From: a virus
Taxonomy: Duplodnaviria > Caudoviricetes
Reading direction: 5' to 3' (one strand)
Length of the DNA stretch: 64,000 nt
IMG/VR virus record: IMGVR_UViG_3300035675_000001
Below, one piece after another: positions 1 through 64,000 of the stretch. A program made the translations under genes and the position numbers. Each line of letters opens with the position of its first letter. Position 1 is the stretch's first letter. A model generated the notes under the pieces. That model had not been told where the DNA came from. It saw only the letters and a program-made list of their open reading frames with translations, and ran no database searches.

Positions 1-2
1 CC

Positions 3-140
3 GGCGCAACCAACCCAGGCTGCGTCAACATCTACCGGGAATACATGAACTGGCACATGCAGTGGACCGATGAGGATGCAGAAGTCCAGGTGCCGGTAGA
101 GCGAGCGTTGGACGTGATCCGCCGCTACGGAGCACTGTAG
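3..140 (+). CDS. 5'-truncated hypothetical protein
   Basis: Open frame from the window edge (GATNPGCVNIYREYMNWHMQW...) to TAG at 138-140. Confidence 0.4.
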   Translation, partial: GATNPGCVNIYREYMNWHMQWTDEDAEVQVPVERALDVIRRYGAL

Positions 141-143
141 TTA
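138..143 (+). promoter_or_regulatory. Class III upstream motif TAGTTA (putative late promoter)
   Basis: TAGTTA, 4 nt, then ATG148; same geometry recurs before several structural genes. Confidence 0.6.
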
Positions 144-147
144 GGAC

Positions 148-819
148 ATGAAGCGCAGTATCCAGGAAATCGGTATGGAAGGCTTTGACGATCCAGGCCC
201 TCAGCCCAACAAGTGGGCGGGCCGGATGAAGTGGAAGCCGCACGGCAACCCGCGCCTCCATCCCGACGAAGAAGCCGCCTTGGCCCAAGGCCAGCCCGGC
301 GACATGCCGGAGCCGACCGACATCTCGGCTGACGATCTCCTGGACCGTCCTCCCACCGTCGCCCCTCACGTTTCCAACGTCCAGCCCGTCCGTGGCGGCT
401 TGGAAGAACCAGGGACCGCAGTCCCGATCAGGCAAAAGAGCCGGTTCGATCTGCCCAAGCCGCAGATGGAGCCGATGCGCTTTGCCGGAGCTGCCGACAT
501 CGACCGGCTGATGGCTGAGATCAAAGCCGAAGAAGCGAAACCACCGCATCAGCAGAACGCGGCCAAGATCGCTCAGCTCAAAGCCGACGCGATGGAGCTG
601 ATGTCCCAGGAAGAATCCCAGCGGGTCCAGCGCATGGCGGACAGGCTGATTCCCCGCGTGGACGAAGTGAAGATTTACGCCACGAGCACCAAGCCGTATC
701 CCGGCTCAACTTCCCGTGAAAAGGAAGCGCCCGCCAAGCCCAAGGCAGGCTGGCAGAAGCTCTGTCGCCACTGCGGCAAACCGAGCGGCACCAAAGACGT
801 TTGCGGCTGCCGAGATTAA
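148..819 (+). CDS. Hypothetical protein, Pro/acidic-rich, with C-terminal CxxC...C Zn ribbon
   Basis: 223 aa ORF with GC3-biased codons; ends CRHCGKPSGTKDVCGC. Confidence 0.7.
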   Translation: MKRSIQEIGMEGFDDPGPQPNKWAGRMKWKPHGNPRLHPDEEAALAQGQPGDMPEPTDISADDLLDRPPTVAPHVSNVQPVRGGLEEPGTAVPIRQKSRFDLPKPQMEPMRFAGAADIDRLMAEIKAEEAKPPHQQNAAKIAQLKADAMELMSQEESQRVQRMADRLIPRVDEVKIYATSTKPYPGSTSREKEAPAKPKAGWQKLCRHCGKPSGTKDVCGCRD

Positions 820-1070
820 GTTCCAGGAGGAACGACCTTCTCCGGCTTGCGGCCCTCGAAGATTTGGAGGCGGATGCTCTCCGGCAAGCCTTCATTCCCG
901 CCCGCCCAGTGAAGCTGTAGCTGGTTCAACCAGGTCAGCACTCCCACTGTTTCCTGGAGCGACTTCTTCTCGTCGTCATTCAGGATGGGGTTGGTTCGGA
1001 GGACGCCGGAGATCACGTCCGCCTGCTTTTTGAAGGGCGTCTTTGTAAACTTTTGCTCTTTGACTGGCAT
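816..1070 (-). CDS. Hypothetical protein (84 aa)
   Basis: MPVKEQKFTKTPF... fills the gap between plus-strand genes. Confidence 0.55.
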   Translation of the reverse strand: MPVKEQKFTKTPFKKQADVISGVLRTNPILNDDEKKSLQETVGVLTWLNQLQLHWAGGNEGLPESIRLQIFEGRKPEKVVPPGT

Positions 1071-1169
1071 ACACCAGGAAGAACGGCTTTCAGCGAGCTG
1101 GTTTGGGATGCAACTATTTTGTTTACATTTTCGATTGAGCGTGGGATATTGCCCTGGAAATCGTTCTGT

Positions 1170-1526
1170 ATGAAACTGAAACTGACCATACTTGCTGTGG
1201 GTTTGCTCGCCTCCGGGTGCGCGAACCAGTATTACACCGGGGCGTCCGGTCCAGGCCATGCCCAGCTCATGGAGAGCGGGCCGATGACTCTGGTCAACAA
1301 CACGCCCTGCCGCCTCAACGTCACCATCGACAGCGCCCTGGTTTACACCAACGTCGCTCCGGGCCAGACGGTTCCGATCCACGGCTCGGCCTGGGTGCCC
1401 AGGACGCCGGTGATTGTGACCGGCTACGACGACAAGGGCAAATACGTCGGGGCCAACGACTGGATATTCTACAACGGCCAGGCGCAGGTGTGGAGGGTCG
1501 AAGAACTCAAGAAGCCTACTTACTGA
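1170..1526 (+). CDS. Putative lipoprotein
   Basis: MKLKLTILAVGLLASG-C: signal peptide II with lipobox. Confidence 0.75.
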   Translation: MKLKLTILAVGLLASGCANQYYTGASGPGHAQLMESGPMTLVNNTPCRLNVTIDSALVYTNVAPGQTVPIHGSAWVPRTPVIVTGYDDKGKYVGANDWIFYNGQAQVWRVEELKKPTY

Positions 1527-1527
1527 T

Positions 1528-1938
1528 ATGCGAGTCCTTGTCGTTGACGAAGCCGCCAAAGCACGAGCCGCCGCGTTGCGGGAATACGTGCTGGCGCACA
1601 AAGAAAACCTGAACAGCCTGGTGGAGCGGATGAGCCGCAGAGGCCCGGTCCCCGGCGACAACCCCAACTTTGTCCTGGAGCTGTTCGACGGCTGGCGAGT
1701 CGTCATGACCCTGGAGCAGCAGCCGCCTCCCCCGGACGGACCAGGCTGGTGCTACCACATCTCGATCTCGGTCGCGCCCCGGCGCGGCGGGGGCGGCGGA
1801 GGCTACCCCAACCCCATCGCCATCGAGCACCAACTGCTGCCGCTCCTGGGCATCAAGGGCACCATCAAAGATGCCGTCAACAGCAAGACGGTCGGCAACG
1901 TCGTCGAGCTATGGTTCAAATACGAAGGCCCGGAATGA
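1528..1938 (+). CDS. Hypothetical protein
   Basis: 136 aa ORF tightly packed in the operon. Confidence 0.7.
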   Translation: MRVLVVDEAAKARAAALREYVLAHKENLNSLVERMSRRGPVPGDNPNFVLELFDGWRVVMTLEQQPPPPDGPGWCYHISISVAPRRGGGGGGYPNPIAIEHQLLPLLGIKGTIKDAVNSKTVGNVVELWFKYEGPE

Positions 1939-2192
1939 GCACCAAGACGTTTGTCGGCATCGGCATCGTCGGCCTGTTCGTCCTGTTCGTGCTGGAGCAT
2001 TACCAGCGAAAGCCCGCTGAGCCGGTCAAGGCTGTATCGACGAATACGACCTCGACCAACAACCCCTATCTCCAGGCCGCGCTGAGCAACGCCCTGATGC
2101 GCGTCCGGGCTGATCTCGCCAAGGAGACCAACGCCGCTGAGATCGCCAAACTCCGGGCTGCGGAGCACTCGATAACGAACACGCTGAAATGA
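1935..2192 (+). CDS. Small membrane-anchored protein
   Basis: ATGA overlap; N-terminal TM segment FVGIGIVGLFVLFVL. Confidence 0.65.
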   Translation: MSTKTFVGIGIVGLFVLFVLEHYQRKPAEPVKAVSTNTTSTNNPYLQAALSNALMRVRADLAKETNAAEIAKLRAAEHSITNTLK

Positions 2193-2440
2193 ATCTGCCC
2201 GACCTCATCGACATCACTGGACCCCAGGTGGTGGAAGTCCAGGTGAGCCACGACTGCCGCAAGCTGTGGATCAACGTCAACGGCAAGTGCGTGCTGCGCT
2301 GCTGCCAGATTGAAAACCTGGTGACCGAATCCCTCGACCAAAAACCTGTTCTATCTGAGGATGCGAATGCTGCCACAGGAAATACCGAAGACCATCCGCC
2401 AGGCAATGGCGATGGCCAACTACAAGAAAGCCGAGCCTGA
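2189..2440 (+). CDS. Hypothetical protein
   Basis: ATGA overlap with the previous gene; 3' end overlaps the next ORF. Confidence 0.5.
   Translation: MNLPDLIDITGPQVVEVQVSHDCRKLWINVNGKCVLRCCQIENLVTESLDQKPVLSEDANAATGNTEDHPPGNGDGQLQESRA
2348..2352 (+). promoter_or_regulatory. Class II upstream motif GTTCT
   Basis: GTTCT, 8 nt, then ATG2361. Confidence 0.45.
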
Positions 2441-2651
2441 GATCAGGTTGGCTTTCATGATCGGTTACCTCTGTGGTGCCGGTGTCTCCAGTCAGATGCG
2501 AGGGAAAGGCCCCAATGCTTTCCGCAGATGGCTGGTGAGCAGGCACAAGGAGGTTGACAGCCTGTGTGCAGAGTTCGACGAGGCCCTGTTGAGAGATGTT
2601 GCCGTCCACTTGGCCACGTTCCAGGCAAAAAAGGCAGCACAGAAAAACTGA
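2361..2651 (+). CDS. Hypothetical protein
   Basis: 96 aa ORF preceded by the class II motif. Confidence 0.6.
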   Translation: MRMLPQEIPKTIRQAMAMANYKKAEPEIRLAFMIGYLCGAGVSSQMRGKGPNAFRRWLVSRHKEVDSLCAEFDEALLRDVAVHLATFQAKKAAQKN

Positions 2652-2654
2652 ACT

Positions 2655-2897
2655 ATGAACGGACAAATCCCAGTCATTCAACGCCCGGTCCAACTCGATG
2701 TCGTCAAAGTCAGCGACACGAAGGAAATGGAGACCGAGATCAACAAGCGCCTCAAAGACGGCTTCCTGTTCCACGGGGACATGAAGATCGTGACGGTGGG
2801 CGGCGAGCTGGTTTACATCCAGGCGATGGTCAAAACCGAAATCGTGCCCATGCAGATGCCCCGTGGTTCGGGCAGCAACATCCTGGTCCCGCAGTGA
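2655..2897 (+). CDS. DUF1737-like small protein
   Basis: Pattern EINKRLKDGFLFHG...YIQAMVK resembles DUF1737. Confidence 0.55.
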   Translation: MNGQIPVIQRPVQLDVVKVSDTKEMETEINKRLKDGFLFHGDMKIVTVGGELVYIQAMVKTEIVPMQMPRGSGSNILVPQ

Positions 2898-3088
2898 GGC
2901 TGAACGAGATCATCACCAGCCGCACCAACGGCAAGCAATACCGCGTTACCCGCATTTCAGAGACGCACATCTGGATTCGATGGGTAGCTTACGGCGACCG
3001 CCGTGGGCTATCCCATCGTCTCCTGCGGGAATACGTGGAGGAAAACTATGACCGACCCAACAAGGAATCCCATGCTGAGCGACGCTGA
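2894..3088 (+). CDS. Hypothetical protein
   Basis: GTGA overlap; MRLNEIITSRTNGKQYRV... Confidence 0.55.
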   Translation: MRLNEIITSRTNGKQYRVTRISETHIWIRWVAYGDRRGLSHRLLREYVEENYDRPNKESHAERR

Positions 3089-3323
3089 AATCGAGAATCG
3101 TTTCACCTACCACAAGCCAGTCGGTGACCAGCCCCAACGCTACGAAGCCCTGCGGAACAAGGCCAAGGAACTGGCCCTCATGATCCGCGACCTGTGCCCG
3201 GACAGCCGCGAACGCAGCCACGCCCTGACGCAGCTTGAGGACACGGTGATGTGGGCCAACGCCTCCATCGCCCGCAGCAAGCCCGTCGATCAAACCCCGC
3301 CCCTGCCTGGCCTGGTTTCGTGA
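3072..3323 (+). CDS. Acb2/Tad1 hairpin-domain-like protein (possible cyclic-nucleotide sponge)
   Basis: IENRFTYHKP...CPDSRERSHALTQLEDTVMWANASIAR resembles the Tad1 C-terminal helix pattern (RE..A.TKLEEA.MW); start could be 3048. Confidence 0.55.
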   Translation: MLSDAEIENRFTYHKPVGDQPQRYEALRNKAKELALMIRDLCPDSRERSHALTQLEDTVMWANASIARSKPVDQTPPLPGLVS

Positions 3324-3535
3324 GCGCCTGCAAGCACCACTGGGTCCACCTGGAGACCAAGCAGGAGCACAGCAGCTCCGGCTATGGAGAGTTCCATCGC
3401 CGCGACGTGTATCACTGCGACAAGTGCCTGGAGCTGGCCGTGAAGGAGCAGTATTACTACGGCAAGGGAGGCGGCGATACCCATGTGCCGGACTGGTTCA
3501 CCGGCCCGGTCCCTGGACGTGGCAACCGCTACTGA
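3320..3535 (+). CDS. Small Zn-finger-like protein
   Basis: CKHHW...YHCDKC; GTGA overlap. Confidence 0.6.
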   Translation: MSACKHHWVHLETKQEHSSSGYGEFHRRDVYHCDKCLELAVKEQYYYGKGGGDTHVPDWFTGPVPGRGNRY

Positions 3536-3536
3536 T

Positions 3537-3842
3537 ATGCCTGACATCAAAAACGTGAAGGTTGGCCAGACGCTCTACACGGTGCGCCGTGAGCAGGCTG
3601 GCAACACCACCATGCGTCGCACGGCGATCCACTCGGTCACCGTGAAGGAGATTGACCCGCAACTGCGCTGGGTCTTGGCCTCCTGGAATTACAACCCCGC
3701 CCAAAAATACTATGCCCGCCACGTCCGCCAGTGGAAAGTCAACGACCCGCGTAAAAGAGGTCAAGCTCAACCTGGTGTCCACGCCGATCAAAGCCCGGAC
3801 ACGAAAGCTCGTGTGGAAACCAAAACCCCCGACTGGACCTGA
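3537..3842 (+). CDS. Hypothetical protein
   Basis: MPDIKNVKVGQTLYTV...; start lies 1 nt after the upstream stop. Confidence 0.6.
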   Translation: MPDIKNVKVGQTLYTVRREQAGNTTMRRTAIHSVTVKEIDPQLRWVLASWNYNPAQKYYARHVRQWKVNDPRKRGQAQPGVHADQSPDTKARVETKTPDWT

Positions 3843-4359
3843 CCCAATCAAGCCGGAGCAATACCTCGGCTCCTGGGGCACGACCTATAACGCCGAGGGC
3901 GCACGCGCCTGCGGCTACATGTGCCTGCCGGTCCTCCAGGACTTGTGGGGCCGCAAACTCGACGAGGTTGTCATGGCCTACGTCCACGCGCTCCGGCCCA
4001 GTATGGTCCGCATCGCCGACAAGGGCATCAAGCTCGACTCCCGACGCTGGCGCGTCACCATTTGGGTGCGGAAGCACGGACGCAGCCGCTTCGTCAACCG
4101 CATCGAGCAGGAGGTCGAAGTGCTGCTGCCCGAAGGCGTGGCGCACGGTGACGCTCTCCGCCTGGCCCGGCGCTACGGCATCAACTCTCCCCAGGTGAAA
4201 TGGCACCGGGACGCGACCGGCTACACGATGATGTCGGCCTCCCTGGGCGGCGGCTACTGGAAGACCACGGAGAAAGGCTCCGTGAAGTGGAAGTTCAAAC
4301 AAGGCAAACCCAACCCCAAACTCTGGCACAATGCGCGAATTACAAGCTCTCGGCGTTAA
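3652..4359 (+). CDS. Hypothetical protein (start uncertain)
   Basis: 235 aa ORF; core ALRPSMVRI...DSRRWRVTIW looks like a real phage protein. Confidence 0.55.
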   Translation: MTRNCAGSWPPGITTPPKNTMPATSASGKSTTRVKEVKLNLVSTPIKARTRKLVWKPKPPTGPDPIKPEQYLGSWGTTYNAEGARACGYMCLPVLQDLWGRKLDEVVMAYVHALRPSMVRIADKGIKLDSRRWRVTIWVRKHGRSRFVNRIEQEVEVLLPEGVAHGDALRLARRYGINSPQVKWHRDATGYTMMSASLGGGYWKTTEKGSVKWKFKQGKPNPKLWHNARITSSRR

Positions 4360-4966
4360 GAACATCACGGACAAGGCCGACGTTCACCACTCCTTCAAGG
4401 GAGTGAGCTACCTGGATGTTTACGAATCCTACTTCGCGCCAGTGCGCGAACAGACGCGGGTAGTCCTGGAGCTGGGCGTGCTGGCGGGCCACTCGCTCAT
4501 GACCTGGCGCGACTACTTCCCGAACGCCGAGGTTTGGGGCATCGACATCGACCCGGCCTGCAACATGAACCACGGCCCGCGCACCCATGTCGTGACCGGC
4601 AGCCAGGCCGACCCGGAAGCCATCGCCAAGGCCGCGCCCGGCCAGGAGTTCGACATCGTGGTGGATGACGGCAGTCACCTGGTCGTCCACCTGATCGAGA
4701 GCTTCAAGCTGATCTGGCCCCGCGTCAGGCCGGGCGGTTACTACGTGATGGAAGACCTGGGTTGCACCTACTTCGACACCACGCCCTGGTCGAAGGTCTG
4801 GCCGGGCCAGCACTACAACCCGGAAGGCACCGACTTCAACAACAACCGGGCCAAGCTCAACGAGTTCTTTTTCTCCCTCATCCAGCCATTGGACGGCCTC
4901 TACGGGGACGTGCGCTTCGTCCACTTCCATCCCATGCAATGCTTCATCAGGAAGGTGGAGCTGTAG
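4331..4966 (+). CDS. Class I SAM-dependent methyltransferase (Methyltransf_24-like, sugar O-methyltransferase type)
   Basis: VLELGVLAGHS, GIDID, DIVVDDGSH and GGYYVMED motifs. Confidence 0.85.
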   Translation: MRELQALGVKNITDKADVHHSFKGVSYLDVYESYFAPVREQTRVVLELGVLAGHSLMTWRDYFPNAEVWGIDIDPACNMNHGPRTHVVTGSQADPEAIAKAAPGQEFDIVVDDGSHLVVHLIESFKLIWPRVRPGGYYVMEDLGCTYFDTTPWSKVWPGQHYNPEGTDFNNNRAKLNEFFFSLIQPLDGLYGDVRFVHFHPMQCFIRKVEL

Positions 4967-4988
4967 TTACTTTGGCAGTTAGCTGCGA

Positions 4989-5192
4989 GTGTTTGTGCAT
5001 CACTCGCGTTGTCTAAACCAAAGCCAGCCGCCTGGCCCTCACCTGGCGGCTGGTCCTAAACAGTTGACAGATAAGCAGAAAGACATACTCAAAGTAGCCC
5101 TGGCCTGGACCGTCATTATCGGCTTGGAGGTCGGTTGGATCATCTACCTGTTCGTTTTCGGAGGCCCCCTTCCCTGGCTGGACAAGCCCTAA
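4989..5192 (+). CDS. Small membrane protein
   Basis: One long hydrophobic helix (VALAWTVIIGLEVGWIIYLFVF). Confidence 0.5.
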   Translation: MFVHHSRCLNQSQPPGPHLAAGPKQLTDKQKDILKVALAWTVIIGLEVGWIIYLFVFGGPLPWLDKP

Positions 5193-5222
5193 AAATAATT
5201 TCACTTTTTTGCACTATCCCTC

Positions 5223-5251
5223 TTGACGTGGGACTCGGTTTCGTTTACATT
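5223..5251 (+). promoter_or_regulatory. Class I sigma70-like promoter (early)
   Basis: TTGACG, 17 nt, TACATT, 10 nt, ATG5262; AT-rich UP-like tract upstream. Confidence 0.8.
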
Positions 5252-5261
5252 CATCACCAGA

Positions 5262-7034
5262 ATGAATGCTACGAACATCACAGTCGAGTCACTGGAAGCC
5301 CTCCTTCACTGGAGCAAACCCACCATCGTCACCAACGCTCGCGGCGTCCGCCAGCTCCGCACTGCCGCTCCCCACGGCCAGTTCTGGTCCCTGTGGCGCA
5401 GCAGCAAACCCGCCCTCCAGGCCCTCGGCGTCAGCCCGAAGCTGGACGGCGACACCTGGATCATCAACTGGTATCAAGACCCGCCCCAGGCTGCCGCCGC
5501 TGCCGCCCGCCCCTTCGTCCTTCCTGAGACCAAGTATGCCTGGTCCGACGAGCAGGTCGCCATCTTCAAGTGGTTCCACTCCGGCACCGGCTCCCTCGTA
5601 GTTCGCGCCCGCGCTGGCACGGGCAAGACCACCACCATCAAGGCCGCGTTCAGCGTCGCCCCCGAAGAAAAGATGCTCTACGCCGTGTTCAACAAGAAGA
5701 ACCAGGTCGAAGCCGCCCAGGCCATCACCGACCCCCGCGTCGAGATCAAGACCCTCCACAGCATCGGCTTCATGTTCATCCAGCAGGTCTGGCCGCAGTC
5801 CAAGCCCACCGACGACGTTGAGATCGACCGCGTGGAGAAGATCGTCGGCGAGCAGCAGCCCAAGGAAGTGAAGACCCAGGTCAAGAAGCTCGTGGCCTTC
5901 GCCAAGAACACCCTCATCAACCCGACCCTGGAGGAGATGGTTGACCTCGCCGAAGAACGCGACATCGAGTGCGCCAACTTCGAGGCCCCGGAGAACGGCG
6001 GCTGGAACCGCATCATGCTCGCCCGCGCTGCCCTCCGCGTGATGGAGCTGTCCAAAGTCCGCGACGCCCAGGGCCGCATCAGCTTCAACGACATGGTTTG
6101 GCTCCCGGTCGCCATGAACTGGACCCGCGCCTGGTTCGACCTCGTGGTTGTGGACGAAGCCCAGGACATGAACCTGCCGCAGCTCACGATGGCCAAGGCC
6201 GCGTGCAAGCACGGTGGTCGGGTGTGCGTGGTGGGCGACGACCGCCAGGCCATCTATGGTTTCCGTGGCGCGGTCAGCGACGGCATGGACATGATGCGCC
6301 GGACCCTCAACGCCGCCGAGCTGGGCCTGACCATCACCTACCGCTGCCCCAAGAAGGTTGTGGCCCTCGCCGCCGCCATCGTCCCCGACTACCGCGCTGC
6401 TGACGCCGCCCCCGAAGGCGAAGTGCTCTCCTGCGAAGCCACGGCCATCAACGCGCAGGTTGTGGTGGGCGACGCGATCCTCAGCCGCTCCAACGCCCCG
6501 CTGATGCCGCTGTGCCTCTCCCTCCTCCGCAAAGGCATCCCGGCCCGCATCGAAGGCCGCGACCTGGGCAAAGCCCTCCTGGACATCGTGGAGAAGCTGA
6601 ACGCCCGCAGCGTCCCCGACTTCCTCCGCAAAGTCGAGCACTGGGCCGAGAAGCAGACCAACCGCTTCATGGACACCAAGCACTTCGAGGAGAAGGCCGA
6701 ACAGATTCAGGACCAGGCCGAAACCCTCCGCGCCATCGCCGAAGGCGCGAGCAGCGTCACCGAGGTCAAGAACCGCCTGACCTCGCTGTTCCAGGACACC
6801 GACGCGAACAGCAAGCCGACCGTGACCCTGAGCACGACCCACAAGGCCAAGGGCCTGGAGTGGACGAAGGTTTACATCCTGACCAAGACCTTCAACAAGA
6901 AGCGCCCCATCAACGCCGCGCCCCAGTCGCCCGAAGCCGCCGCCCAGGAGGCCAAGGAGCAGGCCAACATCTACTACGTGGCCATCACCCGCGCCAAGAT
7001 GACCTTGGTGCTCGCCAACGGGGACGTGCGGTAA
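5262..7034 (+). CDS. uvrD: UvrD/REP-family superfamily 1 helicase
   Basis: ARAGTGKTT (Walker A), VDEAQD, VGDDRQAIYGFRGA, TYRCP, STTHKAKGLEW, YYVAITRA. Confidence 0.93.
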   Translation: MNATNITVESLEALLHWSKPTIVTNARGVRQLRTAAPHGQFWSLWRSSKPALQALGVSPKLDGDTWIINWYQDPPQAAAAAARPFVLPETKYAWSDEQVAIFKWFHSGTGSLVVRARAGTGKTTTIKAAFSVAPEEKMLYAVFNKKNQVEAAQAITDPRVEIKTLHSIGFMFIQQVWPQSKPTDDVEIDRVEKIVGEQQPKEVKTQVKKLVAFAKNTLINPTLEEMVDLAEERDIECANFEAPENGGWNRIMLARAALRVMELSKVRDAQGRISFNDMVWLPVAMNWTRAWFDLVVVDEAQDMNLPQLTMAKAACKHGGRVCVVGDDRQAIYGFRGAVSDGMDMMRRTLNAAELGLTITYRCPKKVVALAAAIVPDYRAADAAPEGEVLSCEATAINAQVVVGDAILSRSNAPLMPLCLSLLRKGIPARIEGRDLGKALLDIVEKLNARSVPDFLRKVEHWAEKQTNRFMDTKHFEEKAEQIQDQAETLRAIAEGASSVTEVKNRLTSLFQDTDANSKPTVTLSTTHKAKGLEWTKVYILTKTFNKKRPINAAPQSPEAAAQEAKEQANIYYVAITRAKMTLVLANGDVR

Positions 7035-7042
7035 CCCAACCA

Positions 7043-7064
7043 GGGGGCGGGGCAACCCGCCCCC
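7043..7064 (+). terminator. GC-rich hairpin after the helicase (probable terminator or processing site)
   Basis: GGGGGCGGG-GCAA-CCCGCCCCC; U-tract is weak. Confidence 0.55.
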
Positions 7065-7079
7065 TCAACTCTTACACCT

Positions 7080-7769
7080 ATGATTAAACGCAAGATCACA
7101 GCCCCGGCGATGAAGAACCGCCAGGGCCTCCGCGTCGGCAAGACCATCCTGGAAGTGACCTACTTCGAGGACCGAGTGGGCGTGCCCTGGGCCGAGATGC
7201 GGCCCCTGGTCGCCTCCGCCTTCCGCCACGTCCAGAAGGAAGCCTTCCGCGACCACGGCACCGAGTTCATTCGCCGGTCCCGCGCCTGGAACACGACGCT
7301 CTTTCTCCACAAGAGCAGCCGTGGCTGGTGGGGCCGCAACGTCGGCAGCCGCTCGCGGGTCTTCATCGGCCCGCTCCACCCGGAGCCACGCCAGACCGTC
7401 TATCCCAAGTTCAAGGACATGCCCGTGTTCTGGCACATGGACTGGCGGGAGCACCTGGTCGGCCTCGTGGCGCACGAGCTGTGGCACCGCTGGCAGCCCG
7501 GCCACGGCAAGCCCGCCGAGATGATGTGCGAGACCGTCGAGCAGGACGCCATCGACACCTACCGGCGCGAGCAGGGTTACACCTTCAAGCCAGTGACCGT
7601 TCACCACGAGCCGGGCGAGTTCGCCCGCTGCCCCCAGGAAAGTTGCGTGGATTGCAGGCAGCCCACGCCCTACTGGATGGAGGACCAGCACACCCCGCTG
7701 TGCCAGGGCTGCTGCGACAAGCGCAACCTGGCGATGGCCAAGGCAGCCCGGAATGGAGGCCAGCCGTGA
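7080..7769 (+). CDS. Hypothetical protein with HExxH motif and C-terminal Zn finger
   Basis: VAHELWH; CVDC...LCQGC. Confidence 0.65.
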   Translation: MIKRKITAPAMKNRQGLRVGKTILEVTYFEDRVGVPWAEMRPLVASAFRHVQKEAFRDHGTEFIRRSRAWNTTLFLHKSSRGWWGRNVGSRSRVFIGPLHPEPRQTVYPKFKDMPVFWHMDWREHLVGLVAHELWHRWQPGHGKPAEMMCETVEQDAIDTYRREQGYTFKPVTVHHEPGEFARCPQESCVDCRQPTPYWMEDQHTPLCQGCCDKRNLAMAKAARNGGQP

Positions 7770-8044
7770 AGGACCGCGTAGCTGAAACCCTGGACCGGCT
7801 GGCCAAATGCTCCTGGATACTCCAAGCCGTCAAGCGGCTGGGCCTGCCGCCGCGCCCGCCTGAACTGGCCAAGAAGGACGCCGCCGACTTCAAGCGGGAC
7901 GTGCTCTACATCCTGAAACGGATGCCGGGCGGCAACACCGAAGCCAACCGCAAACTGCTCCACGAGCAGATCAACGAGATGGTCAAGTTCCTCAACGAGC
8001 ACGACGAGGACATCCGTTTCACCCCTCGAAAAAAGAAGAAATAA
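7766..8044 (+). CDS. Hypothetical protein
   Basis: GTGA overlap; MKDRVAETLDRLAK... Confidence 0.6.
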   Translation: MKDRVAETLDRLAKCSWILQAVKRLGLPPRPPELAKKDAADFKRDVLYILKRMPGGNTEANRKLLHEQINEMVKFLNEHDEDIRFTPRKKKK

Positions 8045-8058
8045 ATGCACTTACACTC

Positions 8059-8087
8059 TTGACCTGGGACTTTGAATCGTTTACATT
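8059..8087 (+). promoter_or_regulatory. Class I sigma70-like promoter (leaderless geometry)
   Basis: TTGACC, 17 nt, TACATT, 7 nt, ATG8095. Confidence 0.8.
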
Positions 8088-8094
8088 TCGACGT

Positions 8095-8472
8095 ATGAAA
8101 ATTGAATTACATATCAACGACACCACCTGGGGCCTCTTTGTTGATGGCGTCCAGACTGCGAATGGCTTGGTCGAGGGCGACAATCAGCCCCGCACCTTTG
8201 GCATCCACTCCAAGACCGGCGCGACCGAGTTCTATCTCGATGGCAAGGTCAGCAACCCGGAGCACGCCCGCGATGGCCGCAAGCCCCGCTGGATCACCGG
8301 CGACAAGCTCAAGGACTGGATCATCCACACCGAGACCCCTGCCGAGCGAGCCGCGCTCCTGGCCGACATGATCGCCAGCGAAGCCTACAGCCAGGTCCAC
8401 GACCGGGCCATAGCCGAGGAGCAGGAACGCCGACGCCGCCAGGTCGCGGGCGGGGGCGGGCTGGCCAGCTAA
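8095..8472 (+). CDS. Hypothetical early protein
   Basis: MKIELHINDTTWGLF...; directly behind the class I promoter. Confidence 0.7.
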   Translation: MKIELHINDTTWGLFVDGVQTANGLVEGDNQPRTFGIHSKTGATEFYLDGKVSNPEHARDGRKPRWITGDKLKDWIIHTETPAERAALLADMIASEAYSQVHDRAIAEEQERRRRQVAGGGGLAS

Positions 8473-8495
8473 ACCGTTCTACCCTCTAAAACGCT

Positions 8496-9407
8496 ATGCC
8501 CAAAATCTGTTACCGGAAGAAGAACTTCTCGCCCGACCGCGTGGACAAGATCGAGAAGGCCAACGTCATCATCGCGGAGTATGCCGCCCAGGGATTCGAG
8601 CTGACCTTGCGCCAGCTCTACTACCAGTTCGTCTCGCGGGGGTTCATCCCCAACAACCAGCGCGAGTATAAGAACCTGGGCGATGTCATCAACGACGCCC
8701 GGCTGGCCGGTCAGATTGACTGGGAATCCATCGTGGACCGCACGCGCAACCTCTCCTCCCTGGCCCACTGGGACGCGCCCACCGACATCATCAGCGCGTG
8801 CGCCAAGCAGTTCCGCATCGACAAGTGGGCGACCCAGCCCCGGCGCGTGGAAGTCTGGATCGAGAAGGACGCCCTGGTCGGCGTCATCGAGGGCGTCTGC
8901 CAGTCCCTCGACGTGCCCTTCTTCTCCTGCCGTGGCTACACGTCGCAGTCCGAGATGTGGTCCGCCGCCATGCGCCTGCGGTCCTACTGGAAGAACAACG
9001 ACCAAGACCCGCTGGTGCTCCACTTCGGCGACCATGACCCTTCGGGCATCGACATGACCCGCGACATCCAGGACCGGCTCCAGGAGTTTGCGTTCGGCAC
9101 CGCTGGCCACAAGATCGAGCTTCGCCGCCTGGCGCTCAACATGCCCCAGGTCCAGCAATACAACCCGCCGCCCAACCCGGCCAAGATCACCGACAGCCGG
9201 GCCGAGGGCTACATCGCCGAGCACGGGGACGAGTCCTGGGAGCTGGACGCCCTGGAGCCGCAGGTCATCGCCGACCTGATCCGCAACGAAATCATGGGCG
9301 TGCGCGACGCGGACAAGTGGGACGCTGCCGTCGAGGAAGAAGACGAGCACAAGCGCCTGCTCTCCGCCGTATCCGACAAGTGGGACGAAATCACTCAAGA
9401 CCTATGA
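8496..9407 (+). CDS. TOPRIM-domain protein (Topo VI-A/DUF2399-like)
   Basis: LTLRQLYYQ (wHTH Tyr), VWIEKDAL, CRGY, FGDHDPSG, WELDAL. Confidence 0.8.
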   Translation: MPKICYRKKNFSPDRVDKIEKANVIIAEYAAQGFELTLRQLYYQFVSRGFIPNNQREYKNLGDVINDARLAGQIDWESIVDRTRNLSSLAHWDAPTDIISACAKQFRIDKWATQPRRVEVWIEKDALVGVIEGVCQSLDVPFFSCRGYTSQSEMWSAAMRLRSYWKNNDQDPLVLHFGDHDPSGIDMTRDIQDRLQEFAFGTAGHKIELRRLALNMPQVQQYNPPPNPAKITDSRAEGYIAEHGDESWELDALEPQVIADLIRNEIMGVRDADKWDAAVEEEDEHKRLLSAVSDKWDEITQDL

Positions 9408-9643
9408 CCGACCAACAAGCCATCAAAGAGTTGAAGGCGGAGCTGAAACGCATCGCCGACAAGAACGACGACGAGTGGCGGACCACGGTGACCGTGAACG
9501 AGAAGGGCTGCTACATCGAAGTCATCGAGACCGCCGACCGGCACACCCTGACCGATGGCCGGGGAGCCTCCGTGTCCGAAGCCATCGCCAACCTGAAAGC
9601 CAACCTGCCTGCCGCGTTGGAAAGCTGGGGCTACACGGCATGA
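9404..9643 (+). CDS. Hypothetical protein
   Basis: ATGA-coupled ORF. Confidence 0.65.
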   Translation: MTDQQAIKELKAELKRIADKNDDEWRTTVTVNEKGCYIEVIETADRHTLTDGRGASVSEAIANLKANLPAALESWGYTA

Positions 9644-9831
9644 ACGCGCACCACGAAGCCTACTTGAAGACAGTCGCCGACCGCTGGCTGGTCTGGATCA
9701 CCCCGGCCAGCCGCGTGGGCGGCGAGTGGCCTCTGCCGGTCCCGTGCCGGACGCGCAAGAAGGCCGTCAACTACGCCCGTGCCTGCCGCCTCCAGGGCCA
9801 GGGCACCCGCATCAGCAAGCCAACCGCATGA
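9640..9831 (+). CDS. Hypothetical protein
   Basis: ATGA-coupled ORF. Confidence 0.6.
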   Translation: MNAHHEAYLKTVADRWLVWITPASRVGGEWPLPVPCRTRKKAVNYARACRLQGQGTRISKPTA

Positions 9832-10106
9832 AACGCTACAAGGCCAGAGTCATCATCCGGGGCGCGATGGATCAGCAGCTCTACGGCACCAAGCCGGACA
9901 GCCTGCGCCGTCGCGCCATCAAGCTCCTGACCGAGCACGAGCCTGGCTGGGGCAGCCTCCAGCCAGAGCAGGTCGTCATCAGCGAGCAGACCGGCTACAT
10001 CAGCGGCAACGAAGCCCAATGGATACCCGTCGAAACCATCTACTACCACGACCTCCCGGAGAGCCAACTGGAATGGAAACGAAAATCGCAAAGCTCTGCT
10101 TCATAG
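9828..10106 (+). CDS. Hypothetical protein
   Basis: ATGA-coupled ORF. Confidence 0.6.
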   Translation: MKRYKARVIIRGAMDQQLYGTKPDSLRRRAIKLLTEHEPGWGSLQPEQVVISEQTGYISGNEAQWIPVETIYYHDLPESQLEWKRKSQSSAS

Positions 10107-10318
10107 GCGGGCTGGTCATCGGCCTCGCCATCGGCGTAATCGGAACAACACTCTTGACTCCGACGCAGGCCGAGCGCGAAGCCAGGGAGACCCAGGAGCG
10201 TATCCGGGCTGACCAGGACCGGCTGACCGCCATCCGCATCATGCAGTCGGCGCTGGACGCCTACCAACAAACCCTTACCAACCATGCCCCGGAAACCAAA
10301 GAAGTTCGAGGACGTTAG
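10073..10318 (+). CDS. Small membrane-anchored protein
   Basis: N-terminal TM LCFIGGLVIGLAIGVIGTTLL followed by a coiled coil. Confidence 0.6.
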   Translation: METKIAKLCFIGGLVIGLAIGVIGTTLLTPTQAEREARETQERIRADQDRLTAIRIMQSALDAYQQTLTNHAPETKEVRGR

Positions 10319-11030
10319 TCACGGGCCGTTCAAGGCGGCGATCCGCCTGGACTCCGAGAGCGGCGTGTTCGAGTGCGAATACGGCGACGAGCGGTTCAGC
10401 TCGCACGAGCTGCCCAAGGTCCGCCAGTGGGCCAAGGAGCGGCTGCGCTCCCTGTCCAGCCTGGCCTGGAAGCCGGTGATGCACGTCAACTTCGACTCGG
10501 CGGACGACCGGGTGAACAACCTCAAAAACTGCGCCAACATCCGCTGCTACATCGAGCGCGGCTACATCGCCTGGGAAGGCAAGAAGTGGCTGTTCTGCCG
10601 GTGGGTCGTGATGCCGCCCGGCCACTACATGTGCTCCGGCCCGGACCCTTCCGAGATGGAGCAGGAGCAGCACCCGATCAGCGCCCAGGACTTGATGGAG
10701 CAGCGCATCGCCCACGCCAAGGACTTCTACCCGGCCAGCGGCATGGGCGCGGCCCTGACCTTCCCCCTGGTCGAGCCGGAGAGCCTGGGGTCCAAGTCCT
10801 ACTGGGTGCCTTACACCGAGGAGCGTTACGCCACGATGCTGGGGATGCTGGACAAGATCAGGGAGCTGCGGGAGCGCATCCACCAGCTCCTCGCCTGCGA
10901 CGAAGGCTGGAATCGCCTGGCAGCCATCGCGGGCAACAAGCTCCTGGCCGCGCCCCAGTCGCCGGAGGATGGCCACAACTCAGCCGGGCACAACTGGCGC
11001 AACCCCGAAGATGCTTCCGACATACCTTGA
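10284..11030 (+). CDS. Hypothetical protein
   Basis: 248 aa ORF with typical codon bias. Confidence 0.7.
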   Translation: MPRKPKKFEDVSHGPFKAAIRLDSESGVFECEYGDERFSSHELPKVRQWAKERLRSLSSLAWKPVMHVNFDSADDRVNNLKNCANIRCYIERGYIAWEGKKWLFCRWVVMPPGHYMCSGPDPSEMEQEQHPISAQDLMEQRIAHAKDFYPASGMGAALTFPLVEPESLGSKSYWVPYTEERYATMLGMLDKIRELRERIHQLLACDEGWNRLAAIAGNKLLAAPQSPEDGHNSAGHNWRNPEDASDIP

Positions 11031-11039
11031 ACATGGGTA

Positions 11040-11068
11040 TTGACAGCGAAGTCACCTTCGTTTACATT
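11040..11068 (+). promoter_or_regulatory. Class I sigma70-like promoter (leaderless geometry)
   Basis: TTGACA, 17 nt, TACATT, 7 nt, ATG11076. Confidence 0.8.
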
Positions 11069-11075
11069 TTCGCGT

Positions 11076-11510
11076 ATGGCCCACTGCGACCACAAATTCA
11101 TCGACAGCAAAGTCTGCATCAAGTGCGGATGGTCCCCCGGCGAAGCCGAGACCTGGAAGCCCAACGCGAGCCGCGTGGACTACGCCTGCCGCGTCATCGA
11201 GGCGCTGTGCAACCTTTGGAACACGGACGCCGATATGCAGGAGTCTCTGCGTAACGTCGCCCAGGACAAGCTGAACCTGATGTGGCTCAGCGAGCACAGC
11301 GCCCTGGCCCCCGGCCACGAGGCCATCTGCGCCCAGGTGTTTTGGGACACGGTGGTCACCCGGTATCCGTCCAACGGCGTCTATCAGGTCCAGGCGATCT
11401 GGAACGAGACGCTGAACCCGGAGAACAATGCTCAGCGCGTGGTGGTCTATGTGCAGCCCGCCACTTGCGTCGAGCGCATCCAACTCAACCTTAATGCCCA
11501 AGGCCAATGA
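11076..11510 (+). CDS. Hypothetical protein; C-terminus weakly resembles the tail-sheath C-terminal domain
   Basis: YQVQAIWNETLNP...VVVYVQPATCVERIQLNL. Confidence 0.6.
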   Translation: MAHCDHKFIDSKVCIKCGWSPGEAETWKPNASRVDYACRVIEALCNLWNTDADMQESLRNVAQDKLNLMWLSEHSALAPGHEAICAQVFWDTVVTRYPSNGVYQVQAIWNETLNPENNAQRVVVYVQPATCVERIQLNLNAQGQ

Positions 11511-11841
11511 ACCGCTGCCCCTCTACGATGGCGTCGCCGATGGGCTGCCGCCCGCAGTGCCCTGCGTCCAGTGCGGCTACTGCTGCAAGAAGACGCCGTG
11601 CCCGTTCGGCACCTGGGATGCAAAACGTAAACAATGCGAACACCTGACCGATGACAACCGCTGTGCCATCTACCACGACATCCTCGCAAAGCCTGGTCCC
11701 CTCTGGAGACTCGCTCCAGCCTTTGGGGCCGGATGCTGTATGTCGTTGTTCAATACCCATCGGATTCACCGGATCAGAAGAATCCGTGCGGGCCTTGACC
11801 TGCCTCCTGCTGGGTTTGCTGCGGGAGACATTAAGCGGTGA
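11494..11841 (+). CDS. YkgJ-like Zn/Fe-chelating domain protein
   Basis: CVQCGYCC...CEHL...CAIY. Confidence 0.7.
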   Translation: MPKANEPLPLYDGVADGLPPAVPCVQCGYCCKKTPCPFGTWDAKRKQCEHLTDDNRCAIYHDILAKPGPLWRLAPAFGAGCCMSLFNTHRIHRIRRIRAGLDLPPAGFAAGDIKR

Positions 11842-11992
11842 TGCCATCTACCTGGCCGTCATGCGGGCCGAGACCCTGGCCTCCGAGAACGGTGTCAGCC
11901 CGGAGGAGTTCCGGCGCGTGGCCGAGATCGTGGTCCTGGACTGGCACGTCAAGCGGAAGCAGAACCCGATGAGCTGCCTGTTCGACTGACTT

Positions 11993-12202
11993 ATGAGTGA
12001 CGACGCAACCAGTCCCTATCAGTGCCCGGTCTGCGGGTGGTGGGCCAACGATGACCAGCCCAGCGCCCTGGTGGAGCGCACCGATCCCGTCCGCAACGAC
12101 GCGCACTCCGAACAGTTCGGCGTCGAGGCCCTGGACTGGCAGGAGACCTGGAAGTGTCCCAACGACGGGACCGTGTTCACGTTCCGCAACTCGAACTGCT
12201 GA
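11993..12202 (+). CDS. Small Zn-ribbon protein
   Basis: CPVCG...WKCPNDG. Confidence 0.6.
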   Translation: MSDDATSPYQCPVCGWWANDDQPSALVERTDPVRNDAHSEQFGVEALDWQETWKCPNDGTVFTFRNSNC

Positions 12203-12786
12203 TGAACGCCTCCGATCAAGCCGTGAAGAAGCGCCTGCTGGCCCAGCGGGAGACCAACCCGAACTACGAGCTGATCTTCCAGGAGCCACGCAGTCCCAAA
12301 GCCCCGGAATGGACGCCGGTGGTTCCAGGCACCATGACCACGCTGTCGGACGGCAGCCTGGCCTATCTCTGCAACACGAAACGATCTATGAGCAAGAAAC
12401 GCAAATGCCCCGAATGCAAAGGCAGCGGCGAGAGGCTGGCCCCGCCCAGCTACCCGCCCAAGCGCATGGCCGATGTGCCCCGCTACAAATGCACGGAGTG
12501 CAACGGCACCGGCGTCGAGCAGCACTTTCAGATGATGTTCTGGCGCTACGACCAGTTCCCCTACGTCCTGGCCAGCCGTGGCTTCCTCCAGGACGACGGC
12601 CTGTGCTACTGCCCCAGCTACAACGCCTGCTTCCGGCCCATCAAGGTCATGACGCTGGAGGAGGGCGGCAAGATCGCTCAGGCGCTCAGCCTGCTGGCCA
12701 AAGAGCGTGACCTGGCCCTGGCCAACCTGAACGAAGGCTTCCGCGCCCGGCGCGACGAGATTGCCCCCTGGCTCAAGAAGTCATGA
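12202..12786 (+). CDS. Protein with DnaJ-type CxxCxGxG zinc finger
   Basis: CPECKGSG and CTECNGTG; start may instead be the internal MSKKRK. Confidence 0.65.
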   Translation: MNASDQAVKKRLLAQRETNPNYELIFQEPRSPKAPEWTPVVPGTMTTLSDGSLAYLCNTKRSMSKKRKCPECKGSGERLAPPSYPPKRMADVPRYKCTECNGTGVEQHFQMMFWRYDQFPYVLASRGFLQDDGLCYCPSYNACFRPIKVMTLEEGGKIAQALSLLAKERDLALANLNEGFRARRDEIAPWLKKS

Positions 12787-13118
12787 CCGTTACCAGCACA
12801 GGCTACTATGGAATCCCAGGTCGCATCGGCGGTCAGGTCCACGCGGTCGTTGCTGGTCGCCCTATCTGCGGCCAGCGCCTCGACCGCCGTTCTGAATACC
12901 AGTGGTGCTGCCACGGCCTCCACTGGGGCTATCTCGAATGCGAAAAATGTAAACGAATCCTGTCCAATGAAGCGCGACGTAACCAGGCGGGACACGATGC
13001 TGGAACTCCAGGGCGACACGGTGCTCTTGGACAACGAGCTGGTGCTGACGATTGTGCGGGTCATCGACGTAAACAAGCAGTGGCTCGAACTGTCCACGCG
13101 CACGCGCAAAAACTGTGA
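12783..13118 (+). CDS. Hypothetical Cys-containing protein
   Basis: ATGA overlap; PICG...CEKC. Confidence 0.45.
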   Translation: MTVTSTGYYGIPGRIGGQVHAVVAGRPICGQRLDRRSEYQWCCHGLHWGYLECEKCKRILSNEARRNQAGHDAGTPGRHGALGQRAGADDCAGHRRKQAVARTVHAHAQKL

Positions 13119-13194
13119 GTCGTGGCCGCTCACGCAAGAGCTGGCCAACCTGCTCAAACCCAGTAAAGACCCAAGAGCCAAATGGACCTTATGA
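12967..13194 (+). CDS. Hypothetical protein
   Basis: Beta-rich short ORF coupled to the next gene. Confidence 0.45.
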   Translation: MKRDVTRRDTMLELQGDTVLLDNELVLTIVRVIDVNKQWLELSTRTRKNCESWPLTQELANLLKPSKDPRAKWTL

Positions 13195-13715
13195 ACGAAG
13201 ACAAGCATTGCGAATCATGCGGCTGGATGCGGCCTCGCCGCCCCACCGATCTGAAACAGGAAGCGGGCTACGACAACGCCCGCCACTGGTGCGACCGGCA
13301 CAGCATGGCCACGCTGCCCCTGGCCCTGCGCTGCGGCGGCGACGAGTATGAAGCCTTCAACCAACTGCCCCGGCACCGCGAGGTCATCCCCCAGGACCAG
13401 CTCGTGGAGGGCACCTGGTATGTCGGTCGTGGCCGCAACGCCAACGTGGCGCTGTGGGGCCGGTGCGGCAAGAATGGCAAGCTCACCTTCCTGACCATCG
13501 GCTTCACCTTCCACAACCCCAACGTGAAGGACGAAGGCTACTACCGCGAGCAGCGCCATCACGGCCACGAGACCAAGGAGGGCCAGGTCGTGCGCGAGCT
13601 GGTCTCCTACGGCTGCTTCCAACCCTTCCGCCCGATCTTCGAGGGCCGGACGGTCGAGTCCCTGGGCAGTGAACCTGGATGGGATAAGCACTATGCCAAA
13701 GTCCTCGAAGTGTAA
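13191..13715 (+). CDS. Hypothetical protein
   Basis: About 174 aa; N-terminal CESC...C..C. Confidence 0.65.
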   Translation: MNEDKHCESCGWMRPRRPTDLKQEAGYDNARHWCDRHSMATLPLALRCGGDEYEAFNQLPRHREVIPQDQLVEGTWYVGRGRNANVALWGRCGKNGKLTFLTIGFTFHNPNVKDEGYYREQRHHGHETKEGQVVRELVSYGCFQPFRPIFEGRTVESLGSEPGWDKHYAKVLEV

Positions 13716-13753
13716 TTGTCAGATCAACTACGCCATCTGGTGGTGCTCTACCC

Positions 13754-14008
13754 ATGACCATGAACTCAACGAAGAAGGCCAGTGCTCACGATCCTCGCGT
13801 GTGGCCCAAACCCGGCGACCGCGTGGTCCGCGTCATCACCAACCGCAACGGCGTGCGCGGCGTCTTCCAGCGCATCGTGCTGGAAGTGGTCGGTGACCTC
13901 ATCATCTACACCCGCAAGCGCCGGGAGCGCCCGTGCAAAGCGCACCTGATCGACTGGCGCAAGTGGTGCAAAGAAGCCTCTGTCAACCTCACCCCCATTA
14001 CCTGGTAA
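13754..14008 (+). CDS. Hypothetical protein
   Basis: 84 aa ORF (PKPGDRVVRV...WRKW). Confidence 0.55.
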   Translation: MTMNSTKKASAHDPRVWPKPGDRVVRVITNRNGVRGVFQRIVLEVVGDLIIYTRKRRERPCKAHLIDWRKWCKEASVNLTPITW

Positions 14009-14029
14009 CCATCAACATAATTGTAAACA

Positions 14030-14245
14030 ATGGCAACTGAACAACTCCAAGATGTGGTGATCTACGAGATCGCCACGCGCAAGGTCGAATCCATCGCCGG
14101 GCGCGACATGAAGACCACCGGCAGCTTTCACACTGTGGACAAACGTCTCGCCACGGTGAGCGAACGCCTGAACGAGCACTACGACTGCATGGCCGTGCCC
14201 GCAGGCAAATACAACAAGGGAGACGTGTTACCCGACCAACCATGA
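14030..14245 (+). CDS. Hypothetical protein
   Basis: 71 aa; ATG overlaps a TTGTAAACAA site. Confidence 0.6.
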   Translation: MATEQLQDVVIYEIATRKVESIAGRDMKTTGSFHTVDKRLATVSERLNEHYDCMAVPAGKYNKGDVLPDQP

Positions 14246-14631
14246 AAGAAGTCCGAATGTCCAAGGCCAAGCTCCTGGCCATCCTCAAAACCAACCGCGA
14301 CGAGCACCGCGACATTTTCCTCAAAGCTCAGAAGGCGTATCGCCAGCGAGCCATCGAGGTTCTTGACCAGCAGCTCCGCCTGGCCCGCGAAGGCAAGTCC
14401 TTCGTCCTGGCCGAGATTATCCAACTGGCCGCGCCAGAGGATCACACCGGCGACTACGACCGGGCCATCAAGATGCTGGAGTTCAGCGTGGACAAGACCG
14501 TGGTCCTGTCCGCCGCCGACTTCTCCAACCTCGTCCAAGACCAGTGGAGCTGGTCCCGGCAGTGGGCGTTCAGCAACAGCCGCTACGTGGACAGCCCCAA
14601 GCTTCGATCCCTGATGTCCGATGAATCGTGA
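14242..14631 (+). CDS. Hypothetical phage protein
   Basis: 129 aa, ATGA-coupled. Confidence 0.7.
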   Translation: MKEVRMSKAKLLAILKTNRDEHRDIFLKAQKAYRQRAIEVLDQQLRLAREGKSFVLAEIIQLAAPEDHTGDYDRAIKMLEFSVDKTVVLSAADFSNLVQDQWSWSRQWAFSNSRYVDSPKLRSLMSDES

Positions 14632-15190
14632 GCGCAACGTCGCCCTGGCCCTCCAACGCTTCGACCAGGAATGGGCCGGGGAGGTTGCCCGCGAGAAGAT
14701 CGTATCCACCTGCTCCAAGGGCTGCTCAGCCTGCTGCTCCGAGCCGGTCTATTGCTCCAAGCTGGAGGCCCGGCTCACGCTCCGCTACCTGCCTGATGCC
14801 GAGCGGCCCGGCGTGATCGAGCGCACCCGCGCCTGGCTCACCCAGGCCAAGGCTACGGACATCCTGGACATCGCCGAGCCACACGTCATGGACTACCTGG
14901 CGTGCGGCTTGGTCTGCCCATTCCTCAAGGACAAGCTCTGCCTGGTCTATCCCAACCGGCCCTTCGGCTGCCGGTCCCACTGCGCGGTCGGCCCGGCCAT
15001 CAAGTGCTCGACCGACCGGCTCCACCAGACCTACGCCCGGTCGCCCAAGCTGATCGCGGTCACCGGCGCAGTGATCTTTAGCCAGCAGTCCGAGGGCGAC
15101 CACCTGGGCGTCTGGCTCTCCCGCCTGCTGCTCCAGGCTCCGGTCCAGAGCGAGGCCCATGTGTCGGTGGATGACCTGCGTGGTAGCTAA
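14621..15190 (+). CDS. YkgJ-family Zn/Fe-chelating domain protein
   Basis: CSKGCSACC...CPFLKDKLCLVYPNRPFGCR. Confidence 0.8.
   Translation: MNRERNVALALQRFDQEWAGEVAREKIVSTCSKGCSACCSEPVYCSKLEARLTLRYLPDAERPGVIERTRAWLTQAKATDILDIAEPHVMDYLACGLVCPFLKDKLCLVYPNRPFGCRSHCAVGPAIKCSTDRLHQTYARSPKLIAVTGAVIFSQQSEGDHLGVWLSRLLLQAPVQSEAHVSVDDLRGS
15184..15189 (+). promoter_or_regulatory. Class III motif variant TAGCTA
   Basis: TAGCTA-AGGC-GTG15194. Confidence 0.55.
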
Positions 15191-15193
15191 GGC

Positions 15194-15478
15194 GTGAAAA
15201 AGATCGTAGGTGAAGTTGTAAACGAAAATGACCCGCCCCAGGGAACGGAGCGGGTCACCGAGCCTACTACTACGCTGGCTCCCACACTCACCTATGCCGA
15301 TGAGCGCGAGCGCCAGAGAGCTTTGGAAGTCATCGAGGACTTGATCCAGCGGACTTCTTCGGACGCCTCGCGGGCACTTTACGTGCAGCAGCGCGAGAAG
15401 ATTTTGCGGGCTTCGATCCAGGAGAAACCTTTCCAGGCTGTGCCGACACTGGGGCCTTTCCCTTCCCACGGGCGATGA
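15194..15478 (+). CDS. Hypothetical protein
   Basis: 94 aa behind a class III motif; converges on and overlaps the minus-strand gene. Confidence 0.5.
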   Translation: MKKIVGEVVNENDPPQGTERVTEPTTTLAPTLTYADERERQRALEVIEDLIQRTSSDASRALYVQQREKILRASIQEKPFQAVPTLGPFPSHGR

Positions 15479-16100
15479 GGTTTTCCAGGGCACGGTCGTT
15501 CTGCTTCGCCAGCATGTCCGAGAAAACTACAGCGGCATAGGCGTAGAATCTGATCTCCCGCATATAGTCGTAGCCGCGCATGTTGCACATCCAGTGGACG
15601 ACATCCATCATCTCCTTGTCGTCGGCAAAGTCACCCACCCGCTCCGGCAATCGCTTCACCACCTGGTAAGCGCAGGCGTGCGCGTTGGAGCCGGGATCGC
15701 GGTTCTCGATGGTGACGCCCACGACCGCCTTGTGCTTCCTCCACCACTTCTTGATGGCCTTGGGATCGTCGGCCACGAACGCGCTGACCTCGATCTTGTA
15801 ACTGTCCTGGTTGACGTAGCGGGCGTAGTAGATCGCCGGGACTTTGAACTGGGTCTCAAACTCCTCGACCATCAGCCTGCCCAGGCTATGGAGGTCCGTG
15901 CCGAGCTTGAAGCTGACGCCGATCTTGAACCAGTGGGTCTCGTAACCGGCCTTGGCCCACTCGTCCCGATACTTCTGAACAGCGGCTTCCATTTCGGCCA
16001 GGCTGATCTCGCCCAGGCAATTCTTGCAGGCATCCTCGAACTCGTCGGGCGTGCCGTGCTTGCGCCTAAGCGCCTGCTGCTTTGGTGATAGCTTTTGCAT
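15330..16100 (-). CDS. Hypothetical protein
   Basis: 256 aa ORF with basic C-terminal tail. Confidence 0.65.
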   Translation of the reverse strand: MQKLSPKQQALRRKHGTPDEFEDACKNCLGEISLAEMEAAVQKYRDEWAKAGYETHWFKIGVSFKLGTDLHSLGRLMVEEFETQFKVPAIYYARYVNQDSYKIEVSAFVADDPKAIKKWWRKHKAVVGVTIENRDPGSNAHACAYQVVKRLPERVGDFADDKEMMDVVHWMCNMRGYDYMREIRFYAYAAVVFSDMLAKQNDRALENLIARGKGKAPVSAQPGKVSPGSKPAKSSRAAARKVPARRPKKSAGSSPR

Positions 16101-16563
16101 TGATTTGTGCTTCGATGATGGGCCTGAGTTGCGCGGGTCGGTAGGAAGGCCCTTTCATCCATTTGCCGTCCGCTCTGCGATAACCGTCGATGAACTTGCT
16201 CATGTTGCTGGCGTGGACCTCCTGCCAGCCCGGCTCCAGCTCCGTGCCCATCGCCACGCCATTCCCGATGGAGAAGACCATCAGGTCGAGCGTCGCGTCG
16301 TAAGCCTCCACGATGGCGTCCACTTCATTGGGGAACTGCTTCATCCCTGACGGGAACTCGAACGCGATGAAGTTCTCCGTGGCCCCGCCCCGGTTATTCA
16401 GGTCGATCTCGACACCCCAGGCGTTGGCCAGTTCACACAACTCCTCGGCCAGCCACTTGAGCCGACCGATGCGGACCTCCAGGCTGGGCAGCGTCGGGTG
16501 CGCCGGGCACTCCTGCTGCGCCTTGACCATGAACTCTCTGATCTGTTGTTGCTCGTTTGTCAT
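16066..16563 (-). CDS. MazG/PRA-PH-like nucleotide pyrophosphohydrolase
   Basis: QQIREF...LAEELCEL...EAYDATLDL...WQEVHASNMSK...KGPSYRP. Confidence 0.7.
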   Translation of the reverse strand: MTNEQQQIREFMVKAQQECPAHPTLPSLEVRIGRLKWLAEELCELANAWGVEIDLNNRGGATENFIAFEFPSGMKQFPNEVDAIVEAYDATLDLMVFSIGNGVAMGTELEPGWQEVHASNMSKFIDGYRRADGKWMKGPSYRPAQLRPIIEAQINAKAITKAAGA

Positions 16564-16934
16564 ATTGGTTGTTGTTCAAACTCTATCCAGAACGAGATTG
16601 GGGCCTTGCGGGCAGCCTGGGGGATGGTCGGCTTGGGAAACCGCTGCCACTCCGGGCAGGTGAAATTGATCTCCACGTCGAGCTTGCCCTCCTTCCAGGT
16701 CAGAATCCACGGGTAGAGACGGCACTCGGTCGGGCGGTATGGATAGACCGAGCAGTGGTTCTTGCCCTGGAGGTAATAGCAGGTGCCGTCCTCCTTGCGG
16801 AGCAGGCGTTGTAGCGTGGTGCCCTCGATGGGCGTCGTGAAGCCGCGCCAGAAATCAGCCTCGCCCGGCATCAGGATCGGCGGGCCAACCGTGGACCGGC
16901 CACAGCAATGGCGCTGGCAGTCTTGGCAGCTCAT
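16560..16934 (-). CDS. YkgJ-family Zn/Fe-chelating domain protein
   Basis: CQDCQRHCC...CYYL...CSVYPYRPTECRLYP. Confidence 0.8.
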   Translation of the reverse strand: MSCQDCQRHCCGRSTVGPPILMPGEADFWRGFTTPIEGTTLQRLLRKEDGTCYYLQGKNHCSVYPYRPTECRLYPWILTWKEGKLDVEINFTCPEWQRFPKPTIPQAARKAPISFWIEFEQQPI

Positions 16935-17062
16935 TTTTTCCGGTAGTAGTGGGTCTTGCCGCAACGGCAGAGGTAGCCCTTGCCCTTGAGCTTCTTCATC
17001 ACAATGTTGACGCCGCAACAGCGGGTCGGGCGGGGCAGCGCCATGACGATGCGGGCGCTCAC
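16931..17062 (-). CDS. Small Cys-rich protein (43 aa)
   Basis: Manual translation MSARIVMALPRPTRCCG...LCRCGKTHYYRKK; overlaps both neighbours by 4 nt. Confidence 0.5.
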   Translation of the reverse strand: MSARIVMALPRPTRCCGVNIVMKKLKGKGYLCRCGKTHYYRKK

Positions 17063-17283
17063 GAGTATCCCATCGCCTCCATCTTCTGCATGACGGGATC
17101 AACAGCCTCGACCACGAGGTCCGACTGTCCCTTGGCCAGCTCGACACGACCGCCCCCGGTCTGGTCGATCAGCCAGCACATCCACTCGGTCTTCCGGGTC
17201 CAGGCCAGCTCGAAATAGAGGTAGGGGTTGTCCTCTTTGGCAGACTCAAAGAGGCGCAGGGCGCGATGTAGCGTTTCTTCCAT
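17059..17283 (-). CDS. Hypothetical protein
   Basis: 74 aa behind a class II motif. Confidence 0.6.
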   Translation of the reverse strand: MEETLHRALRLFESAKEDNPYLYFELAWTRKTEWMCWLIDQTGGGRVELAKGQSDLVVEAVDPVMQKMEAMGYS

Positions 17284-17292
17284 ACGGATGGA

Positions 17293-17297
17293 AGAAC
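17293..17297 (-). promoter_or_regulatory. Class II upstream motif GTTCT
   Basis: CCGTTCT, 9 nt, then ATG17283. Confidence 0.45.
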
Positions 17298-17324
17298 GGA
17301 ATCCACGCCCACAGGGCGGCTTGA

Positions 17325-17504
17325 CTACTTGATGGTGTAGGCGACTGCCTGGATGGCAGCCAGGAAGTTGTTCAACGTGCGGACGGCCTTGCTCCGGCGC
17401 GTGTAGCCCTCACCGCACTCGGCGATGACCCGGCCACTGCGCTTGGCGTGCCAGCGCCAGCCGTCCTTGCCCTCGAAGAACTCGATCATGACTTTGTTTT
17501 TCAT
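17325..17504 (-). CDS. DUF1508/YegP-like small protein (59 aa)
   Basis: Manual translation MKNKVMIEFFEGKDGWRWHAKRSGRVIAECGEGYTRR... Confidence 0.65.
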   Translation of the reverse strand: MKNKVMIEFFEGKDGWRWHAKRSGRVIAECGEGYTRRSKAVRTLNNFLAAIQAVAYTIK

Positions 17505-18286
17505 AGCTCAACTCTTGACTCGGCCAATTCACAGGTTCGGCAGAGAATGTCCATGCTTGGATCAAGCTGGCCCGCAATGACTCGCAAGTATTCCGGGCTG
17601 CGGTGCAGATCAGCGTAGTTCTGGTTCACCAGGTTGCCCAACACATGCTTGAGAGCGTAGTCCATGCAGCAAAGCACAACGTCACCCGAAGGAAGCAGGA
17701 CGTTGCGCTTCATACTCACGCCCCTCTGGCAGCGAATCGGTCCTGGCGCAACTCGCCCCGCCAGCTCAGCCACGTTGCCTGCCCGACTGCTGGGCCAGCT
17801 TCCAATGACCTCCGTGCTCCACCCAAACAAGGCCGCGACGCGGTGGTTAATCTTGCCGAAAAACGAAAAGTGGCAGCCAGGCCGCGCACACTCTTTCAGG
17901 GTCTCAAGGTAGCGGTCTGTGACCTCCAGGTTCATGCGGCCACTGTCATCCGGCAAATGAAGGCTGATCCGATTGGCAGGGACCAGTTTCAGTGTTTCCA
18001 CGTCGTCACGGGTCATTCCTTGCGTCGTCGTAAAGACGGTCACTGGGTTACCGCGCTCAAGCGCGAGCCGAATCATCCGGCCACAATCCGGGTTGATGAA
18101 CGGCTCGCACATGCCGCCAAAATCCAGCTCTGCCTCCCTGGGGAGTTTGCTGAGGCACGTTTGAAACAGCTCCAAGGACATGAAGCGCGGTCCCTGGTAG
18201 GCCCGCGTAATCACGCGCTGTGGGCAGTAGGGGCACGCCACAGGGCACCCCACAGCAGTCGTGATCTCCATGCGCTCGCTATTCAT
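17501..18286 (-). CDS. Radical SAM protein with SPASM/twitch domain
   Basis: CPVACPYC; FGGMCEP; C-terminal GDVVLCCMDY...LGNL...CRTC. Confidence 0.85.
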   Translation of the reverse strand: MNSERMEITTAVGCPVACPYCPQRVITRAYQGPRFMSLELFQTCLSKLPREAELDFGGMCEPFINPDCGRMIRLALERGNPVTVFTTTQGMTRDDVETLKLVPANRISLHLPDDSGRMNLEVTDRYLETLKECARPGCHFSFFGKINHRVAALFGWSTEVIGSWPSSRAGNVAELAGRVAPGPIRCQRGVSMKRNVLLPSGDVVLCCMDYALKHVLGNLVNQNYADLHRSPEYLRVIAGQLDPSMDILCRTCELAESRVEL

Positions 18287-18289
18287 AGC

Positions 18290-21200
18290 TCAGCTCTTGA
18301 CGCGACCCGTCTCAACCAGGAACGCCCTGGCCTGGTCCGCATCAAATTGAATGTCATTCAGCTTGTAGCCTGACTCGGCCAGGCTCTTGATCTCCTGGTC
18401 GCTGGCCATGAGCAGCCAGCCCGTGGCGTCGAAGCCGCTCGTGGCCGCAACCGTGGGCAGCGCCTTGGTCTCCGCGACCACAATGCCCTCGTTCATGATC
18501 TGGCCGGAGAAGTGGCTCCAATCCAGGACGGCACCGCAGGCACCGCACTCCTGCATATCGAGGTCGTCGGCGTCGCCCGCCTCGATCCCGTTGAAGCCCG
18601 CCTTGAGGTAGCTGAAATCCGTCATCAGGTCGCCCTGGTGCCCACAGGCCGGGCAGCGCACGATGTGCCGGAGGTCGGGCGTCTTCTGGATGTAGATGAG
18701 GCGCAGCTCCGGGACCAGCTCCTTCCAGTCGGCCTCCTCGGACTCGGCAACTTTGTTTACAATTCTGACATCGTTGATCTGATCCCACGGCCACTCCGGG
18801 TGAATCTTCTCACCATAGGAGATGGCGTAATCCATCGGATCATCCAATGGGTAGTATTCTCCCGACAGTTGCTTGTTGAGCGCCTTCCAGTTGGGCCAGC
18901 GCCGGATCACGTCCCAAGGAATTTCCAAGGTCTCGATCCTGGGGCCGTGCTCGCGGGTGTCGTCATCGAACACGAACTGGACTACCGGCAGGATGTCCTG
19001 CGAAGTGGTCAAGTCCTTTCCTCCGATTTCGTCTTCGGCTGACTCTTGAACCTGGTCGGGCGGAATGAAGACTACATCCACCAACCAGTCCCAGTCATCC
19101 TTGTCCACGTCCCGGCGCGTGCGGCGAGCATAGTCGATCACCCTGTCCTGGACATCACCGCCCTCCTCGAAGCTGTTCTCCACTTCGGCCAGGCTGTTCA
19201 CTCCCAGCTCGCTGTAGGGCACCGTCAGCCAAACACTGTAGCCCCGCTCGCCTGCGCCGAAATCGAAACCCAAACGGAACTGCGGCGGCGGGTCGATATT
19301 CACCACGTCCTTGTGGCCGATGTCCTCCTCGCTCTCGTCCACGTCATGGCCATGAACATCGGCGATGGCCCCCTCGTTGTGGACCCGCACCCGGCGCATC
19401 AGCGACTCGATGGCCTCATTCTTCATGTCGTCGTAGTAGCCGCCCGGCTGCTTGAAGTCCTCGGCGCTGTGGTAGGAGCAACCGCCCAACCAGGCTTCGC
19501 CGCTGAACATCTTGCCGTTGGGCGCGGTCCACCGAGCAATAACGTGAGCGGAGCACCAGCCCCACTCGTTGCCGTTCTCGATCTGCTCGCGTGCCCAGGC
19601 CGCATCCTCCGGCATGGGGAAGTGATCCTCCGGCGTTTCGTCTTCCGGCTCAGCAACCAGGACGACCTCGATCTCCTCCGGCGTGGGCGGCTCGATGTAA
19701 TCGCTGGGCGGGGTGACCTGCTTCCAGTCGGCTTCGTCGTCTTCCTCTTTGAGCAGAGCCTCGACCACATCGTTCGGGTCGTAGTCGCCGTGGCCCAGGA
19801 CATAGCCAGGCTCCTCAACGTGCTCGACCTCGTAGTCGTGGTTCAGGTGGTGCCGCTTGAGGAAGTTGAAGCGGTCCTTCATGTCGAACTCCTCGACGTA
19901 AACCTCGTCCGCCTTGTTGAACAAACTCGACGTGTAGGCAAAGTTCAACGCCTTCTCCAGCGTGGGCATGACGTTGGTGTGATACCACTGGTCGTCATCA
20001 GGCTGGAGACCATGCCAGTTCACTCGGAACCAGATGCGTTGCTCATCCGCCACGTCCTTCCAGTCAGGGTCTTCCTCGCTCTCCTGGTGGTAAGCGCCCG
20101 GAGAGTCCAGGCTGTTGACAACCCGCAGCACTTCCACCGAAGGGTTCTTGGCCGAGAAGATCGCCGCCGCTTCCTCCGCATTGCGAGCGTGGACGCCGTA
20201 ATGGCCCTGACCCACCGTGGACTTGTAATAGACGATGAACAGGTTGGGCTTGCCAGAGTGCGCGGCATCCTTCCAATCCAGGTCATCCTCAGACTCGCGC
20301 ACCGGCCCCCACACATTCTCCGGCCAGTCGGCATTGCCGCCAGCAGCCCTGATCTTTCGGATCAGCTCCTCCGTGAACCGCTTCGGGTTGGTGTAGGTGT
20401 CGTGGTAGATCGGGAAATATCCCTCCTGACCACGGCGCTGATACACGACCAGGTGCCACTGACGCTCGCGCACCGTATCCTCGTCGATCAGAGGCTCGGT
20501 GTGCTCGACGGTCATCATGATGTTGGCCTCCGGCTTCACATCATCGCGCCAGGTGAGCATGTGCCACTTGTCGTCCATGCGGAAGCCCAGGCCCGCCATC
20601 CACTCCAGCAGGCTGTCATCGGAAGCCACGTCCTTCCAATCAGGATCGTCCTCGCTCTCATTGGCGATGGGCGTGAGCTTGAACACGAACTCGTGGTCCG
20701 CGCTGCCGCCAGGTATCATCTGGACCGCTACCTGGTTCTTGAAGGCATACTCCGCCGCGAACGTCACGGCTTTCAACGCCTGCTCATCCTTCACGCTCTG
20801 CTCCAGGTTCGGCTCATTGAACTCGCCGTTGAAGCGCACGTCCCAGGTCCGGTCGGTCGCGTCCGGCTCAGACAAGCCGATGTCCAGCCAACCGAAGGTC
20901 TCCAGGGAACTGATGAACGCCTGCGGGTCATACTGCTTGGCGCGACCGCCTGCCACGCGCTCGTCCCCATTGCTCAGGACCGTTTCCTTCCAGTCAGCCT
21001 CATCGCTCTCCTCCAGGCCGTTCTCGTTCGGCTCGTTCGGATTGCGGTAGGTATCCACAATCTTCCAGCCAGAGTTGTTGTCGAGCGGAACCTCGCGGAT
21101 CAGGCTGCCGTCCGGGTTCACGAGCACGATGGCCTCGGTGCCGAACGGACAATCGTTCAGGTCGATGACGCCCTCGTTGATGAAGTCGCCCAGCTTGAAG

Positions 21201-24200
21201 ACCGTAGCCTGGTCGAACTCCTCTATCCAATCTCCTACTTCATCGGAGAAGTAATGCTTCACATACGGAGTGCCTGGCCGATCCATCAGGGTGAACGGGC
21301 ACATGAACTTCACCCACTCGCTCTCGCCCAGGACCAGCTCTTTCCACGAACCCTCGTCGTCCAGGCTCTCGTGCCAGGAATAGACCGGCTTCATGCTGGT
21401 GATGTGGCGTGCGCGGGTGTCCGGCCAGCGGAAGTTCTCGAACCTGGCGCGGGCTTCTTCCTCGCTCGCTGCGGTCAGCGTGATCTCGAACGGCATCCAC
21501 TTGCGGCCACTGCGGGACACGTAGTTGACCTTGAATCCAACCGGCACAGCCAGCCCGGCATCCTTCATGTCGAAGTCATCCTCGGACTCTTTGACCAGGA
21601 AGCTGCGAGCCTGGCTGCCATCAAAGGGCCGGTAGGTCACGAAGCTTGCGTCGTCCTCCAGGTCCAGACCTTGGACCTCCTCCGGCTTCACGCCCGCCAG
21701 CTTGGGCAGGTGTTCAACTCCGGCCTGGAGCGTGTCCATGTGAATGATGCCGTCGTAGCCCTGGGCCTTGGCGGCTTCGACGTAAGCGGGATTGTCAACA
21801 ATCGCATACGTGTCGATCTCCACGCCGTCGAGCAGATACTCCAGAATCTCCATGCGCCTGCTCTCGATGGCCGCTGGGTCTTCCTCCATCTCGGCCAGGT
21901 CGTCGATGGCGTCCTGGAGGTCTCCCCAATCGCTGATGCAGGTGATGTCGTTGGCCGAGCAGGTGAAGTCCACCGAGTATTCCAGCTTGGTCAGGTGATA
22001 CTGGTAGTTGCCGATCAGCTCGCTCAGGTCATCCCACGAGAAGGTGTTGTTGGCGGGCGCATTGCTAAAGTCCCAGCGCAGGCGCTCGATGGCTTGCCAG
22101 AGCGTGGTCTGCGTCCCCAGGTCGCGCAGGTCCAGCGGCTTCTTCATGCTCAGGCGATACTTGCCCACGTTCGCGCCGGGCCGGAACTCCGGCTGGCCAA
22201 ACAGCTCGTCCCTGGTCGCCGCGAACACGCTGGCGATGTGCGGGCTGGTCGTAAAGCTGGGCGTGCTGCGGCCCTGGCGGGTAACGAACTTGCCCGGCTT
22301 GGGCACCTTCTTCATCCCCCGATAGACCGGCAGCGGATTGCCCTCCGGGTCCGTGATGTCGCCCTCGGCCTCGGCCAGAGCTTCCTCGGTCTGCTCCGGC
22401 TCGTTCTTGAAATCCATGATGGTGTTGTCCTGGTCATCCTTGAGCCGAAGCTTGTCGGTCTGACACTTGGCCATCATCCATTCCCACTGAGCGCCGGTGG
22501 GCGTGCCGCCGTCGATCAACATGCTGTCGCCGGGCTGGATCGCCACGCGCATGTAGCCCCGCGCATACATGGCCCGATAGACCTTGCCCTGCATCGTCCA
22601 ATACTCGCGCTCCACAGCGGAGGGCGGCATGGTGATGCCCAGCTTCCTGGCCGCGTAGTCCAGGTGGTTCGCACCCGCATACTCCGGCTGGCCGTTGCGC
22701 GTGAGCCAGATGTTGACGTGGCCGGTGACCTCCTGGATCACAGACTCACCCAGGCCACGACCGCCATAATACCACCAGTCGTAAACCTGCTGCTGCCAGT
22801 CTTCGTATTGGTCCGGGTCTTCGGGCGGCTCGCCAAACTGCTCGATGGCCCGCGCCATCATTTCCTGCTCGTCCTCATCGCGCTTGGCATACTCCGCGTC
22901 GCGCCACTGCTCATACTCTTTGCGCCACTGCTCGCGTTCAGCTTCCCTGGCCGGACGCCCGCGCTCCCACTCCTCCTCGTCTTTCTTGCGCTGCTGCGGG
23001 GACCGGTAACGCTTCCAGGCATCCAGGGCGTAGCTCAAGGATTTCTCCTTGTCGCCGCGTGGATTGTAAAGCGAGGCCCGGCCTGCTCGCGCCCGGAGAG
23101 TGTCGAGGCGCTGGGCCAGAGCTGGGTTCTTGGCTGCCGCGTGCGGGCACAGCCAGGTTTTGCACGCCAGCGGCTTGTCAGCCTTGCAGCCCTGGGGCGA
23201 CCAATGCTCGCAGCCCTTGCAGCAGAGGGTGTCCATATCGACACCGCCGCCATACTTGGCCTGAGCCAGTGGGTCAGAGTAGATGCCCTCGCGGCTCCCC
23301 AGGCAGGTGACATGGCCCGTCTTGGTGTCGATCTGACAGGGCTTGTGTTTGGCCAGCGCACCGGCTGCCTGGCCATAGAGCTTATTGTAAACTTTTTCCA
23401 ACCGCTCGCGGTCAACGGGCTTGGCCTCCTGGATGGCCACGCGCAGGATGGACTCCAGCATCTCCGGCTCCATCTCCGAGTCGCCCAGGTCCACGGTGAT
23501 CTCCACCAGGTCGTGGTTGTGAATCCAGACCTTGGCGTTCTCAGGCAGCGCATTCTGGATCAGCGTGCGCCAGCCGCCGTAGTAGTCGCCCGCCTCGGCC
23601 CCAGGGTAGGGGATGACCGTGTAGATCGAGAGCTGGTCGTGGCCGGTGGTCGGGTTGCGCTTACGCGAGTCGTAGGCATAGACGTGCTGCTTGTCGATCT
23701 GCACCGGGTGCGCGAGGTCCGGCCACGCGGTCGTGCGGGTAGCCAGGTCGCCTTTGACGTAAAACTTGAAGCCCGCTCGCTTGAGCTGATCCATGACCTC
23801 CAACGCGGCCACGCGGTCCAGCTCGCCCAGGTGCGGGCGGACCAGCTCCTTCCAATCCTCGCTGTCCTCCGGCTCCTCCAACGACTCCATCTCGCCGTAA
23901 ACAATTCCGCGCAAAAGCTTCTGGTAGGGCATCCAGTCGATGGCTGCCATCTTCTTGGAATACTTGTCCTCGCATTTGCCCTCCTCCTCGCCGGGCACCA
24001 ACTCGCGGCACTGCTTGGGCCGCTGCTCGTAGCCAAGCTGGCAGCCGCCCGGTCCCTTGAGTTCGCACCGCTCATACTCGCCGCTGCCGGTCATGAAGCT
24101 GCGCCGGGCGCGGGGCCGGACCATCATCACGTCCTCCTCGGCATCCGGGTTCTGGCCGGTGGGGTCGCCATACCAGGAGTCGATCTCGTAGCGGTCGCTG

Positions 24201-24745
24201 TCGAGCGCGGCCTTGATCTTCTCGCGCATGACGTTCACGTCGGGCGCTCCCCAGTCCTCCGGGCTGGTCATGCCTGGATACCAGGAGCAGCACTTGCCGC
24301 CGCACTTGGCACAGAGGCCGGTGTTCTGCGCCTCGTCGATGAACCGCTTGGCCATCTGGCTGTAAGGCTTGCCGATGACATAGCCCTTGCGCTGGAGCTT
24401 GGCCGGGTAGAAGCCTGGCAGCCGATTCGGACAAATGGTATTGACCGCCTGAGCCTGTTGCTCCCAGGTCGGGGTCTCGTTCTCGCCGAAGCCACGCATC
24501 CGGGTCCAGCCGACCCAGCTATGGGCCTTGCTCAGCTTGCCGTTGCGGGTGAAGACCGGGACGATGAAGTGGACGTAGTAGCAGTCGTCGCCGTAGCGGG
24601 AAGGATCGTGGGCGAAGGCGTGCCATTGCTGGAGCTGCGCGAGCTGCGCCGACTCCTCTGGCACCATCGTCAATTCTTTCCAGCCGCCCTCATCTGGCTC
24701 ATCAGCCTCAATGAGTTGTCGGACGATCTTGTCAGCTTCGTTCAC
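18290..24745 (-). CDS. Modular polyprotein 1 (2151 aa): 12 acidic E-S/A...WK[D/E] linkers, ART-like and YkgJ-like modules; putative virion cargo
   Basis: GTG start behind a TAGTTA motif; repeated linkers such as ESEDDPDWKDV, ESEDDLDWKDA and ESEEADWKEL. Confidence 0.85.
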   Translation of the reverse strand: MNEADKIVRQLIEADEPDEGGWKELTMVPEESAQLAQLQQWHAFAHDPSRYGDDCYYVHFIVPVFTRNGKLSKAHSWVGWTRMRGFGENETPTWEQQAQAVNTICPNRLPGFYPAKLQRKGYVIGKPYSQMAKRFIDEAQNTGLCAKCGGKCCSWYPGMTSPEDWGAPDVNVMREKIKAALDSDRYEIDSWYGDPTGQNPDAEEDVMMVRPRARRSFMTGSGEYERCELKGPGGCQLGYEQRPKQCRELVPGEEEGKCEDKYSKKMAAIDWMPYQKLLRGIVYGEMESLEEPEDSEDWKELVRPHLGELDRVAALEVMDQLKRAGFKFYVKGDLATRTTAWPDLAHPVQIDKQHVYAYDSRKRNPTTGHDQLSIYTVIPYPGAEAGDYYGGWRTLIQNALPENAKVWIHNHDLVEITVDLGDSEMEPEMLESILRVAIQEAKPVDRERLEKVYNKLYGQAAGALAKHKPCQIDTKTGHVTCLGSREGIYSDPLAQAKYGGGVDMDTLCCKGCEHWSPQGCKADKPLACKTWLCPHAAAKNPALAQRLDTLRARAGRASLYNPRGDKEKSLSYALDAWKRYRSPQQRKKDEEEWERGRPAREAEREQWRKEYEQWRDAEYAKRDEDEQEMMARAIEQFGEPPEDPDQYEDWQQQVYDWWYYGGRGLGESVIQEVTGHVNIWLTRNGQPEYAGANHLDYAARKLGITMPPSAVEREYWTMQGKVYRAMYARGYMRVAIQPGDSMLIDGGTPTGAQWEWMMAKCQTDKLRLKDDQDNTIMDFKNEPEQTEEALAEAEGDITDPEGNPLPVYRGMKKVPKPGKFVTRQGRSTPSFTTSPHIASVFAATRDELFGQPEFRPGANVGKYRLSMKKPLDLRDLGTQTTLWQAIERLRWDFSNAPANNTFSWDDLSELIGNYQYHLTKLEYSVDFTCSANDITCISDWGDLQDAIDDLAEMEEDPAAIESRRMEILEYLLDGVEIDTYAIVDNPAYVEAAKAQGYDGIIHMDTLQAGVEHLPKLAGVKPEEVQGLDLEDDASFVTYRPFDGSQARSFLVKESEDDFDMKDAGLAVPVGFKVNYVSRSGRKWMPFEITLTAASEEEARARFENFRWPDTRARHITSMKPVYSWHESLDDEGSWKELVLGESEWVKFMCPFTLMDRPGTPYVKHYFSDEVGDWIEEFDQATVFKLGDFINEGVIDLNDCPFGTEAIVLVNPDGSLIREVPLDNNSGWKIVDTYRNPNEPNENGLEESDEADWKETVLSNGDERVAGGRAKQYDPQAFISSLETFGWLDIGLSEPDATDRTWDVRFNGEFNEPNLEQSVKDEQALKAVTFAAEYAFKNQVAVQMIPGGSADHEFVFKLTPIANESEDDPDWKDVASDDSLLEWMAGLGFRMDDKWHMLTWRDDVKPEANIMMTVEHTEPLIDEDTVRERQWHLVVYQRRGQEGYFPIYHDTYTNPKRFTEELIRKIRAAGGNADWPENVWGPVRESEDDLDWKDAAHSGKPNLFIVYYKSTVGQGHYGVHARNAEEAAAIFSAKNPSVEVLRVVNSLDSPGAYHQESEEDPDWKDVADEQRIWFRVNWHGLQPDDDQWYHTNVMPTLEKALNFAYTSSLFNKADEVYVEEFDMKDRFNFLKRHHLNHDYEVEHVEEPGYVLGHGDYDPNDVVEALLKEEDDEADWKQVTPPSDYIEPPTPEEIEVVLVAEPEDETPEDHFPMPEDAAWAREQIENGNEWGWCSAHVIARWTAPNGKMFSGEAWLGGCSYHSAEDFKQPGGYYDDMKNEAIESLMRRVRVHNEGAIADVHGHDVDESEEDIGHKDVVNIDPPPQFRLGFDFGAGERGYSVWLTVPYSELGVNSLAEVENSFEEGGDVQDRVIDYARRTRRDVDKDDWDWLVDVVFIPPDQVQESAEDEIGGKDLTTSQDILPVVQFVFDDDTREHGPRIETLEIPWDVIRRWPNWKALNKQLSGEYYPLDDPMDYAISYGEKIHPEWPWDQINDVRIVNKVAESEEADWKELVPELRLIYIQKTPDLRHIVRCPACGHQGDLMTDFSYLKAGFNGIEAGDADDLDMQECGACGAVLDWSHFSGQIMNEGIVVAETKALPTVAATSGFDATGWLLMASDQEIKSLAESGYKLNDIQFDADQARAFLVETGRVKS

Positions 24746-24933
24746 GCCTTAACTACAGGCGGATCGACCACTGGCTCTGGCTGCTTGTCGTAAAAGTCGC
24801 GGGCGTTAGCGGTCCAGGTGTGATGGCAGATGCCGCACCGCATCTTGAAGTGCTCACCGTTCACCGGCTTGAACTTGGCCGTCTTCTCCGACAACTCGGA
24901 TTCGCACACCGGACATTGGATCGTCTTGCTCAT
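24742..24933 (-). CDS. Small Zn-ribbon protein
   Basis: MSKTIQCPVC...RCGIC. Confidence 0.55.
   Translation of the reverse strand: MSKTIQCPVCESELSEKTAKFKPVNGEHFKMRCGICHHTWTANARDFYDKQPEPVVDPPVVKA
24750..24755 (-). promoter_or_regulatory. Class III motif TAGTTA
   Basis: TAGTTA-AGGC-GTG24745. Confidence 0.7.
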
Positions 24934-25339
24934 TGAGGGGTTTATGGGGGACATACGTGCCGGTCACGGCCACTACGGTCGTGCCCGACATGACCACTTC
25001 GGTCGCTTTGGCATCGTATTGCTGCCAGTATTTGTTGGCCTCGACCGCATCCTGGCTGAGCACGCGGTCGATCTCTGTCTGCATGGCGAACAGCTTGGCC
25101 TGTGCCTCGGCGCTGCCCACGATGGCCTCGACCTTGGGGCGCTCCCAAATCTCGGCCACGGGCGGCGGCACATCCTCTTTGTGATTCCAGACTTTGACGC
25201 GGGGTGGGACCGCGCAGAAGAACCAGCGCAGCCGGTTCCACCACACGCGCAGGCGCGGCAGTTTGACTTCGGGGACGAAGCCGCAAGCAGCGGCCACTTC
25301 CAGAGGCATGGCCTTGATCGTCTTGTCGAACAGTCTCAT
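24854..25339 (-). CDS. Hypothetical protein
   Basis: 161 aa behind a class II motif. Confidence 0.55.
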   Translation of the reverse strand: MRLFDKTIKAMPLEVAAACGFVPEVKLPRLRVWWNRLRWFFCAVPPRVKVWNHKEDVPPPVAEIWERPKVEAIVGSAEAQAKLFAMQTEIDRVLSQDAVEANKYWQQYDAKATEVVMSGTTVVAVTGTYVPHKPLNEQDDPMSGVRIRVVGEDGQVQAGER

Positions 25340-25346
25340 GCCCGGT

Positions 25347-25351
25347 AGAAC
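25347..25351 (-). promoter_or_regulatory. Class II upstream motif GTTCT
   Basis: GTTCT, 7 nt, then ATG25339. Confidence 0.5.
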
Positions 25352-25358
25352 CAGAAAC

Positions 25359-25748
25359 TCAAGCGGGCTTATGGTTGCCGCTGGAGTGCCGGACCTCGGC
25401 GATGACCGCAGTCATCTCATAGTCCTTGACGACGTGGCCCTCGACGGACCCAAAACCATCCGGGACGAAATGAACTCTGTGGCTGCGAGCCAGCTCCTCG
25501 ATCTGCTCAGCCTCCGGGAATTTCAGGAACTCAACCTCTGCCACGGCCCGCTCACCATCCATCTCAAGTTTGTTTACAATTCCGATGGCGTTGTTGAGCG
25601 TGGGCGGCGTGCCGCTGTGGATCGTCATGGTGCGCTCAGTGATGCGGGGCTGGGCGCGACGGATCGCGGCTTCAATTACTGACCGGGGATACACCCGACC
25701 GTTTTGCGTCTTCTTGTCGGCTACGAGGAGTTGGAACTTCATAGACAT
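25359..25748 (-). CDS. Short, probably catalytically degenerate homologue of T4 gp21-type prohead protease
   Basis: ADKKTQNGRVYPRSVIE matches the gp21 N-terminal signature; the GVSSRGxGS catalytic motif reads HFVPDGFGS. Confidence 0.55.
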   Translation of the reverse strand: MSMKFQLLVADKKTQNGRVYPRSVIEAAIRRAQPRITERTMTIHSGTPPTLNNAIGIVNKLEMDGERAVAEVEFLKFPEAEQIEELARSHRVHFVPDGFGSVEGHVVKDYEMTAVIAEVRHSSGNHKPA

Positions 25749-25890
25749 GAGGGGCGGAAAGGCCCCGCGCCATGCCCAGGATGAAGCTCAGCATCGACGC
25801 GAAGGCCGTGGTGACACAGAACACCAGGATGCAGCTACCAAGCCACACCCAAAAACTGGAGAAGATGAATTTCAGTATCTCAAGCACCAT
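25672..25890 (-). CDS. Small membrane protein
   Basis: Hydrophobic N-terminal half; class II motif 7 nt upstream. Confidence 0.5.
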   Translation of the reverse strand: MVLEILKFIFSSFWVWLGSCILVFCVTTAFASMLSFILGMARGLSAPHVYEVPTPRSRQEDAKRSGVSPVSN

Positions 25891-25893
25891 GCC

Positions 25894-27084
25894 CTACAGA
25901 ACGCGATTCCAGGTCGCCCGGAATCCGAGCGTCAGCGTGTAGGTGCTGAGCTTGGTCTGAACCGTATCGAAGATGTAGCGCATGACGGTCGTGTTGCCGT
26001 TATACTCGCCCAGGCCGAAGGAGCGCCAGTCTGCCCGGTTGGCCTCACCGACCGCGAAGGTGATGAACTTGTCGCGGGTGTAGCTGCCCGCCACGTAGGA
26101 ACTCTGCGCCCACTGCTGGTTCGCCGTGGTGCCTGCCAGGTTGTAGTAACCGCCGCCGTAGGTCCGCAGCGCCGTGGCGTCGGTCGAAATGTAGATGCGC
26201 CCGTAAAACCCGTTGTTCTCTCCCGGATCGCCGTAGCCGGAGTAGTATTTGCCATCGACCGTGTTGTTTCCGCTGGTGATGTTGCCGCTGCTGTCCACAT
26301 ACCACATCGGAATCCACTCCGCTTGCATTTGGCCCGTGGCCGAGGCCCAGCCCACGATGGGGGACACGCCATAGATTTGTGGCACGTAGGGAGTGACCGA
26401 GGTCGAGACGCTGTATTTGACGCGCAACTGCTGCCCGGCGATCAGGTTGACCGTGGACGGAAGCTTGATGCGCGAGAAGATGTTGCTGCCTGCGCTGGCG
26501 CTCGGTGAGAAGCCGATCTCGTTGTAACCAATCGGCCCGGCCTCGGCGGAGAAGTCGAAAGTCCGGGTGCAGGTCGTGGTGTTGATGATCGTCACCGTCT
26601 GGCAGTTGGGGAGTCCAGTCAGGTAGGTGCTGGTCCGCTTGACCTCGGTGTCCAGGCCGACCTGGTTGGTGTTGTAGAGGATGAAAGTGTCCGGCCCGAT
26701 GGTGTCGGCGGGCGAAACTGTGCAGGCCGTCGTGCTGCCGAACGCGGTGATCCGATAGTTGTTGCCGCTGGTGTCGAGCTTGATGGTCTTGCCCACGTCG
26801 GCGCTGGTGCCCGTCAGGTAGCCGATGGACGACAGCAGCACTGCGCCTGCGGTGATCGTGCAAGTATCTGCCGCAGAATCCAGTTCGGTGACGGTGGTCC
26901 CAGTGCCCGCCACGCCATACGCCCAGCAGGAGTTGATCCGGTTGCTGGCGATCTGGTCGAGGCCCTGGTTCATGATGAGGTTGTGAATCGGGTCAAACGT
27001 CTTGACGACGCGGCCCTTCTCGACCACGCTCACCTGCGCTACCCCGCTCAGCCCGTATCCGATTCCAGCAAGAATTGTCTTCAT
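25894..27084 (-). CDS. Virion structural protein (tail/baseplate-associated, Thr/Gly/Ser-rich)
   Basis: 396 aa; HNLIMNQGLDQIA...AGTGTT...FSRIKLP...K...LTL pattern typical of tail or baseplate proteins. Confidence 0.6.
   Translation of the reverse strand: MKTILAGIGYGLSGVAQVSVVEKGRVVKTFDPIHNLIMNQGLDQIASNRINSCWAYGVAGTGTTVTELDSAADTCTITAGAVLLSSIGYLTGTSADVGKTIKLDTSGNNYRITAFGSTTACTVSPADTIGPDTFILYNTNQVGLDTEVKRTSTYLTGLPNCQTVTIINTTTCTRTFDFSAEAGPIGYNEIGFSPSASAGSNIFSRIKLPSTVNLIAGQQLRVKYSVSTSVTPYVPQIYGVSPIVGWASATGQMQAEWIPMWYVDSSGNITSGNNTVDGKYYSGYGDPGENNGFYGRIYISTDATALRTYGGGYYNLAGTTANQQWAQSSYVAGSYTRDKFITFAVGEANRADWRSFGLGEYNGNTTVMRYIFDTVQTKLSTYTLTLGFRATWNRVL
25898..25902 (-). promoter_or_regulatory. Class II upstream motif GTTCT
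   Basis: CGTTCT, 7 nt, then ATG25890. Confidence 0.5.
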
Positions 27085-27094
27085 ATTGTCCTCT

Positions 27095-27841
27095 CTAAGT
27101 AGATGTGTAGTCTCCGAAAGCCGTGAAGGCCGATGTGCCGTTGGTATCCACGAAAGTTCCCCAGTAAGGCACCAGGAAAGTTGCTGTCCCGTAAGCCTGG
27201 ATCGCCGTGGTTCCGTTGGCGTCCGTGCCCGCGTCCGACGAGAAAACAACCAGGTTGGCCGTGCCGTAAGCTGCCCAGCCCAGCGTGCCCATGCTGTCCG
27301 TGCCGATGTCCAGATAGACCGTGACCGCCAGGTGGGTGCCAAACACGCTCCAGCCAATCGTTCCCGTGCTGTTGGTCCCCATGTCGCCGCCCGGCACAAT
27401 GGCGTTGAAGTGGGTGCCGAAAGCCGCGATGGCCACGTTGCCATTGTTTACAAAATTGAACAGGAGATACTGGCTGATGTTTCCTGGGTTCAGGTCCATG
27501 CCCAACCGGTCGGTGCCGACCAGGCTGGTGATGTCCACTTCGATGACCACGGGGAAGGCGGTCCCGAATGCCTCGATGCCCACGCTGCCATTCTGGTCAA
27601 CCCCGATGTCGGGCACGCCCTCCTGATAGTAGCTGCCGAAGGCGCTGCCGGTGCTCAGGACGCCGAACTGGGGAGGGAAGTCGCCGCCCACGCCCACCCA
27701 CAACCCGTCCTCGTGGAACGAGCCAGCGTCCACGATCTGCGGCGGCGGGAATGTGATCCAGTTGTCCTCTGGTTCCCTGAACACGGAGGACTGCGGGTGA
27801 CCGATGTTCCGGTCACGAAAGCTGCCACGATCTTCTGCCAC
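27095..27841 (-). CDS. Putative structural protein with Gly/Thr-rich beta repeats
   Basis: 248 aa; repeated D..GT..I.AFG units; class III motif upstream. Confidence 0.65.
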   Translation of the reverse strand: MAEDRGSFRDRNIGHPQSSVFREPEDNWITFPPPQIVDAGSFHEDGLWVGVGGDFPPQFGVLSTGSAFGSYYQEGVPDIGVDQNGSVGIEAFGTAFPVVIEVDITSLVGTDRLGMDLNPGNISQYLLFNFVNNGNVAIAAFGTHFNAIVPGGDMGTNSTGTIGWSVFGTHLAVTVYLDIGTDSMGTLGWAAYGTANLVVFSSDAGTDANGTTAIQAYGTATFLVPYWGTFVDTNGTSAFTAFGDYTST

Positions 27842-27844
27842 GCC

Positions 27845-28105
27845 TTAACTACCAGGCGCGGGAACGGGCGGGAGCTTGAAGACCAGGATGCGGGGCTTGT
27901 CGGGGCTGCGGTATCCGTCCGTCGCGCAATCAAATCCCTGGGCGACCAGGATGTAGCGCATGATCTGCGCCTCGCTCATCGTCAACAAAACAGCGTCACC
28001 CGGCTCCATGCTCTTGGCGAGGGAAACCAAGTCATCGAGCCGGGTGCGCTTTCGGGGCCTGGGGATGGGAGGGGGCCAACGGTAAATCTGGAACTCACCA
28101 CTCAC
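27845..28105 (-). CDS. Hypothetical small protein (possible DNA binder)
   Basis: 86 aa; SMEPGDAVLL pattern. Confidence 0.55.
   Translation of the reverse strand: MSGEFQIYRWPPPIPRPRKRTRLDDLVSLAKSMEPGDAVLLTMSEAQIMRYILVAQGFDCATDGYRSPDKPRILVFKLPPVPAPGS
27846..27851 (-). promoter_or_regulatory. Class III motif TAGTTA
   Basis: TAGTTA-AGGC-GTG27841. Confidence 0.7.
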
Positions 28106-28797
28106 TTGATCGGCTGCGGCCTCGGCCCTGGACCGCAGATGGTGGTGATGGCATTGACGTGGCCGTCCAGGCGCTCGCGCTCCTGCTCATAGAGCCGGTG
28201 GAGCTGTGGGTCTCGCGTGGCCCGGTAACCCAAGGCGAGCATGGTCAGGTAGGCCAGCTCTGGCGACTTGGACATCTTGGCCACGAACAGCTTGAACTGC
28301 TCGATGTCCTGGAGCGAAGCCCTGGCCGCTTCCTCGCGCTCGGCCCAGCCTTCCGCCGCCGCTTCGTTGATGACACCGACTGGACCCAGCTTGCGCCGAC
28401 GCTCCAGCTCGGTTTGGATTTGCTCCTGGCAGGTCTGGCTGACAGGCTTGCCGCCGTTCTTCTTGGCTTCTTCCATAGCGAACACTTCCATCAAAGTTTT
28501 GCCCTGTGGCGGAGCCTGACCCGTGGCTCGGTTCCTCCCGTTGACCCACGACTCTGGCCATTTGATTTCGCTCGCGGCGGCGTCCTTGTTGGCCAACCAC
28601 CACGTCGCGTCCTCTATCTGCCACAGGGCATTAAAGACTTCTGCGGGCAGATCGGGCTTCCACTGCTCCATCAGCGCCTCGCGCAAATTGGTAGCCCAGC
28701 TCGTCTGCTTCAAGGTTCCGAACAACCTGGCCCGGCTGCCGGGTTGCGGCAGGTTGGTCAGATCGCTCACATCACACTGAATCAGCTTCTCACCCAT
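28102..28797 (-). CDS. Hypothetical protein
   Basis: 231 aa; LFGTLKQTSWATNLR...ATWWLAN pattern. Confidence 0.65.
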   Translation of the reverse strand: MGEKLIQCDVSDLTNLPQPGSRARLFGTLKQTSWATNLREALMEQWKPDLPAEVFNALWQIEDATWWLANKDAAASEIKWPESWVNGRNRATGQAPPQGKTLMEVFAMEEAKKNGGKPVSQTCQEQIQTELERRRKLGPVGVINEAAAEGWAEREEAARASLQDIEQFKLFVAKMSKSPELAYLTMLALGYRATRDPQLHRLYEQERERLDGHVNAITTICGPGPRPQPIK

Positions 28798-28840
28798 GCA
28801 AGACTTTGTTTACAATTTCAATGTGGCACAAGAAAGAAAT

Positions 28841-28982
28841 GGACGGCGTGCCGCGCCAAGGTGCGGGGGCTTGGCGAACCGGAGCTGCCGATCCATCGGC
28901 AGTTCGGCTCCTTTGTTTGTCACGGTGGGCCTTCAACCCGCAGGCCGTAGCCCACTCGATCAGCCTCGCTTACACGCCGTCC
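28841..28982 (-). ncRNA. Candidate structured ncRNA (multi-branch, complementary loops)
   Basis: 10-bp closing helix GGACGGCGTG/CACGCCGTCC, three internal hairpins, TAGTTA motif at 28988-28993 just upstream, T-rich tail. Confidence 0.55.
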
Positions 28983-28990
28983 AAAAGTAA

Positions 28991-29518
28991 CTACCGGGTC
29001 GGAGCCTTGGCCGGTTTAGGGTCGGGCATCGGCCCACCAGGCGGCACGTCTTTCTGCTCGATGGTCTTCTTGATCTTGGCGCTCGGACCCTTCAAGACCT
29101 CAACGCGCTGCTCGTCGAACCACTGCGGGTCGATGGGCTTGCCATCCTTGAGGTCTTCGGATTCCACGATGACGCGGGTGCAACCATGCAGCCACTCGCA
29201 GCGCCCGACGACGATGCCCTTGTAGCTGGTGATGGTGTCTTTGACTTGGCTTCCTAATTCGATCATGTCTCTCTTTGGGTTGATGGTTAACTTGCCGTAA
29301 TACTTGGGATTGATCGCGGTCTCGGCGAACCGCTTCACAAATTTCTTGGGGATGGTGATGGGCTGCTTCTTGTGGGTGTGGAGGATGTTGCCGGGCAGGT
29401 CGATCCTGATGCCATCGGCATACACAGTCTCGTGGCCCTTCTGCTCCAGCTTCTCGGCTTCGACGTGCGCGACGCCGACGATGCCCTCAATCTCCATCAT
29501 GATCTCGTAGCGATTCAT
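28991..29518 (-). CDS. Hypothetical protein (a second start at 29266, MIELGSQVKD..., is possible)
   Basis: C-terminal half KGIVVGRCEWLHGC...WFDEQR looks like a common small phage protein. Confidence 0.6.
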   Translation of the reverse strand: MNRYEIMMEIEGIVGVAHVEAEKLEQKGHETVYADGIRIDLPGNILHTHKKQPITIPKKFVKRFAETAINPKYYGKLTINPKRDMIELGSQVKDTITSYKGIVVGRCEWLHGCTRVIVESEDLKDGKPIDPQWFDEQRVEVLKGPSAKIKKTIEQKDVPPGGPMPDPKPAKAPTR

Positions 29519-29913
29519 TTCTTGCTCGCCTCCTTCATCTGGCGCTCCAGGTGCGGGTTCATCCAGTCGCGGTTCATGGGCAAATCGCTGAGCAGATTGC
29601 GGATCAGGCTTTTGAGGTATTCGTTCTGCTCGTGGACCTCGTGCTCCCGGCTGAGGATGGCCACGTCGCTGTCCGGCAGGAACCACCACAGGCTCGGCGT
29701 CCGATCATGATGCGCGAAGTCCACCCAGTGGGCCTTCTCGAAGGGCGGGTTGTAGTGGTAGTAGGCGATGCCGAAGTTCTCGACCAGGCCCAGCTCCGGG
29801 CAGGCTTCGTAGTAAACCAGGCAGCGTTCGCTGTGGTCCCACCCGGCCTTCTTGGGCGGCGGCTTGTCCGCAGGCGTGCCTGGAGGGCAGAATTGTTTAC
29901 TTTTCTCGCTCAT
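29515..29913 (-). CDS. Hypothetical protein
   Basis: MSEKSKQF...; ATGA-coupled. Confidence 0.6.
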   Translation of the reverse strand: MSEKSKQFCPPGTPADKPPPKKAGWDHSERCLVYYEACPELGLVENFGIAYYHYNPPFEKAHWVDFAHHDRTPSLWWFLPDSDVAILSREHEVHEQNEYLKSLIRNLLSDLPMNRDWMNPHLERQMKEASKK

Positions 29914-29914
29914 A

Positions 29915-30145
29915 TCAGTTGAATCCGTGCGGGCTGCCCGTCTGCTGGATGGCCTCCATCTGCCGGAACATTTCACGGACCAGCTCCTTGAGCGGGCCGG
30001 GCAGCTTGTTGGGGTCGATGGCGTGCGCCTGGACCTTGACGTGGACACCCGCCTTCTCGGCTTCCTTGTTGATGTGATCCATGAGGGCGATCAGCTCAGG
30101 CGGCGTTGGGGGCAGCGGTGGACGCTTCTTGCGTTTCCTGGCCAT
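29915..30145 (-). CDS. Hypothetical protein
   Basis: MARKRKKRPP... Confidence 0.55.
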   Translation of the reverse strand: MARKRKKRPPLPPTPPELIALMDHINKEAEKAGVHVKVQAHAIDPNKLPGPLKELVREMFRQMEAIQQTGSPHGFN

Positions 30146-30320
30146 GTTGTTCCTCCGGGTTGATGTGTGGCTGCCTGCCGTCCATGATGCCGCGATCTTC
30201 GCGTTGGCACCGGCACAAGCGATACGGGTTCCCGCCCTTGACCTCACCGCACCGGGTGCAGGTCATCTCCTCGAATCCCCAGGCGAGCTTGGAATAGAAT
30301 TGGGGTTTGTCCTGGCTCAT
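30096..30320 (-). CDS. Small Zn-finger-like protein
   Basis: CTRCG...LCRC. Confidence 0.5.
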   Translation of the reverse strand: MSQDKPQFYSKLAWGFEEMTCTRCGEVKGGNPYRLCRCQREDRGIMDGRQPHINPEEQHGQETQEASTAAPNAA

Positions 30321-30706
30321 GCTTCACCTTTCACGGCCTCGGATAGAGGCTTAAATTTGTCAACGACGCCTCCCTCTCGCTCCCGGAACTCAAACAGGGT
30401 GCTATACACTGGATTAAGATGAGCAAAAAGACGGGCGACACTCGAAGTCCACGCCTGGTTCAACTTAAAATCGCTGTCCGCGTCCCGGAGCAAAGTTTCG
30501 TGCCGGAGGTATTCGACGACCGTGTAGGCAGAGTAGTGAGCACGGCGCTCGCCTGCGTTTTTTGCCTGCTGCTCAAAGCTAAGGTATAGCTCCCAGTTTT
30601 TCGTGAGCCAGTCATCGAACCCACGACGAAACTGTCCAGGAATGGCGTGGATAAGCTCTATCGAGACTTCCAGCTTCTCATTCACGGCATCTGGCATTTC
30701 GCTCAC
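30317..30706 (-). CDS. Conserved-looking hypothetical phage protein (lower GC)
   Basis: WLTKN...F...HYSAYTVVEYLR...FKLNQ...ARLF...P...FEFR. Confidence 0.65.
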   Translation of the reverse strand: MSEMPDAVNEKLEVSIELIHAIPGQFRRGFDDWLTKNWELYLSFEQQAKNAGERRAHYSAYTVVEYLRHETLLRDADSDFKLNQAWTSSVARLFAHLNPVYSTLFEFREREGGVVDKFKPLSEAVKGEA

Positions 30707-31032
30707 GATTCACCTTTCACAGCCTGGCGCATCCCGTCCAACTCGACGAGGGCCTTGGCCATTGCGATCTGTTCCTCCTCCGTCCAGGTCCACTCGTGCG
30801 GACTCATAGTGACCCGGTAGGCGCTGCTGGCCGGATGGTTGGTGTGGAAGGGAGTCAGCACTGCTGGCAGCGTGGTCTTGCTGGGCCGGACCTGCCAGCC
30901 GCCGCTCGTGCCGTAGTATTTGCCGCAGAGATCGCGGAGCTGGTTGCAGAGCACGTTGGCTGACGCCTCGCACTCACACACGATGGGCGGCACCAGCTTG
31001 CCCAGTTTGGAATTGTAAACTTCGTGCCTCAT
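30703..31032 (-). CDS. Hypothetical protein
   Basis: MRHEVYNSKLG...; coupled to both neighbours. Confidence 0.55.
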   Translation of the reverse strand: MRHEVYNSKLGKLVPPIVCECEASANVLCNQLRDLCGKYYGTSGGWQVRPSKTTLPAVLTPFHTNHPASSAYRVTMSPHEWTWTEEEQIAMAKALVELDGMRQAVKGES

Positions 31033-31562
31033 TGTTCGAGCTTGGGCTTGGCACCAATCTCCTCGACGCTGATGACCAGGTAGCGCGTGGACCGCCGAAG
31101 CGGGTTGCGTGCGAATGACTCCTCGTAGCGAGCCTTGACCTTCTTGCCGACCAGAGCCTCGATATTCGTGGCCATCTTCGGATCGAGCACACTGAAATGC
31201 CAGACGTTGGCCATCGTCTTGCCGTCCTCGCCCGTGGCGATCCCTTCCATCGCCATGTCGCCCTCCCAGGACTTCGTGGATTTCCAGATGCCCTTGTAGG
31301 AAAACTTGGTGATGGTGCCGACGCGAGTGCCGCTCGATCTGGAGCATCCGCCGCCCGCGCCCAGGACCAGCCCGGCCAGGATGGCGATGATGGCGCAGAC
31401 CACCAGCAATTCGATCAGCGTGAATCCAGTCAGTTTCTTCATAAGCCAATTCCAAAAGCTCTGTTCCGGGGGCCGCGTGACGCAGCGCGAGCACAAATCA
31501 TCCAGCACCAGTCGCGTGTAGCGATGGCAGCGACGACAGTCACCGTGAACGACAATGCCCAC
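31029..31562 (-). CDS. Prepilin-type N-methylation-motif protein (likely start 31442, or 31562 with a Cys-rich extension)
   Basis: MKKLTG-FTLIELLVVCAIIAILAGL type IV pilin signal; C-terminal GTRVGTITKFSYKG...WEG domain. Confidence 0.75.
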   Translation of the reverse strand: MGIVVHGDCRRCHRYTRLVLDDLCSRCVTRPPEQSFWNWLMKKLTGFTLIELLVVCAIIAILAGLVLGAGGGCSRSSGTRVGTITKFSYKGIWKSTKSWEGDMAMEGIATGEDGKTMANVWHFSVLDPKMATNIEALVGKKVKARYEESFARNPLRRSTRYLVISVEEIGAKPKLEQ

Positions 31563-31569
31563 AACATTC

Positions 31570-31574
31570 AGAAC
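31570..31574 (-). promoter_or_regulatory. Class II upstream motif GTTCT
   Basis: CCGTTCT, 7 nt, then GTG31562. Confidence 0.45.
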
Positions 31575-31717
31575 GGAAGTCGGCGAGCGCCCTTCTGCTG
31601 GACGCCACCTAGCTTCTGAAAAAACTGTTTACACCCACAAGCCTCTCAGCGCAAGCCGAAAAGTAAACATTTTCGCGTAGGATTCGTGGACAACCCATAT
31701 TGACGAGAAATCAATAG

Positions 31718-31780
31718 AGTCGTATTCGGCGATCAACCCTTGACTTTTATGGAGTCAAGACCTTTCCTCCGAATACGACT
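31718..31780. repeat. Long intergenic imperfect inverted repeat
   Basis: AGTCGTATTCGG/CCGAATACGACT (12 bp) enclosing CTTGACT/AGTCAAG (7 bp). Confidence 0.8.
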
Positions 31781-32069
31781 ACGGCGCATACCAGTCGTCA
31801 GGATCGTCCGAACAGCAGCCCCAGCCGATGCCCAGGCGGGCCTTGAGCAGCACGCGCAGGAACCGATTGGCTTTCTCCACCGCGCCACAGTAGGTCCGGC
31901 CATCCCGGTAGATCAGCAGCCTGCACGGGGGCTTGGCCTGTTTGCCCAGGGCGATCTCACCGATAGCGCACACCTGCTGGGCGCAGCAATAGCCGCAGCC
32001 ATTACACGGCTGGCCCCGCAGAGGCTTGGGGAGGTAGGGGAGCTGGATCACGCGGAGCTGGGTATCCAA
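31779..32069 (-). CDS. YkgJ-like Cys-rich small protein
   Basis: CNGCGYCC...C...CRLL...CGAVE...GWGCCS. Confidence 0.65.
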   Translation of the reverse strand: MDTQLRVIQLPYLPKPLRGQPCNGCGYCCAQQVCAIGEIALGKQAKPPCRLLIYRDGRTYCGAVEKANRFLRVLLKARLGIGWGCCSDDPDDWYAP

Positions 32070-32325
32070 GGAGCGCCAGGGTTTCCGCGTCCGGCTCTGG
32101 CTCCTGCGCGAAGCTGGTCGCGTCGTTGTTCATCAGGGTGACTACGCGCCTGCCGATCTCGTCCTGCTTGCGGGCCGCTCTGGCTTCCATCCAGCCCAGT
32201 GACCCTTTGCCGGTCAGGAAGCCCCAGCCCCGCATGTCCAGGACGCGCTCGTTCTTGGCGTCGTAGATCATCTGGCCTTCGTCATCGTAGCGGAAGGGCG
32301 GGGTCCAGGGGGCGTAGGGATTCAT
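32002..32325 (-). CDS. Hypothetical protein
   Basis: PPFRYD..GQMIYDA...VLDMRGWGFLTG. Confidence 0.6.
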   Translation of the reverse strand: MNPYAPWTPPFRYDDEGQMIYDAKNERVLDMRGWGFLTGKGSLGWMEARAARKQDEIGRRVVTLMNNDATSFAQEPEPDAETLALLGYPAPRDPAPLPPQASAGPAV

Positions 32326-32354
32326 AAAGCAGGCTTTCGACAAAGCGGGTTGTG

Positions 32355-33119
32355 TTAAGCCGCAGCGCCTTTGCTTTCGACAACAGGCTTCCGGCCTCTG
32401 CCGCCCCACTCGGAGCTGCTGGAGCCAGCGCCCTTTTTCTTGTGGCGATCCGGGATGGTCCCTGGAGGCGGGGGCACGCAGGGCTTGCTTTCCAGGACCG
32501 GCTCACCGGCCAGGCGCTTGCGGATGATCTCGTTGACGGCCTCCATCTCCAAGCCATCGGTGCGCCAGACGCGCCAGCGCCTTTTCTTCTTGTCGTGCTC
32601 CTCCAGGTTGGCAATGCGGACGGTGACCTCCATGCCCAGGCTGCGGGCGATGTTCTTGACGCTGGTGGGCTGCTTGTCGGTGACGAAGCTGTCGCCGATC
32701 TTGCCGGTCGTGGCCAGCTTGCGGAGGACTCCGGTCAGGACGCCTGTGGCGTGGAGCCGGGGAGGGATCAGGACTACGGCTTCTTCGATCTCGTGCTCTT
32801 TCATAACGATGGAACTTTGGGGAACCTGGTTGTGGTAGTAGCGGTTGATCCGGGCGCACATGTGGCACTGGTAGGCATACTGGCTCTTGCTGTTGCCGCA
32901 GGTCGGGCAATGGATGCTGACCAGCCGGGTGTAGCGCCTCTTGAAAACCTGCTTGGCCTGGCTGAGCATGGCAGCCAGTTCGTCGTTGTTGGCCTGGCGT
33001 GCGGCGACGGTCTTCTCCTTCCAGACGCGGAGGGCGAAGTTGTAATCTTCCTCGCTACGAATCTCGAAATCATGATCCAGGCCGCACAGCTCTTTAGCAT
33101 GGCGGAAATAGAATCGCAC
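32355..33119 (-). CDS. Hypothetical protein with Zn finger and GDSF...RVWR domain
   Basis: CPTCG...QCHMC; TAGTTA motif at 33127-33132. Confidence 0.7.
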   Translation of the reverse strand: MRFYFRHAKELCGLDHDFEIRSEEDYNFALRVWKEKTVAARQANNDELAAMLSQAKQVFKRRYTRLVSIHCPTCGNSKSQYAYQCHMCARINRYYHNQVPQSSIVMKEHEIEEAVVLIPPRLHATGVLTGVLRKLATTGKIGDSFVTDKQPTSVKNIARSLGMEVTVRIANLEEHDKKKRRWRVWRTDGLEMEAVNEIIRKRLAGEPVLESKPCVPPPPGTIPDRHKKKGAGSSSSEWGGRGRKPVVESKGAAA

Positions 33120-33125
33120 TGCGTG

Positions 33126-33377
33126 CTAACTACTGGCCGCGTTCAACTTGTCGGCGACCAGCCGGACCACGTTCTCGACCGTGCGGGGCTGGATGTCTCT
33201 CGGCTCGATGGCGATGTTGAACTCGTCGCCCAGGGACACGCAAAACTCCACGGTGTCCAGGCTATCCATCTGGAGTTCGGTATCCAGGTGGGTGCCCAGC
33301 GTGATGTCGCTTTCAGGCTTGAGCTGGGTGCTCGCCAGAACCTTTCGCGTCCGCTCGAATATCTCTTGCTGCGTCAT
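33126..33377 (-). CDS. acpP: Acyl carrier protein
   Basis: 83 aa, acidic; LDTELQMDSLDTVEF with the phosphopantetheine Ser; EFNIAI...TVENVV. Confidence 0.85.
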   Translation of the reverse strand: MTQQEIFERTRKVLASTQLKPESDITLGTHLDTELQMDSLDTVEFCVSLGDEFNIAIEPRDIQPRTVENVVRLVADKLNAASS

Positions 33378-34008
33378 GCCCAGTAGAACCGCTTTCGAGC
33401 CGGAGCTTGCCGCTGATCTCTTTGGCCAGCTCGATGGCCTTGTTACGGTCGGCCACATCCCGACTGGTGCGCTTGCCTTTCTCGCGCCATTTGAGCCGGA
33501 ACTGATTCCGACGAATGGCATAGACGCAGACCATCGCGTCATCGCTCCCAGCCACATGGATGGTGCCCACGCGGTTCTCCAGCTCGTTTCGCACTTCTGC
33601 CAAAGCAACCTTGTTGCTCCGGCAAGAACTCTCGGCGGCGAACACGCGCCGGGTCAGTTCGTTATCGTGGGCCGTGATGATTCCGGTGCAGTCTTTGATG
33701 ATGGTGTCCCGCAGCTTGGCCGAGCGCAGAGTCAGGTCATCGAACTGCGCTCTCAACGGCTCAACTTGCGCTTTGACCTGCTCCTCCACCAACCGTTTCA
33801 TCTCCGCAAAGCAGTCCTTCCGCAGCATCTCCATTTTGTTGTCGATCATGGCTACCCACTTCTTGTCGAGTTCCTTGATCGCCTCTTTGAGTTCAGCCGC
33901 TTCGCCGCTGTGTTTGGTATCAGGCGATCCGAAGCTGCGCTCGATCACGCGCACGCACTTGTCGCCTTCGTATTCCTTAATGACTTCTCTCAAGATAGTC
34001 TCGTTCAT
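33313..34008 (-). CDS. Coiled-coil protein with C-terminal basic beta domain
   Basis: 231 aa; heptad-rich middle; RRNQFRLKWREKGKR. Confidence 0.6.
   Translation of the reverse strand: MNETILREVIKEYEGDKCVRVIERSFGSPDTKHSGEAAELKEAIKELDKKWVAMIDNKMEMLRKDCFAEMKRLVEEQVKAQVEPLRAQFDDLTLRSAKLRDTIIKDCTGIITAHDNELTRRVFAAESSCRSNKVALAEVRNELENRVGTIHVAGSDDAMVCVYAIRRNQFRLKWREKGKRTSRDVADRNKAIELAKEISGKLRLESGSTGHDAARDIRADAKGSGEHPAQA
33385..33389 (-). promoter_or_regulatory. Class II upstream motif GTTCT
   Basis: GTTCTAC; 7 nt to ATG33377. Confidence 0.5.
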
Positions 34009-34017
34009 ACGGCGAGT

Positions 34018-34022
34018 AGAAC
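34018..34022 (-). promoter_or_regulatory. Class II motif GTTCT with tandem TGTTTACA sites upstream
   Basis: CGTTCT, 9 nt, ATG34008; TTGTTTACA at 34034 and 34048. Confidence 0.55.
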
Positions 34023-34094
34023 GTAAATGGAAATTGTTTACAAGTTTTTGTTTACAGCCTCCCTGCTCCCGTCAAGAGTATATCGCCGAATGCG

Positions 34095-34289
34095 TTAAGC
34101 CATCGGATCGAGCTTGTCTTGCAGCTCCCGCTCGAATACCAGGACGATCTCCTTCACCGTGACTTCGCCCTTGGCAACCGCCTGGTCGATCTCGCCGACA
34201 CCCAGCTCCGGGTCGGCCTGGCGGTTTCGCAGCAGGAGGTCAGTCACGACGTGGGCCGTCGCATCCAGGACTTTTTGCCTTCGGCTCAT
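34095..34289 (-). CDS. Hypothetical protein
   Basis: MSRRQKVLDA... Confidence 0.5.
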   Translation of the reverse strand: MSRRQKVLDATAHVVTDLLLRNRQADPELGVGEIDQAVAKGEVTVKEIVLVFERELQDKLDPMA

Positions 34290-34314
34290 TGCGAAAATTG
34301 TCAATGGTGTTCAT

Positions 34315-34791
34315 TCAGGATACGTGTTCCCCGTGGAACATTTTCTGCAACCGAGCCTTGTCAAGAAGGGGTTGCAGGTGCCACTGGTCCTCCGGCATGA
34401 CGAAGGGCACGCAGCCCTTGCGCCGGGCCATCACGTAGCCGTCCACGCACGCCATGCAGCGCATCTCCCCGTGGGCGTCGCTGATACGGTCACCGGGCTG
34501 CGGATGCGCCAGAGTGGCTGCCAGGCGCTTGTAGTGGGCCTTGTCGATCTCCATGCCCTCCATCCGCATCAGCTCCAGCCTGGCCCGCTGGGCTTCTGCC
34601 AGCTTGGTATCCGGGCGCAGCCGGTTGTTGAAGCGGACCCTGGCCAGCTCGATGTAGCCCTCCATGCGCCACTCGGTCGGGTATTTGCCGCTCACCTTGC
34701 GGCTCGACCAGATGATCGTGTTCCGGTCCTCACTCCACTCCTCAAAGAGCGGCTGGCCTTTGAACAGGACGCCGGTGATGATCTTCTTCAT
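34315..34791 (-). CDS. Hypothetical protein
   Basis: MKKIITGVLF...YVMARRKGCVPF. Confidence 0.65.
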   Translation of the reverse strand: MKKIITGVLFKGQPLFEEWSEDRNTIIWSSRKVSGKYPTEWRMEGYIELARVRFNNRLRPDTKLAEAQRARLELMRMEGMEIDKAHYKRLAATLAHPQPGDRISDAHGEMRCMACVDGYVMARRKGCVPFVMPEDQWHLQPLLDKARLQKMFHGEHVS

Positions 34792-34985
34792 TGGAAGCCG
34801 ATGCGGTCGCCATACTTCTCGATCATCTTGAGGATGGCCTCGCGCTGTTTGGGGCTGAACTGGAACGAGTCGATATTGCTTTCGATGAACTGGGCTTCCC
34901 AGCCGGAAACCTCCACCGGGGCATCGTCCAGCTCTTGCAGAAATCGGCTCAGCTCGCCGTCCGTGTAGTGAGCTTTCATCTTCAT
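34788..34985 (-). CDS. Hypothetical protein
   Basis: WEAQFIES...FSPKQRE pattern. Confidence 0.6.
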   Translation of the reverse strand: MKMKAHYTDGELSRFLQELDDAPVEVSGWEAQFIESNIDSFQFSPKQREAILKMIEKYGDRIGFQ

Positions 34986-35305
34986 CCTTTCTTCCACTTC
35001 TCACTCGGATCATCGTCGCCGCCCTGGCGCAGCCGCTCGTCGATTTCCTTGTTGCCCGTGGCGAAGTTGGGCGGCACCTGGGGCAGTGGTTCCTGGCGCT
35101 GGCCCTGTTGCTCCTGCTGGATGAACAGATACATCCCATTCTTGCTCACGCACAAGCCAGCCACTTCGGCGCTGGTCATGACGACGGCACCCTCAAACGG
35201 CCCGCGCTCCGCTTCGCTGACTTCGGTAACCAGCCTGATCTCAATGCTCAGGAAGGCAGTCGGCAACTGCTGGATCGCGTTAACGAGTTGTCCAAGTGTC
35301 AACAT
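34982..35305 (-). CDS. Hypothetical protein
   Basis: 107 aa behind a class II motif. Confidence 0.6.
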   Translation of the reverse strand: MLTLGQLVNAIQQLPTAFLSIEIRLVTEVSEAERGPFEGAVVMTSAEVAGLCVSKNGMYLFIQQEQQGQRQEPLPQVPPNFATGNKEIDERLRQGGDDDPSEKWKKG

Positions 35306-35312
35306 GCAGAGT

Positions 35313-35317
35313 AGAAC
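35313..35317 (-). promoter_or_regulatory. Class II upstream motif GTTCT
   Basis: CCGTTCTAC; 7 nt to ATG35305. Confidence 0.5.
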
Positions 35318-35321
35318 GGAA

Positions 35322-35798
35322 TCACTCGACCGGCGTGACCGTTACAATCTGGCGCAGGTATAGCCGGTTGGTCGGCGGCAGGCACGGGTCCACGATGGGA
35401 TGAAGGAACGGCGGGTAGGGGAAGGGCCTGGGCTTGGCGAGCAAGAAGACCTCGTTGCTGGGGTCGCTCTCCAGGCCGCTGGCATCGCAAGCCGTGGCCA
35501 TGAAGTAGTAGGTCACGCCAATCTCAAAGGTGTTTGTTATTTTTGCACAGTGACTTGTAGGGCACAAGCACTCCACCCAGCGGATGTTGTTGCTGGCATA
35601 GCCGTTGTAGCCCAGGCCCACAGACAGGTTGGTGTAGTAAACGCCGCTGTTGGTCCCCCAATAGATTTTGAACGTAGAGATTTTGGGTATCTCCGCCTCC
35701 GGGTAGTCCCACGCCAGGGCAACGCCGACCTTGTTGGTTGTCTGTCCCAGCCCGGTCAGGGCGGAGATCAGCCAGATGAGTGAGATGAGCTTTCTCAT
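35322..35798 (-). CDS. Secreted fibronectin type III domain protein
   Basis: Signal peptide; VALAWD...FKIYWG..SG.Y...TYYFMATACDASGLESDPSNEV. Confidence 0.8.
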   Translation of the reverse strand: MRKLISLIWLISALTGLGQTTNKVGVALAWDYPEAEIPKISTFKIYWGTNSGVYYTNLSVGLGYNGYASNNIRWVECLCPTSHCAKITNTFEIGVTYYFMATACDASGLESDPSNEVFLLAKPRPFPYPPFLHPIVDPCLPPTNRLYLRQIVTVTPVE

Positions 35799-38700
35799 TG
35801 GGGATGGTGGTAAACGAAAGGCTTGAGCATCCGATGCCAGCGGTTGACAAAGCTGCGCTCTGCCTCGTGGCCGCGCTCTTTGCTCTTGAGGATGTTTACA
35901 ATCTCTGTCCGGTAAAAGTTGGTGATGGCGTCTTTCAGCTCTTGCAGCCGGTTGAAGTCGAAGTTGAAGGACTTCCAGTGGGCGCTCTTACCGATCCGGC
36001 TGTGGGGCGGAACCTCGACCACCAGGTAAGCTGTCGTGCTCAGCCACTTGATGTGGTAGTCCGGGTCTTCCTCGCTGCTCATGGACATGATCTGAACGGT
36101 CACGGAGCCGCTGTAACCGTGCTCGGCGTTCTTGGCCTCCATCCGGTAAATCCGGTCAGGGTGCTCATCATGAAGTCCGCGCCACTTCTCCTCGGTCCAG
36201 ATGAAGTGCTCCGGCGATACCGCGTCCTTCCAGTCGATGTCATCCTCCGCCGCCTCATACACCCGCTTGAAAGCAGGCTGCTGCTCGGCCCAGGCCAAAC
36301 CCTTCTCAACCGCCGCGTTCCAGTCCGGGATGCCGGGCACGACCAGGGCGTCGATCATCTGCCGGTGAAGGTTCTTGCCCGCCACGCCGGTCTCCTTCCA
36401 GAGCGTGAACTGGAACCTCTGCTCCCGGTTCTGGCCATACTTGTCCACCAGGTTGCCAATGTCCAGGGCGAGACCGCCAGGGTGAACGAACTTCTTCTGG
36501 ACGACCATGTTGGCCTTGGGGTCATTCAGGAATTGGTAGTGGTGGGCTGTGAAAGCATGGCCCTCGCCTGCGCCCTCCCAACCACTGTCGCCCGTCACTT
36601 CCTTCCAGCCAATGTCCTCGTCGGACTCCTCAACCCAATGGTCCCGGACCTCGCGGAAGTAGGGGCTGCGGTTGGCCCAGTCGATAGCGCCCTTCAAGGC
36701 ACCGTCCATGTTCAAAGCCGCGATCTCCTGGCGCTCCTTCACGTCCAGGTGGTGTTTCAGCTCGACCGAATAGATGTGGTGCCCGGTCCCCGGATTGATC
36801 GGGTTATCGACCGTGGTGCGATACTGGAGCAGCAGGCGGAATCCCGTCTCCGGGTGCTTGGCCATCGCCATCGAGTGGCCCTGCGGCCCGATCATCCAGC
36901 CGTCCAGCTCCCCCACGGCGTCCTTCCAGTCAACCTCGTCCTCACCCTCCTGGGTAGGCAGCAGCTTCATCTTGCGGGCGATTTCCCGGACCAGCTTGTC
37001 ATTGTCCAGGCCCAGGGGCGGCAGGTCATCCAGCGGAACCCACTTGACCTTCTCGGCATCGTCGCCCGCCGTGGCCCTTTCGCCGTCCGGCAGAGTCGTG
37101 CCGTAAACGGTGACCTGCTTCTTGCCGGTCTCATTGGGCATGTCCTTGATGTAAACGAGGCGACCCAGGTCGAGCTTGGTCTCCTCCTTCATCTCCCGGT
37201 GCGCGGCATCTTCGATGGACTCGCCTTCATTCGCGTGCCCACCTGGGATCACCCACTCTCCCTCAGCCGGGGGATACTCGCGCTTGCAGACCAGGCACTC
37301 GAATCCCTTGTCACTCCGCTTGCGGAAAACGGCCACGATGGCGACGCGGCTCTTGTCGTCGCCCTCCTCACTGTTCTCGATCAGGTCTTCCCCGTGGACA
37401 TCCGGGATGCCTGTCATCCGGCTGGCCTCCTCGCGGGTGACGAACTCTCCACGCCTGGTCAGGAAGCCGATCTCCACCTGCTCCCAAATCCGGTTGTAGG
37501 CGTCGTTGTCCACTTCGCCCAGGGCTTCCAGGTCAGCCAGGCTTTTGACCTTGCCGAACATGCCTTGCTGGAGGAATCGCTCCATCGCTTCGGAGTGCGT
37601 GGACCCTGTGGCGACCTGGCGGGTGCGTTTGTGCAGCACAGCAGGCTCGACAAGCGGCCTATTTGTCGCCTCATGCACAATGTCTTGCGGGCTTGTCAGC
37701 GTGCTGAACCTACCTGTTTTTGGATCGTAACTTGTCACACTCTTGTCAACTGCAAGTGCTTCTGCCAGAGCATCCAAGGACTTGTTAGCATACCACTCAC
37801 CTTTGACAGATACAAAACCTTGTTGCTCAGACTCTTGCACGCTACGCAGCGTTCCGCCTTGTTCGAGCAAGCGATTGACAAGACCAGCCTGACAAGACTC
37901 GACTTTGCCCCAGCCGTCGATGCTCAAGATGTGCTTTGGAACGATCAGATTGAAGGTGTCCACCCCGGCAGGCACCGCCCTGATCGACTTCATCTGCTTG
38001 TCATTCAGACCCAGCTTGCGGATAGCGTCTTTGACAAGAAGCATGTCCTGGAGCAACCAGCCCGGCCAGTGAACATGGAACGCCTTGCTATGGCCCGACC
38101 AGGGGAACAAGAATGTGCTCTGCGCCCCGGCTCCCATGATGGCAGCTTCGATGTCGTTTCGCTTGAGCTTGAATGGACCCGCGACATCTTTCCAGGTCGC
38201 GCCCTCGTCGTCTTCAACTGCCTCCGCAACTTGGCTCTCCTCGATGCCACGGTGGTAGAAGTTCAGCTCGATCCTGCCCAGGTCTTTCCGATAGTCCCAG
38301 CTCACCCAGTCCGGGCGGATGCCCACGTCTTCGATCACTTGCGCTGCGATTTGCAGCGCGTCCACATCCTCCTGGTTGGGCACCCACATCCCACGGAAGG
38401 TCATCCAATCCCCCTCCCAAAAGTTGGTGACGCCGGTCAGACCGTTGTTTGCCATCGCTTGCTCAACTTCTTGCAGAGTTGGCTTGCGGGCCGGAACTAC
38501 GTCCTTCCAGTCAGCTTCCTCGTCACTCTCGATGATGTCGCCGCCGCCAATCCCCAGGATGTCCGTGGACAGGGTGCCGGTGCCGGGGTGGTAGAAGAAG
38601 TCACGGCTGTCGCTCCTGCCGCCGCCCAGGTAGTCGAGGGCCAGCTCGTCGATCTCGCGCTTCATCTGCTCCGGGTCCAGACCCTTGGCAGCAAAGCCGT

Positions 38701-41011
38701 GAATGTAACCCGCCCGCTGGGGCACGCGCAGGCTGTGGCTGACGATCTGCCAGCCGCGATCCTTCATGGCTTGCAGAAAAGCCTTCCAGTCAGCACCGAT
38801 AACAAAGCTGTCCCTGGGCTTGCCCTTGGTCACGCTGACAACAAGGTCGTCCTCGTCATCATCAGCAAGTGCTTCTGCAACATCCTTCTTGACCTCTGGA
38901 ATGTCGAACAGGTGGAACCAGAGCTTGCCAGTATGGCGGTTCCGCTTCATGTCGGTGTCGTCCCAGCCCACGTTCGGAGCGCCGACCGCCTGGGCCAGCT
39001 CAACCGCTGCTTGCTCTGGTGCTTGCTGGAAATCAGGGGGCACCACTCCGCTCACATACACGGTCTTGGAATCCCAGTAGCCCTCGATCTGCGTGTAGCC
39101 CTTGTCCTGGAGCACCTGCATAGCCTGGCTGACAACCAGGTCGTTCGGATGGCCCATTGTGTCCTTACCACCAAGGTCATCGTCGTCAGCAAGTGACTCC
39201 GCAACAACAGCAGGGTGGTAGATGTTGAACGAGAACTTGAACATGGGCCGGTAGAGCGGAGGCTTGCCCGGCTTGACCTCGGTGCCGTGAGTCACCCGGC
39301 TTGCGCCCAACGTCTCGCGCAGCTTGTCAGCCGCCAGCTCCGGCATATCGGCCTTGGAGTTGCCAGGCACCTTGCCGGTCACGACCAGCCAGCCATTGGG
39401 GTGCCGGTAGCCACGGAGTGTCGCGTAGCCGCAGTCCCGCAGGACCATCATGGCCTGGTTGAGCAGCACGTCGCCCGGCTCGCCCATCGTGTCCACAGGC
39501 TTGCCGATGTCGTCGTCATCGTCCTCCAGGCTCTCCTCGATCTCTTTGAAGGCCGTGATCTCCGGGTCACCCACGAACCAGGTGATGTCCCAGGCTCCCA
39601 GGTCAGACTTCCAGCGGGTAGTGTAGTCGATGTCGTCGGTGCCCAGGATTTCGTAGAGGCTGGACTTGATCTGGCGGCAGAAGTTCTCCAGCTCCGGGGT
39701 GGATACTCCGCTCACGGTCCAGGGCTTGTTGTAGGTCGGGACGATGATGGTGTCCACGATCCGCTTGGGCTTGCCCAGGTCGCCCCAGCCCTCGTCGGAA
39801 GGTTCCTCGATGACCTTGTAAATCTTCAACCCGGCCAGCCCGAACAGGTGCCGGATCATGGCCCCCTTCTCGGTCGGGGTATGCAGCTCCTTGCCGCTGA
39901 TGTCGTCGTCTTCCAGGGACTCCTCTTGTGGGCCAGGAGGCCAGTCCAGGCTGGTGTCACCCCTGGCGCGTGCGGCATCGAGCCGCCTCTGCTCGGCCTT
40001 GTTGCGCTTGTCAGCCTCTTGCTCCTTCTGGCGCTTGTCATTCAACCACTGCTCGATGGAGTTGATGACCTGCTCGTTGCTGTCCGATTTGACGATGATC
40101 GAGAACCAGGTCGAGCCTTGCTCGGAATAGAAACCGGCCTTGCGGAGCGCCAGGTCCATCATGGCGTGGAGCGTGTAGCAACAGGAATCCAGGGCGAAGT
40201 AGGGCATGTGGTCGCCGCCGTCGTGGACGACGATGAGCACGCCGCCCTCACCATACTGCTCGCCCTTGGCCTTCCACTGCTCCGGGGTGTAGAAGACGTG
40301 CTTGTGCCCGCCCGAATACATGGCGTCATGGTGGTCGAGCACGCCAACGATGATCTTCCAAGCCCGCTCGGCATCCGGCGAGGCCCCTTCCGGCAGCGCG
40401 AAGTCTGGCGGGATGGGAGGCCCATAGACTTCCTTCTCGTCCGCGAAATCCGCTTCCGACGCCTCGACCACGACCAGGGAGAGGTTCCACATGTTGTTCC
40501 ACTGGTCGAGCGCCAGCTTGTTCTCCCGGACCACCACGCCCTGCGGAAGCTCGGCGCGGACCAGCCCGGCCAGCTCCTTGCCCATCTGCTCGCAGTTCTC
40601 CCGGAGCATCTTTCGGCTCTCAGCCTCCGGCAGCGTGAGCTTGATGGTGAGAAACTGCCCGGCCAGATGCCGGTCGCCGACGCGGCGGTCGCGGCTCCAC
40701 TCGAACTCGAACAGCAGGCCGCTCTGATGGAACAGATCACCGACTTTGTTTACAAAATCTTCGCCCAGCCTGGCCTTGAGGTCACTGCCCTTGGTGCCGA
40801 TCACCGGCACTGACTCCGCCAAGCGCACCCACTCGCCGCCTACGGGCAGGTTGACTACCTGCTGGTCCTCGTGGTTGAACACGTCGCCCTGGGAGTAGCT
40901 GACCCAGCCGTCATCGTTCGACCAGTAATCCCCAGCCTGGTTGCGGATCATGAAGCGCGGGTAAACCGCCACTTCCTTCATGTCGAAGTCTTGTTCCAGG
41001 ATCGTGCTCAT
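35795..41011 (-). CDS. Modular polyprotein 2 (1738 aa): about 12 acidic linkers, duplicated modules and a NUDIX hydrolase; putative virion cargo
   Basis: Linkers such as ESDEEADWKDV, EGEDEVDWKDA and EAAEDDIDWKDA; NUDIX box GGHANEGESIEDAAHREMKEETKL. Confidence 0.85.
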   Translation of the reverse strand: MSTILEQDFDMKEVAVYPRFMIRNQAGDYWSNDDGWVSYSQGDVFNHEDQQVVNLPVGGEWVRLAESVPVIGTKGSDLKARLGEDFVNKVGDLFHQSGLLFEFEWSRDRRVGDRHLAGQFLTIKLTLPEAESRKMLRENCEQMGKELAGLVRAELPQGVVVRENKLALDQWNNMWNLSLVVVEASEADFADEKEVYGPPIPPDFALPEGASPDAERAWKIIVGVLDHHDAMYSGGHKHVFYTPEQWKAKGEQYGEGGVLIVVHDGGDHMPYFALDSCCYTLHAMMDLALRKAGFYSEQGSTWFSIIVKSDSNEQVINSIEQWLNDKRQKEQEADKRNKAEQRRLDAARARGDTSLDWPPGPQEESLEDDDISGKELHTPTEKGAMIRHLFGLAGLKIYKVIEEPSDEGWGDLGKPKRIVDTIIVPTYNKPWTVSGVSTPELENFCRQIKSSLYEILGTDDIDYTTRWKSDLGAWDITWFVGDPEITAFKEIEESLEDDDDDIGKPVDTMGEPGDVLLNQAMMVLRDCGYATLRGYRHPNGWLVVTGKVPGNSKADMPELAADKLRETLGASRVTHGTEVKPGKPPLYRPMFKFSFNIYHPAVVAESLADDDDLGGKDTMGHPNDLVVSQAMQVLQDKGYTQIEGYWDSKTVYVSGVVPPDFQQAPEQAAVELAQAVGAPNVGWDDTDMKRNRHTGKLWFHLFDIPEVKKDVAEALADDDEDDLVVSVTKGKPRDSFVIGADWKAFLQAMKDRGWQIVSHSLRVPQRAGYIHGFAAKGLDPEQMKREIDELALDYLGGGRSDSRDFFYHPGTGTLSTDILGIGGGDIIESDEEADWKDVVPARKPTLQEVEQAMANNGLTGVTNFWEGDWMTFRGMWVPNQEDVDALQIAAQVIEDVGIRPDWVSWDYRKDLGRIELNFYHRGIEESQVAEAVEDDEGATWKDVAGPFKLKRNDIEAAIMGAGAQSTFLFPWSGHSKAFHVHWPGWLLQDMLLVKDAIRKLGLNDKQMKSIRAVPAGVDTFNLIVPKHILSIDGWGKVESCQAGLVNRLLEQGGTLRSVQESEQQGFVSVKGEWYANKSLDALAEALAVDKSVTSYDPKTGRFSTLTSPQDIVHEATNRPLVEPAVLHKRTRQVATGSTHSEAMERFLQQGMFGKVKSLADLEALGEVDNDAYNRIWEQVEIGFLTRRGEFVTREEASRMTGIPDVHGEDLIENSEEGDDKSRVAIVAVFRKRSDKGFECLVCKREYPPAEGEWVIPGGHANEGESIEDAAHREMKEETKLDLGRLVYIKDMPNETGKKQVTVYGTTLPDGERATAGDDAEKVKWVPLDDLPPLGLDNDKLVREIARKMKLLPTQEGEDEVDWKDAVGELDGWMIGPQGHSMAMAKHPETGFRLLLQYRTTVDNPINPGTGHHIYSVELKHHLDVKERQEIAALNMDGALKGAIDWANRSPYFREVRDHWVEESDEDIGWKEVTGDSGWEGAGEGHAFTAHHYQFLNDPKANMVVQKKFVHPGGLALDIGNLVDKYGQNREQRFQFTLWKETGVAGKNLHRQMIDALVVPGIPDWNAAVEKGLAWAEQQPAFKRVYEAAEDDIDWKDAVSPEHFIWTEEKWRGLHDEHPDRIYRMEAKNAEHGYSGSVTVQIMSMSSEEDPDYHIKWLSTTAYLVVEVPPHSRIGKSAHWKSFNFDFNRLQELKDAITNFYRTEIVNILKSKERGHEAERSFVNRWHRMLKPFVYHHPQ

Positions 41012-41505
41012 GTCGCAGCTTTTTTCAAGATAGCCGTGGTGCTCACATTGGGCACCGGGCGGACCAGCCGGATGACGCAGTTCATCCCCAAGGCAGCTTC
41101 CCGCTCGCCCGCGTCCAGGGTCTCCATCGTGTAGTCACCGCCCTTCACCCAAACGTGGGGCCGGGCGTGTTGCAAGAAACTGGTCGCCCGCAGGTCATCG
41201 AAAATGTAAACAATATCCACCGCTTCGAGGGCAGCGATCACTGCGGCCCGGTCGTGCTGGCTGTTGACCGGGCGCGTCGGACCCTTCAACTGCCGAACCG
41301 ACGCATCGCTGTTGACCCCGACAACCACGAACTCGCCTTCCATCCGCGCCTGCTCCAGCAGGTAGATGTGGCCCGGATGAAGGATGTCGAAGCAGCCGTT
41401 GGTCGCAACCACGCGGCAGGCTTTGGGCAGCATGGCCCGCCAGGCGATCAAACCTGCCAGGTCCATGATCTTCTCCTCGGCGGAGCTGTAGTAGTCAGTG
41501 TCCAT
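41008..41505 (-). CDS. Cytidylyltransferase-family nucleotidyltransferase, RfaE/HldE domain II-like (ADP-heptose synthesis)
   Basis: ATNGCFDILHPGH, VVGVNSDASVRQLKGPTRPVN, VKGGDY, STT. Confidence 0.88.
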   Translation of the reverse strand: MDTDYYSSAEEKIMDLAGLIAWRAMLPKACRVVATNGCFDILHPGHIYLLEQARMEGEFVVVGVNSDASVRQLKGPTRPVNSQHDRAAVIAALEAVDIVYIFDDLRATSFLQHARPHVWVKGGDYTMETLDAGEREAALGMNCVIRLVRPVPNVSTTAILKKAAT

Positions 41506-42034
41506 GCTGTTTAAGAACCTGGAGCCAGTAGGTCACGTCCTCCGGCGTCATGGTGTCGTAGATGGTGGTGTGGCCCTCGTGCGGTTCCTCCAGGGATTCG
41601 ACCCAGGCTTTGAAGTGCGGGTCGCGGGCCAGGGCGCTCTCGAACGCCTGGTAGAGCTGGCCGACCTGGGTCCGGCGCTCGTGCTCCTTCACGAACGGAA
41701 CGGCCACGCGCATGGCTGCCGCCCGCAGGGACTTGGGCGACAACATTCCGGCCCAACCGCTTTCCCTGGTGAACTCGCGTGGCCAAGGCTCGATGTGGGG
41801 GCCACGGATGCGAAGCAGATAACGAGCGCCGGTGCGGTGCTCCAGGGTGACCGTGTATTCGCCAATCTGCCGGACCCAATCCCGGCCTTCTTCTGGCATT
41901 TCCTCCATGAAGGCGTGAACAATCTGGCTGGCAAGTCCCTCTGCCGAAGTGTCCTGATAGACCTCTTTGAAATCAATATCGTCCTCCTCCGCTTCGAGAA
42001 GGCCGTTCAAGATCAATTCGGTTTCGCTTCGCAC
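41495..42034 (-). CDS. Single-module protein carrying the polyprotein linker at its N-terminus
   Basis: MRSETELILNGLLE-AEEDDIDFKEV. Confidence 0.75.
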   Translation of the reverse strand: MRSETELILNGLLEAEEDDIDFKEVYQDTSAEGLASQIVHAFMEEMPEEGRDWVRQIGEYTVTLEHRTGARYLLRIRGPHIEPWPREFTRESGWAGMLSPKSLRAAAMRVAVPFVKEHERRTQVGQLYQAFESALARDPHFKAWVESLEEPHEGHTTIYDTMTPEDVTYWLQVLKQHGH

Positions 42035-42693
42035 GCCTTAACTACCCCCGGAACTTTGTGGGGGTGGGTTATGGCCCAGGGCGTCAGGTCGGCGGGCAGC
42101 CAATCGTGTTTACAGAGGGAGATGATCTCGGCGTGGTTGCCCCAGGACATGCCGCACGCCCGGAGGCCCCACATGATGATCCGATCCGTGGACAAATACC
42201 CCTTCCACTCCGCCCAGTCGTAGTCGTAGTCCCTCTTGAACGCCCAGGTCTTCCAGTCGGTCAGGGCCGGAAAGGTGAACACCTTGCTGTCGTAGAGCTT
42301 TTGCGCGGATGTGCGCCAAAAAGCCTGGCAGCCGCCCTGGATGTGCTCCTGGACCTCGCCTTTGCCCAGCAGGCTGCCGAAGCAGTCCACATCCGGGATG
42401 TAGCTCAACTTGCGGCTGATCCTGGCATCGGGGTCAAACTTGAAGATGATGTCGCCGGTCTCGCGCAGCGCCTCCTCGAAGAAGCTGTGCCACCAGTTCC
42501 CGCCCTCCGGCTGGACCTTGAGCGGCTTGGGCCGCTGGACAAACTTGGCGGGCACTGCTGCCAGATCAGTGCGGGGCTGATCCGCAACGATAACGACGGA
42601 CCCACCAGGGTAAGCCTTCCAGATCAGGTCAACGCAGAAGGTGATAAGGTCAAGGCTCTCCGAAGCAACAGTTACCACGAAAATCGGTTTCAC
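42013..42693 (-). CDS. Putative glycosyltransferase-like (GT-A, DxD) protein
   Basis: IFVVTV...VVIVAD...IIFKFDPDARI...GGCQAF. Confidence 0.55.
   Translation of the reverse strand: MKPIFVVTVASESLDLITFCVDLIWKAYPGGSVVIVADQPRTDLAAVPAKFVQRPKPLKVQPEGGNWWHSFFEEALRETGDIIFKFDPDARISRKLSYIPDVDCFGSLLGKGEVQEHIQGGCQAFWRTSAQKLYDSKVFTFPALTDWKTWAFKRDYDYDWAEWKGYLSTDRIIMWGLRACGMSWGNHAEIISLCKHDWLPADLTPWAITHPHKVPGVVKACEAKPN
42039..42044 (-). promoter_or_regulatory. Class III motif TAGTTA
   Basis: TAGTTA-AGGC-GTG42034. Confidence 0.7.
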
Positions 42694-42700
42694 GGGACAG

Positions 42701-42705
42701 AGAAC
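42701..42705 (-). promoter_or_regulatory. Class II upstream motif GTTCT
   Basis: GTTCT, 7 nt, then GTG42693. Confidence 0.45.
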
Positions 42706-42710
42706 AAAAA

Positions 42711-42863
42711 AGCCCCACCGAGCAGGGCCTTGTCACTTCCAACCGGATGGCGTATCGGCGTTGCCGCCGACCACTTCACTTCCATCCTTCGCTCCAAACG
42801 CCTGGGAGAGTGAGTTCCCGACTTACGGGGCTGGAGTGAAAGGCATAAGCGCCCGATGGGGCT
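42711..42863 (-). ncRNA. Candidate structured ncRNA
   Basis: Closing stem AGCCCCA/TGGGGCT followed by a U-tract; internal GGATGG/CCATCC and TCGGCG-GCAA-CGCCGA; CTCCA/TGGAG and CCCG/CGGG stems. Confidence 0.5.
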
Positions 42864-43308
42864 AAGTGTTGACCACCGTGAAAGGTGGGTCTTTGCGGTA
42901 GTCGATCCAACTGCCAGAGGGACGGTATCTCGCCAGAAAGCCGAGGTTGGCTTCCTTGGTCGCCATGCGTAGCGCGATGATGACCTGGGGCGGGAGCGCC
43001 TTGAGATAGTCGTCCCACCAGTTGAACCAACGCCAGAAGAAGCTGGAGAACTGCCCGTAGCGTTCCACGGGCAGCACGATGTCAAAGCGCGTGGTTGAGT
43101 CAGCCACATAGCAGAGCTGACTCAACAGCGCGTTGAATTTTTGGCCGAACTCCTCGTTGCTCAACTCCTCTTTGTGGAGCGCAGCGTGGATGGTCTTGAG
43201 TTCATTCACCAAGCCAAAGCAGGCCATGAACACGGAGACCTCGGCGGCATTAACCGCGAACTCTTTGTCTTCGGTTCGGACCTTCTTTGGCTTGGTGGTG
43301 GTTTTCAT
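42862..43308 (-). CDS. Hypothetical protein
   Basis: 148 aa ORF. Confidence 0.65.
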   Translation of the reverse strand: MKTTTKPKKVRTEDKEFAVNAAEVSVFMACFGLVNELKTIHAALHKEELSNEEFGQKFNALLSQLCYVADSTTRFDIVLPVERYGQFSSFFWRWFNWWDDYLKALPPQVIIALRMATKEANLGFLARYRPSGSWIDYRKDPPFTVVNT

Positions 43309-43580
43309 GCGACCAGTTGTTTCTCGTCTTCCAGAGAGAAGAACTGAAACGCACGAGCAATTACCTCGTCGCGTCGCATGTTTACCGCATCAAGGCCCTG
43401 CTTGGCCAGTTCGGCAACCATGTTCACGGTGAGGTTGCTATACCGCTTCTGGATGCCCCTTCGATTTTTGAGAGTGCGCGTTCCAGACTCGCGCATCTTG
43501 CTCTTGAAAAATGGATCACCGGAGAGCACCTGCTCAACGACATCCATTCGTCCGGGAGCTGATAGACTTGTGATGTTCAT
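43305..43580 (-). CDS. Hypothetical protein (possible ribbon-helix-helix-like regulator)
   Basis: MNITSLS...; C-terminal LTVNMVAELAKQG...RRDEVIARA. Confidence 0.5.
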   Translation of the reverse strand: MNITSLSAPGRMDVVEQVLSGDPFFKSKMRESGTRTLKNRRGIQKRYSNLTVNMVAELAKQGLDAVNMRRDEVIARAFQFFSLEDEKQLVA

Positions 43581-43589
43581 ATCGTGTGA

Positions 43590-43619
43590 ATAATATCGTT
43601 TACAATTTCTTTTCGTCAA
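43590..43619 (-). promoter_or_regulatory. Sigma70-like promoter with TGTAAAC in the spacer
   Basis: TTGACG, 18 nt, TATTAT, 9 nt, ATG43580. Confidence 0.6.
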
Positions 43620-43684
43620 GGGCAATCCGTTATTGTTTACTTTCTAAAGTCCTATTTCACAGCCAGTTGGCATGGGGTATTCAC

Positions 43685-44068
43685 CTACCCCGCAGCCGTA
43701 ACCGTTTGGCTTTGTTCAGCATCCACTATGATGTGGACGGCTGCGAATAACTTTTTCGACACCCGGCCCACCCGCCACGGCTGCACGTCCACCTGGAGGC
43801 GCTTGTAGAGCCTGGGATGCGTTTTGTCCGCAACCATCTTGATCCAGGTGCGAATCTGGCGCTCCGACATTTTGTAAGCCCCGCCGCCCGGCATGGGCTT
43901 CTCATAAACGGCCAGGTCCAGCTCATAGCGGTGGTTACGCCGCCGAGCTGTCGCATTGCCGAAAACCCCGCCGAGCTGTCTCTGGAAAAAGGCAACGACC
44001 CGGCGCAGCCGGGTCGCGTCACTGATCTCTCGCTCGGTCAGAGCTGTAAAGTAGCGTCGCACGCTCAC
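43685..44068 (-). CDS. Hypothetical protein
   Basis: 127 aa behind a TAGATA motif. Confidence 0.55.
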   Translation of the reverse strand: MSVRRYFTALTEREISDATRLRRVVAFFQRQLGGVFGNATARRRNHRYELDLAVYEKPMPGGGAYKMSERQIRTWIKMVADKTHPRLYKRLQVDVQPWRVGRVSKKLFAAVHIIVDAEQSQTVTAAG

Positions 44069-44631
44069 GTCTTATCTACGGGGGTTACCAGCGCGGAGCG
44101 GTCGATGCCGCGCACCCAGTAGAAGGGGTCGATCACCTGGCCGTCCTCCTGGTCGCGCACCGCGCCCTTGTGGGGGGAGTCATAACGCAAAACTGTAAAC
44201 AATCTCTTGTTCCAGCGAATCACGTCCCCTGGTTCAAATCCACGGCTGCGGACCTTCACCTGTCGGCCCTTCCAAAAATCCACGATCTGCTTCACGCGCT
44301 GCTTGGACAGGGGCACCAGAGTCTCCTTACCGTTAACGACTATCCGGCGCGGGTTGCGGCGTCCCACATCCTCCAGGGTAATGCCCGGCTCCGTCGCGTC
44401 GCGCAGAATCTTCATGGTCCGAGCGTCAGGCACCTGGAGCTTGCGCCCGCCGTGGGGTCGGCCCTGGCACTTGGCAATCCTGGCCAGGTTGTTGACGGTC
44501 GAGAGGCTGACCTCGTGCTTCTTGGCGATCTCCGCAAGGCTGTAGCGGAAGTCACCGTTGGGCAGCTTCTCCTTGTAGTCCTCGATGATTTGCACCTGGA
44601 CCTTACCGCTGATGTATCTGATTCGTTTCAT
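44065..44631 (-). CDS. HTH DNA-binding protein (two HTH-like segments, one sigma70 region 4-like)
   Basis: YSLAEIAKKHEVSLSTV; ITLEDVG...SKQRVKQI. Confidence 0.6.
   Translation of the reverse strand: MKRIRYISGKVQVQIIEDYKEKLPNGDFRYSLAEIAKKHEVSLSTVNNLARIAKCQGRPHGGRKLQVPDARTMKILRDATEPGITLEDVGRRNPRRIVVNGKETLVPLSKQRVKQIVDFWKGRQVKVRSRGFEPGDVIRWNKRLFTVLRYDSPHKGAVRDQEDGQVIDPFYWVRGIDRSALVTPVDKT
44073..44078 (-). promoter_or_regulatory. Class III motif variant TAGATA
   Basis: TAGATA-AGAC-GTG44068. Confidence 0.55.
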
Positions 44632-44637
44632 AGGTAG

Positions 44638-44665
44638 AAAAAAGGGGCTGGCCCGGCCAGCCCCA
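44638..44665 (-). terminator. Rho-independent terminator
   Basis: GGGGCTGGC-CGG-GCCAGCCCC followed by a T7 tract on the minus strand. Confidence 0.8.
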
Positions 44666-44681
44666 TGTAGAACGGATTGGA

Positions 44682-45389
44682 CTACTTCTCCTCGCCTTCG
44701 GCTGCCTTGGGGCAAGGAACAAAATTGGTCTGGTTCTTGACGACCTCGCTGATCTTCTGGTTGGTCTCCAGGTCGAAGTCCATCCAGCGCCGGTTGTGGA
44801 AGTCCGGGAGGGGCTGGACCGACTCGCTGGTCGAGAGGGGGTTCGGGACACCCAGCTCCTTACTGACCGCCTCCAGGGCTGCGAAAATCTTGTCGTAACG
44901 CTTCTGGTCGAACCGACCATCGGCACCCAGGAACACGGTGCTGTCGAACGTGCCGACCATCGTGCGGATCAAGTAGTCGTTGATGTCGGGCTTCCTGCCC
45001 GCCTTGGTGCGGATTTCACCAAACAGGGCCTCGGCCATCGCGGGAGCCACGGCGCTGTATTTGCTCGTGAAGGTGACGCGGGTCACTTCCTCGGCGTCGT
45101 CCTGGAGCTTCACGCTGGAGATCGCGTCCCAGGGGCGCTCGCTGTTGTGCCGGAACAGTTCGGCCAAGGCGTCGGGCAGCATGACCGGCTTGAGGTCTTT
45201 CATCAGCTCCTCGGCCTCCTTCATGACCGCAGCCGCCTCGTTGTAGCGCGTGGGGTAGTCGCCCTCGACGATGATGGTGGGGATGTCGCCCTTCTTCACA
45301 GCCTTCTGGATGGACTTGACCTTGATGGGAGCGAGGACGTTCTTGGGGGTGCCGTTTTTCTTCGTAGTTTTGGTAGCCATATCTTTCAT
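44682..45389 (-). CDS. Hypothetical protein
   Basis: 235 aa with strong codon bias. Confidence 0.7.
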   Translation of the reverse strand: MKDMATKTTKKNGTPKNVLAPIKVKSIQKAVKKGDIPTIIVEGDYPTRYNEAAAVMKEAEELMKDLKPVMLPDALAELFRHNSERPWDAISSVKLQDDAEEVTRVTFTSKYSAVAPAMAEALFGEIRTKAGRKPDINDYLIRTMVGTFDSTVFLGADGRFDQKRYDKIFAALEAVSKELGVPNPLSTSESVQPLPDFHNRRWMDFDLETNQKISEVVKNQTNFVPCPKAAEGEEK

Positions 45390-45415
45390 TCGTTGATTGT
45401 TAAACTGACTGGTAA

Positions 45416-45444
45416 AACGTAAACTATCTTGAGTTCGGTGTCAA
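45416..45444 (-). promoter_or_regulatory. Class I sigma70-like promoter
   Basis: TTGACA, 17 nt, TACGTT (GTTTACG junction). Confidence 0.7.
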
Positions 45445-45463
45445 TAGGGTTCGTGCATTTTGT

Positions 45464-46288
45464 TCAGAGATTCGAGTGCGGGCGTTTCCAGCCGCCCCAG
45501 GAGTCGGACTTGAAGCTGACGGCATCCAGGGCCTTGATGTTGGTGATGGCTTCCTCGACCGTGGTCACGCGGAAGCTGGCTTCGAGCTGGCAGTCCATGC
45601 GCTTATACTCCACGTCGAAATACCACTCGCCGCCCTCGTTCACGCGGCCACTGTCGGCCAGGCGCAGGTGCCGGGCGTCGGTCGTGGTGACGCCTGCGTC
45701 GCGGAGGGACTTCTTGAACGCGGCCTCGAAGCCCTTGCGCTCGGCGTCGCACTTCTCCTGGAAGCGATTCTGCGCGGCCCGGCCCAGGGCGAGCTTCATC
45801 TTCTCGCGGATGTGCTTGGCCAGATTCTTGATGGCCAGGTTGGTGACCGGCTTGTCGCTGCCCGCGATGCGGACGTTGCCGTCGTAGAAGCTGATCTCGA
45901 CCGTGGCGTCCTTGTCGTTGGGGTGGACGATCTCGTAGGTGTCGCCATGACCGTGCTTGTAGCGTTCCCAGCAGTTGGCGGTCGCGGCAGCCACGTTGGC
46001 CACGAGCTTTTCGCGGAAGGCAATGCGGAGGGCGTTGCCGAAACTGGCGGAGAGGCCCAGGTGCTCGTCCACTTCCACGGGTTTGCCCGTGATGGAGAAG
46101 ACGCCGTTCAAGTAGGTGATGGCCAGCTCCAGCTCGCCCTGGCGGGCGATCCAGCAGAGAGCGCCTTCGGGCACGTTCTGCGGAGGAAGGGTGGAGTCCC
46201 AGGCGTGGATGGTGCAGTTGGCGCGGTCCATCGCAGGCTTCATGATGTCGTCGGTTACGTTTAGAGCTTTCATAGTTTTGTCGTTCAT
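45464..46288 (-). CDS. Hypothetical early protein
   Basis: MNDKTMKAL...; 274 aa behind a class I promoter. Confidence 0.75.
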   Translation of the reverse strand: MNDKTMKALNVTDDIMKPAMDRANCTIHAWDSTLPPQNVPEGALCWIARQGELELAITYLNGVFSITGKPVEVDEHLGLSASFGNALRIAFREKLVANVAAATANCWERYKHGHGDTYEIVHPNDKDATVEISFYDGNVRIAGSDKPVTNLAIKNLAKHIREKMKLALGRAAQNRFQEKCDAERKGFEAAFKKSLRDAGVTTTDARHLRLADSGRVNEGGEWYFDVEYKRMDCQLEASFRVTTVEEAITNIKALDAVSFKSDSWGGWKRPHSNL

Positions 46289-46298
46289 TCTGATGAAG

Positions 46299-46327
46299 AA
46301 TGTAAACGAAACCCCGTTCGCCGTCAA
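46299..46327 (-). promoter_or_regulatory. Class I sigma70-like promoter, close copy of the 5.2 kb promoter
   Basis: TTGACG, 17 nt, TACATT, 10 nt, ATG46288. Confidence 0.8.
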
Positions 46328-46394
46328 GAGGGAACGTGTAAAAAGATGAAAAAAGTTTCAGCGTTGGAAGTCGCTGAAAACAAGGAAGATGGGA

Positions 46395-47603
46395 TCAGAC
46401 GGTGACCTGGACCGTCACAAAACTCTGAATCGGAATCACCGCAGTCGCGTTGAATCGGTCGAAAACTGTGAGGTTTCCGGTGATGGTGCGCGGCCCGCCC
46501 GCGAGCGCATCATCGCTGTAGTAGTCGTATTGGTCAGGCCGGAGCATGACCGTCTTGCCCCACAACTGAACATTGGGCGGCTCCCAAAAATCCCAGCGGT
46601 AGTTGAGCAGCAGATTATTCCGGTCAGTCGCCGTGCCGGTGAAGTGGACGTAGCTGGTATTCAGGATCGAATAAACCCCACCCACGACCGGAGCATCGGT
46701 TGAAACTGAATGGATGACCGGCGTCTGCGAAGCGTTGAGCTGGACCGTTTGCTTCAACTCAATCGACTGGCCGGTCGCCACGTTGAGCACGGTGCAACGA
46801 GCGGTCTTGAGGCCAGGATATTGAGCCGCGACGCCAATCACGATCTGGCTGCGGTAGGAGCCGTTGGAGAGCTGGGCCGGGGTTTGGACGGTGGTATAGT
46901 TGAACGTCCACCCGTCGTAGGTCTGGAGCGACCAGGTGAACTGGAGCTGCCCTGGGTTCAGGTCGATGGCATAGACCGTGAAGGTCACTGTCTGGCCAGG
47001 ACCGATTACCACTTCGCCCAGGTTGTTCGTGTTGCTGATGATCGAATTGCTGATGGCCGATCCGCCGCCCGTCAGACCGGTGGGCGCGTAGCCCCGGATC
47101 GAATAGTCGAGCGCCGTCACACCCGCGTTGGCATCCGTAATCCGCTGGGTGAACGTCAGGTTGTTGTTGACGTTGGGCCAGGTGTAATAGTTCCGGTAGG
47201 TGCCCGCCGAAGGGATGGTGGTCGTCCCGGAACCGATGAACTGGTTGCCGACATACCAGGCAAAGCTTAGCGCCCCGGCTGCTTCGGGGTCATACGACCT
47301 GGTTTCCATCTGCGTGGAAAACGGAAACAGGCGGTCATTGGCAGTGATAACGGCGTTGCCGATGATGACCGGGGGAGAGTTGACCGTGACGCTCGTAGTC
47401 AGCGTGCTGTAAGCCCCGAACTCGTTGCAGTATTGGCAGGTGACCGGAAGGTTGACGCCGCCGACGTTGAGCTTCTTGTCAACGGTGGGGACCACGGTCA
47501 CATCCACCGTGTTGTCCCACCACTTCCAGACGTAAGTCAGGTTGTTGCCGCCCGGAGGGGCAGCCGCAACCGTGAACGTCTTGATGTCGCCTACATTGTT
47601 CAT
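46395..47603 (-). CDS. Virion structural protein with Ig/PKD-like beta domains
   Basis: LTYVWKW, YDPE...LSFAW, LQFTWS and LNYRWDF repeats; class III motif upstream. Confidence 0.7.
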   Translation of the reverse strand: MNNVGDIKTFTVAAAPPGGNNLTYVWKWWDNTVDVTVVPTVDKKLNVGGVNLPVTCQYCNEFGAYSTLTTSVTVNSPPVIIGNAVITANDRLFPFSTQMETRSYDPEAAGALSFAWYVGNQFIGSGTTTIPSAGTYRNYYTWPNVNNNLTFTQRITDANAGVTALDYSIRGYAPTGLTGGGSAISNSIISNTNNLGEVVIGPGQTVTFTVYAIDLNPGQLQFTWSLQTYDGWTFNYTTVQTPAQLSNGSYRSQIVIGVAAQYPGLKTARCTVLNVATGQSIELKQTVQLNASQTPVIHSVSTDAPVVGGVYSILNTSYVHFTGTATDRNNLLLNYRWDFWEPPNVQLWGKTVMLRPDQYDYYSDDALAGGPRTITGNLTVFDRFNATAVIPIQSFVTVQVTV

Positions 47604-50600
47604 GTGATAACTATGGGTCCGTAAACCGGGAGCGTGGGCACGGGCGGATCAGAGATGACCGCTGGCGTGTTCATCACGATGTCTTCCTTCCGCTCAACGG
47701 TCGTAGCCGTCAGCACATTGGACATGGGGTAGCGGGACTGGAACGTCTCGTTGGAGCTGTAAATCCTGGACTCGTGCGTGTAGCTGTAGGCCGTTCCCCA
47801 GCTCGTGATCGCCGCCATCCAGCCGCCCGGCGTGGCCGGGAAGTCCGTGCCCGTGGTGCTGACCTCAGTGATCGAGCTGCCGGTCGCCGTGAGCTTGAGC
47901 TGGTAGAGCGTGGTGTTCAGCCGGACCATGCGGTAGCCGTAGATGGCGAGCTGGCGGGCCGTGCCCCGGCGCTCATCGCGGAGCGCGTTATACCAGTTGA
48001 TGTCCAGCAGCCAGGAGTTGCCGCTGTAGCCGAGAGTGTTGCCGGGCAGCACATGCGGCAGGGTGAAGTCGAACGTGTCCGTGCTCTGGAAGTTCGCACC
48101 GGTCTTGCCCGCGCAGAGCGTCGCCTCAAACGGGATGTCACCAACCGTGATGATGACTTTGAACCCATCAAAGTTCTCATCCACCTGGCCGATGTTGCCA
48201 GAGTCAATCTCCAGGCGGTAAAAGCCCGGCAGCGCCGTCTCGTCGTTCTCGAAGGAGATGTTGCCGTCCACGTTGAGTGCTGGAAGGCTTAGGCTGACAC
48301 CGAAACTTGTCGGGTTGGCCCAGTTGGAGTAAGCCTGCGCCTGCGTCGCGCTGGTCACGACCTCCTCGTTCCCATACATGAAAATCCAGGGCGCATTGAC
48401 GGTGCCCGCGTAAGCAGCGGCATAGACCTGGCCCGACGTGTTGACCCGAAGCTGCTTGCTGTAGCCCGTGTCCGTGAGCACCACTTCCCCGCCCGTGGGC
48501 TGCTCGGAATAGAGAAGCTTGGCCGGATGGTAAACCTTGGCCACACCAGGGCTGGCCAGCCGGATGTCGTAGGTGCCCGATGAGGGGAGGACGCTGCCGC
48601 CCAGGATGCGACCTTTAGGCAGGACCGTCCAGAGACCGTTGTCCGTGGTCGAATCGGTTCCAGCTACGACCAGGAGTTGGCGCGGGAAGATGGTCCCGTA
48701 GCTGGTTACGCCGTAGCAATGCGTGCCGCCAATGCCCGCCGACTGGACGAGCTGGAGCAACGGAGCATAAGTGCCCTCGGTGCCACTGAGCATCAGCTCG
48801 GCATCGGAGCGTTGGGTGAACAGCTTTTGAGCTGACAGGCCGAACGCCTGAGTGCCGCTTCGGACGACCTTGATTTCGTAAACGTAACTGTCGTCGCCTT
48901 CGACCCAAATGCGGTCCCGGCAGGGGTTCGTCGCCATCATGGCGTTGGGCCACGGAATCGTAGTGCCCGTGCTGAACCAGGTCGGGATAATGCCGTATTT
49001 GGTGCTGCCGGACTCCAGCAGTTGCATGACCTGCGGCGGAGGATTGTCGAACATCCAGGCGTCGTTCATCCCGTAGCCCTGGCCCTTCCAGCCAGAAACG
49101 ACCACGGTGCCTGCGGCGGTCAGGGTATCCCATTGCTCGCCGAGCACCTGCCTGACAGGCAGGGTTGGGCCGCTGCCGATGCCAGTCTCTTTGAACCGGG
49201 ACTGAGCCTGGTATTGGCCGGTCGCGTCATAGCGCGAGACCCAGGCTTCCGAAGGCGTCTCGATGGACGAGGGCAGCAGGTCTGGCATGACATACCCGCT
49301 GTCGAGCACCTTGACCCCGTAGCGGTCATAGTCGTTGACACACGTCAGGTAAGCCGGGCGGTAAAGGCACGCGGTCGGGTTTGGATCGTGGTAGCGGACC
49401 AGCTCCAGCTCCTCGATGGTCTTGACGGAGTTCCACACCCGCAGGTCGTGGATGCGGTAATCCAGGGTGGTGCCCACAACGCCGACAGATTGATCCTCGG
49501 TCCAGATGTGGTCGGTGTAGGTTTGGGCATCCACCTGCGCGACCGGAGTGCTCATCGTGGCCTGGTAGCAGGTCCAGGCGCTCACGCCGTCGTAGGTGAA
49601 GGAGAAAAAGTTCCAGCCAGGAGAAGCCATGCCGCTGAGAAGCACCCAGTTGGTGTTCCCATCGCTGTCCACGCTGCCGACATTCAGAATGTTCGAGAAC
49701 GTGATCTTGATGCTGCCCACCTGGATGAGATAGGGAGCTGGCAAAGCCACACCTTCCGGCACCATCAACCAGAAACTCACGGTAACCGGCCCGCTCAGGT
49801 CTCGGCTATGAGGGTCGGACCTGAAATCCAAACCAGGAGGCACCCGCAAGTGCCAGCCGCGCCATTGATCGAACTCGCGCCCAAAAGGCGTCGCGTTGAG
49901 CGGAATCATGTCCGTGCTGATGACAGAGTGGTCAATCAGCGGCGGTGCGTCAAACGGATGCTCGTTGAAGGGGAACCAGCCCACGAGATTATCGCGGTGG
50001 TGCCTGCCGAAGAACTTCACCGGGTCGGCAACCAGGACGCCTTGAACAAGGCCGAAGTGGTAGAGCCTCCAGCCCGGCTCAAACGCCCAATCCATGTCAT
50101 CGACACTGTGGTCAACACCCAGGTTGGCCGAGTGGTAGAAGTCAGTGGCTTCCTGAGAGAGCGTCCGGCGCGGCAGATCGTCCCGCTGGCGCGGGTCAAT
50201 ATGGTCGAGCGGGATGAAGGTGCCGTAATAGGCGACCGCCATCTGGCCCGGCACATAAGGCGTCAGTGGCCGCTCGTTGACCATGAAGCTGGGCGGGTTC
50301 GGCCCCAGCTTGTTGAGCGTGACATCATACTGCGCCCCGGTCTGGCTGAACACCGCAATACTCTGGCCAACCTGGGTCACGGTCACGTCCGGGGTGGGCG
50401 GGTTGTAAGTCGCCCGGTCGATCAGCTCGCCGCCGTTCACCAGGTCACGCCGCCACGGATACTCGTCAGACAGGTCCAGCATCGGCTCGTCGAGCTGGTC
50501 CTCCGGCCTCTCCTGGTAGGCCCGAACACAGTCAGGCTTGGTCAGGGTCCAGTTGTCCACCACGACATTGTTGATGGTCTGCACCATCCCGTTGAGACTG

Positions 50601-53600
50601 GTTGGCGTGGCCGTCATCAGCATCGCGCCGTAGTCGGTGCGGTGCGTCGTATCATACGGATAGACGGGAGAAGTGTTGTATTGGACCTGGACGTAAGGGT
50701 CAGTGTGCGCCGTGCCCGACGTGTTCCAGGTCTGGTTGTTCTGCCCGCCAAATCCAATGATGATGCGCGTGATGCCGCCGTTGAGCGAGCGGGCGTAGGC
50801 ATGAACGTGCCCGTGGAGGGTCAGGTCCACTCCCCATTCTTTCCAGGGCCAATCCGTGCGCGGGTAATCGCCATACTTGTGGCCACTGTTCCACGCATCC
50901 GAGTTCCAATTCGGATGGTGATACATCACGACCTTCCAGGGAGCTTGGGACCGCCTGATCCAGTCCTTGATCTGCTCAGCCTGGACGCTGTTCATCCGGT
51001 CGAGTCGGACGCGGCCAGTGACGAACGCCACGGTCTTGTCGGCAGTAAAGCTGGCTTGGATCACGTCACCGCCGTAATACCGCTTGCCTTCGTAATCGAC
51101 GTAATTGTTGCCGGGGTTGGCGATGACGCGATAACGCCGGGCCTTGCGTAGCACAACCCACGGCGTGGCAGGGTCGATCCTGGGTTCACCCCACACATAC
51201 ATGAAGGGCACCGTTCCGTTGGCCTTGAAGGTCTGATCGCCGTAGTAGGTGCCTCCGCTGTAGATGACAAACTGTGGGGCATCGTTGATGCCGTCGTCGC
51301 CGTAAGAGTCGCTGGTCTTGACCGTGTAGGTGCCATTGGCATCGACCTGAATCGGGTTGCCCAGGTAGGGCAGTTTGACGTTGGCCCCAATCGGGCTGAA
51401 AGGCGCTTCGCACCAGTTGCCATCCGGCTCAGCAGGCTTGCGATTATTGTCGATGAAGCCTGGGTCTTCCACCGAGTTGTAGCCGTCCGCAACCACGAAC
51501 AGCTCGACGTGGCCGATGCGGACGCGGTAGTAGCGCCCGTTACCTGGCAGGTAATCGTAGTAGTTGGTTTCGAGGCTGTTGTCCCAGCCGTTATCCGGCT
51601 CAGCCCGACGACGCACCGTGGCCCCGTTGTAAGCCAGGAAGTCCGTGACACCGCTGACCCCAACGAAAATCTGGCCGTAGGTGTAAGTGCCGCCGTTGTA
51701 AACCACGTATTGGGGTCCAACCGAAGTTGGGTAAACCCGGTAGGTCTGGTCGTAGCCCTTGATGTTCCCGCTCTGGATGTTGTCCTCGGCAATCGGGGAA
51801 TCGGGGTTCTGGTAATCGTGGTTGCCGTAGCAAACAAAATACTTCTTGGCGTCGATGAAGTCCTGAACGTAAATCTGCGCCGGGTAGAACTCACCAGGCA
51901 AGCCGTCGTAGTATTGGTTGTCCCCGGCATAGAAGTAAGCGTCCGGGTTCCAGCCGCGCACCAGGTTGCTGACCGCTGCCTGGGGAGCGCCGTAAATTCC
52001 ACCATCCGCGCTGACCGCGATATAAGTCGGGTCAGACCAAATCGAGGGCTGCTCGCGCACAACCTCCGTCGAGGTCGGCGCGTAGTTGGCATAGACATTG
52101 ATCGCCGAGCTGAGGCCGAAACCAATCGGGAAGTTGAAAAACCACGTCGAGTTGGAGTAGTCGTAAGTGCCCGTCAAGTTCAGGTCGTAGCTGCCGATTC
52201 GCAGGAAGTCAGAGTTGTAGGGGTCGCTCTCGTGCGTCAGCATCGAATCGACGTTGACGAAATGCGGGTTTTTGACCACCGGAGGAACCGGCGCTCCAGT
52301 CAGCTTCCAGACGTTGAAGAAGGCAAACGGAGTGCCCACCAGAACAGTCCAGTGCATGAGCGTGCTATCCGCAATGATGGGCGGAGAGACATCGAACCAG
52401 TTAAGGAAATCGTAAGTGCCCTTGACCTGGTAGATGTCACCCACGATGGCAGTGAAATCGAAAGCGAACGCCCTGGTGTTGCTGATGCTGAACTGAACCT
52501 CGTAAGGCGGATACGGATAGTCGGCAAGCGTGCCCCAGTATTGCACCTGGCCCGACGTAGCCGAAAAGACCGTGCCGAAAGAGCAGTAGTCGGCATAGCC
52601 CACCTGGTCTTTGATGAGATAGCCGGTGCTGACATTGCGCGGCCTGCGGGTCGCGGGCCGGACCTCCTCCATTGCCTGGATCACCTGGAGTCCAGCGGCG
52701 GTGACCTCGGTGTAGTTGAGCTGCTGGTCGCCCAGGTCAGCCTGCCTGCGATACGTGATGGCAGTCTGCGACGAAAGCGGATCAGTCTCGGTCAGCCAGT
52801 CGCGGACAATGGTTCCTTGGGCGAACGAGCCATTCATCCAGGGCCGGTAGGGCGAAAGCGCCTGCGACCCGAAGTTGGCCAGGGTGCCATTGGCCTGGAG
52901 GTCTTTGTTGGGATCGACGGTGGAGACGCCGAACAACTGCTCCGCCCGGTCGAAGTCGATGGTCAGACTCAGGTCGTAGTAGGAGCTGCGATACTTGATC
53001 GAAGACAACTGCTGCGTCACGGAGAGCACCCGGTGCGTGCCGTTGTCCGTGCCGTTGAGCAGTTCCGTGACCTGGATAGCCGTGTGGTTGAAAGCCGATC
53101 CCGCCGAAATTGCCTCGAAGCGCAGGCCGGTGCCGGACGGGTTGACGTAGGCTTTGGTCTCCGGCCCGCCGCCTGTCAGGATATAGGGCGAGAGCGAAGG
53201 GTCCGGGTCCATCGGCGCGGTGCCGATGATGCTGACCTTGAAGAAGGGGTTGAAGCCGTTGACGACCTGCGTGTAAAACTCGGTGCTGTTGGTGCCGTTG
53301 CGAGCCGTGGCCGTGCCGGTCCAGGTGTAGTAGGGGCCATCCGTCAGGTTCCAGGGATCATAGAAATTGTCACGGACCTGCTTCGGATAGAAGTCAGGAA
53401 CCTCGGAGAAGTCCTGGTCGTTGCGCGGATCGCCGATGTCGTTGGCGATGCGGGGGCTGAGCCGCTGCCAGAGCGGGGTCATCCGCACGTCGTCGTAGCC
53501 CAGGAGCCGCCCCAGGGTCTCAAACGACTGAGCCGTGCCCTTGAACTGGAGCCGGGGGAACCAGGTGCTCAGCAGCCTGCGGGCGTCGGAGTCGGCGTTA

Positions 53601-54064
53601 GCCGGGTCCAAAGCCGCTGACCGGTAGAGCACTGCGCCCACCGTTGCCGCCAGGTATGGGAGCACGTTGGCTTCCACCAGGCGGAGGCTGTCCACACCGT
53701 AGGCCGCGCTGAGAAGGACGTGTTCCTCGTCAAGCTTGAGCTGGCCTGCGACCCATTCCAGCAGCTCAGGCGTGGCGTCCTCCGGGGTATCGTCTTTGAT
53801 TTCAAGAGAGCGACTGTAAACTTTTCCCTTCGGCGACTGGACCTGGGCAATGACGGCGTTGGGCGGTGCGCCGGAGACATCAGACTCCGGCAACCCTTGG
53901 CCAGTGAGGAGAAGTTCGAGCTTTCCAGTGTAAGCGCGGAGGTCGTCAACGCGGTCCTGGTAACCGCCGACGACAGCTTGAATCAAAGCCTGCTCATCGA
54001 GGCTGATTATTCCTTCTGGCAGAAGGCCATAAAGGAAGTCTTCGCTTAAATTCTGCAACGACAT
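47600..54064 (-). CDS. Large baseplate-wedge/tail protein with embedded purple-acid-phosphatase-type metallophosphoesterase and LamG-like domain
   Basis: N-terminal LPYLA...FKGT...LGRLLG; ADGG, GDNQY, GNHD, HHP and GHVH motifs; VSFW...FFSFTYDG...DLRVWN. Confidence 0.75.
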   Translation of the reverse strand: MSLQNLSEDFLYGLLPEGIISLDEQALIQAVVGGYQDRVDDLRAYTGKLELLLTGQGLPESDVSGAPPNAVIAQVQSPKGKVYSRSLEIKDDTPEDATPELLEWVAGQLKLDEEHVLLSAAYGVDSLRLVEANVLPYLAATVGAVLYRSAALDPANADSDARRLLSTWFPRLQFKGTAQSFETLGRLLGYDDVRMTPLWQRLSPRIANDIGDPRNDQDFSEVPDFYPKQVRDNFYDPWNLTDGPYYTWTGTATARNGTNSTEFYTQVVNGFNPFFKVSIIGTAPMDPDPSLSPYILTGGGPETKAYVNPSGTGLRFEAISAGSAFNHTAIQVTELLNGTDNGTHRVLSVTQQLSSIKYRSSYYDLSLTIDFDRAEQLFGVSTVDPNKDLQANGTLANFGSQALSPYRPWMNGSFAQGTIVRDWLTETDPLSSQTAITYRRQADLGDQQLNYTEVTAAGLQVIQAMEEVRPATRRPRNVSTGYLIKDQVGYADYCSFGTVFSATSGQVQYWGTLADYPYPPYEVQFSISNTRAFAFDFTAIVGDIYQVKGTYDFLNWFDVSPPIIADSTLMHWTVLVGTPFAFFNVWKLTGAPVPPVVKNPHFVNVDSMLTHESDPYNSDFLRIGSYDLNLTGTYDYSNSTWFFNFPIGFGLSSAINVYANYAPTSTEVVREQPSIWSDPTYIAVSADGGIYGAPQAAVSNLVRGWNPDAYFYAGDNQYYDGLPGEFYPAQIYVQDFIDAKKYFVCYGNHDYQNPDSPIAEDNIQSGNIKGYDQTYRVYPTSVGPQYVVYNGGTYTYGQIFVGVSGVTDFLAYNGATVRRRAEPDNGWDNSLETNYYDYLPGNGRYYRVRIGHVELFVVADGYNSVEDPGFIDNNRKPAEPDGNWCEAPFSPIGANVKLPYLGNPIQVDANGTYTVKTSDSYGDDGINDAPQFVIYSGGTYYGDQTFKANGTVPFMYVWGEPRIDPATPWVVLRKARRYRVIANPGNNYVDYEGKRYYGGDVIQASFTADKTVAFVTGRVRLDRMNSVQAEQIKDWIRRSQAPWKVVMYHHPNWNSDAWNSGHKYGDYPRTDWPWKEWGVDLTLHGHVHAYARSLNGGITRIIIGFGGQNNQTWNTSGTAHTDPYVQVQYNTSPVYPYDTTHRTDYGAMLMTATPTSLNGMVQTINNVVVDNWTLTKPDCVRAYQERPEDQLDEPMLDLSDEYPWRRDLVNGGELIDRATYNPPTPDVTVTQVGQSIAVFSQTGAQYDVTLNKLGPNPPSFMVNERPLTPYVPGQMAVAYYGTFIPLDHIDPRQRDDLPRRTLSQEATDFYHSANLGVDHSVDDMDWAFEPGWRLYHFGLVQGVLVADPVKFFGRHHRDNLVGWFPFNEHPFDAPPLIDHSVISTDMIPLNATPFGREFDQWRGWHLRVPPGLDFRSDPHSRDLSGPVTVSFWLMVPEGVALPAPYLIQVGSIKITFSNILNVGSVDSDGNTNWVLLSGMASPGWNFFSFTYDGVSAWTCYQATMSTPVAQVDAQTYTDHIWTEDQSVGVVGTTLDYRIHDLRVWNSVKTIEELELVRYHDPNPTACLYRPAYLTCVNDYDRYGVKVLDSGYVMPDLLPSSIETPSEAWVSRYDATGQYQAQSRFKETGIGSGPTLPVRQVLGEQWDTLTAAGTVVVSGWKGQGYGMNDAWMFDNPPPQVMQLLESGSTKYGIIPTWFSTGTTIPWPNAMMATNPCRDRIWVEGDDSYVYEIKVVRSGTQAFGLSAQKLFTQRSDAELMLSGTEGTYAPLLQLVQSAGIGGTHCYGVTSYGTIFPRQLLVVAGTDSTTDNGLWTVLPKGRILGGSVLPSSGTYDIRLASPGVAKVYHPAKLLYSEQPTGGEVVLTDTGYSKQLRVNTSGQVYAAAYAGTVNAPWIFMYGNEEVVTSATQAQAYSNWANPTSFGVSLSLPALNVDGNISFENDETALPGFYRLEIDSGNIGQVDENFDGFKVIITVGDIPFEATLCAGKTGANFQSTDTFDFTLPHVLPGNTLGYSGNSWLLDINWYNALRDERRGTARQLAIYGYRMVRLNTTLYQLKLTATGSSITEVSTTGTDFPATPGGWMAAITSWGTAYSYTHESRIYSSNETFQSRYPMSNVLTATTVERKEDIVMNTPAVISDPPVPTLPVYGPIVIT
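47608..47613 (-). promoter_or_regulatory. Class III motif TAGTTA
   Basis: TAGTTA-TCAC-ATG47603. Confidence 0.65.
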
Positions 54065-54070
54065 CTCGCA

Positions 54071-54880
54071 TTAACTACAGTAGCCGTAGCCGTAGCGATT
54101 CGGAGAAGGCGGAACTTGAAGCGGTTCTCCGTCAGGTGTGAACGGCTTCGTTGTGCGCCCCTGCCAGTTCGCGCCCATCTTGACGGCCTCAGACTCCAGG
54201 TGGAACACGCGGACGGTAGGCAGCAGGTGCCTCTTGATGCGAGGCCAGCGGGCAGCCCACTGAACGTCCATATTCTCGGCGCTGCCTTCGGTGTCCGGGT
54301 AGCGCAGCTCGTGCTGGCGCATGTATTGGCTGTGCCAGAGCTGGAAATAGCCGATGGGGCAATATCCCCACTGCTTGTGGATGAGGTTGGCCCCGATGGG
54401 GTAATCAGCCGGAGTGCTGACCAGGTAGCGGTATCCGAACTGCGGATCGTCGTGCCAGTTTTGCTTGAGCTTGCGCCAGGTGTCGTAGCCAACCACGTTG
54501 CAGCGTTCCGCGCCGTAGATGCAATCCCGCTGGAGGAAGGACTTATCCAGCATGTTGCGAAAGCCCAGCGGCAAAACAACGTCAGCATCCATTTGGAGGA
54601 TGAAACCCTTTTGGCGCAAGGCACCCAGGCCGAAGTTGATCGCCGCGCCCTTGTTGAAGTCATCACCCTTCTCGGTGAAGCAGTCGGTGGGGACGCATTC
54701 GACGGACCACTTTCGGCAGACCTCTTTGGTCACGGTATCCTCGTGGCTGGTGACCACGACCACACGGTCCAGGTGTGAGAGGTTCATTGGCAGACTCTCT
54801 GCCAAGAAGTCCCCGTAGTTGAGGCAGACAATTACTGCTTCCAACCGGCTGTCATAGAATGATTTTGGCTGATCGCTCAT
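54071..54880 (-). CDS. GT2-like glycosyltransferase
   Basis: VIVCLNYGDFL...VVVVT...FNKGAAIN...QMDADVV...GYFQLW...VFHL. Confidence 0.75.
   Translation of the reverse strand: MSDQPKSFYDSRLEAVIVCLNYGDFLAESLPMNLSHLDRVVVVTSHEDTVTKEVCRKWSVECVPTDCFTEKGDDFNKGAAINFGLGALRQKGFILQMDADVVLPLGFRNMLDKSFLQRDCIYGAERCNVVGYDTWRKLKQNWHDDPQFGYRYLVSTPADYPIGANLIHKQWGYCPIGYFQLWHSQYMRQHELRYPDTEGSAENMDVQWAARWPRIKRHLLPTVRVFHLESEAVKMGANWQGRTTKPFTPDGEPLQVPPSPNRYGYGYCS
54072..54077 (-). promoter_or_regulatory. Class III motif TAGTTA
   Basis: TAGTTA, 7 nt, then ATG54064. Confidence 0.6.
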
Positions 54881-54947
54881 ATTGATGTTTGGGCAGAAAA
54901 GCCGGGCCAAGGCAACATGGTATTTTTCGTAAACTTTTCTTACCCTA

Positions 54948-57092
54948 TTAGTCTATCACGTTCGGCTTGCCCAAAAACAGACGGGTTTTTCGGGCATTGT
55001 CGCCTTTTCCGCTGAATAGAACGGCTTTCACAAGGAACCGCATCGCCCCAGGAGAACTGGAATCAAGCAGTGGCTTGCCGATGAGTTCCCGGCAGCAGCC
55101 CTTCTGGATGTAGGCCACGGTCAGGTGAGGTCTGTATTCGGAGTGAGTGTCGGTGTGGGGCAGCTCGTTGACCCTGGCGTTCAGCGCCCGCAGGGCCTCG
55201 CTTTCCACGTCGAACTTGAGCACGTCATACTTGTCGCTCGACTCAAACATCGAGCAGCCCATGATCTGGATTTCAAAAGGCTGGGTCTCCTCGATGATCC
55301 GCAGCAGCTCCCCGGTCGGCTCTGAGTCATGGAGGCCCCACTTCACGGTGACGTGCGGCTCGGTCTCCCGGCCAAAGCCCGGCTCGTCCGCGTAAAGCTC
55401 CTCGTCGAGCACATACATCTGGCCCCAGTGGATCACGGCGTCACCCAGCTCCGGGGGTGCCGGTGCCATCAGGCACGAATACTCGCGCCCTTCGCACAGG
55501 CTCTCCAGTTCCAGGCGCATCTGCTCCTGGTCCTGCTCTGGATACATCCATCGCCGCATCAATTCAGGGTCCGTGGCTTCCACCACGTTGTCCACGCTCA
55601 CCGACTGGTCGCCGCCCGTGTCTTCACTCCACTCCTCCCCGGCCCGGTCTCGCGCCTCGTCGAACAGAGCATAGAACCGATCATTGTCCTCAAAATCGTA
55701 AAGCGCCTCCTCCATGTCCGGGAATTTCTGCTCCAGGCCGCGACGGTAGCTGCGCTTGATCCAGTTGCTCCAGGCTTGTTGGCGCTTCTCCTCCTGGAGC
55801 TGCGTGTGCCCCTCCTCATCGAGCAGGGGGTAATTCTCCCGGCTGTCATAGTCCTTGCGGAACTCCTCGAACGAGTCACCGGGAATCTCCGGGATGTCCT
55901 CCTCGTAAAAGCCCAGCTCTTTGCCGTTGTAAGAGAGCGCCCTGACCTTGAGCCAGGGGTAGTGCTCTTTGAAGTAGTTCAGGTTGGCCTGCTCGACCAG
56001 ACCGCCGCTGAAATCAGAGTGGGAAGCCACGGAGAACCAGCCGTCCCGGTCGTTCTGATTCAGGTTTTCGTTGGCCCAGGCCAGGATCGCTTCCGCGTGT
56101 GAACCCTTGTCGTGCTTGATGAGGTCGGTCAGGTCATCCTCATCCTCAATGCCCTCGAACATGTCCAACTGCTGCTGTGGCGCGGGCTGGTCCCCTAGCT
56201 TGAACTGGAGCTGATTACGGTCGGGATACATGGCCGCGTGGAGCTTCGGCCAGGTGACCAGCTCTACCACACGGTCAACATTGACCGAAGGTTTATGGGA
56301 CGTGTCCGTGTCCCAAAACTCCTCGGCTTCTGAGGCCATCCGGTTGAAAAAGTTGAGACCGTGAGGTCCGAAAAGAAAAGTCTCGATCTCGGCCTGCGGG
56401 TTTTCGGACTTGAACTGACCGCCGAATCTTTCCGCCAACGAGTCCGCAAACTCCTTAGCATAGGTCTCCCTCCAGGCCCTTCCGATGGCTTGCTCGGCGA
56501 CCTCGCTCATGATGTCGTCGTCCAGCACCCGGCCTTGAATTGACTGTTTGACGTAACCCCGGAACGGATTCCAAAGCGGCATCCAATCCAGCTTGTCCGG
56601 TTCCAGGAACACCCGGAAATTTAGCTCGCTGCCATCCTCCTCCAGCCAGGGGAAGTTGCGAACGAAGAACAGGTGGTTGGCGTGCTCCACCGTGCCAGGA
56701 TACGCTTGGCTGTAGGTCGTGCCCGGTATCTCCCACATTTTTCGATCTTCGTCCCAATAGAGGTTTTGACGCGCCCACTCCTCGCGGGACTCATATTCCC
56801 TGCTTCCGGCCAGCTCTTTGACATCCAGGTCCGGGTCGTCCTCCATCGCTTCCCCGACGTAGGGCTTGATCTGATGAAGGTGAACCAGGGCATGACCGTG
56901 CTGCGGGTGGGCAACCCACAGGGTCTTCCTGTCCGCGTTGCGCGAATGGACCGTAGCGACCTTCCAGACACGGCCCCATTCTGCCGTGCCAGGGAGGATG
57001 TCCTGGAGGTAGGCCAGCACCTTGCGGCCCGGCGCATACCAATCGTCGGCCAGGTTCGCCACGTCCTTGAAGTCGTCGAGTTCGTCGTTCAC
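54948..57092 (-). CDS. Modular polyprotein 3 (714 aa): linkers, tandem ~230 aa paralogous modules, C-terminal 2H phosphoesterase (Acb1/gp57B-like)
   Basis: DDFKDV, EAMEDDPDLDVKEL, EGIEDEDDL; HVTV and HLTV 2H motifs. Confidence 0.8.
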   Translation of the reverse strand: MNDELDDFKDVANLADDWYAPGRKVLAYLQDILPGTAEWGRVWKVATVHSRNADRKTLWVAHPQHGHALVHLHQIKPYVGEAMEDDPDLDVKELAGSREYESREEWARQNLYWDEDRKMWEIPGTTYSQAYPGTVEHANHLFFVRNFPWLEEDGSELNFRVFLEPDKLDWMPLWNPFRGYVKQSIQGRVLDDDIMSEVAEQAIGRAWRETYAKEFADSLAERFGGQFKSENPQAEIETFLFGPHGLNFFNRMASEAEEFWDTDTSHKPSVNVDRVVELVTWPKLHAAMYPDRNQLQFKLGDQPAPQQQLDMFEGIEDEDDLTDLIKHDKGSHAEAILAWANENLNQNDRDGWFSVASHSDFSGGLVEQANLNYFKEHYPWLKVRALSYNGKELGFYEEDIPEIPGDSFEEFRKDYDSRENYPLLDEEGHTQLQEEKRQQAWSNWIKRSYRRGLEQKFPDMEEALYDFEDNDRFYALFDEARDRAGEEWSEDTGGDQSVSVDNVVEATDPELMRRWMYPEQDQEQMRLELESLCEGREYSCLMAPAPPELGDAVIHWGQMYVLDEELYADEPGFGRETEPHVTVKWGLHDSEPTGELLRIIEETQPFEIQIMGCSMFESSDKYDVLKFDVESEALRALNARVNELPHTDTHSEYRPHLTVAYIQKGCCRELIGKPLLDSSSPGAMRFLVKAVLFSGKGDNARKTRLFLGKPNVID

Positions 57093-57514
57093 GGCCAGTT
57101 CGTTCCTTCCGTTCCGTTGACCACGATGGTCTGCGAATCATTCTGCCAGTAGGGCGGACGATTGGCAGTGCCCCAAATCTCGATGTATTTCTGCCGCCAG
57201 GTGCCGATGTCGTTCGTCCCGATGTAAATGTAAACCGAGAAGCTGTCCGGCCCGCCGACATCCACGGAGAAGCGTCCCCAAGGATACTTGTTCATCAGCC
57301 ACTCCACCCGATTCAAGTCGGCCACGCCCTGGCCGGGGAAGACATTGCAGTCCCCGTTGCCCAGCTCACGGTCGATGGGGGCCTGCTGGAGCTGGGCGTT
57401 GATGAGCCAACTGCCCCGCGTGGCCAGATACATGATCTGCTCATAGCTGAGCATGGGCCGATGCTGGGCGTTGATCTGCCAGACGTTGTTGTAGATGGCG
57501 ATTTTCGGGATCAT
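57089..57514 (-). CDS. Hypothetical protein
   Basis: 141 aa, ATGA-coupled between polyproteins 4 and 3. Confidence 0.65.
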   Translation of the reverse strand: MIPKIAIYNNVWQINAQHRPMLSYEQIMYLATRGSWLINAQLQQAPIDRELGNGDCNVFPGQGVADLNRVEWLMNKYPWGRFSVDVGGPDSFSVYIYIGTNDIGTWRQKYIEIWGTANRPPYWQNDSQTIVVNGTEGTNWP

Positions 57515-58629
57515 GCTTGTCCTTGCCGCGCTCGGTATTCCAGCTCCCGGTTGAACATGTTGCCGCCCTCCAGGTAACCCTCGCGGTCCAGGATCGCCAA
57601 GATTTCGCGTTCATTGCCGGTCGTCCGGCTCATCTCCATCTCATCGAAGGTCGTCCGCAATTCCCACAGGTCGTCATCGAGCTGCGTGACCAGCACGTTC
57701 ATGTGCGGGTTGATCGGGAAGACGTAATGATGGCTGCCCGCTTCACGCCAGACACCTTTGGCCAGCTCAGCCTGGATGAGCGGACCCAAGCCCAGGTTGC
57801 CGCCCAGCAGCTCCTTGGTGCTCTCGTCGTCATCATCCAGGGATTCATTCCAGACGCCGGTGCCGTAGTCCGCAAGCTGTTCGCGCCACTCCCTGAAATC
57901 CTTGCGCTTAATCATGGACTTGGCGTTCTCCAGGCTGTTGGCGCTCTGCCGGTGGAGCATGAGGCCCTGCGGGGTCTGCTCGGTTTTGACGAACTCGTAG
58001 ATCACATACTGGGTCCAGGTGGACATCTCCCCGAAGTGGCCGTGAGTGCGCCGGACGTTTTTGAGGACCAGGTAGTTCCCGTATTTGTAAATCTTCTTGG
58101 TGCCGAACCACTTGTTGTTCTTCCGGCTGAAAAACTCCGGCTCCGCAGCCTTCATGTCCTCAAGGCTGGCCACAGGTTCGCCGCCCCAGGCGACCTCCTT
58201 CACGTCGAAATCGCCATCGCTCTCCTGGAGTGCCCGATTCCGGTAATCGACCGTGCCCGATGGCTCTCCGTTAACGATTAAAGGTGCCCCATAGAGGTTC
58301 CGCCAGCTCCTCAAGGCCCACTTTAGCACCCCAAAGCTGGCAAAGCGGCCCAACCAATACCAGTTGTTGGTGAAATCAACCCGAATGCCGCCCTCTCCCT
58401 TGTCAAGCTGTTGAATACGAATCAGTTTGACCGGCATCCTGGAAACGTATTCCCGGATTCCCCGCAGGTTCCGGCTTTTCCGCATCGGATGACCGTTTTC
58501 ATCGTAGAGGTAGTGGACCTCTCCGTAGGTCTCAGGCCAGGCCGTATCCCGGAAGGTGTGGGCCGCATCCTTCCAGGAAGCCTCGTCGTCATCTGCCTCA
58601 AGCAGTTGCCTGATGATTTGGTCGATCAC
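57511..58629 (-). CDS. Modular polyprotein 4 (372 aa, three linker-delimited modules)
   Basis: MIDQIIRQLLE-ADDDEASWKDA; LQE-SDGDFDVKEV; WNE-SLDDDDESTKEL. Confidence 0.8.
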   Translation of the reverse strand: MIDQIIRQLLEADDDEASWKDAAHTFRDTAWPETYGEVHYLYDENGHPMRKSRNLRGIREYVSRMPVKLIRIQQLDKGEGGIRVDFTNNWYWLGRFASFGVLKWALRSWRNLYGAPLIVNGEPSGTVDYRNRALQESDGDFDVKEVAWGGEPVASLEDMKAAEPEFFSRKNNKWFGTKKIYKYGNYLVLKNVRRTHGHFGEMSTWTQYVIYEFVKTEQTPQGLMLHRQSANSLENAKSMIKRKDFREWREQLADYGTGVWNESLDDDDESTKELLGGNLGLGPLIQAELAKGVWREAGSHHYVFPINPHMNVLVTQLDDDLWELRTTFDEMEMSRTTGNEREILAILDREGYLEGGNMFNRELEYRARQGQA

Positions 58630-58633
58630 GCCA

Positions 58634-58639
58634 TAACTA
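58634..58639 (-). promoter_or_regulatory. Class III motif TAGTTA
   Basis: TAGTTA-TGGC-GTG58629. Confidence 0.7.
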
Positions 58640-59509
58640 CGTCTTGGCTTCCAGGACGGACTGCTCCAACCGATCAAATTCCGCCTGCTGGTCTTTGGTG
58701 ATCCACCGGTCTGTGTCCAAGGGCCTCTCCTGTTCAATGGCAATCTTGTCGATGTGCCTGATGAAGAATCCCAGGTCGCGCTTGGCTTTGATCTGGTAGA
58801 ACATCGGGTCGTTGTCATCCGGCTGGTCAACTCCGTCCACATTCATCCACATCCGGTAAGCGTAGGCGACCAGCTCGTTCCCACCGATGTCCTGGGTCCG
58901 GCAGACTTCCTCCACCCGCTCCTGGTATCCGCGCTTCATCATGAAGGGCAGTCCGAAGCGAGCTTGGAATCCCTTGCTCCACTTGTTCAGGAATCTTTGA
59001 GCGTGTTGGAAAGCCGTCTTCTCCGCCGAAGGCGCAACACCACCAGCACCACTCTGACCGGAACCACTGCCCGCGCCAGCGGCAGTGGTTTTGGTCTTTG
59101 GTGATTGTTTAAGACTGGGGAATCTTAGTGCCCGGCTGTCCGGGGCCGGTAATCCGGGCATGGTGAGACCTTTTTTGACCGGCCCACCCATGCCCGGTAA
59201 ACCGGGCATAGAAGGCACAATTAAAGTGTAAACATTTCCCTTCCAGACACCACCAAGCCGCTCTTTTTCAACGAACAGAAACCCCTTCTTCTGGAGTTCA
59301 TACTGGTAGGTTTGCAAGGTTGACCTGGCGCAGCCCATGTTCGATTTCAGGGTATCCTGACTTGGAAAAGGCTGCGGACTATCGGGGCTGGCATAGCTCT
59401 GGAGTATGCCCCACAGCACCCGCGCACCAAATGACAGCTCTGCGTTCCTCAAAACGCTCTTAGCGGGAATGGAGCTGTGCCACTCCGCGCCGTATTTCAA
59501 CATACTCAT
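58637..59509 (-). CDS. HTH replication-initiator-like protein
   Basis: LRNAELSFGARVLWGIL...FPSQDTL..NMGCARSTL...ELQKKGF. Confidence 0.65.
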   Translation of the reverse strand: MSMLKYGAEWHSSIPAKSVLRNAELSFGARVLWGILQSYASPDSPQPFPSQDTLKSNMGCARSTLQTYQYELQKKGFLFVEKERLGGVWKGNVYTLIVPSMPGLPGMGGPVKKGLTMPGLPAPDSRALRFPSLKQSPKTKTTAAGAGSGSGQSGAGGVAPSAEKTAFQHAQRFLNKWSKGFQARFGLPFMMKRGYQERVEEVCRTQDIGGNELVAYAYRMWMNVDGVDQPDDNDPMFYQIKAKRDLGFFIRHIDKIAIEQERPLDTDRWITKDQQAEFDRLEQSVLEAKT

Positions 59510-59518
59510 TCGACCAGT

Positions 59519-59523
59519 AGAAC
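59519..59523 (-). promoter_or_regulatory. Class II upstream motif GTTCT
   Basis: GTAAAC, 11 nt, CGTTCTAC; 9 nt to ATG59509. Confidence 0.5.
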
Positions 59524-59544
59524 GGGGTCGAAAGCGTTTACCTT

Positions 59545-61350
59545 TTAGTCAAGACGTTTGAACTCTTTCGCACGTCCGATGCTGTCGGGTCCGAGGCAGG
59601 GATGATAGAAAGTGTAGCCGCGAATGTCGTGGAGCTTGTTGAAGACGCGCTTGGAGCCGCGCCGGAGGGCCGGGTGCTGGACATCAATAAAGGCCGTGAT
59701 GAACGCTTCGTTGTCGCCCTGCTTCTTGCGGATGAACCGCCCGATGATCTGGTTCATGACCTCGGCGTCCCCGATGTAGTCGGCGATCACGCCGCCGCGA
59801 ATCTCGTTGATCGAGACGCCCTCTTTGACCAGCGGGCTGATGAGCACGCCGCCAGGGTGGGACCGGAACCAAGCGAACGCCTGGTCGCGTTCCTTGGGGG
59901 TATGCTCGCTGAACAGCACCTTCACGTTGTCCTGGCCGATGGCGTTGCCAATCATGGTTTCCAGGACCAGGACGTGCATAGTCCGGGTGCAAACCACCAG
60001 GGTCGGAAAGTTGCGCTCCTGGCTGTAGTGCTTGGCCCAGGCCACGATCAACTCGTTGCGCTCCTTGAAGCTGATGATGGACTTGTCGATGGTCCGATCC
60101 AGCAAGCAGTAGCGCGAGTCCACGTTGTAGGTGGTCGAGGAGCCGTCGAACTGGATGACGTGGAAGCCGTCCACGGTGACCGGCTTCTCGACCTCGATCC
60201 ACTTGGCCTTCTTCTGCGTGTCCACGTCCCCGTTGCTGGTATAGACCTCATTCTCCTCCACGCCCTCCAGCTCGCGGACCTTCCGCATCTTGATCTGGCC
60301 GCTCTCATCGCGCTCATAAACCGGGCCGACGTAGGTGCCATGCTTCCATTCGCTGCCGACCAGCGCCCAGGCCGGGGTGTCCGGGTCAGCCTGGTGCGGG
60401 ACGCTCTTGAAGCGGTTGTGCCAATCCCCGTTTTGAACCAAGTAGATGGTGGGCTTGGCTGAGCGCCCGATGTCGATGTAGGTGCTGACCGGGACCACGT
60501 AGCGGATCGGCCCCAGGAGGCCCTGAATCTTGTTGGCCAGGGCCGGGTCGCTGTCGCGCTTGGAGTCAGAAGCGCCCAGCCGAAAGAAGGCTGGAATTTG
60601 CATCATGATCTTGCTGCTCGTGGGAGCGCAGACGTGATGACTCTCGTCGTAGAGGACGGCGATGAAGTTGTTGAACCACTTTTCGGCGATCAACTCTTGA
60701 CGGTGTGCCCACAGCATAGCCACGGTGCAGATCACCATGTCCTTGCCGGTCTTGTCGTTCTTGCTGCCGCCGAACTGGGTGATGTGGAAGCCGGGCATGA
60801 ACGCCTTGATGTCCTTGTAAGCCTGGCGGACCAGGCGCTCGCTCTGCGTGATGTAAAGGATGCGGGCGTCGCTAAACTTGGCGATAATCATGCCCGCTGC
60901 TGCCGCGAACATGGCCGTCTTGCCGCCGTTGACGGCGATCTTGTTGACGCCCATCCCGTGGGAGAGCCAGAAGGCCACGCTCTCGCGCTGGTATTCGTCC
61001 AGGTCGAAGTCAGAGGCCAGGAGGTCCACGGGGATGTCGTCGGAGGTAATGGAGGCGAAGGGCGACTTGAGACACTGGCTGGTGTCCACCTGGTAGCCCA
61101 GCTTTTGGGCCAGCTCGATGATGGTGTCCCGGTGCCCGCGCAGGCAGTTGGCCCGCTCGTCGTTGGAGAAGGTGATAGGGCAGACGTAGCCGTCCCACCC
61201 GTCCTGGCCATCGGTCAGGACGTAGGCTTTGTAGGAGGGGGCGTGCTCGAAACCCTTGGGACGAAAGCGCAGCTTACTGGCCAGGTTGCTCAGCTCCGAG
61301 CTGTCGCCAACCAGCTTGATGTGTGTTGGACCTTCAATGACACGAATCAC
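59545..61350 (-). CDS. uvsW: SF2 DNA helicase, T4 UvsW-like
   Basis: RFRPKGF...WDGY, EYQRESV, AVNGGKT, DESHH, KEGVSI, QIIGRFIR. Confidence 0.8.
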   Translation of the reverse strand: MIRVIEGPTHIKLVGDSSELSNLASKLRFRPKGFEHAPSYKAYVLTDGQDGWDGYVCPITFSNDERANCLRGHRDTIIELAQKLGYQVDTSQCLKSPFASITSDDIPVDLLASDFDLDEYQRESVAFWLSHGMGVNKIAVNGGKTAMFAAAAGMIIAKFSDARILYITQSERLVRQAYKDIKAFMPGFHITQFGGSKNDKTGKDMVICTVAMLWAHRQELIAEKWFNNFIAVLYDESHHVCAPTSSKIMMQIPAFFRLGASDSKRDSDPALANKIQGLLGPIRYVVPVSTYIDIGRSAKPTIYLVQNGDWHNRFKSVPHQADPDTPAWALVGSEWKHGTYVGPVYERDESGQIKMRKVRELEGVEENEVYTSNGDVDTQKKAKWIEVEKPVTVDGFHVIQFDGSSTTYNVDSRYCLLDRTIDKSIISFKERNELIVAWAKHYSQERNFPTLVVCTRTMHVLVLETMIGNAIGQDNVKVLFSEHTPKERDQAFAWFRSHPGGVLISPLVKEGVSINEIRGGVIADYIGDAEVMNQIIGRFIRKKQGDNEAFITAFIDVQHPALRRGSKRVFNKLHDIRGYTFYHPCLGPDSIGRAKEFKRLD

Positions 61351-61389
61351 ACCAGCAGTATCCAGCCTTGCTGGAAAATGTAAACAAAA

Positions 61390-62667
61390 TTAAGCTGCGG
61401 GCGTCGGCAGCGGAACAATCTGTTTGCAGGCGTCGATCACATCCTGTGGTGACACGGCTCCCAAGCACTCGCAAACCGTCCGGTTAGGCCGGGGCGGGCA
61501 ATACTTGGGGAACACGCCGCTGTAAGCGAAGCAGGGGGAGAATGGGCAGGCTTCGCGCTTCCAGACCGGGATGTGATTCTTGTAATACTTCACGCGCTTG
61601 CCAGGGTCGCACAGACCCCACAGGCCGACGCAGGGCACGTCCATCGCTCCGGCGACGTGAACCATCATGGAGTCCGGGGCAACCACCAGGGATGCCTTGG
61701 TGGTCAGCGCCCACAGCTCCCGCAGGGACGGCGAGCAGTAAAGCTGGATGTTCTGGCGCAGGCAGCCGGAACCTTTGCACTTGGGGCAGATGTCATGGAC
61801 CGGCGCGGGCGGCGTAACCTGGGTTCCGTTTTCCGTGACCGTGGTTCCGCTGTCCGTAACTTCGGGCGCTTTTTCCACCCGGCCACTGCCGCCACACTTG
61901 GCGCACATGACGGCCTTGCGGTAAGGCTCCGGGATGAACTCGTCGTAGAGCGCCAGCCAGTGCATGTCCGGGTAGGCGTCTGCCAGCTTGCTCAGGATGA
62001 AGGCGCTGTCGTTGGGCGGCAGGCACCGCACCTGGTTCGCCGCCGAGAGCTGATACATGCCGAGCTTCTTGCCCTGGAAGATGTTTGCCGATTGCATCTC
62101 CAGGAAGGTGAAGTTCGGGCGCACGACCTTGCTCTTGGCGTCGATGGTGTCGGGGTTAACCCCGGCCTTGTTGAGCATCACGTCCAGGGGATGGAGCTGG
62201 TCCTGGTGCTCGTCGGTGTTGACCACGGCTTCCAGGAGGAAGTAGTAGTCGAACATCTTGAACTGCTCGTGCTGCATGGGAAGGGTCTGGATGGACTTGA
62301 GCCAGGGGAAGTTCCACCAGCAGGTCTGGTTGCCTGGGTCGGTCAGAACGTGGACCTCGAAGCCGTAGCTGGACATGATCCGGGCAAACGGCCAGGTCAT
62401 GATCTGGTCCCCATAGCCGCCGCTGCCGTTGTAAATCAGGAGGCGCTGGGTGCCAGGCTTGCGGGCCAGGGCATTGAAATTGGCGATTCGGCTTTCAATC
62501 CGGCTCACCTTGAAGGCACGCTGGTTGACAGCCTGCTCCTGGATGATGCGGTTGAACTGCTGCTGGGGCAGGATGTATTCGCGGCCTGCCTCAAAGGTCA
62601 TGGTCGCGGCACCCGCCGACTTTTTGAAGTTGATCGAGACCGGTTCGGCAAATGTTACCAGATTCAT
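61390..62667 (-). CDS. GT9-family (heptosyltransferase-like) glycosyltransferase with inserted CxxCxGxG zinc finger
   Basis: GGYGDQIM; SLRELWAL...VVAPDSMMVHVAGAMDVPCVGLWG; CAKCGGSG...CPKCKGSG. Confidence 0.8.
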   Translation of the reverse strand: MNLVTFAEPVSINFKKSAGAATMTFEAGREYILPQQQFNRIIQEQAVNQRAFKVSRIESRIANFNALARKPGTQRLLIYNGSGGYGDQIMTWPFARIMSSYGFEVHVLTDPGNQTCWWNFPWLKSIQTLPMQHEQFKMFDYYFLLEAVVNTDEHQDQLHPLDVMLNKAGVNPDTIDAKSKVVRPNFTFLEMQSANIFQGKKLGMYQLSAANQVRCLPPNDSAFILSKLADAYPDMHWLALYDEFIPEPYRKAVMCAKCGGSGRVEKAPEVTDSGTTVTENGTQVTPPAPVHDICPKCKGSGCLRQNIQLYCSPSLRELWALTTKASLVVAPDSMMVHVAGAMDVPCVGLWGLCDPGKRVKYYKNHIPVWKREACPFSPCFAYSGVFPKYCPPRPNRTVCECLGAVSPQDVIDACKQIVPLPTPAA

Positions 62668-62677
62668 ACTTCTCTAC

Positions 62678-62682
62678 AGAAC
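62678..62682 (-). promoter_or_regulatory. Class II upstream motif GTTCT
   Basis: GTAAAC, 11 nt, CGTTCT; 10 nt to ATG62667. Confidence 0.5.
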
Positions 62683-62725
62683 GCGGACGTTTTTGTTTAC
62701 TTTTTTGGATCGGTCGCCCGCCCTG

Positions 62726-62731
62726 TAGATA
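62726..62731 (+). promoter_or_regulatory. Class III motif variant TAGATA
   Basis: Heads the divergent plus-strand structural-looking genes. Confidence 0.4.
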
Positions 62732-62755
62732 CATCGGGGCCGTGTGCCCTCGCTT

Positions 62756-63187
62756 ATGGTCATTAAGAAAAAGAAAGACACGTTCAACGATTACTCGGTG
62801 GAACTGAGCTGGGGCCAGCTCAACGCCATCTACCGGGCGCTCGAACAAGACCACGCTGATCCTCTTGCGGATGAGCTTTTTGCTGAGCTTGGCTGGTATC
62901 TCCAGAACGTCCCCGGACCCGGTGAGGACGAGGAGGAATACAAGGAGGCCAAGGACGCCGAGAAGCAGGCCATCGAGGGCGGCGAGGAAGCAGGTATGCC
63001 TGGTGAACAGCGCAACCCTGACCTTATCGGCCAGGAGATTGGGGCCGAGGAGCCGGAAGGCGCTGAGGGTCCAGTCGAGGGCCAACCTGCGCCGGGCGGC
63101 GAAGAAATGCCGCAGGCCGGAGAACCTGCCGAGCGACCGGAAGCTGCCGAAGCCGATCAATTCCTGGAACGTCCACCCGTTGGTTGA
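62756..63187 (+). CDS. Hypothetical protein with long acidic/Pro-rich tail
   Basis: MVIKKKKDTF...; Glu-rich C-terminal half. Confidence 0.7.
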   Translation: MVIKKKKDTFNDYSVELSWGQLNAIYRALEQDHADPLADELFAELGWYLQNVPGPGEDEEEYKEAKDAEKQAIEGGEEAGMPGEQRNPDLIGQEIGAEEPEGAEGPVEGQPAPGGEEMPQAGEPAERPEAAEADQFLERPPVG

Positions 63188-63203
63188 GTTCTATTTGGCG
63201 TGA

Positions 63204-63833
63204 ATGAGTGCCAATACCTCACTACTGACGGACGCCTCCCGGCTATCCGCGACGCAGAACACGGAGAACTACGCCGAGGGCGTTGCCGTCCACATCAACG
63301 GCGACTGGTCTCAGCACTATCAGTTCGTCGTGATTCCGCAGGCGTGGATTGATTCGTGCGGCAACACCATCCCCGGCAGCCAGCGCCTTCGCATCCCGCT
63401 GACGGCTTACAACACGGATGTCAACGTCGTGGTGCCCATTATTCCGTTCATCCCGCCCACCAGCGGCGTGGCTCCGTCGATCATCACACCCCCGACCGCC
63501 AAGAATATCGGCTACGGCGAAACGGCCCGATTTGCAGTGATTGCAGACGGCACGCCGATGCTGACCTATCAGTGGTATCACAACGGCAATCTCATCCAGG
63601 GGGCCACGTCCAACCAACTTGCCGTCACCAACGCTGCTCTGGACGATGCGGGCCTGTATTCCTGCACCATCAGCAACGACTTCGGCCAGATTACAACCAC
63701 GCCCGTCCAACTGTATGTCCAGTGGGCGCAGCGCAACTGGCGCGAAACCACGTTTTGGGAGGATGTGGTGGACTTCTTCGACAGTGGGCCACTCTACGGC
63801 CTGCCGCCCGGCACGGTTGATGGACCCCTATGA
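63204..63833 (+). CDS. Immunoglobulin I-set-domain virion protein
   Basis: PSIITPP...ARFAVIADGTPMLTYQWYHNG...LAVTNA...DAGLYSCTISN. Confidence 0.85.
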   Translation: MSANTSLLTDASRLSATQNTENYAEGVAVHINGDWSQHYQFVVIPQAWIDSCGNTIPGSQRLRIPLTAYNTDVNVVVPIIPFIPPTSGVAPSIITPPTAKNIGYGETARFAVIADGTPMLTYQWYHNGNLIQGATSNQLAVTNAALDDAGLYSCTISNDFGQITTTPVQLYVQWAQRNWRETTFWEDVVDFFDSGPLYGLPPGTVDGPL

Positions 63834-64000
63834 GCCAGAAACAATTAGTCACTCAGGGTGAGGTCAAGAACACGATCAGTGGTCTGGACGCGCTGGCCAA
63901 CAACCTGAACGATCACGTCAACGCCAGCATGTCCAAATCACATGGCTGGACGGGGATGGATCAGGAGTATTTCGATTCTGGCGGCTGCTGGCACACAGAC
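63830..64000 (+). CDS. 3'-truncated hypothetical (probably structural) protein
   Basis: ATGA-coupled; open to the window end. Confidence 0.55.
   Translation, partial: MSQKQLVTQGEVKNTISGLDALANNLNDHVNASMSKSHGWTGMDQEYFDSGGCWHTD

Follow-up and report, generated by a model that had tools for sequence, protein, structure and literature searches.

What keeps a short, symmetric word in place at scattered positions, inside genes as well as between them, in the genome of a lytic phage? The question arises from a 64,000-nucleotide stretch of DNA (the window, taken at its full length) from an uncultured T4-like jumbo phage with a record of 109,625 bp (G000) and a chromosome of ~220 kb. The word is the 8-base TGTWWACA, which takes the form TGTAAACA/TGTTTACA in this phage; its centres in the window are TTT/AAA only, with AT or TA found 0 times. 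Comparisons were made with relatives including the two closest ones (G001 and G002) and three more distant ones (G006-G008). A first-pass annotation had listed 16 TGTWWACA sites and read them as binding sites for a dimeric phage protein, and exactly the same 16 coordinates were recovered in the window:

1120..1127: TGTTTACA on the + strand, between divergent small genes 816-1070 (-) and 1269-1526 (+), with TTTACA-N17-GATATT next
14022..14029: TGTAAACA on the + strand, intergenic and adjacent to the ATG at 14030, which is in frame with the gene called 14054-14245 (+)
18754..18761: orphan copy in the 2151-aa ORF 18290-24745 (-), sense ATT GTA AAC AAA, coding I-V-N-K
25571..25578: orphan copy in gene 25359-25742 (-), coding I-V-N-K; in G002 the ortholog reads GIVTR and is without the word
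27445..27452: orphan copy in gene 27095-27784 (-), coding F-V-N-N; variant CGTAAACA occupies the corresponding position in the G002 ortholog
28807..28814: intergenic copy 9 nt upstream of the ATG of gene 28102-28797 (-)
31626..31633: intergenic copy, flanked by genes 31029-31508 (-) and 31779-32069 (-)
34035..34056: tandem pair 14 bp apart, 40 and 26 nt upstream of the ATG (34008) of gene 33313-34008 (-), with a CGTTCT element 11-12 nt downstream of the proximal copy
35893..35900: orphan copy close to the 3' end of the 1738-aa ORF 35795-41011 (-), coding E-I-V-N-I
40747..40754: orphan copy close to the 5' end of ORF 35795-41011 (-), coding D-F-V-N-K, kept at the aligned G002 position
41205..41212: orphan copy in gene 41008-41505 (-), coding D-I-V-Y-I
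42107..42114: orphan copy in gene 42013-42693 (-), in the rare frame TGT AAA CAC
44194..44201: orphan copy in the double-HTH gene 44065-44631 (-), frame xTG TTT ACA
59227..59234: copy in the long ORF 58637-59509 (-), frame xxT GTT TAC Axx, intergenic if the gene caller's shortened ORF holds
61379..61386: copy reading TGTTTACA in the sense direction, 28 nt upstream of the GTG start (61350) of a helicase gene, with the -35 geometry TTTACA-N18-TACTGC-N4-GTG

Enrichment of the word

The first-pass estimate of fewer than one site by chance agrees with dinucleotide shuffles of the window, which averaged 0.66 sites and never exceeded 3, against the 16 observed. The whole record holds 34 copies, making the word its top over-represented 8-mer, and, as had been noted, it is found both within genes (21/34 copies lie in ORFs) and between them. 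A codon-shuffled null, which the annotation had proposed as a check, leaves the 21 intragenic copies in the G000 record far above expectation (0.97 +/- 0.90, maximum 4). Relatives carry 41-115 copies in total, and the excess under codon shuffling recurs among them (97 observed vs 18.3 expected in G004, 23 vs 5.3 in G002 and 32 vs 8.6 in G005). The word's enrichment is 14- to 40-fold, and intergenic copies are over-represented 5-fold. Within genes, 18/21 copies sit in the frame xxT GTA AAC Axx or xxT GTT TAC Axx; GTA codons are followed by AAC in 20/97 cases in the record, and 15 of these 20 Val-Asn pairs hold the full word even though GTC-AAC is free. The word is maintained clade-wide by selection on the DNA itself, and the price paid within genes is the use of rare codons.

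Symmetry, centre and turnover

A substitution table shows positions 2, 3, 6 and 7 (G-T, A-C) to be strict, while variation is limited to position 1 (Y), position 8 (R) and one letter of the centre. In G000 this gives a palindromic site whose GT...AC is invariant and whose centre is A/T; the clade-wide dyad motif is YGTA-D-ACR, of which TGTWWACA is one form. Enriched variants alter the outer letters (CGTAAACA, 10 vs 2.9; TGTAAACG, 14 vs 3.1). The variant TTGTCAACAA pointed out at 21792 is present, but its class shows no enrichment (TGTCAACA, 6 vs ~3 expected) and it is probably there by chance. The flanks in G000 form a weak 18-bp dyad, GAAwTTGT-AA-ACAAt.TC, and the statement that most copies extend to TTGT-WW-ACAA was too strong: the full 10-mer occurs at 7/16 sites, with six more extended on one side only. 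A flanking signal was looked for around the orphan copies in G004 and G005 and none was found, nor was there further sequence context around in-gene copies.

The choice of central letter has an explanation of its own. GTAC, GTATAC, GTAGAC and GTCGAC each occur 0 times in G000-G002, whereas G003 and G004 tolerate all four and have A, T and G at the centre of the word; the A/T-only centre in G000-G002 can thus be attributed to the purged words (GTAC, GTATAC, GTAGAC) that other centres would create. As for the word itself being a restriction target, this was rejected, since it is enriched and not avoided, and truly avoided words in G000 have a count of 0.

Orientation relative to transcription is inconsistent over G000-G005 (sense:antisense 23:11 in G000, reversed in G002, no trend in G004 or G005). 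A Chi- or uptake-type word was rejected on these grounds, the motif being symmetric and its strand pattern inconsistent across these genomes. Spacing is Poisson-like, at a density of one copy per 1.3-5 kb, with copies evenly distributed within genes, and tandem pairs 13-15 bp apart are seen again in five relatives. Individual copies turn over quickly between relatives. Conservation, another of the proposed checks, was found for part of the sites: 3/12 and 3/8 are shared with the 62%-identical G002 against 4.2% expected (P = 0.012 and 0.0036). Some V-N peptides conserved between G000 and G002 differ at the word by synonymous changes only.

Association with early promoters

A link between the word and promoters, absent from the first-pass annotation, is a new result both in G006-G008 and in the G000 lineage: a minority of copies sit on the core of sigma70-type leaderless early promoters, either at -35 or over the -10. 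G006-G008 have leaderless early promoters of the T4 type in which this 8-mer serves as the -35 box, and nearly all of them have exactly TGTTTACA there. The arrangement TGTTTACA-N16-18-TAnnnT takes in 27/41, 33/38 and 16/43 word copies in these genomes, and distances peak 28-32 nt upstream of start codons. The strand bias of the word there tracks gene direction because the copies are promoters. The position upstream of the helicase gene also holds the word, in the same -35 geometry as in the window, in L005, L006, L007 and L029.

A TAnnnT hexamer 16-18 bp downstream of the word was found, however, at 0/34 copies in G000, 0/13 in G001 and 1/51 in G002. Across G000-G005, 8/23 sense-oriented intergenic copies cluster 24-30 nt upstream of a gene start, and most copies lie elsewhere. 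TGTATACA lies over the -10 in ~10 G004 promoters and CGTTTACA over the -10 in G000 and G002 promoters, those of G000 having this weaker form and not the perfect word; in the early promoters of G005 the word is absent. Six promoters in the window carry CGTTTACA or a related variant over the -10 or, in one case (43590..43619), in the spacer beside it:

5223..5251 (+): sigma70-type leaderless promoter TTGACG-N17-TACATT, 10 nt upstream of an ATG; CGTTTACA (5242-5249) overlaps the -10
8059..8087 (+): promoter of the same kind; CGTTTACA at 8078-8085 overlaps the -10
11040..11068 (+): promoter of the same kind; CGTTTACA at 11059-11066 overlaps the -10
43590..43619 (-): promoter TTGACG-N18-TATTAT; variant TGTAAACG (43597-43604, read on -) in the spacer beside the -10
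45416..45444 (-): promoter TTGACA-N17-TACGTT, upstream of genes 44682-45389 and 44065-44631; AGTTTACG over the -10
46299..46327 (-): promoter of the same kind as 5223; variant at 46301-46308 (TGTAAACG on +) overlaps the -10

These positions raise the question of whether the reader is simply the RNA polymerase holoenzyme of the host. The word's core hexamer, GTTTAC, is the early -35 box of T4 (PMC1524935), and the word could also pass as a -10 (TACAAT/TACATT), so that orphan copies would be half-promoters capturing or pausing sigma70-RNA polymerase, or weak internal or antisense promoters. The spacing of 16-18 bp to a -10-like hexamer in G006-G008 and at the helicase-upstream copies is as expected of such promoters, and the -10 of G000, G002 and G004 promoters is TACATT or TACAGT, in or beside the word. 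In G006-G008 the word could be nothing other than a host sigma70 target, and the link would then reflect shared ancestry rather than shared function. We nevertheless consider the holoenzyme an unlikely reader of the word at large. The near-absence of a correctly spaced TAnnnT in G000 and G002 speaks against it, as does the placement of most copies in genes and in either orientation. Nor do orphan copies conserve a T at the place needed for a full -10 hexamer. The forms found in sister phages are palindromic (TGTATACA) or have a G centre; their TATACA and TAGACA make poor -35 boxes and yet are as enriched as the A-centre form, and a monomeric sigma domain does not fit symmetric tolerance together with mixed orientation.

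A putative symmetric regulator

The strict G-T/A-C positions, the symmetric tolerance, the dyad flanks and the mixed orientation fit a two-fold symmetric reader, and to this extent the dimeric protein proposed in the first-pass annotation is upheld, with the binder itself at the level of candidates. Our tentative preference, held at somewhat less than even confidence, is that the word is an operator, accompanied by many orphan sites, for a putative two-fold symmetric (or bipartite) DNA-binding regulator. Such a protein would bind the word on double-stranded DNA and would occlude early promoters wherever the word overlaps them. The orphan copies in ORFs would be extra docking sites, acting as roadblocks to elongating RNA polymerase, or may alternatively form a reservoir or scaffold that spreads the protein along the ~220-kb chromosome.

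This scheme follows the logic of operators plus stoperators, described for the L5 gp71-type repressor of Cluster A mycobacteriophages (PMC6550527). There too one short word is present in tens of copies per phage genome (here 34 in 109.6 kb vs ~1 expected), with few copies in promoters, most elsewhere, within or between genes, and a lineage-specific consensus that drifts among relatives (PMC6550527). The word system would work like stoperators and is nonetheless not a member of that kind. Cluster A stoperators are 13-14 bp long, asymmetric and set in one direction relative to transcription (PMC6550527), whereas the word is an 8-bp dyad of inconsistent orientation and lies mostly inside ORFs. 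They belong to temperate phages with a known immunity repressor, in contrast to T4-like jumbo phages without sign of lysogeny and with only candidate binders. Indeed, a stoperator-type repressor would, to our knowledge, meet no known need in a lytic jumbo phage, which weighs against the regulator.

The shape of the half-site suggests what kind of protein this might be. Operators of the GTA-TAC class, read by GntR/FadR winged-helix homodimers, include ATACTTGTATACAAGTAT for B. subtilis GntR and ATGTATACAT for Atu1419 (PMC11472048), and share with the word an identical core (T)TGTA/TACA(A), in which GT and AC never vary and the centre is A/T-rich. Since the half-site (T)TGTA matches this class, a winged-helix-type dimer, of phage or host, would be the best structural guess. 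The analogy stops at number and family: GntR/FadR operators are single sites upstream of catabolic operons, while the word has 50-150 copies per genome, and the GntR domain (PF00392) gave zero matches in G000, G002, G004, G005 and G008 against matches in 14/14 control genomes. Of the two HTH proteins named in the first-pass annotation, the one at 44065 is a real double-HTH protein and stands as a candidate reader beside an HU/IHF-fold protein, and the one at 58637 is of a replication-initiator-like type:

44065..44631 (-): candidate reader, double-HTH protein of 188 aa with two HTH units and, at its C-terminus, an SH3/KOW-like domain; it matches Sigma70_r4 weakly
58637..59509 (-): product of the long ORF, with an N-terminal HTH of the replication-initiator-like HTH_36 type
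HU/IHF-fold protein: 114 aa, DNABII-fold, with a conserved arm-tip proline and fold matches that include 1exe; found in 14/14 relatives searched

The distribution of the double-HTH protein does not follow the word cleanly, as it is missing from several word-rich records and present in one word-poor record.

Architectural, enzymatic and neutral explanations

An abundant nucleoid-type phage protein, for example an HU/IHF-fold dimer, might instead bind the word, or bend DNA there, and so serve chromosome compaction, organisation or packaging while playing no direct part in transcription. Site positions that are random, of even density (1.3-5 kb) and uniform within genes would suit such a protein, as would the universal presence of the 114-aa candidate among the relatives searched. 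SPO1 TF1 offers a precedent, being a phage-encoded DNABII protein of the HU family with preferred sites at early promoters, and the parallel here is a DNABII-fold dimer encoded by a phage with early-promoter-associated sites. The preference of TF1 rests on hydroxymethyluracil DNA and flexibility, however, not on a strict 8-mer, and DNABII proteins in general are minor-groove readers that seldom need one; known DNABII sites are unlike this contiguous word, for which the HU-like protein is only a candidate reader. The HU/IHF-fold protein is also found in the word-poor relatives G009, G012 and G014, and the -35/-10 placement of intergenic copies is left unexplained. A purely architectural role seems to us improbable, slightly more so than the holoenzyme.

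The word might also be where a DNA-acting phage enzyme works, whether a modification enzyme or a site-specific nickase or endonuclease leaving T5-like or tf-like nicks, or it might serve in recombination or in the priming of replication. Sites for dimeric nucleases and methyltransferases typically look like this one, a contiguous 8-bp palindrome whose centre is degenerate, and the density is near one per Okazaki-fragment length. Enrichment is unnecessary for a modification target, however, and methylation alone, also suggested in the first-pass annotation, would not account for it. The phage nick sites we know of are asymmetric and confined to a single strand, no enzyme is linked to the word, and the promoter-core positions are unaccounted for; we give this explanation a low probability.

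That the excess has no function, arising from restriction-site purging and codon-pair constraints such as Val-Tyr forced to GTT-TAC, is very improbable: Val-Tyr is indeed never GTC-TAC or GTG-TAC (49 GTT-TAC), which lifts GTTTAC overall to 111 vs 16, and GTATAC and GTAGAC are purged, but T..A flanks occur 34 times among the 111 GTTTAC hexamers where ~4 are expected, the Val-Asn pairs hold the word despite a free alternative, intergenic copies are in excess as well, and G003 and G004, which purge none of these sites, are even word-richer, G004 keeping its excess under codon shuffling where site avoidance is absent.

Implications for the phage clade

Returning to the regulator reading, a broader and more speculative scenario, which we think could be right but would not expect to be, is that this lytic T4-like jumbo-phage clade has a genome-wide grid of operators and roadblocks. 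A symmetric phage regulator would have co-opted the ancestral early-promoter box GTTTAC, with 50-150 extra rare-codon copies in ORFs and a central letter set by host-forced purging of restriction sites. If this is true, stoperator-like global control would exist beyond the temperate actinophages.

Abundance and form of the word

The 8-bp word TGTWWACA matches the window at 16 sites, exactly those claimed in the first-pass annotation, and the estimate made there of fewer than one copy by chance agrees with dinucleotide shuffles of the window (mean 0.66, maximum 3). The word centres in the window are TT and AA only. In the whole 109,625-bp IMG/VR record (G000; 60% G+C, estimated 62% complete), where the window covers bases 18555-82554 read on the minus strand, the word is the top over-represented 8-mer, with 34 copies (TTGTAAACAA). 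A single base at window 29257 differs from the public record (A vs G).

Alignment of the 34 copies gives a weak 18-bp dyad, GAAwTTGT-AA-ACAAt.TC. By substitution table the strict positions are G2, T3, A6 and C7, while the first letter may also be C and the last G (CGTAAACA, 10 vs 2.9 expected; TGTAAACG, 14 vs 3.1 expected). The statement that most copies extend to TTGT-WW-ACAA was too strong, as full extension is found in only 7/16; the variant TTGTCAACAA is indeed present at 21792, but its class is not enriched. The core (T)TGTA|TACA(A) belongs to the GTA-TAC class of GntR/FadR operators (PMC11472048), and no GntR domain was detected in the five phage genomes searched. A literature search on the word in phages returned nothing relevant, and matches to TTGTATACAA were mostly cloning att sites.

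Copies were assigned to genes with our own calls, made from codon statistics, which place 21-22 of the record's 34 within ORFs. The proposed codon-shuffled null, in which synonymous codons were permuted per gene, yielded 0.97 +/- 0.90 intragenic copies (maximum 4) vs 21 observed. Most of these (18/21) are read either as Val-Asn, xxT GTA AAC Axx, or as Val-Tyr, xxT GTT TAC Axx. GTA is the rarest Val codon (97/2498), AAC comes next in 20/97 cases, and 15 of those 20 GTA-AAC pairs carry the full word; the islands of rare codons described around intragenic copies are therefore real. Intergenic copies overall are about 5-fold over-represented.

Relatives and the centre letters

The phage has no relatives by DNA among cultured phages, and its nearest cultured match by protein is to Bacillus phage helicases that are only 24% identical. 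A single-protein locus search found no relatives; a helicase alignment search of IMG/VR gave 33 loci, from which eight records were taken whole. Closest to G000 is G001, with 76% identity in the helicase, followed by G002 (68%; 238 kb).

Avoidance of palindromes in the record is extreme: GTAC, GTATAC, GTAGAC, GTCGAC, GCGCGC, CGCGCG, GCCGGC, GGCGCC, CCGCGG, CGGCCG, GGGCCC, CCCGGG, GCATGC, TGCGCA and GAGCCC/CCCGAG each have a count of 0 against expected counts of about 100-330. CTAG occurs 8-16 times, and CCWGG is 2.7-fold over-represented. The single centre letter in G000 is what remains once GTAC, GTATAC and GTAGAC are forbidden. Val-Tyr is never written GTC-TAC or GTG-TAC, which raises GTTTAC in general (111 vs 16); despite this excess, T..A flanks around GTTTAC are seen 34 times vs about 4 expected.

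In G001 and G002 these sites are likewise purged, and TGTAAACA is the sole form of the word (13 and 51 copies). G003 and G004 do not purge them, and there TGTATACA, TGTAAACA and TGTAGACA are all in use (40, 41 and 34 copies in G004 vs 2-7 expected) and TGTACACA is not. The form in G005 is TGTAGACA (38 copies), and G010 is rich in CGTAAACG. From the centre letters used across relatives, the clade motif is therefore YGTA-D-ACR. Codon-shuffle nulls also separate observed from expected counts in G004 (97 vs 18.3), G002 (23 vs 5.3) and G005 (32 vs 8.6). The idea that the word is a by-product, the least probable of the readings, is contradicted by G004. In the word-poor relatives L016, L017, L025 and L027 (46% G+C), the top over-represented word is the 8-bp palindrome TGACGTCA, with 4 sites per ~20 kb, perhaps the counterpart of the word in a similar system.

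Selection on number rather than place

Copies are spaced much as a Poisson process would place them (coefficient of variation about 1) and are uniform in position within genes. Orientation relative to the gene is 23:11 in G000 and leans the other way in G002, with G004 and G005 close to balanced. No flanking signal was found within 45 bp on each side of G004 and G005 copies lying inside genes (orphan copies), and there was no enrichment by expression class apart from a weak hint of early-operon depletion. In aligned blocks of G000 and G002 (62% nucleotide identity), 3/12 G000 copies and 3/8 G002 copies are shared (P = 0.012 and 0.0036), where 4.2% of same-frame 8-mers are conserved. Sharing with G002 thus exceeds baseline, but the positions of copies turn over. 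In several cases the word is lost through synonymous changes alone while the Val-Asn pair is conserved (ATT GTA AAC ATT vs ATC GTG AAC ATC). Given this turnover, the synonymous losses, the Poisson-like spacing and the inconsistent orientation, selection acts on the DNA, and on copy number more than on place.

In many relatives, too, two copies stand 13-15 bp from each other in direct or inverted arrangement, above Poisson expectation:

G000: window 34035-34056
G005: 139343/139358
G006: 89583/89596
G008: 181050/181064
G013: 37575/37588 and 48922/48935
G015: 23131/23144
L007: upstream of the helicase

The word at promoters

The link between the word and promoters is new here. Some 75% of copies lie between genes in G006, G007 and G008, which are 222-230 kb long and 40-46% identical in the helicase; of their 45-57 copies, 36-50 have TGTTTACA on the sense strand. 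They sit in a cassette of an A-rich tract, TGTTTACA, N16, TG-n-TATAGT, N6 and ATG, with 28-32 nt from word end to start codon. These cassettes are sigma70-type promoters of leaderless messages, and the -35 box of nearly every one is exactly the 8-mer word. For early promoters of the T4 type, GTTTAC has been published as the -35 box (PMC1524935). TAnnnT stands 16-18 bp downstream of the word in 27/41, 33/38 and 16/43 copies in these genomes vs 0/34 in G000, where a canonical sigma70 promoter reading of the copies is rejected. One lineage of the clade is thus orphan-rich and another promoter-only.

Early promoters of the G000 lineage have the form TTGACN-N17-TACATT-N7-10-ATG, and the variant CGTTTACA overlaps the -10. 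Six sigma70-type promoters of this family, (c)acttcCCTcTTGACN-N17-TACATT, lie in the window:

5223-5251, plus strand
8059-8087, plus strand
11040-11068, plus strand
46327-46299, minus strand
45444-45416, minus strand
43619-43590, minus strand

Their -10 ends 7-10 nt before ATG, so that early messages would have little or no leader. The same TACATT cassette is found in G002; the G004 -10 region is TGTATACAGT in about 10 promoters, and the word is absent from G005 promoters. Intergenic copies in G000-G005 cluster 24-30 nt and 2-10 nt before start codons. Upstream of the helicase gene, the copy at 61379 stands 28 nt from the start codon (TTTACA-N18-TACTGC), and the word is kept at this place in L005, L006, L007 (as a double copy) and L029.

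A third kind of start-adjacent element, (c)CGTTCT(a/t), stands 7-12 nt before about 20 gene starts in the record (window 34018-34023 and 1165-1170, for example) and is distinct from TAGTTA/GTAGTTA, found before about 10 other starts. Both elements are conserved in G002, G004 and G005, and CGTTCT may mark a further class of promoter or serve in translation. A CGTTCT-type promoter reading of the word was set aside, with GTTCT following at 10-12 nt in no more than 2-4 copies per genome, and the late element TAGTTA never adjoins the word.

Candidate readers

Two proteins are candidates for binding the word:

L109:15149-15493 on the full record (window coordinate 67062-67406, just outside the window), plus strand: HU-like protein, 114 aa, HU/IHF fold (DNABII)
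44065-44631, minus strand: double-HTH protein, 188 aa, two HTH units and an SH3/KOW-like C-terminal domain

The fold model of the former is HU/IHF (pLDDT 85), its top PDB matches are all HU or IHF, and its arm-tip proline is conserved. Its gene adjoins baseplate genes, and the protein occurs in 14/14 related records searched, word-rich and word-poor alike. The double-HTH protein has a weak Sigma70_r4 match and, by fold search, only weak paired-domain, Tc3-like and KOW-like matches; its gene lies downstream of an early promoter, and one source calls its homologs 'transposase-like'. Its presence in G002-G004 and absence from G006-G008 would fit a reader, yet it is missing in word-rich partial records and present in word-poor G014. 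The topoisomerase (8496-9407) was ruled out as a reader, since G004, G005 and G007 lack it. Small genes beside intergenic copies (816-1070, 1269-1526, 13754-14008 and others) matched no Pfam family.

Two heptose-type enzymes are also encoded, and from their sequences heptose may be added to some phage or host target:

61390-62667, minus strand: family-9 glycosyltransferase (heptosyltransferase-like)
41008-41505, minus strand: heptose-1-phosphate adenylyltransferase-like protein

How the word might work

Several features together point, tentatively, to reading of the word on double-stranded DNA by a putative two-fold symmetric protein: the 8-mer is strict and symmetric, its number is under selection, its orientation is immaterial, and at early promoters it lies on the -35 or the -10. 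The main rival, rather unlikely, is a reading of the word by host RNA polymerase itself, which fits G006-G008 but not the orphan copies of G000. An architectural reading is weaker, and an enzymatic one weaker again. If a symmetric protein does bind the word, we infer that at promoters it would occlude RNA polymerase and that orphan copies would be extra docking sites, serving as roadblocks, reservoir or scaffold. Cluster A stoperators work in this way (PMC6550527), but the system is not a member of that kind: its site is a short dyad without set orientation, and the phage seems to be lytic and T4-like.

Two selective forces meet on one site, with restriction avoidance setting the centre letter and function the remainder. 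If one protein reads the word, a widespread group of uncultured ~220-kb phages would share a global regulator or organiser whose binding map is legible straight from sequence; such a way into gene control is rare for phages that resist cultivation. The T4-type -35 GTTTAC box and the dispersed intragenic word are one sequence in sister lineages, and the origin of 'stoperator'-like systems therefore becomes testable by comparison.

Follow-up and report, generated by a model that had tools for sequence, protein, structure and literature searches.

A repeated, putatively cleavable linker joins unrelated modules in candidate capsid-cargo proteins of an uncultured wetland jumbo phage

The uncultured jumbo phage described here was recovered from wetland metagenomes as a 109.6-kb contig (CheckV completeness 62%), of which a 64,000-nucleotide window was analysed in detail. 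Five minus-strand open reading frames (ORFs) in this window share a linker of the form [V/L/I]-x-E-[S/A]-(acidic run)-[W/F/V/M/G]-K-[D/E]-[V/L/A], present in approximately 31 copies. A sequence-only reading of this DNA had proposed that the modules within the five ORFs are joined by one acidic linker, in 12, 12, 1, 3 and 3 copies; all five are present, and the numbers agree with our counts of clear and variant copies, namely 12 clear and one variant in P0001 (18290-24745), eight clear and four variants in P0002 (35795-41011), one in P0003 (41495-42034), two and one variant in P0004 (54948-57092), and three in P0005 (57511-58629). All features located below lie on the minus strand; in linker sequences, the hyphen follows the conserved Glu.

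P0001 (2151 aa) comprises a leader, 12-13 linkers and 12 modules. Its first tag, LIE-ADEPDEGGWKEL (24671-24715), stands behind a 13-residue leader, and is followed by EME-SLEEPEDSEDWKEL (23843-23893), a variant junction that has no Lys part (LAE-AEGDITDPEG, 22340-22378), VKE-SEDDFDMKDA (21557-21595), WHE-SLDDEGSWKEL (21335-21376), LEE-SDEADWKET (20981-21031), ANE-SEDDPDWKDV (20627-20665), VRE-SEDDLDWKDA (20264-20302) and HQE-SEEDPDWKDV (20051-20089; model pLDDT <50). Linker 9, LKE-EDDEADWKQV (19715-19768; coil in the model), precedes module m9 (residues ~1684-1797; 19355-19696), a self-contained domain of ~113 aa modelled at a pLDDT of 98, after which come VDE-SEEDIGHKDV (19304-19342; pLDDT 40-50), VQE-SAEDEIGGKDL (19010-19051; pLDDT <50) and VAE-SEEADWKEL (18716-18751).

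P0002 (1738 aa) has an N-terminal tag, ILE-QDFDMKEV (40970-41002), followed by the variant linker VVE-ASEADFADEKEV (40427-40471), QEE-SLEDDDISGKEL (39884-39931), IEE-SLEDDDDDIGKPV (39494-39544), VAE-SLADDDDLGGKDT (39158-39205), a variant linker that has no Lys part and starts VAE-ALADDDEDD (38837-38881), IIE-SDEEADWKDV (38498-38536) and VAE-AVEDDEGATWKDV (38183-38230). A further variant, LIE-NSEEGDDKSRV (37343-37384), lies immediately 5' of a NUDIX hydrolase module (residues 1223-1340; 36992-37345; PF00293, E=9e-19), and the protein continues with TQE-GEDEVDWKDA (36917-36955), VEE-SDEDIGWKEV (36596-36637) and VYE-AAEDDIDWKDA (36221-36262). P0003 (179 aa) is a single module carrying one tag, LLE-AEEDDIDFKEV (41960-42001), behind a leader of 14 residues. 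P0004 (714 aa) has a tag at its very start with no leader (VNDELDDFKDV, 57060-57092), one clear internal linker (VGE-AMEDDPDLDVKEL, 56811-56858), one variant (GIE-DEDDLTDLIKHD, 56109-56153) and a C-terminal 2H phosphoesterase module of the 2'-5' RNA ligase superfamily (residues 576-661; 55110-55367; PF13563, E=3e-9). P0005 (372 aa from its GTG start) carries three tags: LLE-ADDDEASWKDA (58564-58605), behind an 11-residue leader, LQE-SDGDFDVKEV (58192-58230) and WNE-SLDDDDESTKEL (57808-57852).

Linker-bearing proteins are acidic overall and Asp/Glu-rich stretches are common, so that the repeat could in principle arise by chance or from the composition of acidic, high-GC coding sequence, and have no specific function. 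However, 31 strict copies are present across the contig's proteins, compared with a mean of 0.43 and a maximum of 3 in 200 within-protein shuffles, and every one of them lies in the coding frame. A loose six-frame scan of the window gave matches exclusively on the minus strand; apart from two (40600 and 45212-45218), all are copies in the five ORFs. The GC3 of these ORFs (0.74-0.84) is usual for coding sequence here. Linker Ser is encoded by both AGC and TCN, and Asp, Glu and Lys codons vary synonymously while P3, P1, P1' and the Lys stay fixed; the repeat is therefore maintained at the protein level and does not stem from recent DNA duplication. Extension of the scan revealed further copies in about five contig genes beyond the window (82415-83884, 88625-92641, 93271-95019, ~99200-99800 and 102527-103960), and conserved copies with lineage-specific flavours in a relative (G001) and in at least six polyproteins on independent contigs. 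The tag is absent from replication, tail, baseplate and portal genes. A chance origin is effectively refuted by the shuffle test, in conjunction with the position-specificity at P3 described below, and we assign it next to no probability.

The first half of the linker resembles a protease site. When sites were aligned on E-[SAGT], anchoring on Glu-Ser/Ala, P3 proved to be the sole position on this contig enriched in hydrophobic residues (29/34 sites, p=8e-12), comprising Val (15), Leu (7), Ile (3), Trp (2) and Met (2), with small residues rare; P2 and P4-P6 match background, and P1' is Ser or Ala. P3 is likewise hydrophobic in 15/22 sites of G001 (p=2e-4) and in 23/30 sites of six polyproteins from other contigs (p=1e-8). 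Phage T4 gp21 and its homologues in giant phages recognise short motifs and cut after the Glu (PMC5694885, PMC9026906, PMC10052503), and Glu at P1 with a hydrophobic P3 fits the gp21-family rule (hydrophobic-x-Glu), bearing out the earlier suggestion that the linker contains a gp21-like site. Hydrophobic-x-Glu is a loose rule. The acidic-Lys half of the linker is conserved at least as well as the Glu site.

Portal_T4 is encoded on the contig itself. Neither an S77 protease nor a capsid gene was found on this contig (62% complete), the protease gene being probably missing because the contig is truncated. In relatives with portals 92% and 85% identical, a gp21-family (MEROPS S77) protease is fused to the scaffold and adjoins a gp23-type capsid gene; Peptidase_S77 adjoins the Gp23 capsid gene in G001, G002, G003 and G005, and is also encoded by G006 (portal 92% identical). 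Relatives have genomes of 203-238 kb. The G001 protease aligns to the T4 gp21 structure (5JBL); its conserved EHP, SSRG and D-x-V blocks supply a His, a Ser and an Asp that, by eye, may be read as the catalytic triad. Proteases of this lineage carry an L-x-E of their own at residues 6-8, reminiscent of the T4 gp21 self-cleavage site, LIE-9 (PMC9026906), and in G001 and G002 a small gene just upstream of the protease starts with the same kind of leader as the linker proteins. The more distant G002 and G003 encode the same protease with few tags and no multi-linker proteins, indicating that the protease does not require the linker motif.

The amphipathic leaders that precede N-terminal copies of the motif (such as DKIVRQLIE and DQIIRQLLE) are 10-14 residues long and similar to T4 capsid-targeting sequences. 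In P0001, P0003, P0005 and two further contig genes (88625 and 93271), the leader measures 11-14 residues and its last three are L-[LI]-E or V-L-E; P0004 has none and that of P0002 spans just six residues. Leader and motif also occur together on single-module proteins (P0003, and G001 genes at 120924, 150478 and 154248), and the same domain families are found both with and without a leader. From its placement in these sequences, the motif appears to be a tag, and not merely a linker.

Three of the five genes have GTG starts (24745, 42034 and 58629) four bases after a TAGTTA motif, as had been noted previously: at 24750-24755 before P0001, at 42039-42044 before P0003 (heading an operon of P0003, a cytidylyltransferase-like gene and P0002) and at 58634-58639 before P0005 (heading an operon of P0005, a gene for a 141-aa protein and P0004). 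P0002 and P0004 lie downstream in these operons, with overlapping stop and start codons, so the operons of all five genes are headed by TAGTTA-N4-start. The motif, which is conserved in relatives, also precedes several other contig genes, including the portal gene and a tail-fibre-like gene, where it lies seven bases from the start as opposed to four in the cargo genes. Untagged metabolic genes, one cytidylyltransferase-like and one an unannotated gene of 279 aa (window 54071-54910), sit within or next to the cargo operons, so TAGTTA marks a gene class rather than strictly virion genes.

Such untagged metabolic genes would also suit polyproteins cut in the cytoplasm by a host protease or another phage protease, and never entering the capsid, providing equimolar, single-promoter expression of small accessory proteins in the manner of RNA-virus polyproteins; the regular linker grammar and independent modules are equally compatible with this. 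However, no other protease domain was found in the polyproteins or among the 25 best-represented Pfam/PHROG families of the contig, the site matches the sole protease family known from the lineage, the T4 enzyme is active only inside the assembled prohead (PMC9958956), and the N-terminal leaders resemble capsid-targeting sequences. We consider cytoplasmic processing quite improbable.

The modules are independent units. An all-against-all BLASTP comparison of 45 modules yielded just two weak pairs, and there are almost no paralogues among the 12 modules of P0001 and ~12 of P0002; the earlier description of unrelated modules of 50-250 aa is therefore sound as regards their unrelatedness and too narrow as regards size, which ranges from 71 to 762 aa. 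Those on the contig include two NUDIX hydrolases, a 2H phosphoesterase, Cys-rich metal-binding domains, a zinc ribbon and many unknown folds. Searches against Pfam and PHROGs assigned no recognisable function to most modules, so that calling them ‘effectors’ is conjecture, and detected no peptidase domain in nine linker-bearing proteins. Homologues of m4, m8, m9 and m12 are mostly stand-alone proteins; of the 150 representative proteins that score best, more than 130 are m9 homologues, and m9 occurs elsewhere as a stand-alone phage protein with no function assigned there. The same homologue search identified P0006, an orthologue of P0001, as well as other polyproteins. Module order is permuted between P0001 and P0006, and most modules are not shared with syntenic G001 genes. 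One PHROG portal family contains a fused NUDIX domain.

Structure prediction gave the outcome expected of independently folding modules with disordered linkers: in the AlphaFold model of P0001, four linkers are coil (pLDDT ~40-60) and m9 is compact (pLDDT 98), the m9 model superimposing on a 113-aa stand-alone phage protein with a TM-score of 0.80. Predicted coil between compact domains would also be expected if the chains stayed intact, as polyvalent beads on a string, packaged or not, in which the acidic peptide serves as a flexible, soluble spacer carrying an aromatic-Lys-Asp-hydrophobic binding motif for a scaffold, portal or chaperone partner. Such an arrangement has precedent in polyvalent phage proteins of 2-15 domains, some of which, such as the N4 virion RNA polymerase, are packaged uncut (PMC5512222); NUDIX and an ART-PolyVal-like module in a related polyprotein (P0007; E=2e-6, below the cut-off) are typical polyvalent-protein domains, and proteolysis gives no account of the acidic-Lys half, for all its conservation. 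A spacer, however, has no need of a hydrophobic P3, a Glu P1 and a Ser/Ala P1' at fixed positions, nor of a place behind the leader of single-domain proteins, where no spacer is required, and in other lineages m9 is fused into multidomain proteins (P0015, P0029, P0036, P0043 and P0076) that have no such linker. We regard intact chains as unlikely, though less so than cytoplasmic cutting.

The explanation that we favour, with moderate confidence, is that the five genes, together with some five others on the contig, encode phage-head cargo that is diced by a gp21-family protease. Since the first half of the linker matches the rule for T4-type head proteases, the chains are probably loaded into the capsid and cut there into many pieces. 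The amphipathic N-terminal leader would act like a T4 capsid-targeting sequence, drawing the entire chain into the prohead's scaffold core, where the active prohead protease would cut each [V/L/I]-x-E-[S/A] site after its Glu, removing the leader and splitting the string into modules of 70-760 residues. The acidic run and the aromatic-Lys-Asp/Glu-hydrophobic piece would form the start of each freed module, which would remain in the capsid and then enter the host together with the DNA; we infer each of these steps, namely targeting, cleavage, capsid retention and injection. The sequence-only reading had likewise envisaged diced capsid cargo, and that part is supported by cut-site specificity, S77 proteases in relatives, leaders, the shared TAGTTA motif and module independence. 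Its further proposal, that each piece keeps the acidic-WK(D/E) tag for scaffold binding or ejection, did not fare as well: what speaks for it is the conservation of the tag, and scaffold charges (+13, +5, +7 and -17) do not track with tag presence. Our best guess is that the acidic-Lys half serves in extended prime-side recognition by the protease or in binding a core component. More tentatively, and as a possibility that we would rate at somewhat less than even, an entire uncultured jumbo-phage clade may use a gp21-type cut site and a retained acidic-aromatic-Lys tag to load and dice strings of effectors, one leader carrying up to a dozen cargoes at fixed stoichiometry, with modules addable at any linker and the tag providing a second signal, such as core binding or ordered ejection.

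Among known systems, the T4 internal proteins IPI-III and Alt are similar in having a short amphipathic N-terminal leader that ends in hydrophobic-x-Glu, and T4 internal proteins also in being diverse, fast-evolving cargo; the same protease family (MEROPS S77) is present in the nearest relatives, as is a T4-type head set (portal gp20, capsid gp23). In contrast to T4, where each protein has one N-terminal signal, the site here recurs up to 13 times between unrelated domains. We know of no T4 sites with the conserved acidic-aromatic-Lys piece that always follows the site here, and T4 internal proteins are basic, whereas these modules are acidic. T4 packs and trims the ADP-ribosyltransferase Alt (PMC9958956). 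In phiKZ, 201phi2-1 and SPN3US (head proteases gp175/gp245, MEROPS S80), ejection and inner-body proteins are also cut after Glu at a three-residue motif, sometimes several times per protein, and many head proteins are packaged and ejected. Their P3, however, is Ser, Ala or Gly (AXE in SPN3US), as opposed to Val, Leu or Ile here, their extra cuts fragment long discarded propeptides rather than releasing a series of folded domains, and no linker peptide is repeated. The linker proteins described here do not match phiKZ-type (S80) substrates: their sites are not Ser/Ala/Gly-x-Glu, and the lineage protease matches S77.

Polyvalent proteins (Iyer et al. 2017, PMC5512222) likewise combine many unrelated conflict-type domains in one polypeptide (here NUDIX and 2H phosphoesterase), are predicted to be packaged and injected, and undergo rapid domain shuffling. 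For these, embedded zincin-like peptidase domains have been proposed to carry out processing, and the word ‘linker’ is absent from the main text of that study (PMC5512222); in contrast, no zincin-like metallopeptidase domain was found here in nine linker-bearing proteins searched against Pfam and PHROGs. In RNA viruses and retroviruses, independent proteins arise when a viral protease cleaves one translation product at a short site that recurs along it. Theirs, however, are the chief replication and structural proteins of small genomes, and cleavage takes place in the cytoplasm or budding particle, whereas the products described here would be accessory cargo, cut in the prohead of a dsDNA phage whose genome is well over 100 kb. 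In the literature searched, we found no description of repeated cleavage-tag linkers in phage polyproteins, nor of such a polyprotein strategy for any dsDNA phage.

Were the chains to stay uncut, the motif would still be a conserved peptide with no match in the literature searched, marking a gene class of its own, with several members behind TAGTTA, in a widespread clade of uncultured phages. If cleavage and packaging are true, dozens of proteins would be delivered with the DNA at the cost of one targeting signal per string, and the cargo set could be altered through cassette exchange at a standard junction. As a sequence handle, the motif would then help to find injected proteins, which are now hard to recognise in metagenomic phage genomes. 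It would also yield a large set of early-acting candidates, their folds unknown and their roles possibly in anti-defence, as well as a natural design for loading multiple cargoes into phage capsids.

The five window ORFs that the sequence-only reading had joined into a polyprotein system (P0001 to P0005, at 18290-24745, 35795-41011, 41495-42034, 54948-57092 and 57511-58629, all on the minus strand) are real genes, with GC3 values of 0.74-0.84, and the GTG at 58629 is the likely start of P0005, with TAGTTA four bases before it and a longer upstream frame that overlaps the preceding gene. The linker counts given there were matched, with 26 clear and six variant copies of the form [V/L/I]-x-E-[S/A]-(acidic run)-[W/F/V/M/G]-K-[D/E]-[V/L/A] located in these ORFs. 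A loose six-frame scan of the window found the motif on the coding strand only, with just two chance hits outside the five ORFs, and the strict motif occurs 31 times in the whole contig, against 0.43 times (maximum 3) in within-protein shuffles; a chance origin is excluded. Linker serines are encoded by AGC as well as TCN, and codon use also varies for the acidic residues and lysine, which argues for selection on the peptide and not for a DNA repeat. A recent DNA repeat or recombination hotspot was likewise rejected, as codons differ among copies and only one 12-mer, GACTGGAAGGAC, is repeated (four times). The modules between linkers span 71-762 residues, and practically all lack kinship to one another. 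Fourteen or so further copies lie outside the window, in genes at contig positions 82415, 88625 (which encodes a second NUDIX domain), 93271, about 99200 and 102527. An exact IMG/VR search with a degenerate DNA pattern for E-S-E-D-D-x-D-W-K-D gave no match beyond the phage's own genome, and the exact linker wording is lineage-specific.

The window corresponds to positions 18555-82554 of a 109,625-bp record (GC 61%, CheckV completeness 62%), read on the reverse strand, and identical DNA is present in wetland metagenomes from two studies. A strain comparison of P0001 across contigs of four wetland runs returned the same sequence in two studies, with no module gained or lost; the region was absent from the RNA runs searched. 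No cultured relative was matched among 50,697 phage records (megablast with 12 kb of the window; tblastn with P0001:1200-2151 and module m9), the best matches of the portal to known phages are at 25% identity or less, and the phage appears to have no close cultured counterpart. The contig encodes a Portal_T4 domain (E=4e-17), a gp25-like baseplate wedge, tail-fibre-like proteins, helicases, a topoisomerase, a primase and an SbcD-like protein. It also carries a Cpn10 (GroES-like) gene and a gene combining a sigma-54 interaction domain, an AAA lid and a Fis-type HTH (E=3e-58), a phage-encoded bacterial enhancer-binding protein. Five relatives were found through the portal: G006 (92% portal identity, 70-kb contig), G001 (85%, 238 kb, 96% complete), G005 (81%, 102 kb), G002 (61%, 203 kb) and G003 (54%, 172 kb).

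The modules behave as cassettes. An exhaustive HMMER search with P0001:1050-2151 returned 1104 proteins; among the best 150, which were fetched, more than 130 match m9 and others match m4, m8 and m12, and most are stand-alone proteins of 90-190 residues. Six long relatives (P0006, P0007, P0024, P0060, P0077 and P0157), on metagenome contigs as long as 243 kb, have six to nine linkers each in lineage-specific wording (ESEDWDIKDV, EAEEDWKELIxP, ESEDEPVDAKAFLL), and some other multidomain proteins with an m9 domain have no such linker. In P0006, the P0001 orthologue, the order of the shared modules is permuted (m3 and m4 swapped, m11 and m12 swapped) and m5-m7 and m9 are missing, while the syntenic genes of G001 have a minority of modules in common. 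In an AlphaFold2 model of P0001:1555-1915, m9 is predicted at pLDDT 98 and all four linkers as coil (pLDDT about 40-60), so that the linkers, whose placement inside folded domains the sequence-only reading had named as evidence against itself, are predicted to lie outside them. Module m9 can be superposed (TM 0.80) on a stand-alone protein of 113 residues from a phage, and among AlphaFold DB clusters it matches only unnamed phage proteins; the three-module model has no significant match in the PDB, and a weak repeated likeness to SPO1 Acb4 (TM 0.38, probability no higher than 0.77) carries no evidence value. The m9 family, represented in P0001 by residues about 1684-1797 (window 19355-19696), has the conserved pattern G-N-x-W-[AG]-W-C ... 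L-G-G-C-S-Y ... P-G-G-Y-Y-D-D-M; among the best 150 of 1104 its members are mostly viral stand-alone proteins of 100-160 aa, and it lacks both a Pfam family and a solved structure, its fold being predicted with high confidence.

When copies were anchored on a glutamate preceding serine, alanine, glycine or threonine and only the non-anchor positions were scored, P3 was the sole position enriched for hydrophobic residues, in 29 of 34 copies on this contig (p=8e-12), 15 of 22 in G001 (p=2e-4) and 23 of 30 in six polyproteins of other contigs (p=1e-8); P2, P4, P5 and P6 were at background level. P1' is serine or alanine, P2'-P6' are aspartate or glutamate, and the motif ends in an aromatic or aliphatic residue, lysine, aspartate or glutamate, and a hydrophobic residue. 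Its first half corresponds to the hydrophobic-x-Glu rule of T4 gp21, for which Black and colleagues reportedly gave an explicit L/I-x-E consensus; for the acidic-lysine second half we know of no counterpart. The proposal that acidic tags bind a basic scaffold is unsupported, the scaffold having a net charge of +13, +5, +7 and -17 in four relatives, independent of tag presence. Prohead proteases cut C-terminal to glutamate at a short logo, as in the example LIE-9, and the SPN3US cut motif is AXE with serine favoured at P1' (PMC9026906, PMC5694885, PMC10052503). The main rival explanation, that of uncut chains in which the peptide serves as a spacer carrying a binding motif, leaves this pattern at P3, P1 and P1' unexplained.

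It equally fails to explain the copies found at N-termini, and we consider it unlikely. These copies are preceded by short amphipathic leaders, such as DKIVRQLIE, ELILNGLLE and DQIIRQLLE, and the tag also heads single-module proteins (P0003 and the G001 genes at 120924, 150478 and 154248). A related leader (x-x-L-V-x-x-L-L-E, an acidic stretch, P-K-x-F) occurs on some module homologues from other uncultured phages, most having none, which indicates that the leader is portable and separate from the fold. In G001 and G002, a small gene directly upstream of the protease begins with the same leader type. No tag was seen in replication, tail, baseplate or portal genes.

Peptidase_S77, the family of the T4 gp21 prohead protease, is absent from this 62% complete contig, likely through truncation, since just 12.5 kb of the contig precede the portal, whereas the protease of G006 lies ~50 kb from its portal. 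The protease gene directly precedes a Gp23-type capsid gene in G001, G002, G003 and G005; G006, which was searched for the protease alone, encodes one as well. The protease gene product is a fusion of ~540 residues, the protease domain being followed by a long helical scaffold-like tail, and the G001 enzyme aligns with 5JBL, the crystal structure of T4 gp21 (E=6e-6). Its conserved blocks have a histidine in EHP, a serine in SSRG and an aspartate in D-x-V, read by eye as the predicted catalytic triad (named in PMC5694885). The relatives' proteases start with Y-L-A-E, L-L-E or L-Y-E at residues 6-8, recalling the T4 self-cleavage site (PMC9026906, PMC9958956). The gp23-type capsid proteins of G001 (235901-237355), G002 (19041-20498) and G003 (30657-32111) share the conserved stretch [T/V/I]-L-E-W-G around residues 25-29, a candidate cut site for a propeptide of about 27 residues. 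The propeptide removed from the T4 capsid protein, at 65 residues, is far longer.

The most economical reading, which we hold to be probable, is a joint one: leaders would bring the chains to the prohead core, a gp21-type protease would cut after every linker glutamate, and the freed modules would stay as capsid cargo. Processing in the cytoplasm by another protease seems to us improbable, more so than intact chains.

The sequence-only reading had also noted TAGTTA four bases before a GTG in three of the five ORFs, as a motif of structural genes. The spacing is borne out for P0001, P0003 and P0005, and TAGTTA lies seven bases ahead of the portal and tail-fibre-like gene starts, but the class is not virion-specific. 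TAGTTA-N4-start also precedes contig gene 82415 and two further genes, one of 2154 residues that weakly matches a tail protein and one of 1397 residues that encodes a glycosidase domain. P0002 lies downstream in the P0003 operon and P0004 in that of P0005, with overlapping stop and start codons. In or beside the same operons are two untagged genes, one cytidylyltransferase-like and the other, of 279 aa (window 54071-54910), unannotated. Since untagged enzymes sit there, TAGTTA would mark a temporal or regulatory class, not virion proteins as such. The motif is conserved in G001-G003, and across four genomes a crude regular expression gave a modest association of TAGTTA-led genes with N-terminal leaders (odds ratio 3.4, p=0.002). 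Contig-wide, three motif classes stand right before starts, with no Shine-Dalgarno sequence seen by eye: G-TAGTTA, mostly four and sometimes seven bases before ATG or GTG (e.g. window 24750-24755, 42039-42044, 58634-58639 and before 54064), CGTTCTA at 6-8 bases, and TTGTAAACA at 0-4 bases. They look like promoter or start-signal classes, and their closeness to starts suggests that the mRNAs may be leaderless. The cytidylyltransferase-like gene, between P0003 and P0002 (window 41008-41505, minus strand, 165 aa), has an HxGH-type motif, and a second CTP_transf_like gene lies at contig 95413-96570. The 2154-aa protein (window 47600-54064, minus strand), whose gene is preceded by TAGTTA, has no linkers; it contains a calcineurin-like phosphoesterase domain (E=2e-11), weakly matches the P2 gpI tail protein, and may be a giant protein of the baseplate or tail.

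Few modules have a recognisable function, the enzymes among them being two NUDIX hydrolases on the contig and one 2H phosphoesterase; P0001, with two cysteine-rich modules, also has a weak CxxCxxCC metal-binding Pfam match. A PHROG portal family has a fused NUDIX domain, so enzymes of this type can reside in capsids. T4 packages and trims the ADP-ribosyltransferase Alt (PMC9958956). In the related polyprotein P0007, an ART-PolyVal-like module (E=2e-6, below cut-off) is a lead only to an ADP-ribosyltransferase among the cargo. Language-model features alone liken the N-terminal module of contig gene 82415 to ART-PolyVal/AcrIF11 clusters; this module has no Pfam match and an unusable single-sequence fold (pLDDT 44). 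An ADP-ribosyltransferase suspected by eye from motifs in P0001:791-1056 has neither a homologue among 5.8 billion proteins nor a Pfam match, and is likewise a lead at most. The modules may plausibly act as injected effectors. Outside the polyprotein operons, two untagged genes (window 3003-3323, plus strand; contig 96686-97078) encode the Acb2/Tad1 hairpin domain of anti-CBASS/anti-Thoeris nucleotide sponges (E=1e-20 and 2e-5, the second below the family cut-off). The gene directly after P0001 (window 17501-18286, minus strand, 261 aa) encodes a protein resembling radical SAM enzymes; close to the N-terminus it carries the motif C-x3-C-x2-C (CPVACPYC), and it has additional cysteine clusters.

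The ingredients are each already known: capsid-targeting sequences, prohead proteases specific for Glu, giant-phage head proteins cut at multiple sites, and polyvalent proteins. Their combination here, a regular cut-plus-tag peptide, up to 13 per chain, joining unrelated shuffled domains clade-wide, was not found in the literature searched. The polyvalent-protein paper proposes processing by zincin peptidases, and the word 'linker' is absent from its main text (PMC5512222), in contrast to the cut-plus-tag linker peptide described here. The leader resembling a capsid-targeting sequence is present across the clade, often behind TAGTTA in the G002 and G003 examples. The acidic-lysine extension and multi-linker chains occur only in a sub-clade comprising this phage, G001 and the contigs of P0006, P0007, P0024, P0060, P0077 and P0157. 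Because G002 and G003 have the protease without polyproteins, the linker grammar would be an elaboration that the enzyme does not require.

What the first reader, a model, noticed from the sequence alone, without database searches (positions are those of the whole stretch)
28841..28993. Candidate late ncRNA: four-way junction with complementary GCGGG/CCCGC loops
Seen on the minus strand: the TAGTTA motif, 5 nt, then a 10-bp closing helix GGACGGCGTG...CACGCCGTCC and a T-rich tail. Hairpin 1 is GGCCT-GCGGGTTGA-AGGCC. Hairpin 2 is TGCCGAT/ATCGGCA with two mutually exclusive extensions (GGAGC/GCTCC or CGAAC/GTTCG). Hairpin 3 is CGCCAAG-CCCCCGCAC-CTTGGCG. Loops 1 and 3 are complementary (GCGGG with CCCGC). 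Inference: a pseudoknotted or oligomerising RNA, reminiscent of phi29 pRNA hand-in-hand loops, or a switch. I do not recognise the family.
Basis: partly seen in the sequence, partly recalled or inferred. Interest (0 to 1): 0.7.

Follow-up and report, generated by a model that had tools for sequence, protein, structure and literature searches.

The report
Conserved structured RNA in jumbo phages
The 145-base gap between two phage genes encodes a real folded RNA. It is kept, with matching base-pair changes, in a small group of uncultured wetland jumbo phages, always just upstream of the same unknown gene; it fits no known RNA family, and its fold is not the loop-kissing four-way junction first proposed.

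Summary
The fold is more stable than shuffles (z -3.2) but not exceptional for this window.

The decisive evidence is comparative. A covariance model built from the window and one close relative found full-length homologues in other metagenomic phage contigs, giving 8 distinct variants. All lie directly upstream of homologues of the 231-aa gene at 28102-28797.

- **Closing helix:** 4 of 11 pairs carry double compensatory changes and none is broken.
- **Junction strands:** they are invariant, while the neighbouring gene falls to 41% protein identity.
- **Peripheral hairpins:** they change size and carry GNRA or UNCG tetraloops on the gene-sense strand.

Comparative data favour two nested three-way junctions over a four-way junction. 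TAGTTA occurs upstream only in the window variant, and the U-rich tail is missing in one subgroup.

There is no Rfam, tRNA or conserved-ORF explanation, and no RNA-seq data. My best reading is a new cis-acting leader or attenuator RNA for the downstream gene, probably bound by a protein or ligand. That function is inferred, not shown.

The parts
28840..28983 (-). Whole structured RNA element, from the first to the last base of closing helix P1
   Evidence: cmsearch with R1 scores 193 bits here and 60-69 bits for full-length group B homologues. Single copy in the 109.6-kb record.
28988..28993 (-). TAGTTA box; its TAG (28991-28993) is the stop codon of the upstream gene
   Evidence: There are 10 sites in the window against 2.8 expected, and 8 of them lie 4-7 nt before ATG/GTG. 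The box is not kept in front of the element in L009, L016, L035, L046, L036 or L041.
28973..28983 (-). P1 5' strand, UGGACGGCGUG
   Evidence: Pairs with 28840-28850. Four pairs have changes on both sides in group B (GGGAGAGGGUG/CACCCUCUCCC), one A-U becomes G.U in group C, and no cell is unpaired.
28963..28969 (-). GCGAGGC, part of the invariant strand (A)AAGCGAGGCUGAUC; proposed 5' strand of helix PJ
   Evidence: Invariant in groups A and B. RNAalifold pairs it with GCCAAGC across a GA/AA internal loop. No covariation is possible because both strands are invariant.
28923..28958 (-).
   Evidence: MFE fold. L009 keeps the pairing through G-C to G.U and U-A to U.G changes and indels. In group B it is replaced by CCC-GAAA/GCAA-GGG, with the second pair flipped from G-C to C-G.
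28911..28922 (-). Invariant junction strand UGACAAACAAAG(GA), ending in a Shine-Dalgarno-like AAGGA(G)
   Evidence: Identical in all six group A and B variants.
28876..28910 (-).
   Evidence: MFE and alifold folds. In group B it is a hairpin of about 60 nt with a GNRA apex. The G-C and A-U base pairs next to GCCAAGC are kept. Within group B there are compensatory changes (U-A/C-G, and G-C/G.U/A-U).
28869..28875 (-).
   Evidence: Invariant in groups A and B. Forcing the PJ model costs 0-2 kcal/mol in group A and gains 6-12 kcal/mol over the hairpin-3 model in group B.
28851..28866 (-). P4 hairpin CCGC-ACCUUGGC-GCGG, abutting the P1 3' strand; its loop holds CCUU
   Evidence: Alifold. In group B it is 7 bp (CCGCGCU/GGCGCGG). 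The changes in L016 and L046 keep pairing and one change in L036 breaks a loop-proximal pair. Group C has a different hairpin, CUGCG/CGCAG, at the same place.
28840..28850 (-). P1 3' strand, CACGCCGUCCA
   Evidence: As for the P1 5' strand.
28829..28839 (-). U-rich tail UUUCUUUCUUG directly after P1
   Evidence: A terminator-like site at P1 3' is listed. L009 (CUCCUUUUUG) and group C (UUUUGUAAACUUUUU) also have a U-rich tail; group B does not (CUCUAUGACC and similar).
28808..28814 (-). TGTAAAC(A) word between the element and the start codon
   Evidence: Present at this position in 5 of 7 lineages, 3-9 nt before ATG in four of them. The word occurs 33 times in the window against 2.0 expected, on both strands.
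28102..28797 (-). Downstream gene Y (231 aa, MGEKLIQCDV...), function unknown, with no Shine-Dalgarno sequence
   Evidence: Homologues P0001-P0007 and P0013-P0017. No Pfam or PHROG hit. AlphaFold pLDDT 71, with no PDB match at E<=0.001.
28991..29518 (-). Upstream gene (175 aa as called on public contigs)
   Evidence: the C-terminal part hits phrog_16275. In group B its homologue lies two genes further upstream.

Best explanation
The element is a genuine, conserved, structured RNA of a new family. It is transcribed in the sense of the genes and belongs to the 5' side of one conserved phage gene of unknown function (gene Y, 28102-28797).

**Consensus fold.**
- An 11-bp closing helix, P1.
- Inside P1, a three-way junction (P1, an AAA joiner, helix PJ = GCGAGGC/GCCAAGC, a CC joiner, hairpin P4).
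- PJ in turn encloses two variable hairpins, P2 and P3, joined by invariant strands.

**Proposed mechanism (inferred, not shown).** It acts in cis as a leader or intercistronic regulator of gene Y.
1. The invariant core binds a factor. That factor is a phage protein, possibly the gene Y product itself, or a small ligand.
2. Binding stabilises P1.
3. In the window, L009 and group C, P1 is followed directly by a U-rich tract, so it can attenuate transcription.
4. In two group B variants, the P1 3' strand ends 10-11 nt before the SD-less start codon, so it can limit initiation there.

In the window's phage, the TAGTTA box 5 nt upstream may additionally start a late transcript exactly at P1.
For: **Shown:**
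- The 193-nt gap is non-coding. The small ORFs inside it differ in frame between window, L009, L016 and L035 (read directly).
- Homologues were found by model R1 at E of 1e-13 to 1e-16 for group B and 2e-6 for group C.
- P1 has 4 of 11 pairs with double changes. Overall 98-99% of cells are paired, against 86-88% in shuffles (0 of 500) and 37-51% when partners are slid.
- There are further compensatory changes in P2 and P3.
- G.U pairs and GNRA/UNCG/UUCG tetraloops occur only on the gene-sense strand.
- Four blocks of 12-16 nt are identical between groups A and B, whose gene Y proteins are 41% identical.
- Within group B the element is 89-95% identical, against 66-84% for the adjacent gene.
- The element stays next to gene Y while the upstream neighbour changes: a 175-aa gene in the window, a 103-114-aa gene in group B, and a 191-aa gene in group C.
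- Relatives without the element have gene Y fused to its upstream neighbour at a 1-3 nt gap or an overlap.

**Inferred:**
- P1 followed by a U tract, or by the start codon, serves as the output.
- A bound factor exists.
Against: - There is no expression data of any kind.
- The spacer between P1 and the start codon is variable (10-66 nt) and often holds a TGTAAACA word. If that word is a promoter, mRNAs for gene Y would start downstream of the element and lack it.
- The U-rich tail is absent in group B.
- Group C keeps P1 and the junction topology but has lost the invariant core, so the core is dispensable in at least one lineage.
- Complete or near-complete relatives of 192 and 238 kb lack the element altogether.
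- PJ, P4 and any pseudoknot rest on invariant bases, so covariation cannot test them.
- Most covariation comes from one deep split between groups A/C and B, so it reflects few independent events.
Confidence: 0.45

Rival explanations
1. It is a stand-alone small RNA, made late in infection from the TAGTTA box and ended by P1 plus the U-rich tail. This roughly 150-nt RNA with paired ends would act in trans or as a partner of a phage protein.
For: - In the window, TAGTTA ends 5 nt before P1. That is the same spacing that separates the box from start codons at 8 other sites.
- P1 is followed by AUUUCUUUCUU.
- Fully paired termini and a conserved core suit a stable RNA.
- T4 itself makes small RNAs C and D of unknown role (PMC3014915).
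Against: - The box is not conserved in front of the homologues, which have AAGTGA, GAATGA, GAACGA or GGTAAA.
- Group B has no U tract, and there the upstream ORF reads 19 codons into the element.
- Strict linkage to gene Y is not required of a trans-acting RNA.
- That TAGTTA is a promoter is itself unproven.
Confidence: 0.2
2. It is only an elaborate intrinsic terminator, or a 3'-end protecting structure, for the upstream transcription unit. The interior would have no specific function.
For: - A GC-rich 11-bp stem is followed by a U-rich tail in the window, L009 and group C.
- Group C keeps little more than P1 and the tail.
- A second gap at 42711-42863 also has a long closing stem followed by U6.
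Against: - Invariant junction strands of 12-16 nt across lineages with 41% protein identity are not needed for a terminator.
- Group B has no U tract.
- The element follows different upstream genes but always the same downstream gene.
Confidence: 0.15
3. It is a structured bridge for long-range translational coupling. Ribosomes that end the upstream ORF at or inside the element would open P1 and be handed over, across folded P3 and P4, to the SD-less start of gene Y.
For: - In group B the upstream ORF is homologous to the gene that is tightly coupled to gene Y in element-free relatives. It terminates at GGA-UGA at the base of P3.
- Gene Y lacks an SD in all variants.
- T4 uses hairpins to bridge split ribosome-binding sites in genes 25 and 38 (PMC3014915).
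Against: - In the window and L009 the upstream stop lies before P1, and in group C it lies 44 nt upstream.
- No conserved frame continues past the stop, so a gene-60-type bypass is excluded by the differing frames in L016 and L035.
Confidence: 0.08
4. It is a phi29 pRNA-like oligomerising RNA that uses complementary loops, for example in packaging.
For: In the window, UGCGGG (28942-28937) is complementary to CCCGCA (28867-28862).
Against: - The complementarity is absent in group B, where P2 is CCC-GNRA-GGG.
- In the window the GCGGG bases lie in a UNCG-capped stem.
- Rfam's pRNA model does not match.
Confidence: 0.02
5. It is a chance fold, or a DNA-level site such as a protein-binding palindrome or a mobile-element remnant, rather than an RNA.
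For: - The opposite strand folds about as well.
- The stability is not exceptional for this GC-rich window.
- The element is absent from several relatives.
Against: - Compensatory changes keep the pairing.
- G.U pairs and tetraloops are strand-specific.
- It is single copy and always at the same locus.
- No copies were found in bacterial genomes; the two pattern hits lie inside unrelated bacterial genes and do not match the model.
Confidence: 0.03

Closest known systems
Structured 5' leaders bound by a protein or ligand (autoregulatory r-protein leaders; the T4 gene 32 and gene 43 translational operators; riboswitch aptamers closed by a P1 helix)
   Same: - It lies directly upstream of one gene family.
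- A closing P1 helix covaries.
- Junction strands are invariant and peripheral hairpins vary in length and carry tetraloops.
- What follows P1 varies between lineages: a U tract, a start codon 10 nt away, or an extra hairpin in L036.
   Different: - No ligand or binding protein is known.
- No alternative anti-terminator pairing was found.
- There is no match to any Rfam model.
- It is known only from a handful of uncultured phage contigs.
Intrinsic (Rho-independent) terminators
   Same: A GC-rich stem is followed directly by a U-rich tract in the window, L009 and group C.
   Different: - The 'loop' is about 120 nt with a conserved multi-helix core.
- The U tract is interrupted (AUUUCUUUCUU) and is absent in group B.
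T4 mRNA structures at translation initiation regions (inhibitory hairpins of genes e, soc, 49 and I-TevI; bridging hairpins of genes 25 and 38; review PMC3014915)
   Same: It is a phage-encoded RNA structure immediately upstream of a gene in a T4-like genome. A late-promoter-like word lies beside it.
   Different: - The start region of gene Y is not paired with the element and is not conserved.
- The element is far larger.
- The SD-like AAGGA(G) lies inside the fold, about 100 nt from the start codon.
phi29 pRNA (Rfam RF00044)
   Same: It is a phage RNA of similar size that, in the window only, has two mutually complementary segments.
   Different: - The loop complementarity is not conserved.
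- The fold is different.
- There is no model match.
- The phage is not phi29-like.
Y RNA / YrlA
   Same: A small RNA whose 5' and 3' ends form a long stem that encloses a branched module, in a phage said to carry Ro60.
   Different: - No Rfam YrlA or Y RNA hit even at E<=10.
- P1 is a perfect duplex without a bulged Ro-binding motif.
- No tRNA-like module was found by ARAGORN.
- It lies among virion-module genes, not in the tRNA cluster.

Membership tests
Any Rfam 15 family | Covariance-model score at or above the family's gathering threshold | tested here: not met
   There were 0 matches in the whole window at gathering score. At E<=10 on 28780-29010 the only hits were miRNA and xrRNA noise on the opposite strand, at 12-21 bits against thresholds of 50-74.
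phi29 pRNA | Two loops with conserved, covarying intermolecular complementarity | tested here: not met
   The GCGGG/CCCGC complementarity is present only in the window and L009. Group B has CCC-GNRA-GGG in place of hairpin 1.
phi29 pRNA | Sequence and structure match to the family model | tested here: not met
   No hit.
Intrinsic terminator | Stable GC-rich stem followed within 0-2 nt by a run of U | tested here: inconclusive
   Met in the window (AUUUCUUUCUU), in L009 and in group C. Not met in the four group B variants. Termination itself cannot be tested with these tools.
Riboswitch | Conserved aptamer core with covarying helices | tested here: met
   P1, P2 and P3 show covariation and the junction strands are invariant.
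Riboswitch | A defined ligand and a ligand-dependent alternative structure | not testable with these tools
   No ligand is suggested by gene Y, whose function is unknown. No anti-terminator pairing was identified.
YrlA / Y RNA | Rfam model match, a Ro60-binding bulged stem and a tRNA-like module | tested here: not met
   No hit at E<=10. P1 is a perfect duplex. ARAGORN found nothing.
tRNA / tmRNA | Cloverleaf detected by ARAGORN | tested here: not met
   0 genes in the window.
T4 gene e-type inhibitory leader | A helix that sequesters the SD or start codon of the downstream gene | tested here: not met
   In the folds, the start region lies outside the structure. The spacer is 10-66 nt long and not conserved.
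Small protein-coding gene | An ORF conserved in frame among homologues | tested here: not met
   The 48-aa TTG ORF and the 27-aa ATG ORF of the window are in different frames, or absent, in L009, L016 and L035. Indels are not multiples of three.

The most novel reading that the evidence does not exclude
The invariant core (GCGAGGCUGAU ... UGACAAACAAAGGA ... GCCAAGCCCC ... CCUU) is a new aptamer class carried only by jumbo phages. It would sense a metabolite or phage protein and use its own closing helix P1 directly as the terminator stem or start-site gate. That would time expression of a virion-module gene that has no ribosome-binding site.
Probability: 0.12. Interest if true: 0.8.

Novelty: new variant of a known kind. 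Interest (0 to 1): 0.5.

Why it matters
Structured regulatory RNAs of large uncultured phages are almost unexplored. This is a compact candidate of about 145 nt with real covariation and an invariant core. It also comes in natural variants that differ in output: a U tract, an adjacent start codon, or a lost core.

If the core binds a ligand or protein, it would be a new phage-specific regulatory RNA class. It would also give a handle on how SD-less late genes are controlled in these T4-like jumbo phages. If it is only a decorated terminator, it is of local interest.

The family is narrow, with 8 variants that are all metagenomic, so its importance should not be overstated.

Tried and rejected
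- **Expression data:** no RNA holder was listed for the region. Laying three same-study metatranscriptome contig sets gave zero cover. This is not evidence either way.
- **IMG/VR scans:** exact pieces of the element and a gapped core pattern gave 0 hits. Both flanking proteins gave 0 relatives. The gene Y alignment found only the element-free 238-kb contig.
- **Genome contigs pattern:** the two hits lie inside bacterial xylulokinase-like and argininosuccinate-synthase-like genes and do not match the model, so they are chance.
- **GenBank phages:** no DNA or protein match.
- **Model R1 on ten IMG/VR relatives,** including complete 192-kb and 238-kb genomes: no match.
- **Paralogues in the window or the 109.6-kb record:** none. 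The second candidate at 42711-42863 is not the same family.
- **Earlier findings, by sequence:** nothing.
- **Gene Y function:** no Pfam or PHROG hit, nothing useful from the Atlas, a pLDDT 71 model, and only weak AcrIE7-like rows at E=0.3.
- **Small-ORF readings:** rejected because the frames are not conserved.
- **T4 gene-60-type bypass:** group B has GGA-UGA followed by a hairpin and a GGA 47 nt downstream. I rejected this because the frames after the 'landing' site differ between L016 and L035.
- **Whole-window z-score scan with shuffles:** it timed out. The GC-corrected MFE scan that replaced it shows the element is not a thermodynamic outlier when it is not framed exactly.
- **Gap after the TAGTTA site at 4964(+):** not significantly structured, z = -0.7.

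Full report
**What is in the sequence.**
- TAGTTA lies at 28993-28988, and its TAG is the stop codon of the upstream gene.
- Five bases later come GGACGGCGTG (28982-28973) and its complement CACGCCGTCC (28850-28841), followed by ATTTCTTTCTT.
- Between the two strands lie the three hairpin strings.

The element fills a 193-nt gap between a 175-aa gene (28991-29518) and a 231-aa gene, called gene Y here (28102-28797); both are on the minus strand. RNAfold gives -75.4 kcal/mol with z = -3.2. The other strand folds as well (z = -4.1). A GC-corrected scan of the whole window shows many regions at least as stable. Folding energy alone would therefore not carry the claim.

**Context.** The window is the minus strand of a 109.6-kb IMG/VR virus record estimated 62% complete. 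Identical copies of gene Y occur on wetland and freshwater metagenome contigs of up to 222 kb. Neighbouring genes include a tail-fibre-like protein, helicases and a topoisomerase. Earlier notes of this scan call it a T4-like jumbo phage with its own sigma-like factors, Ro60 and Y RNAs; I did not check those claims.

**What it is not.**
- No Rfam family matches, at gathering score or at E<=10.
- ARAGORN finds no tRNA or tmRNA.
- The ORFs inside the gap are not conserved in frame among homologues, and indels are not multiples of three.
- It is single copy.
- No copies were found in bacterial genomes or GenBank phages.

**Homologues.** A contig from another sample (L009) is 86% identical overall. 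It keeps the element with an 87-nt perfect run, while the spacer to the start codon drops to 50-68% identity. A covariance model from these two sequences (R1) then found full-length matches upstream of more distant gene Y homologues.
- **Group B** (L016, L035, L046, L036): 60-69 bits, E of 1e-13 to 1e-16.
- **Group C** (L040, L041): a 91-nt form at 32 bits.

This gives 8 distinct variants. Gene Y of group B is only 41% identical in protein to the window's.

**Comparative structure.**
- *P1:* UGGACGGCGUG/CACGCCGUCCA in the window becomes GGGAGAGGGUG/CACCCUCUCCC in group B. That is four double changes with none unpaired. Group C has one A-U to G.U change.
- *Whole structure:* 98-99% of cells pair, against 86-88% in shuffles (0 of 500) and 37-51% when partners are slid by 1-3 columns. 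These counts come from a model-fitted alignment and from few independent events, so they lean towards the structure. P1, however, does not depend on the alignment.
- *P2:* a 36-nt hairpin with a C(UGCG)G tetraloop in the window. L009 keeps it through wobble changes and indels. In group B it shrinks to CCC-GAAA/GCAA-GGG, with its second pair flipped.
- *P3:* grows to about 60 nt in group B, with a GUAA/GCAA apex and two internal compensatory pairs.
- *Invariant strands between groups A and B:* (A)AAGCGAGGCUGAUC, GUGACAAACAAAGGA, UCGCCAAGCCCC and CUUGGCGCGGCAC.
- *Conservation:* within group B the element is 89-95% identical, while the adjacent gene is 66-84% identical.
- *Strand:* G.U pairs and GNRA, UNCG and UUCG tetraloops appear only on the gene-sense strand. 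This points to an RNA made in the direction of the genes.

**Revised fold.** RNAalifold on both alignments instead predicts two features:
- GCGAGGC pairs with GCCAAGC across a GA/AA internal loop. I call this helix PJ.
- A hairpin P4 (CCGC...GCGG, 7 bp in group B) abuts the P1 3' strand.

Forcing each model gives near-equal energies in group A and a 6-12 kcal/mol advantage for PJ plus P4 in group B. Group C folds into the same outer topology with unrelated inner sequence: P1, an AAA joiner, one long hairpin starting with GCG, a CU joiner, a second hairpin, then P1 again. The consensus is therefore two nested three-way junctions, not a four-way junction. PJ and P4 rest on invariant bases, so they are supported by energy and topology, not by covariation.

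The P4 loop always contains CCUU and the junction always ends in AAGG(A). A pseudoknot between them is possible but is only my inference.

The loop-loop pairing GCGGG/CCCGC exists in the window. It is not conserved, and it involves bases that lie within the tetraloop and inner stem of P2.

**Flanks.** TAGTTA is over-represented in the window (10 sites against 2.8 expected), and 8 sites lie 4-7 nt before a start codon. This agrees with earlier notes that read it as a start-adjacent late promoter. In front of the element, only the window has it. The homologues show AAGTGA, GAATGA, GAATAA, GAACGA or GGTAAA followed by UUU-GG.

The U-rich tail is present in the window, L009 and group C, and absent in group B. 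In L016 and L046 of group B, P1 ends 10-11 nt before the start codon. Gene Y has no Shine-Dalgarno sequence in any variant. Five of seven lineages have TGTAAAC(A) between the element and the ATG.

**Linkage.** The upstream neighbour differs between groups:
- In the window it is the 175-aa gene.
- In group B it is a 103-114-aa gene whose ORF runs 19 codons into the element.
- In group C it is a 191-aa gene.

The group B upstream gene is homologous to the gene that sits 1-3 nt before gene Y in element-free relatives. The element therefore travels with gene Y and occupies what is elsewhere a tightly coupled gene junction. On a short-protein tree, the element-bearing lineages are not monophyletic. 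This hints at an old element with losses, but the tree is weak.

**Mechanism.**
- *Shown:* this is a conserved, folded, non-coding RNA element on the sense strand, tied to the 5' side of gene Y.
- *Inferred:* it works in cis on gene Y. The invariant core would be a binding site for a protein (possibly the gene Y product) or a ligand, and P1 would be the output helix. P1 would act as an attenuator stem where a U tract follows, and as a gate next to the SD-less start codon where it does not.

I put this at 0.45. The rivals are listed below.
- A stand-alone late small RNA (0.2). It fits the window's TAGTTA and tail, but not the homologues.
- A decorated terminator or 3'-end protector (0.15). It does not explain the invariant core or group B.
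- A bridge for long-range translational coupling (0.08). It fits group B only.
- A pRNA-like oligomerising RNA (0.02).
- A chance fold or DNA-level site (0.03).

**Comparison and novelty.** The element behaves like structured leaders and aptamers closed by a P1 helix, and partly like an intrinsic terminator. It fails the tests for pRNA, Y RNA, tRNA-like RNAs and T4 gene-e-type inhibitory hairpins. T4 precedents for RNA structure near start codons are reviewed in PMC3014915. It is a new RNA family of a known general kind, so far seen in only 8 metagenomic variants, and no RNA-seq run holding the region was listed.

Noticed in passing
window, 33 sites on both strands (e.g. 28808-28814 -, 27446-27452 -, 14022-14028 +, 5243-5249 -, 46301-46307 +): The word TGTAAAC(A) occurs 33 times against 2.0 expected, with none of 100 shuffles reaching that number. 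It is usually preceded by AA/AAT. It occurs inside genes and in both orientations. Some sites sit directly before a start codon (TGTAAACaATG at 27452 and 14022). On the other strand some overlap the -10 of TTGACG-N17-TACAnT promoter-like sites (5249, 46301).
   Followed up: partly
window 42711-42863 (-): A second intergenic structure has a 14-bp closing stem followed by UUUUUUG and a branched interior of about 120 nt. It folds at -81.5 kcal/mol, z = -4.5. It has no Rfam match and does not match model R1, so it is a different element from the one studied here.
   Followed up: partly
L036:314-378 (+): One group B variant carries an extra terminator-like hairpin (GGCGCUGGCC...GGCCAGCGCC, then ACGAUUUCAUGUU) between the RNA element and gene Y. 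The other variants lack it.
   Followed up: no
L016:3249-3593 and homologues L035:566-883, L046:1580-1891: The gene upstream of the element in group B ends inside the RNA, at GGA-UGA at the base of P3. Its last 19 codons are therefore encoded by the invariant 5' half of the element. Its homologues in element-free phages (L021:2201-2497, L023:2233-2499) stop 1-3 nt before gene Y.
   Followed up: partly
window 27813-27901 (-): This is the longest perfect run (89 nt) between the window and the 86%-identical contig L009. It spans the junction of the 86-aa gene and the next gene, including a TAGTTAaggcGTG site. The run is as well conserved as the RNA element.
   Followed up: no
window 43001-43350, 59026-59275, 15176-15375, 7001-7150: These windows have the strongest GC-corrected folding energies in the window, 3-4 sd below the regression. 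That is stronger than the element studied here when the element is not framed exactly. I did not examine them further.
   Followed up: no
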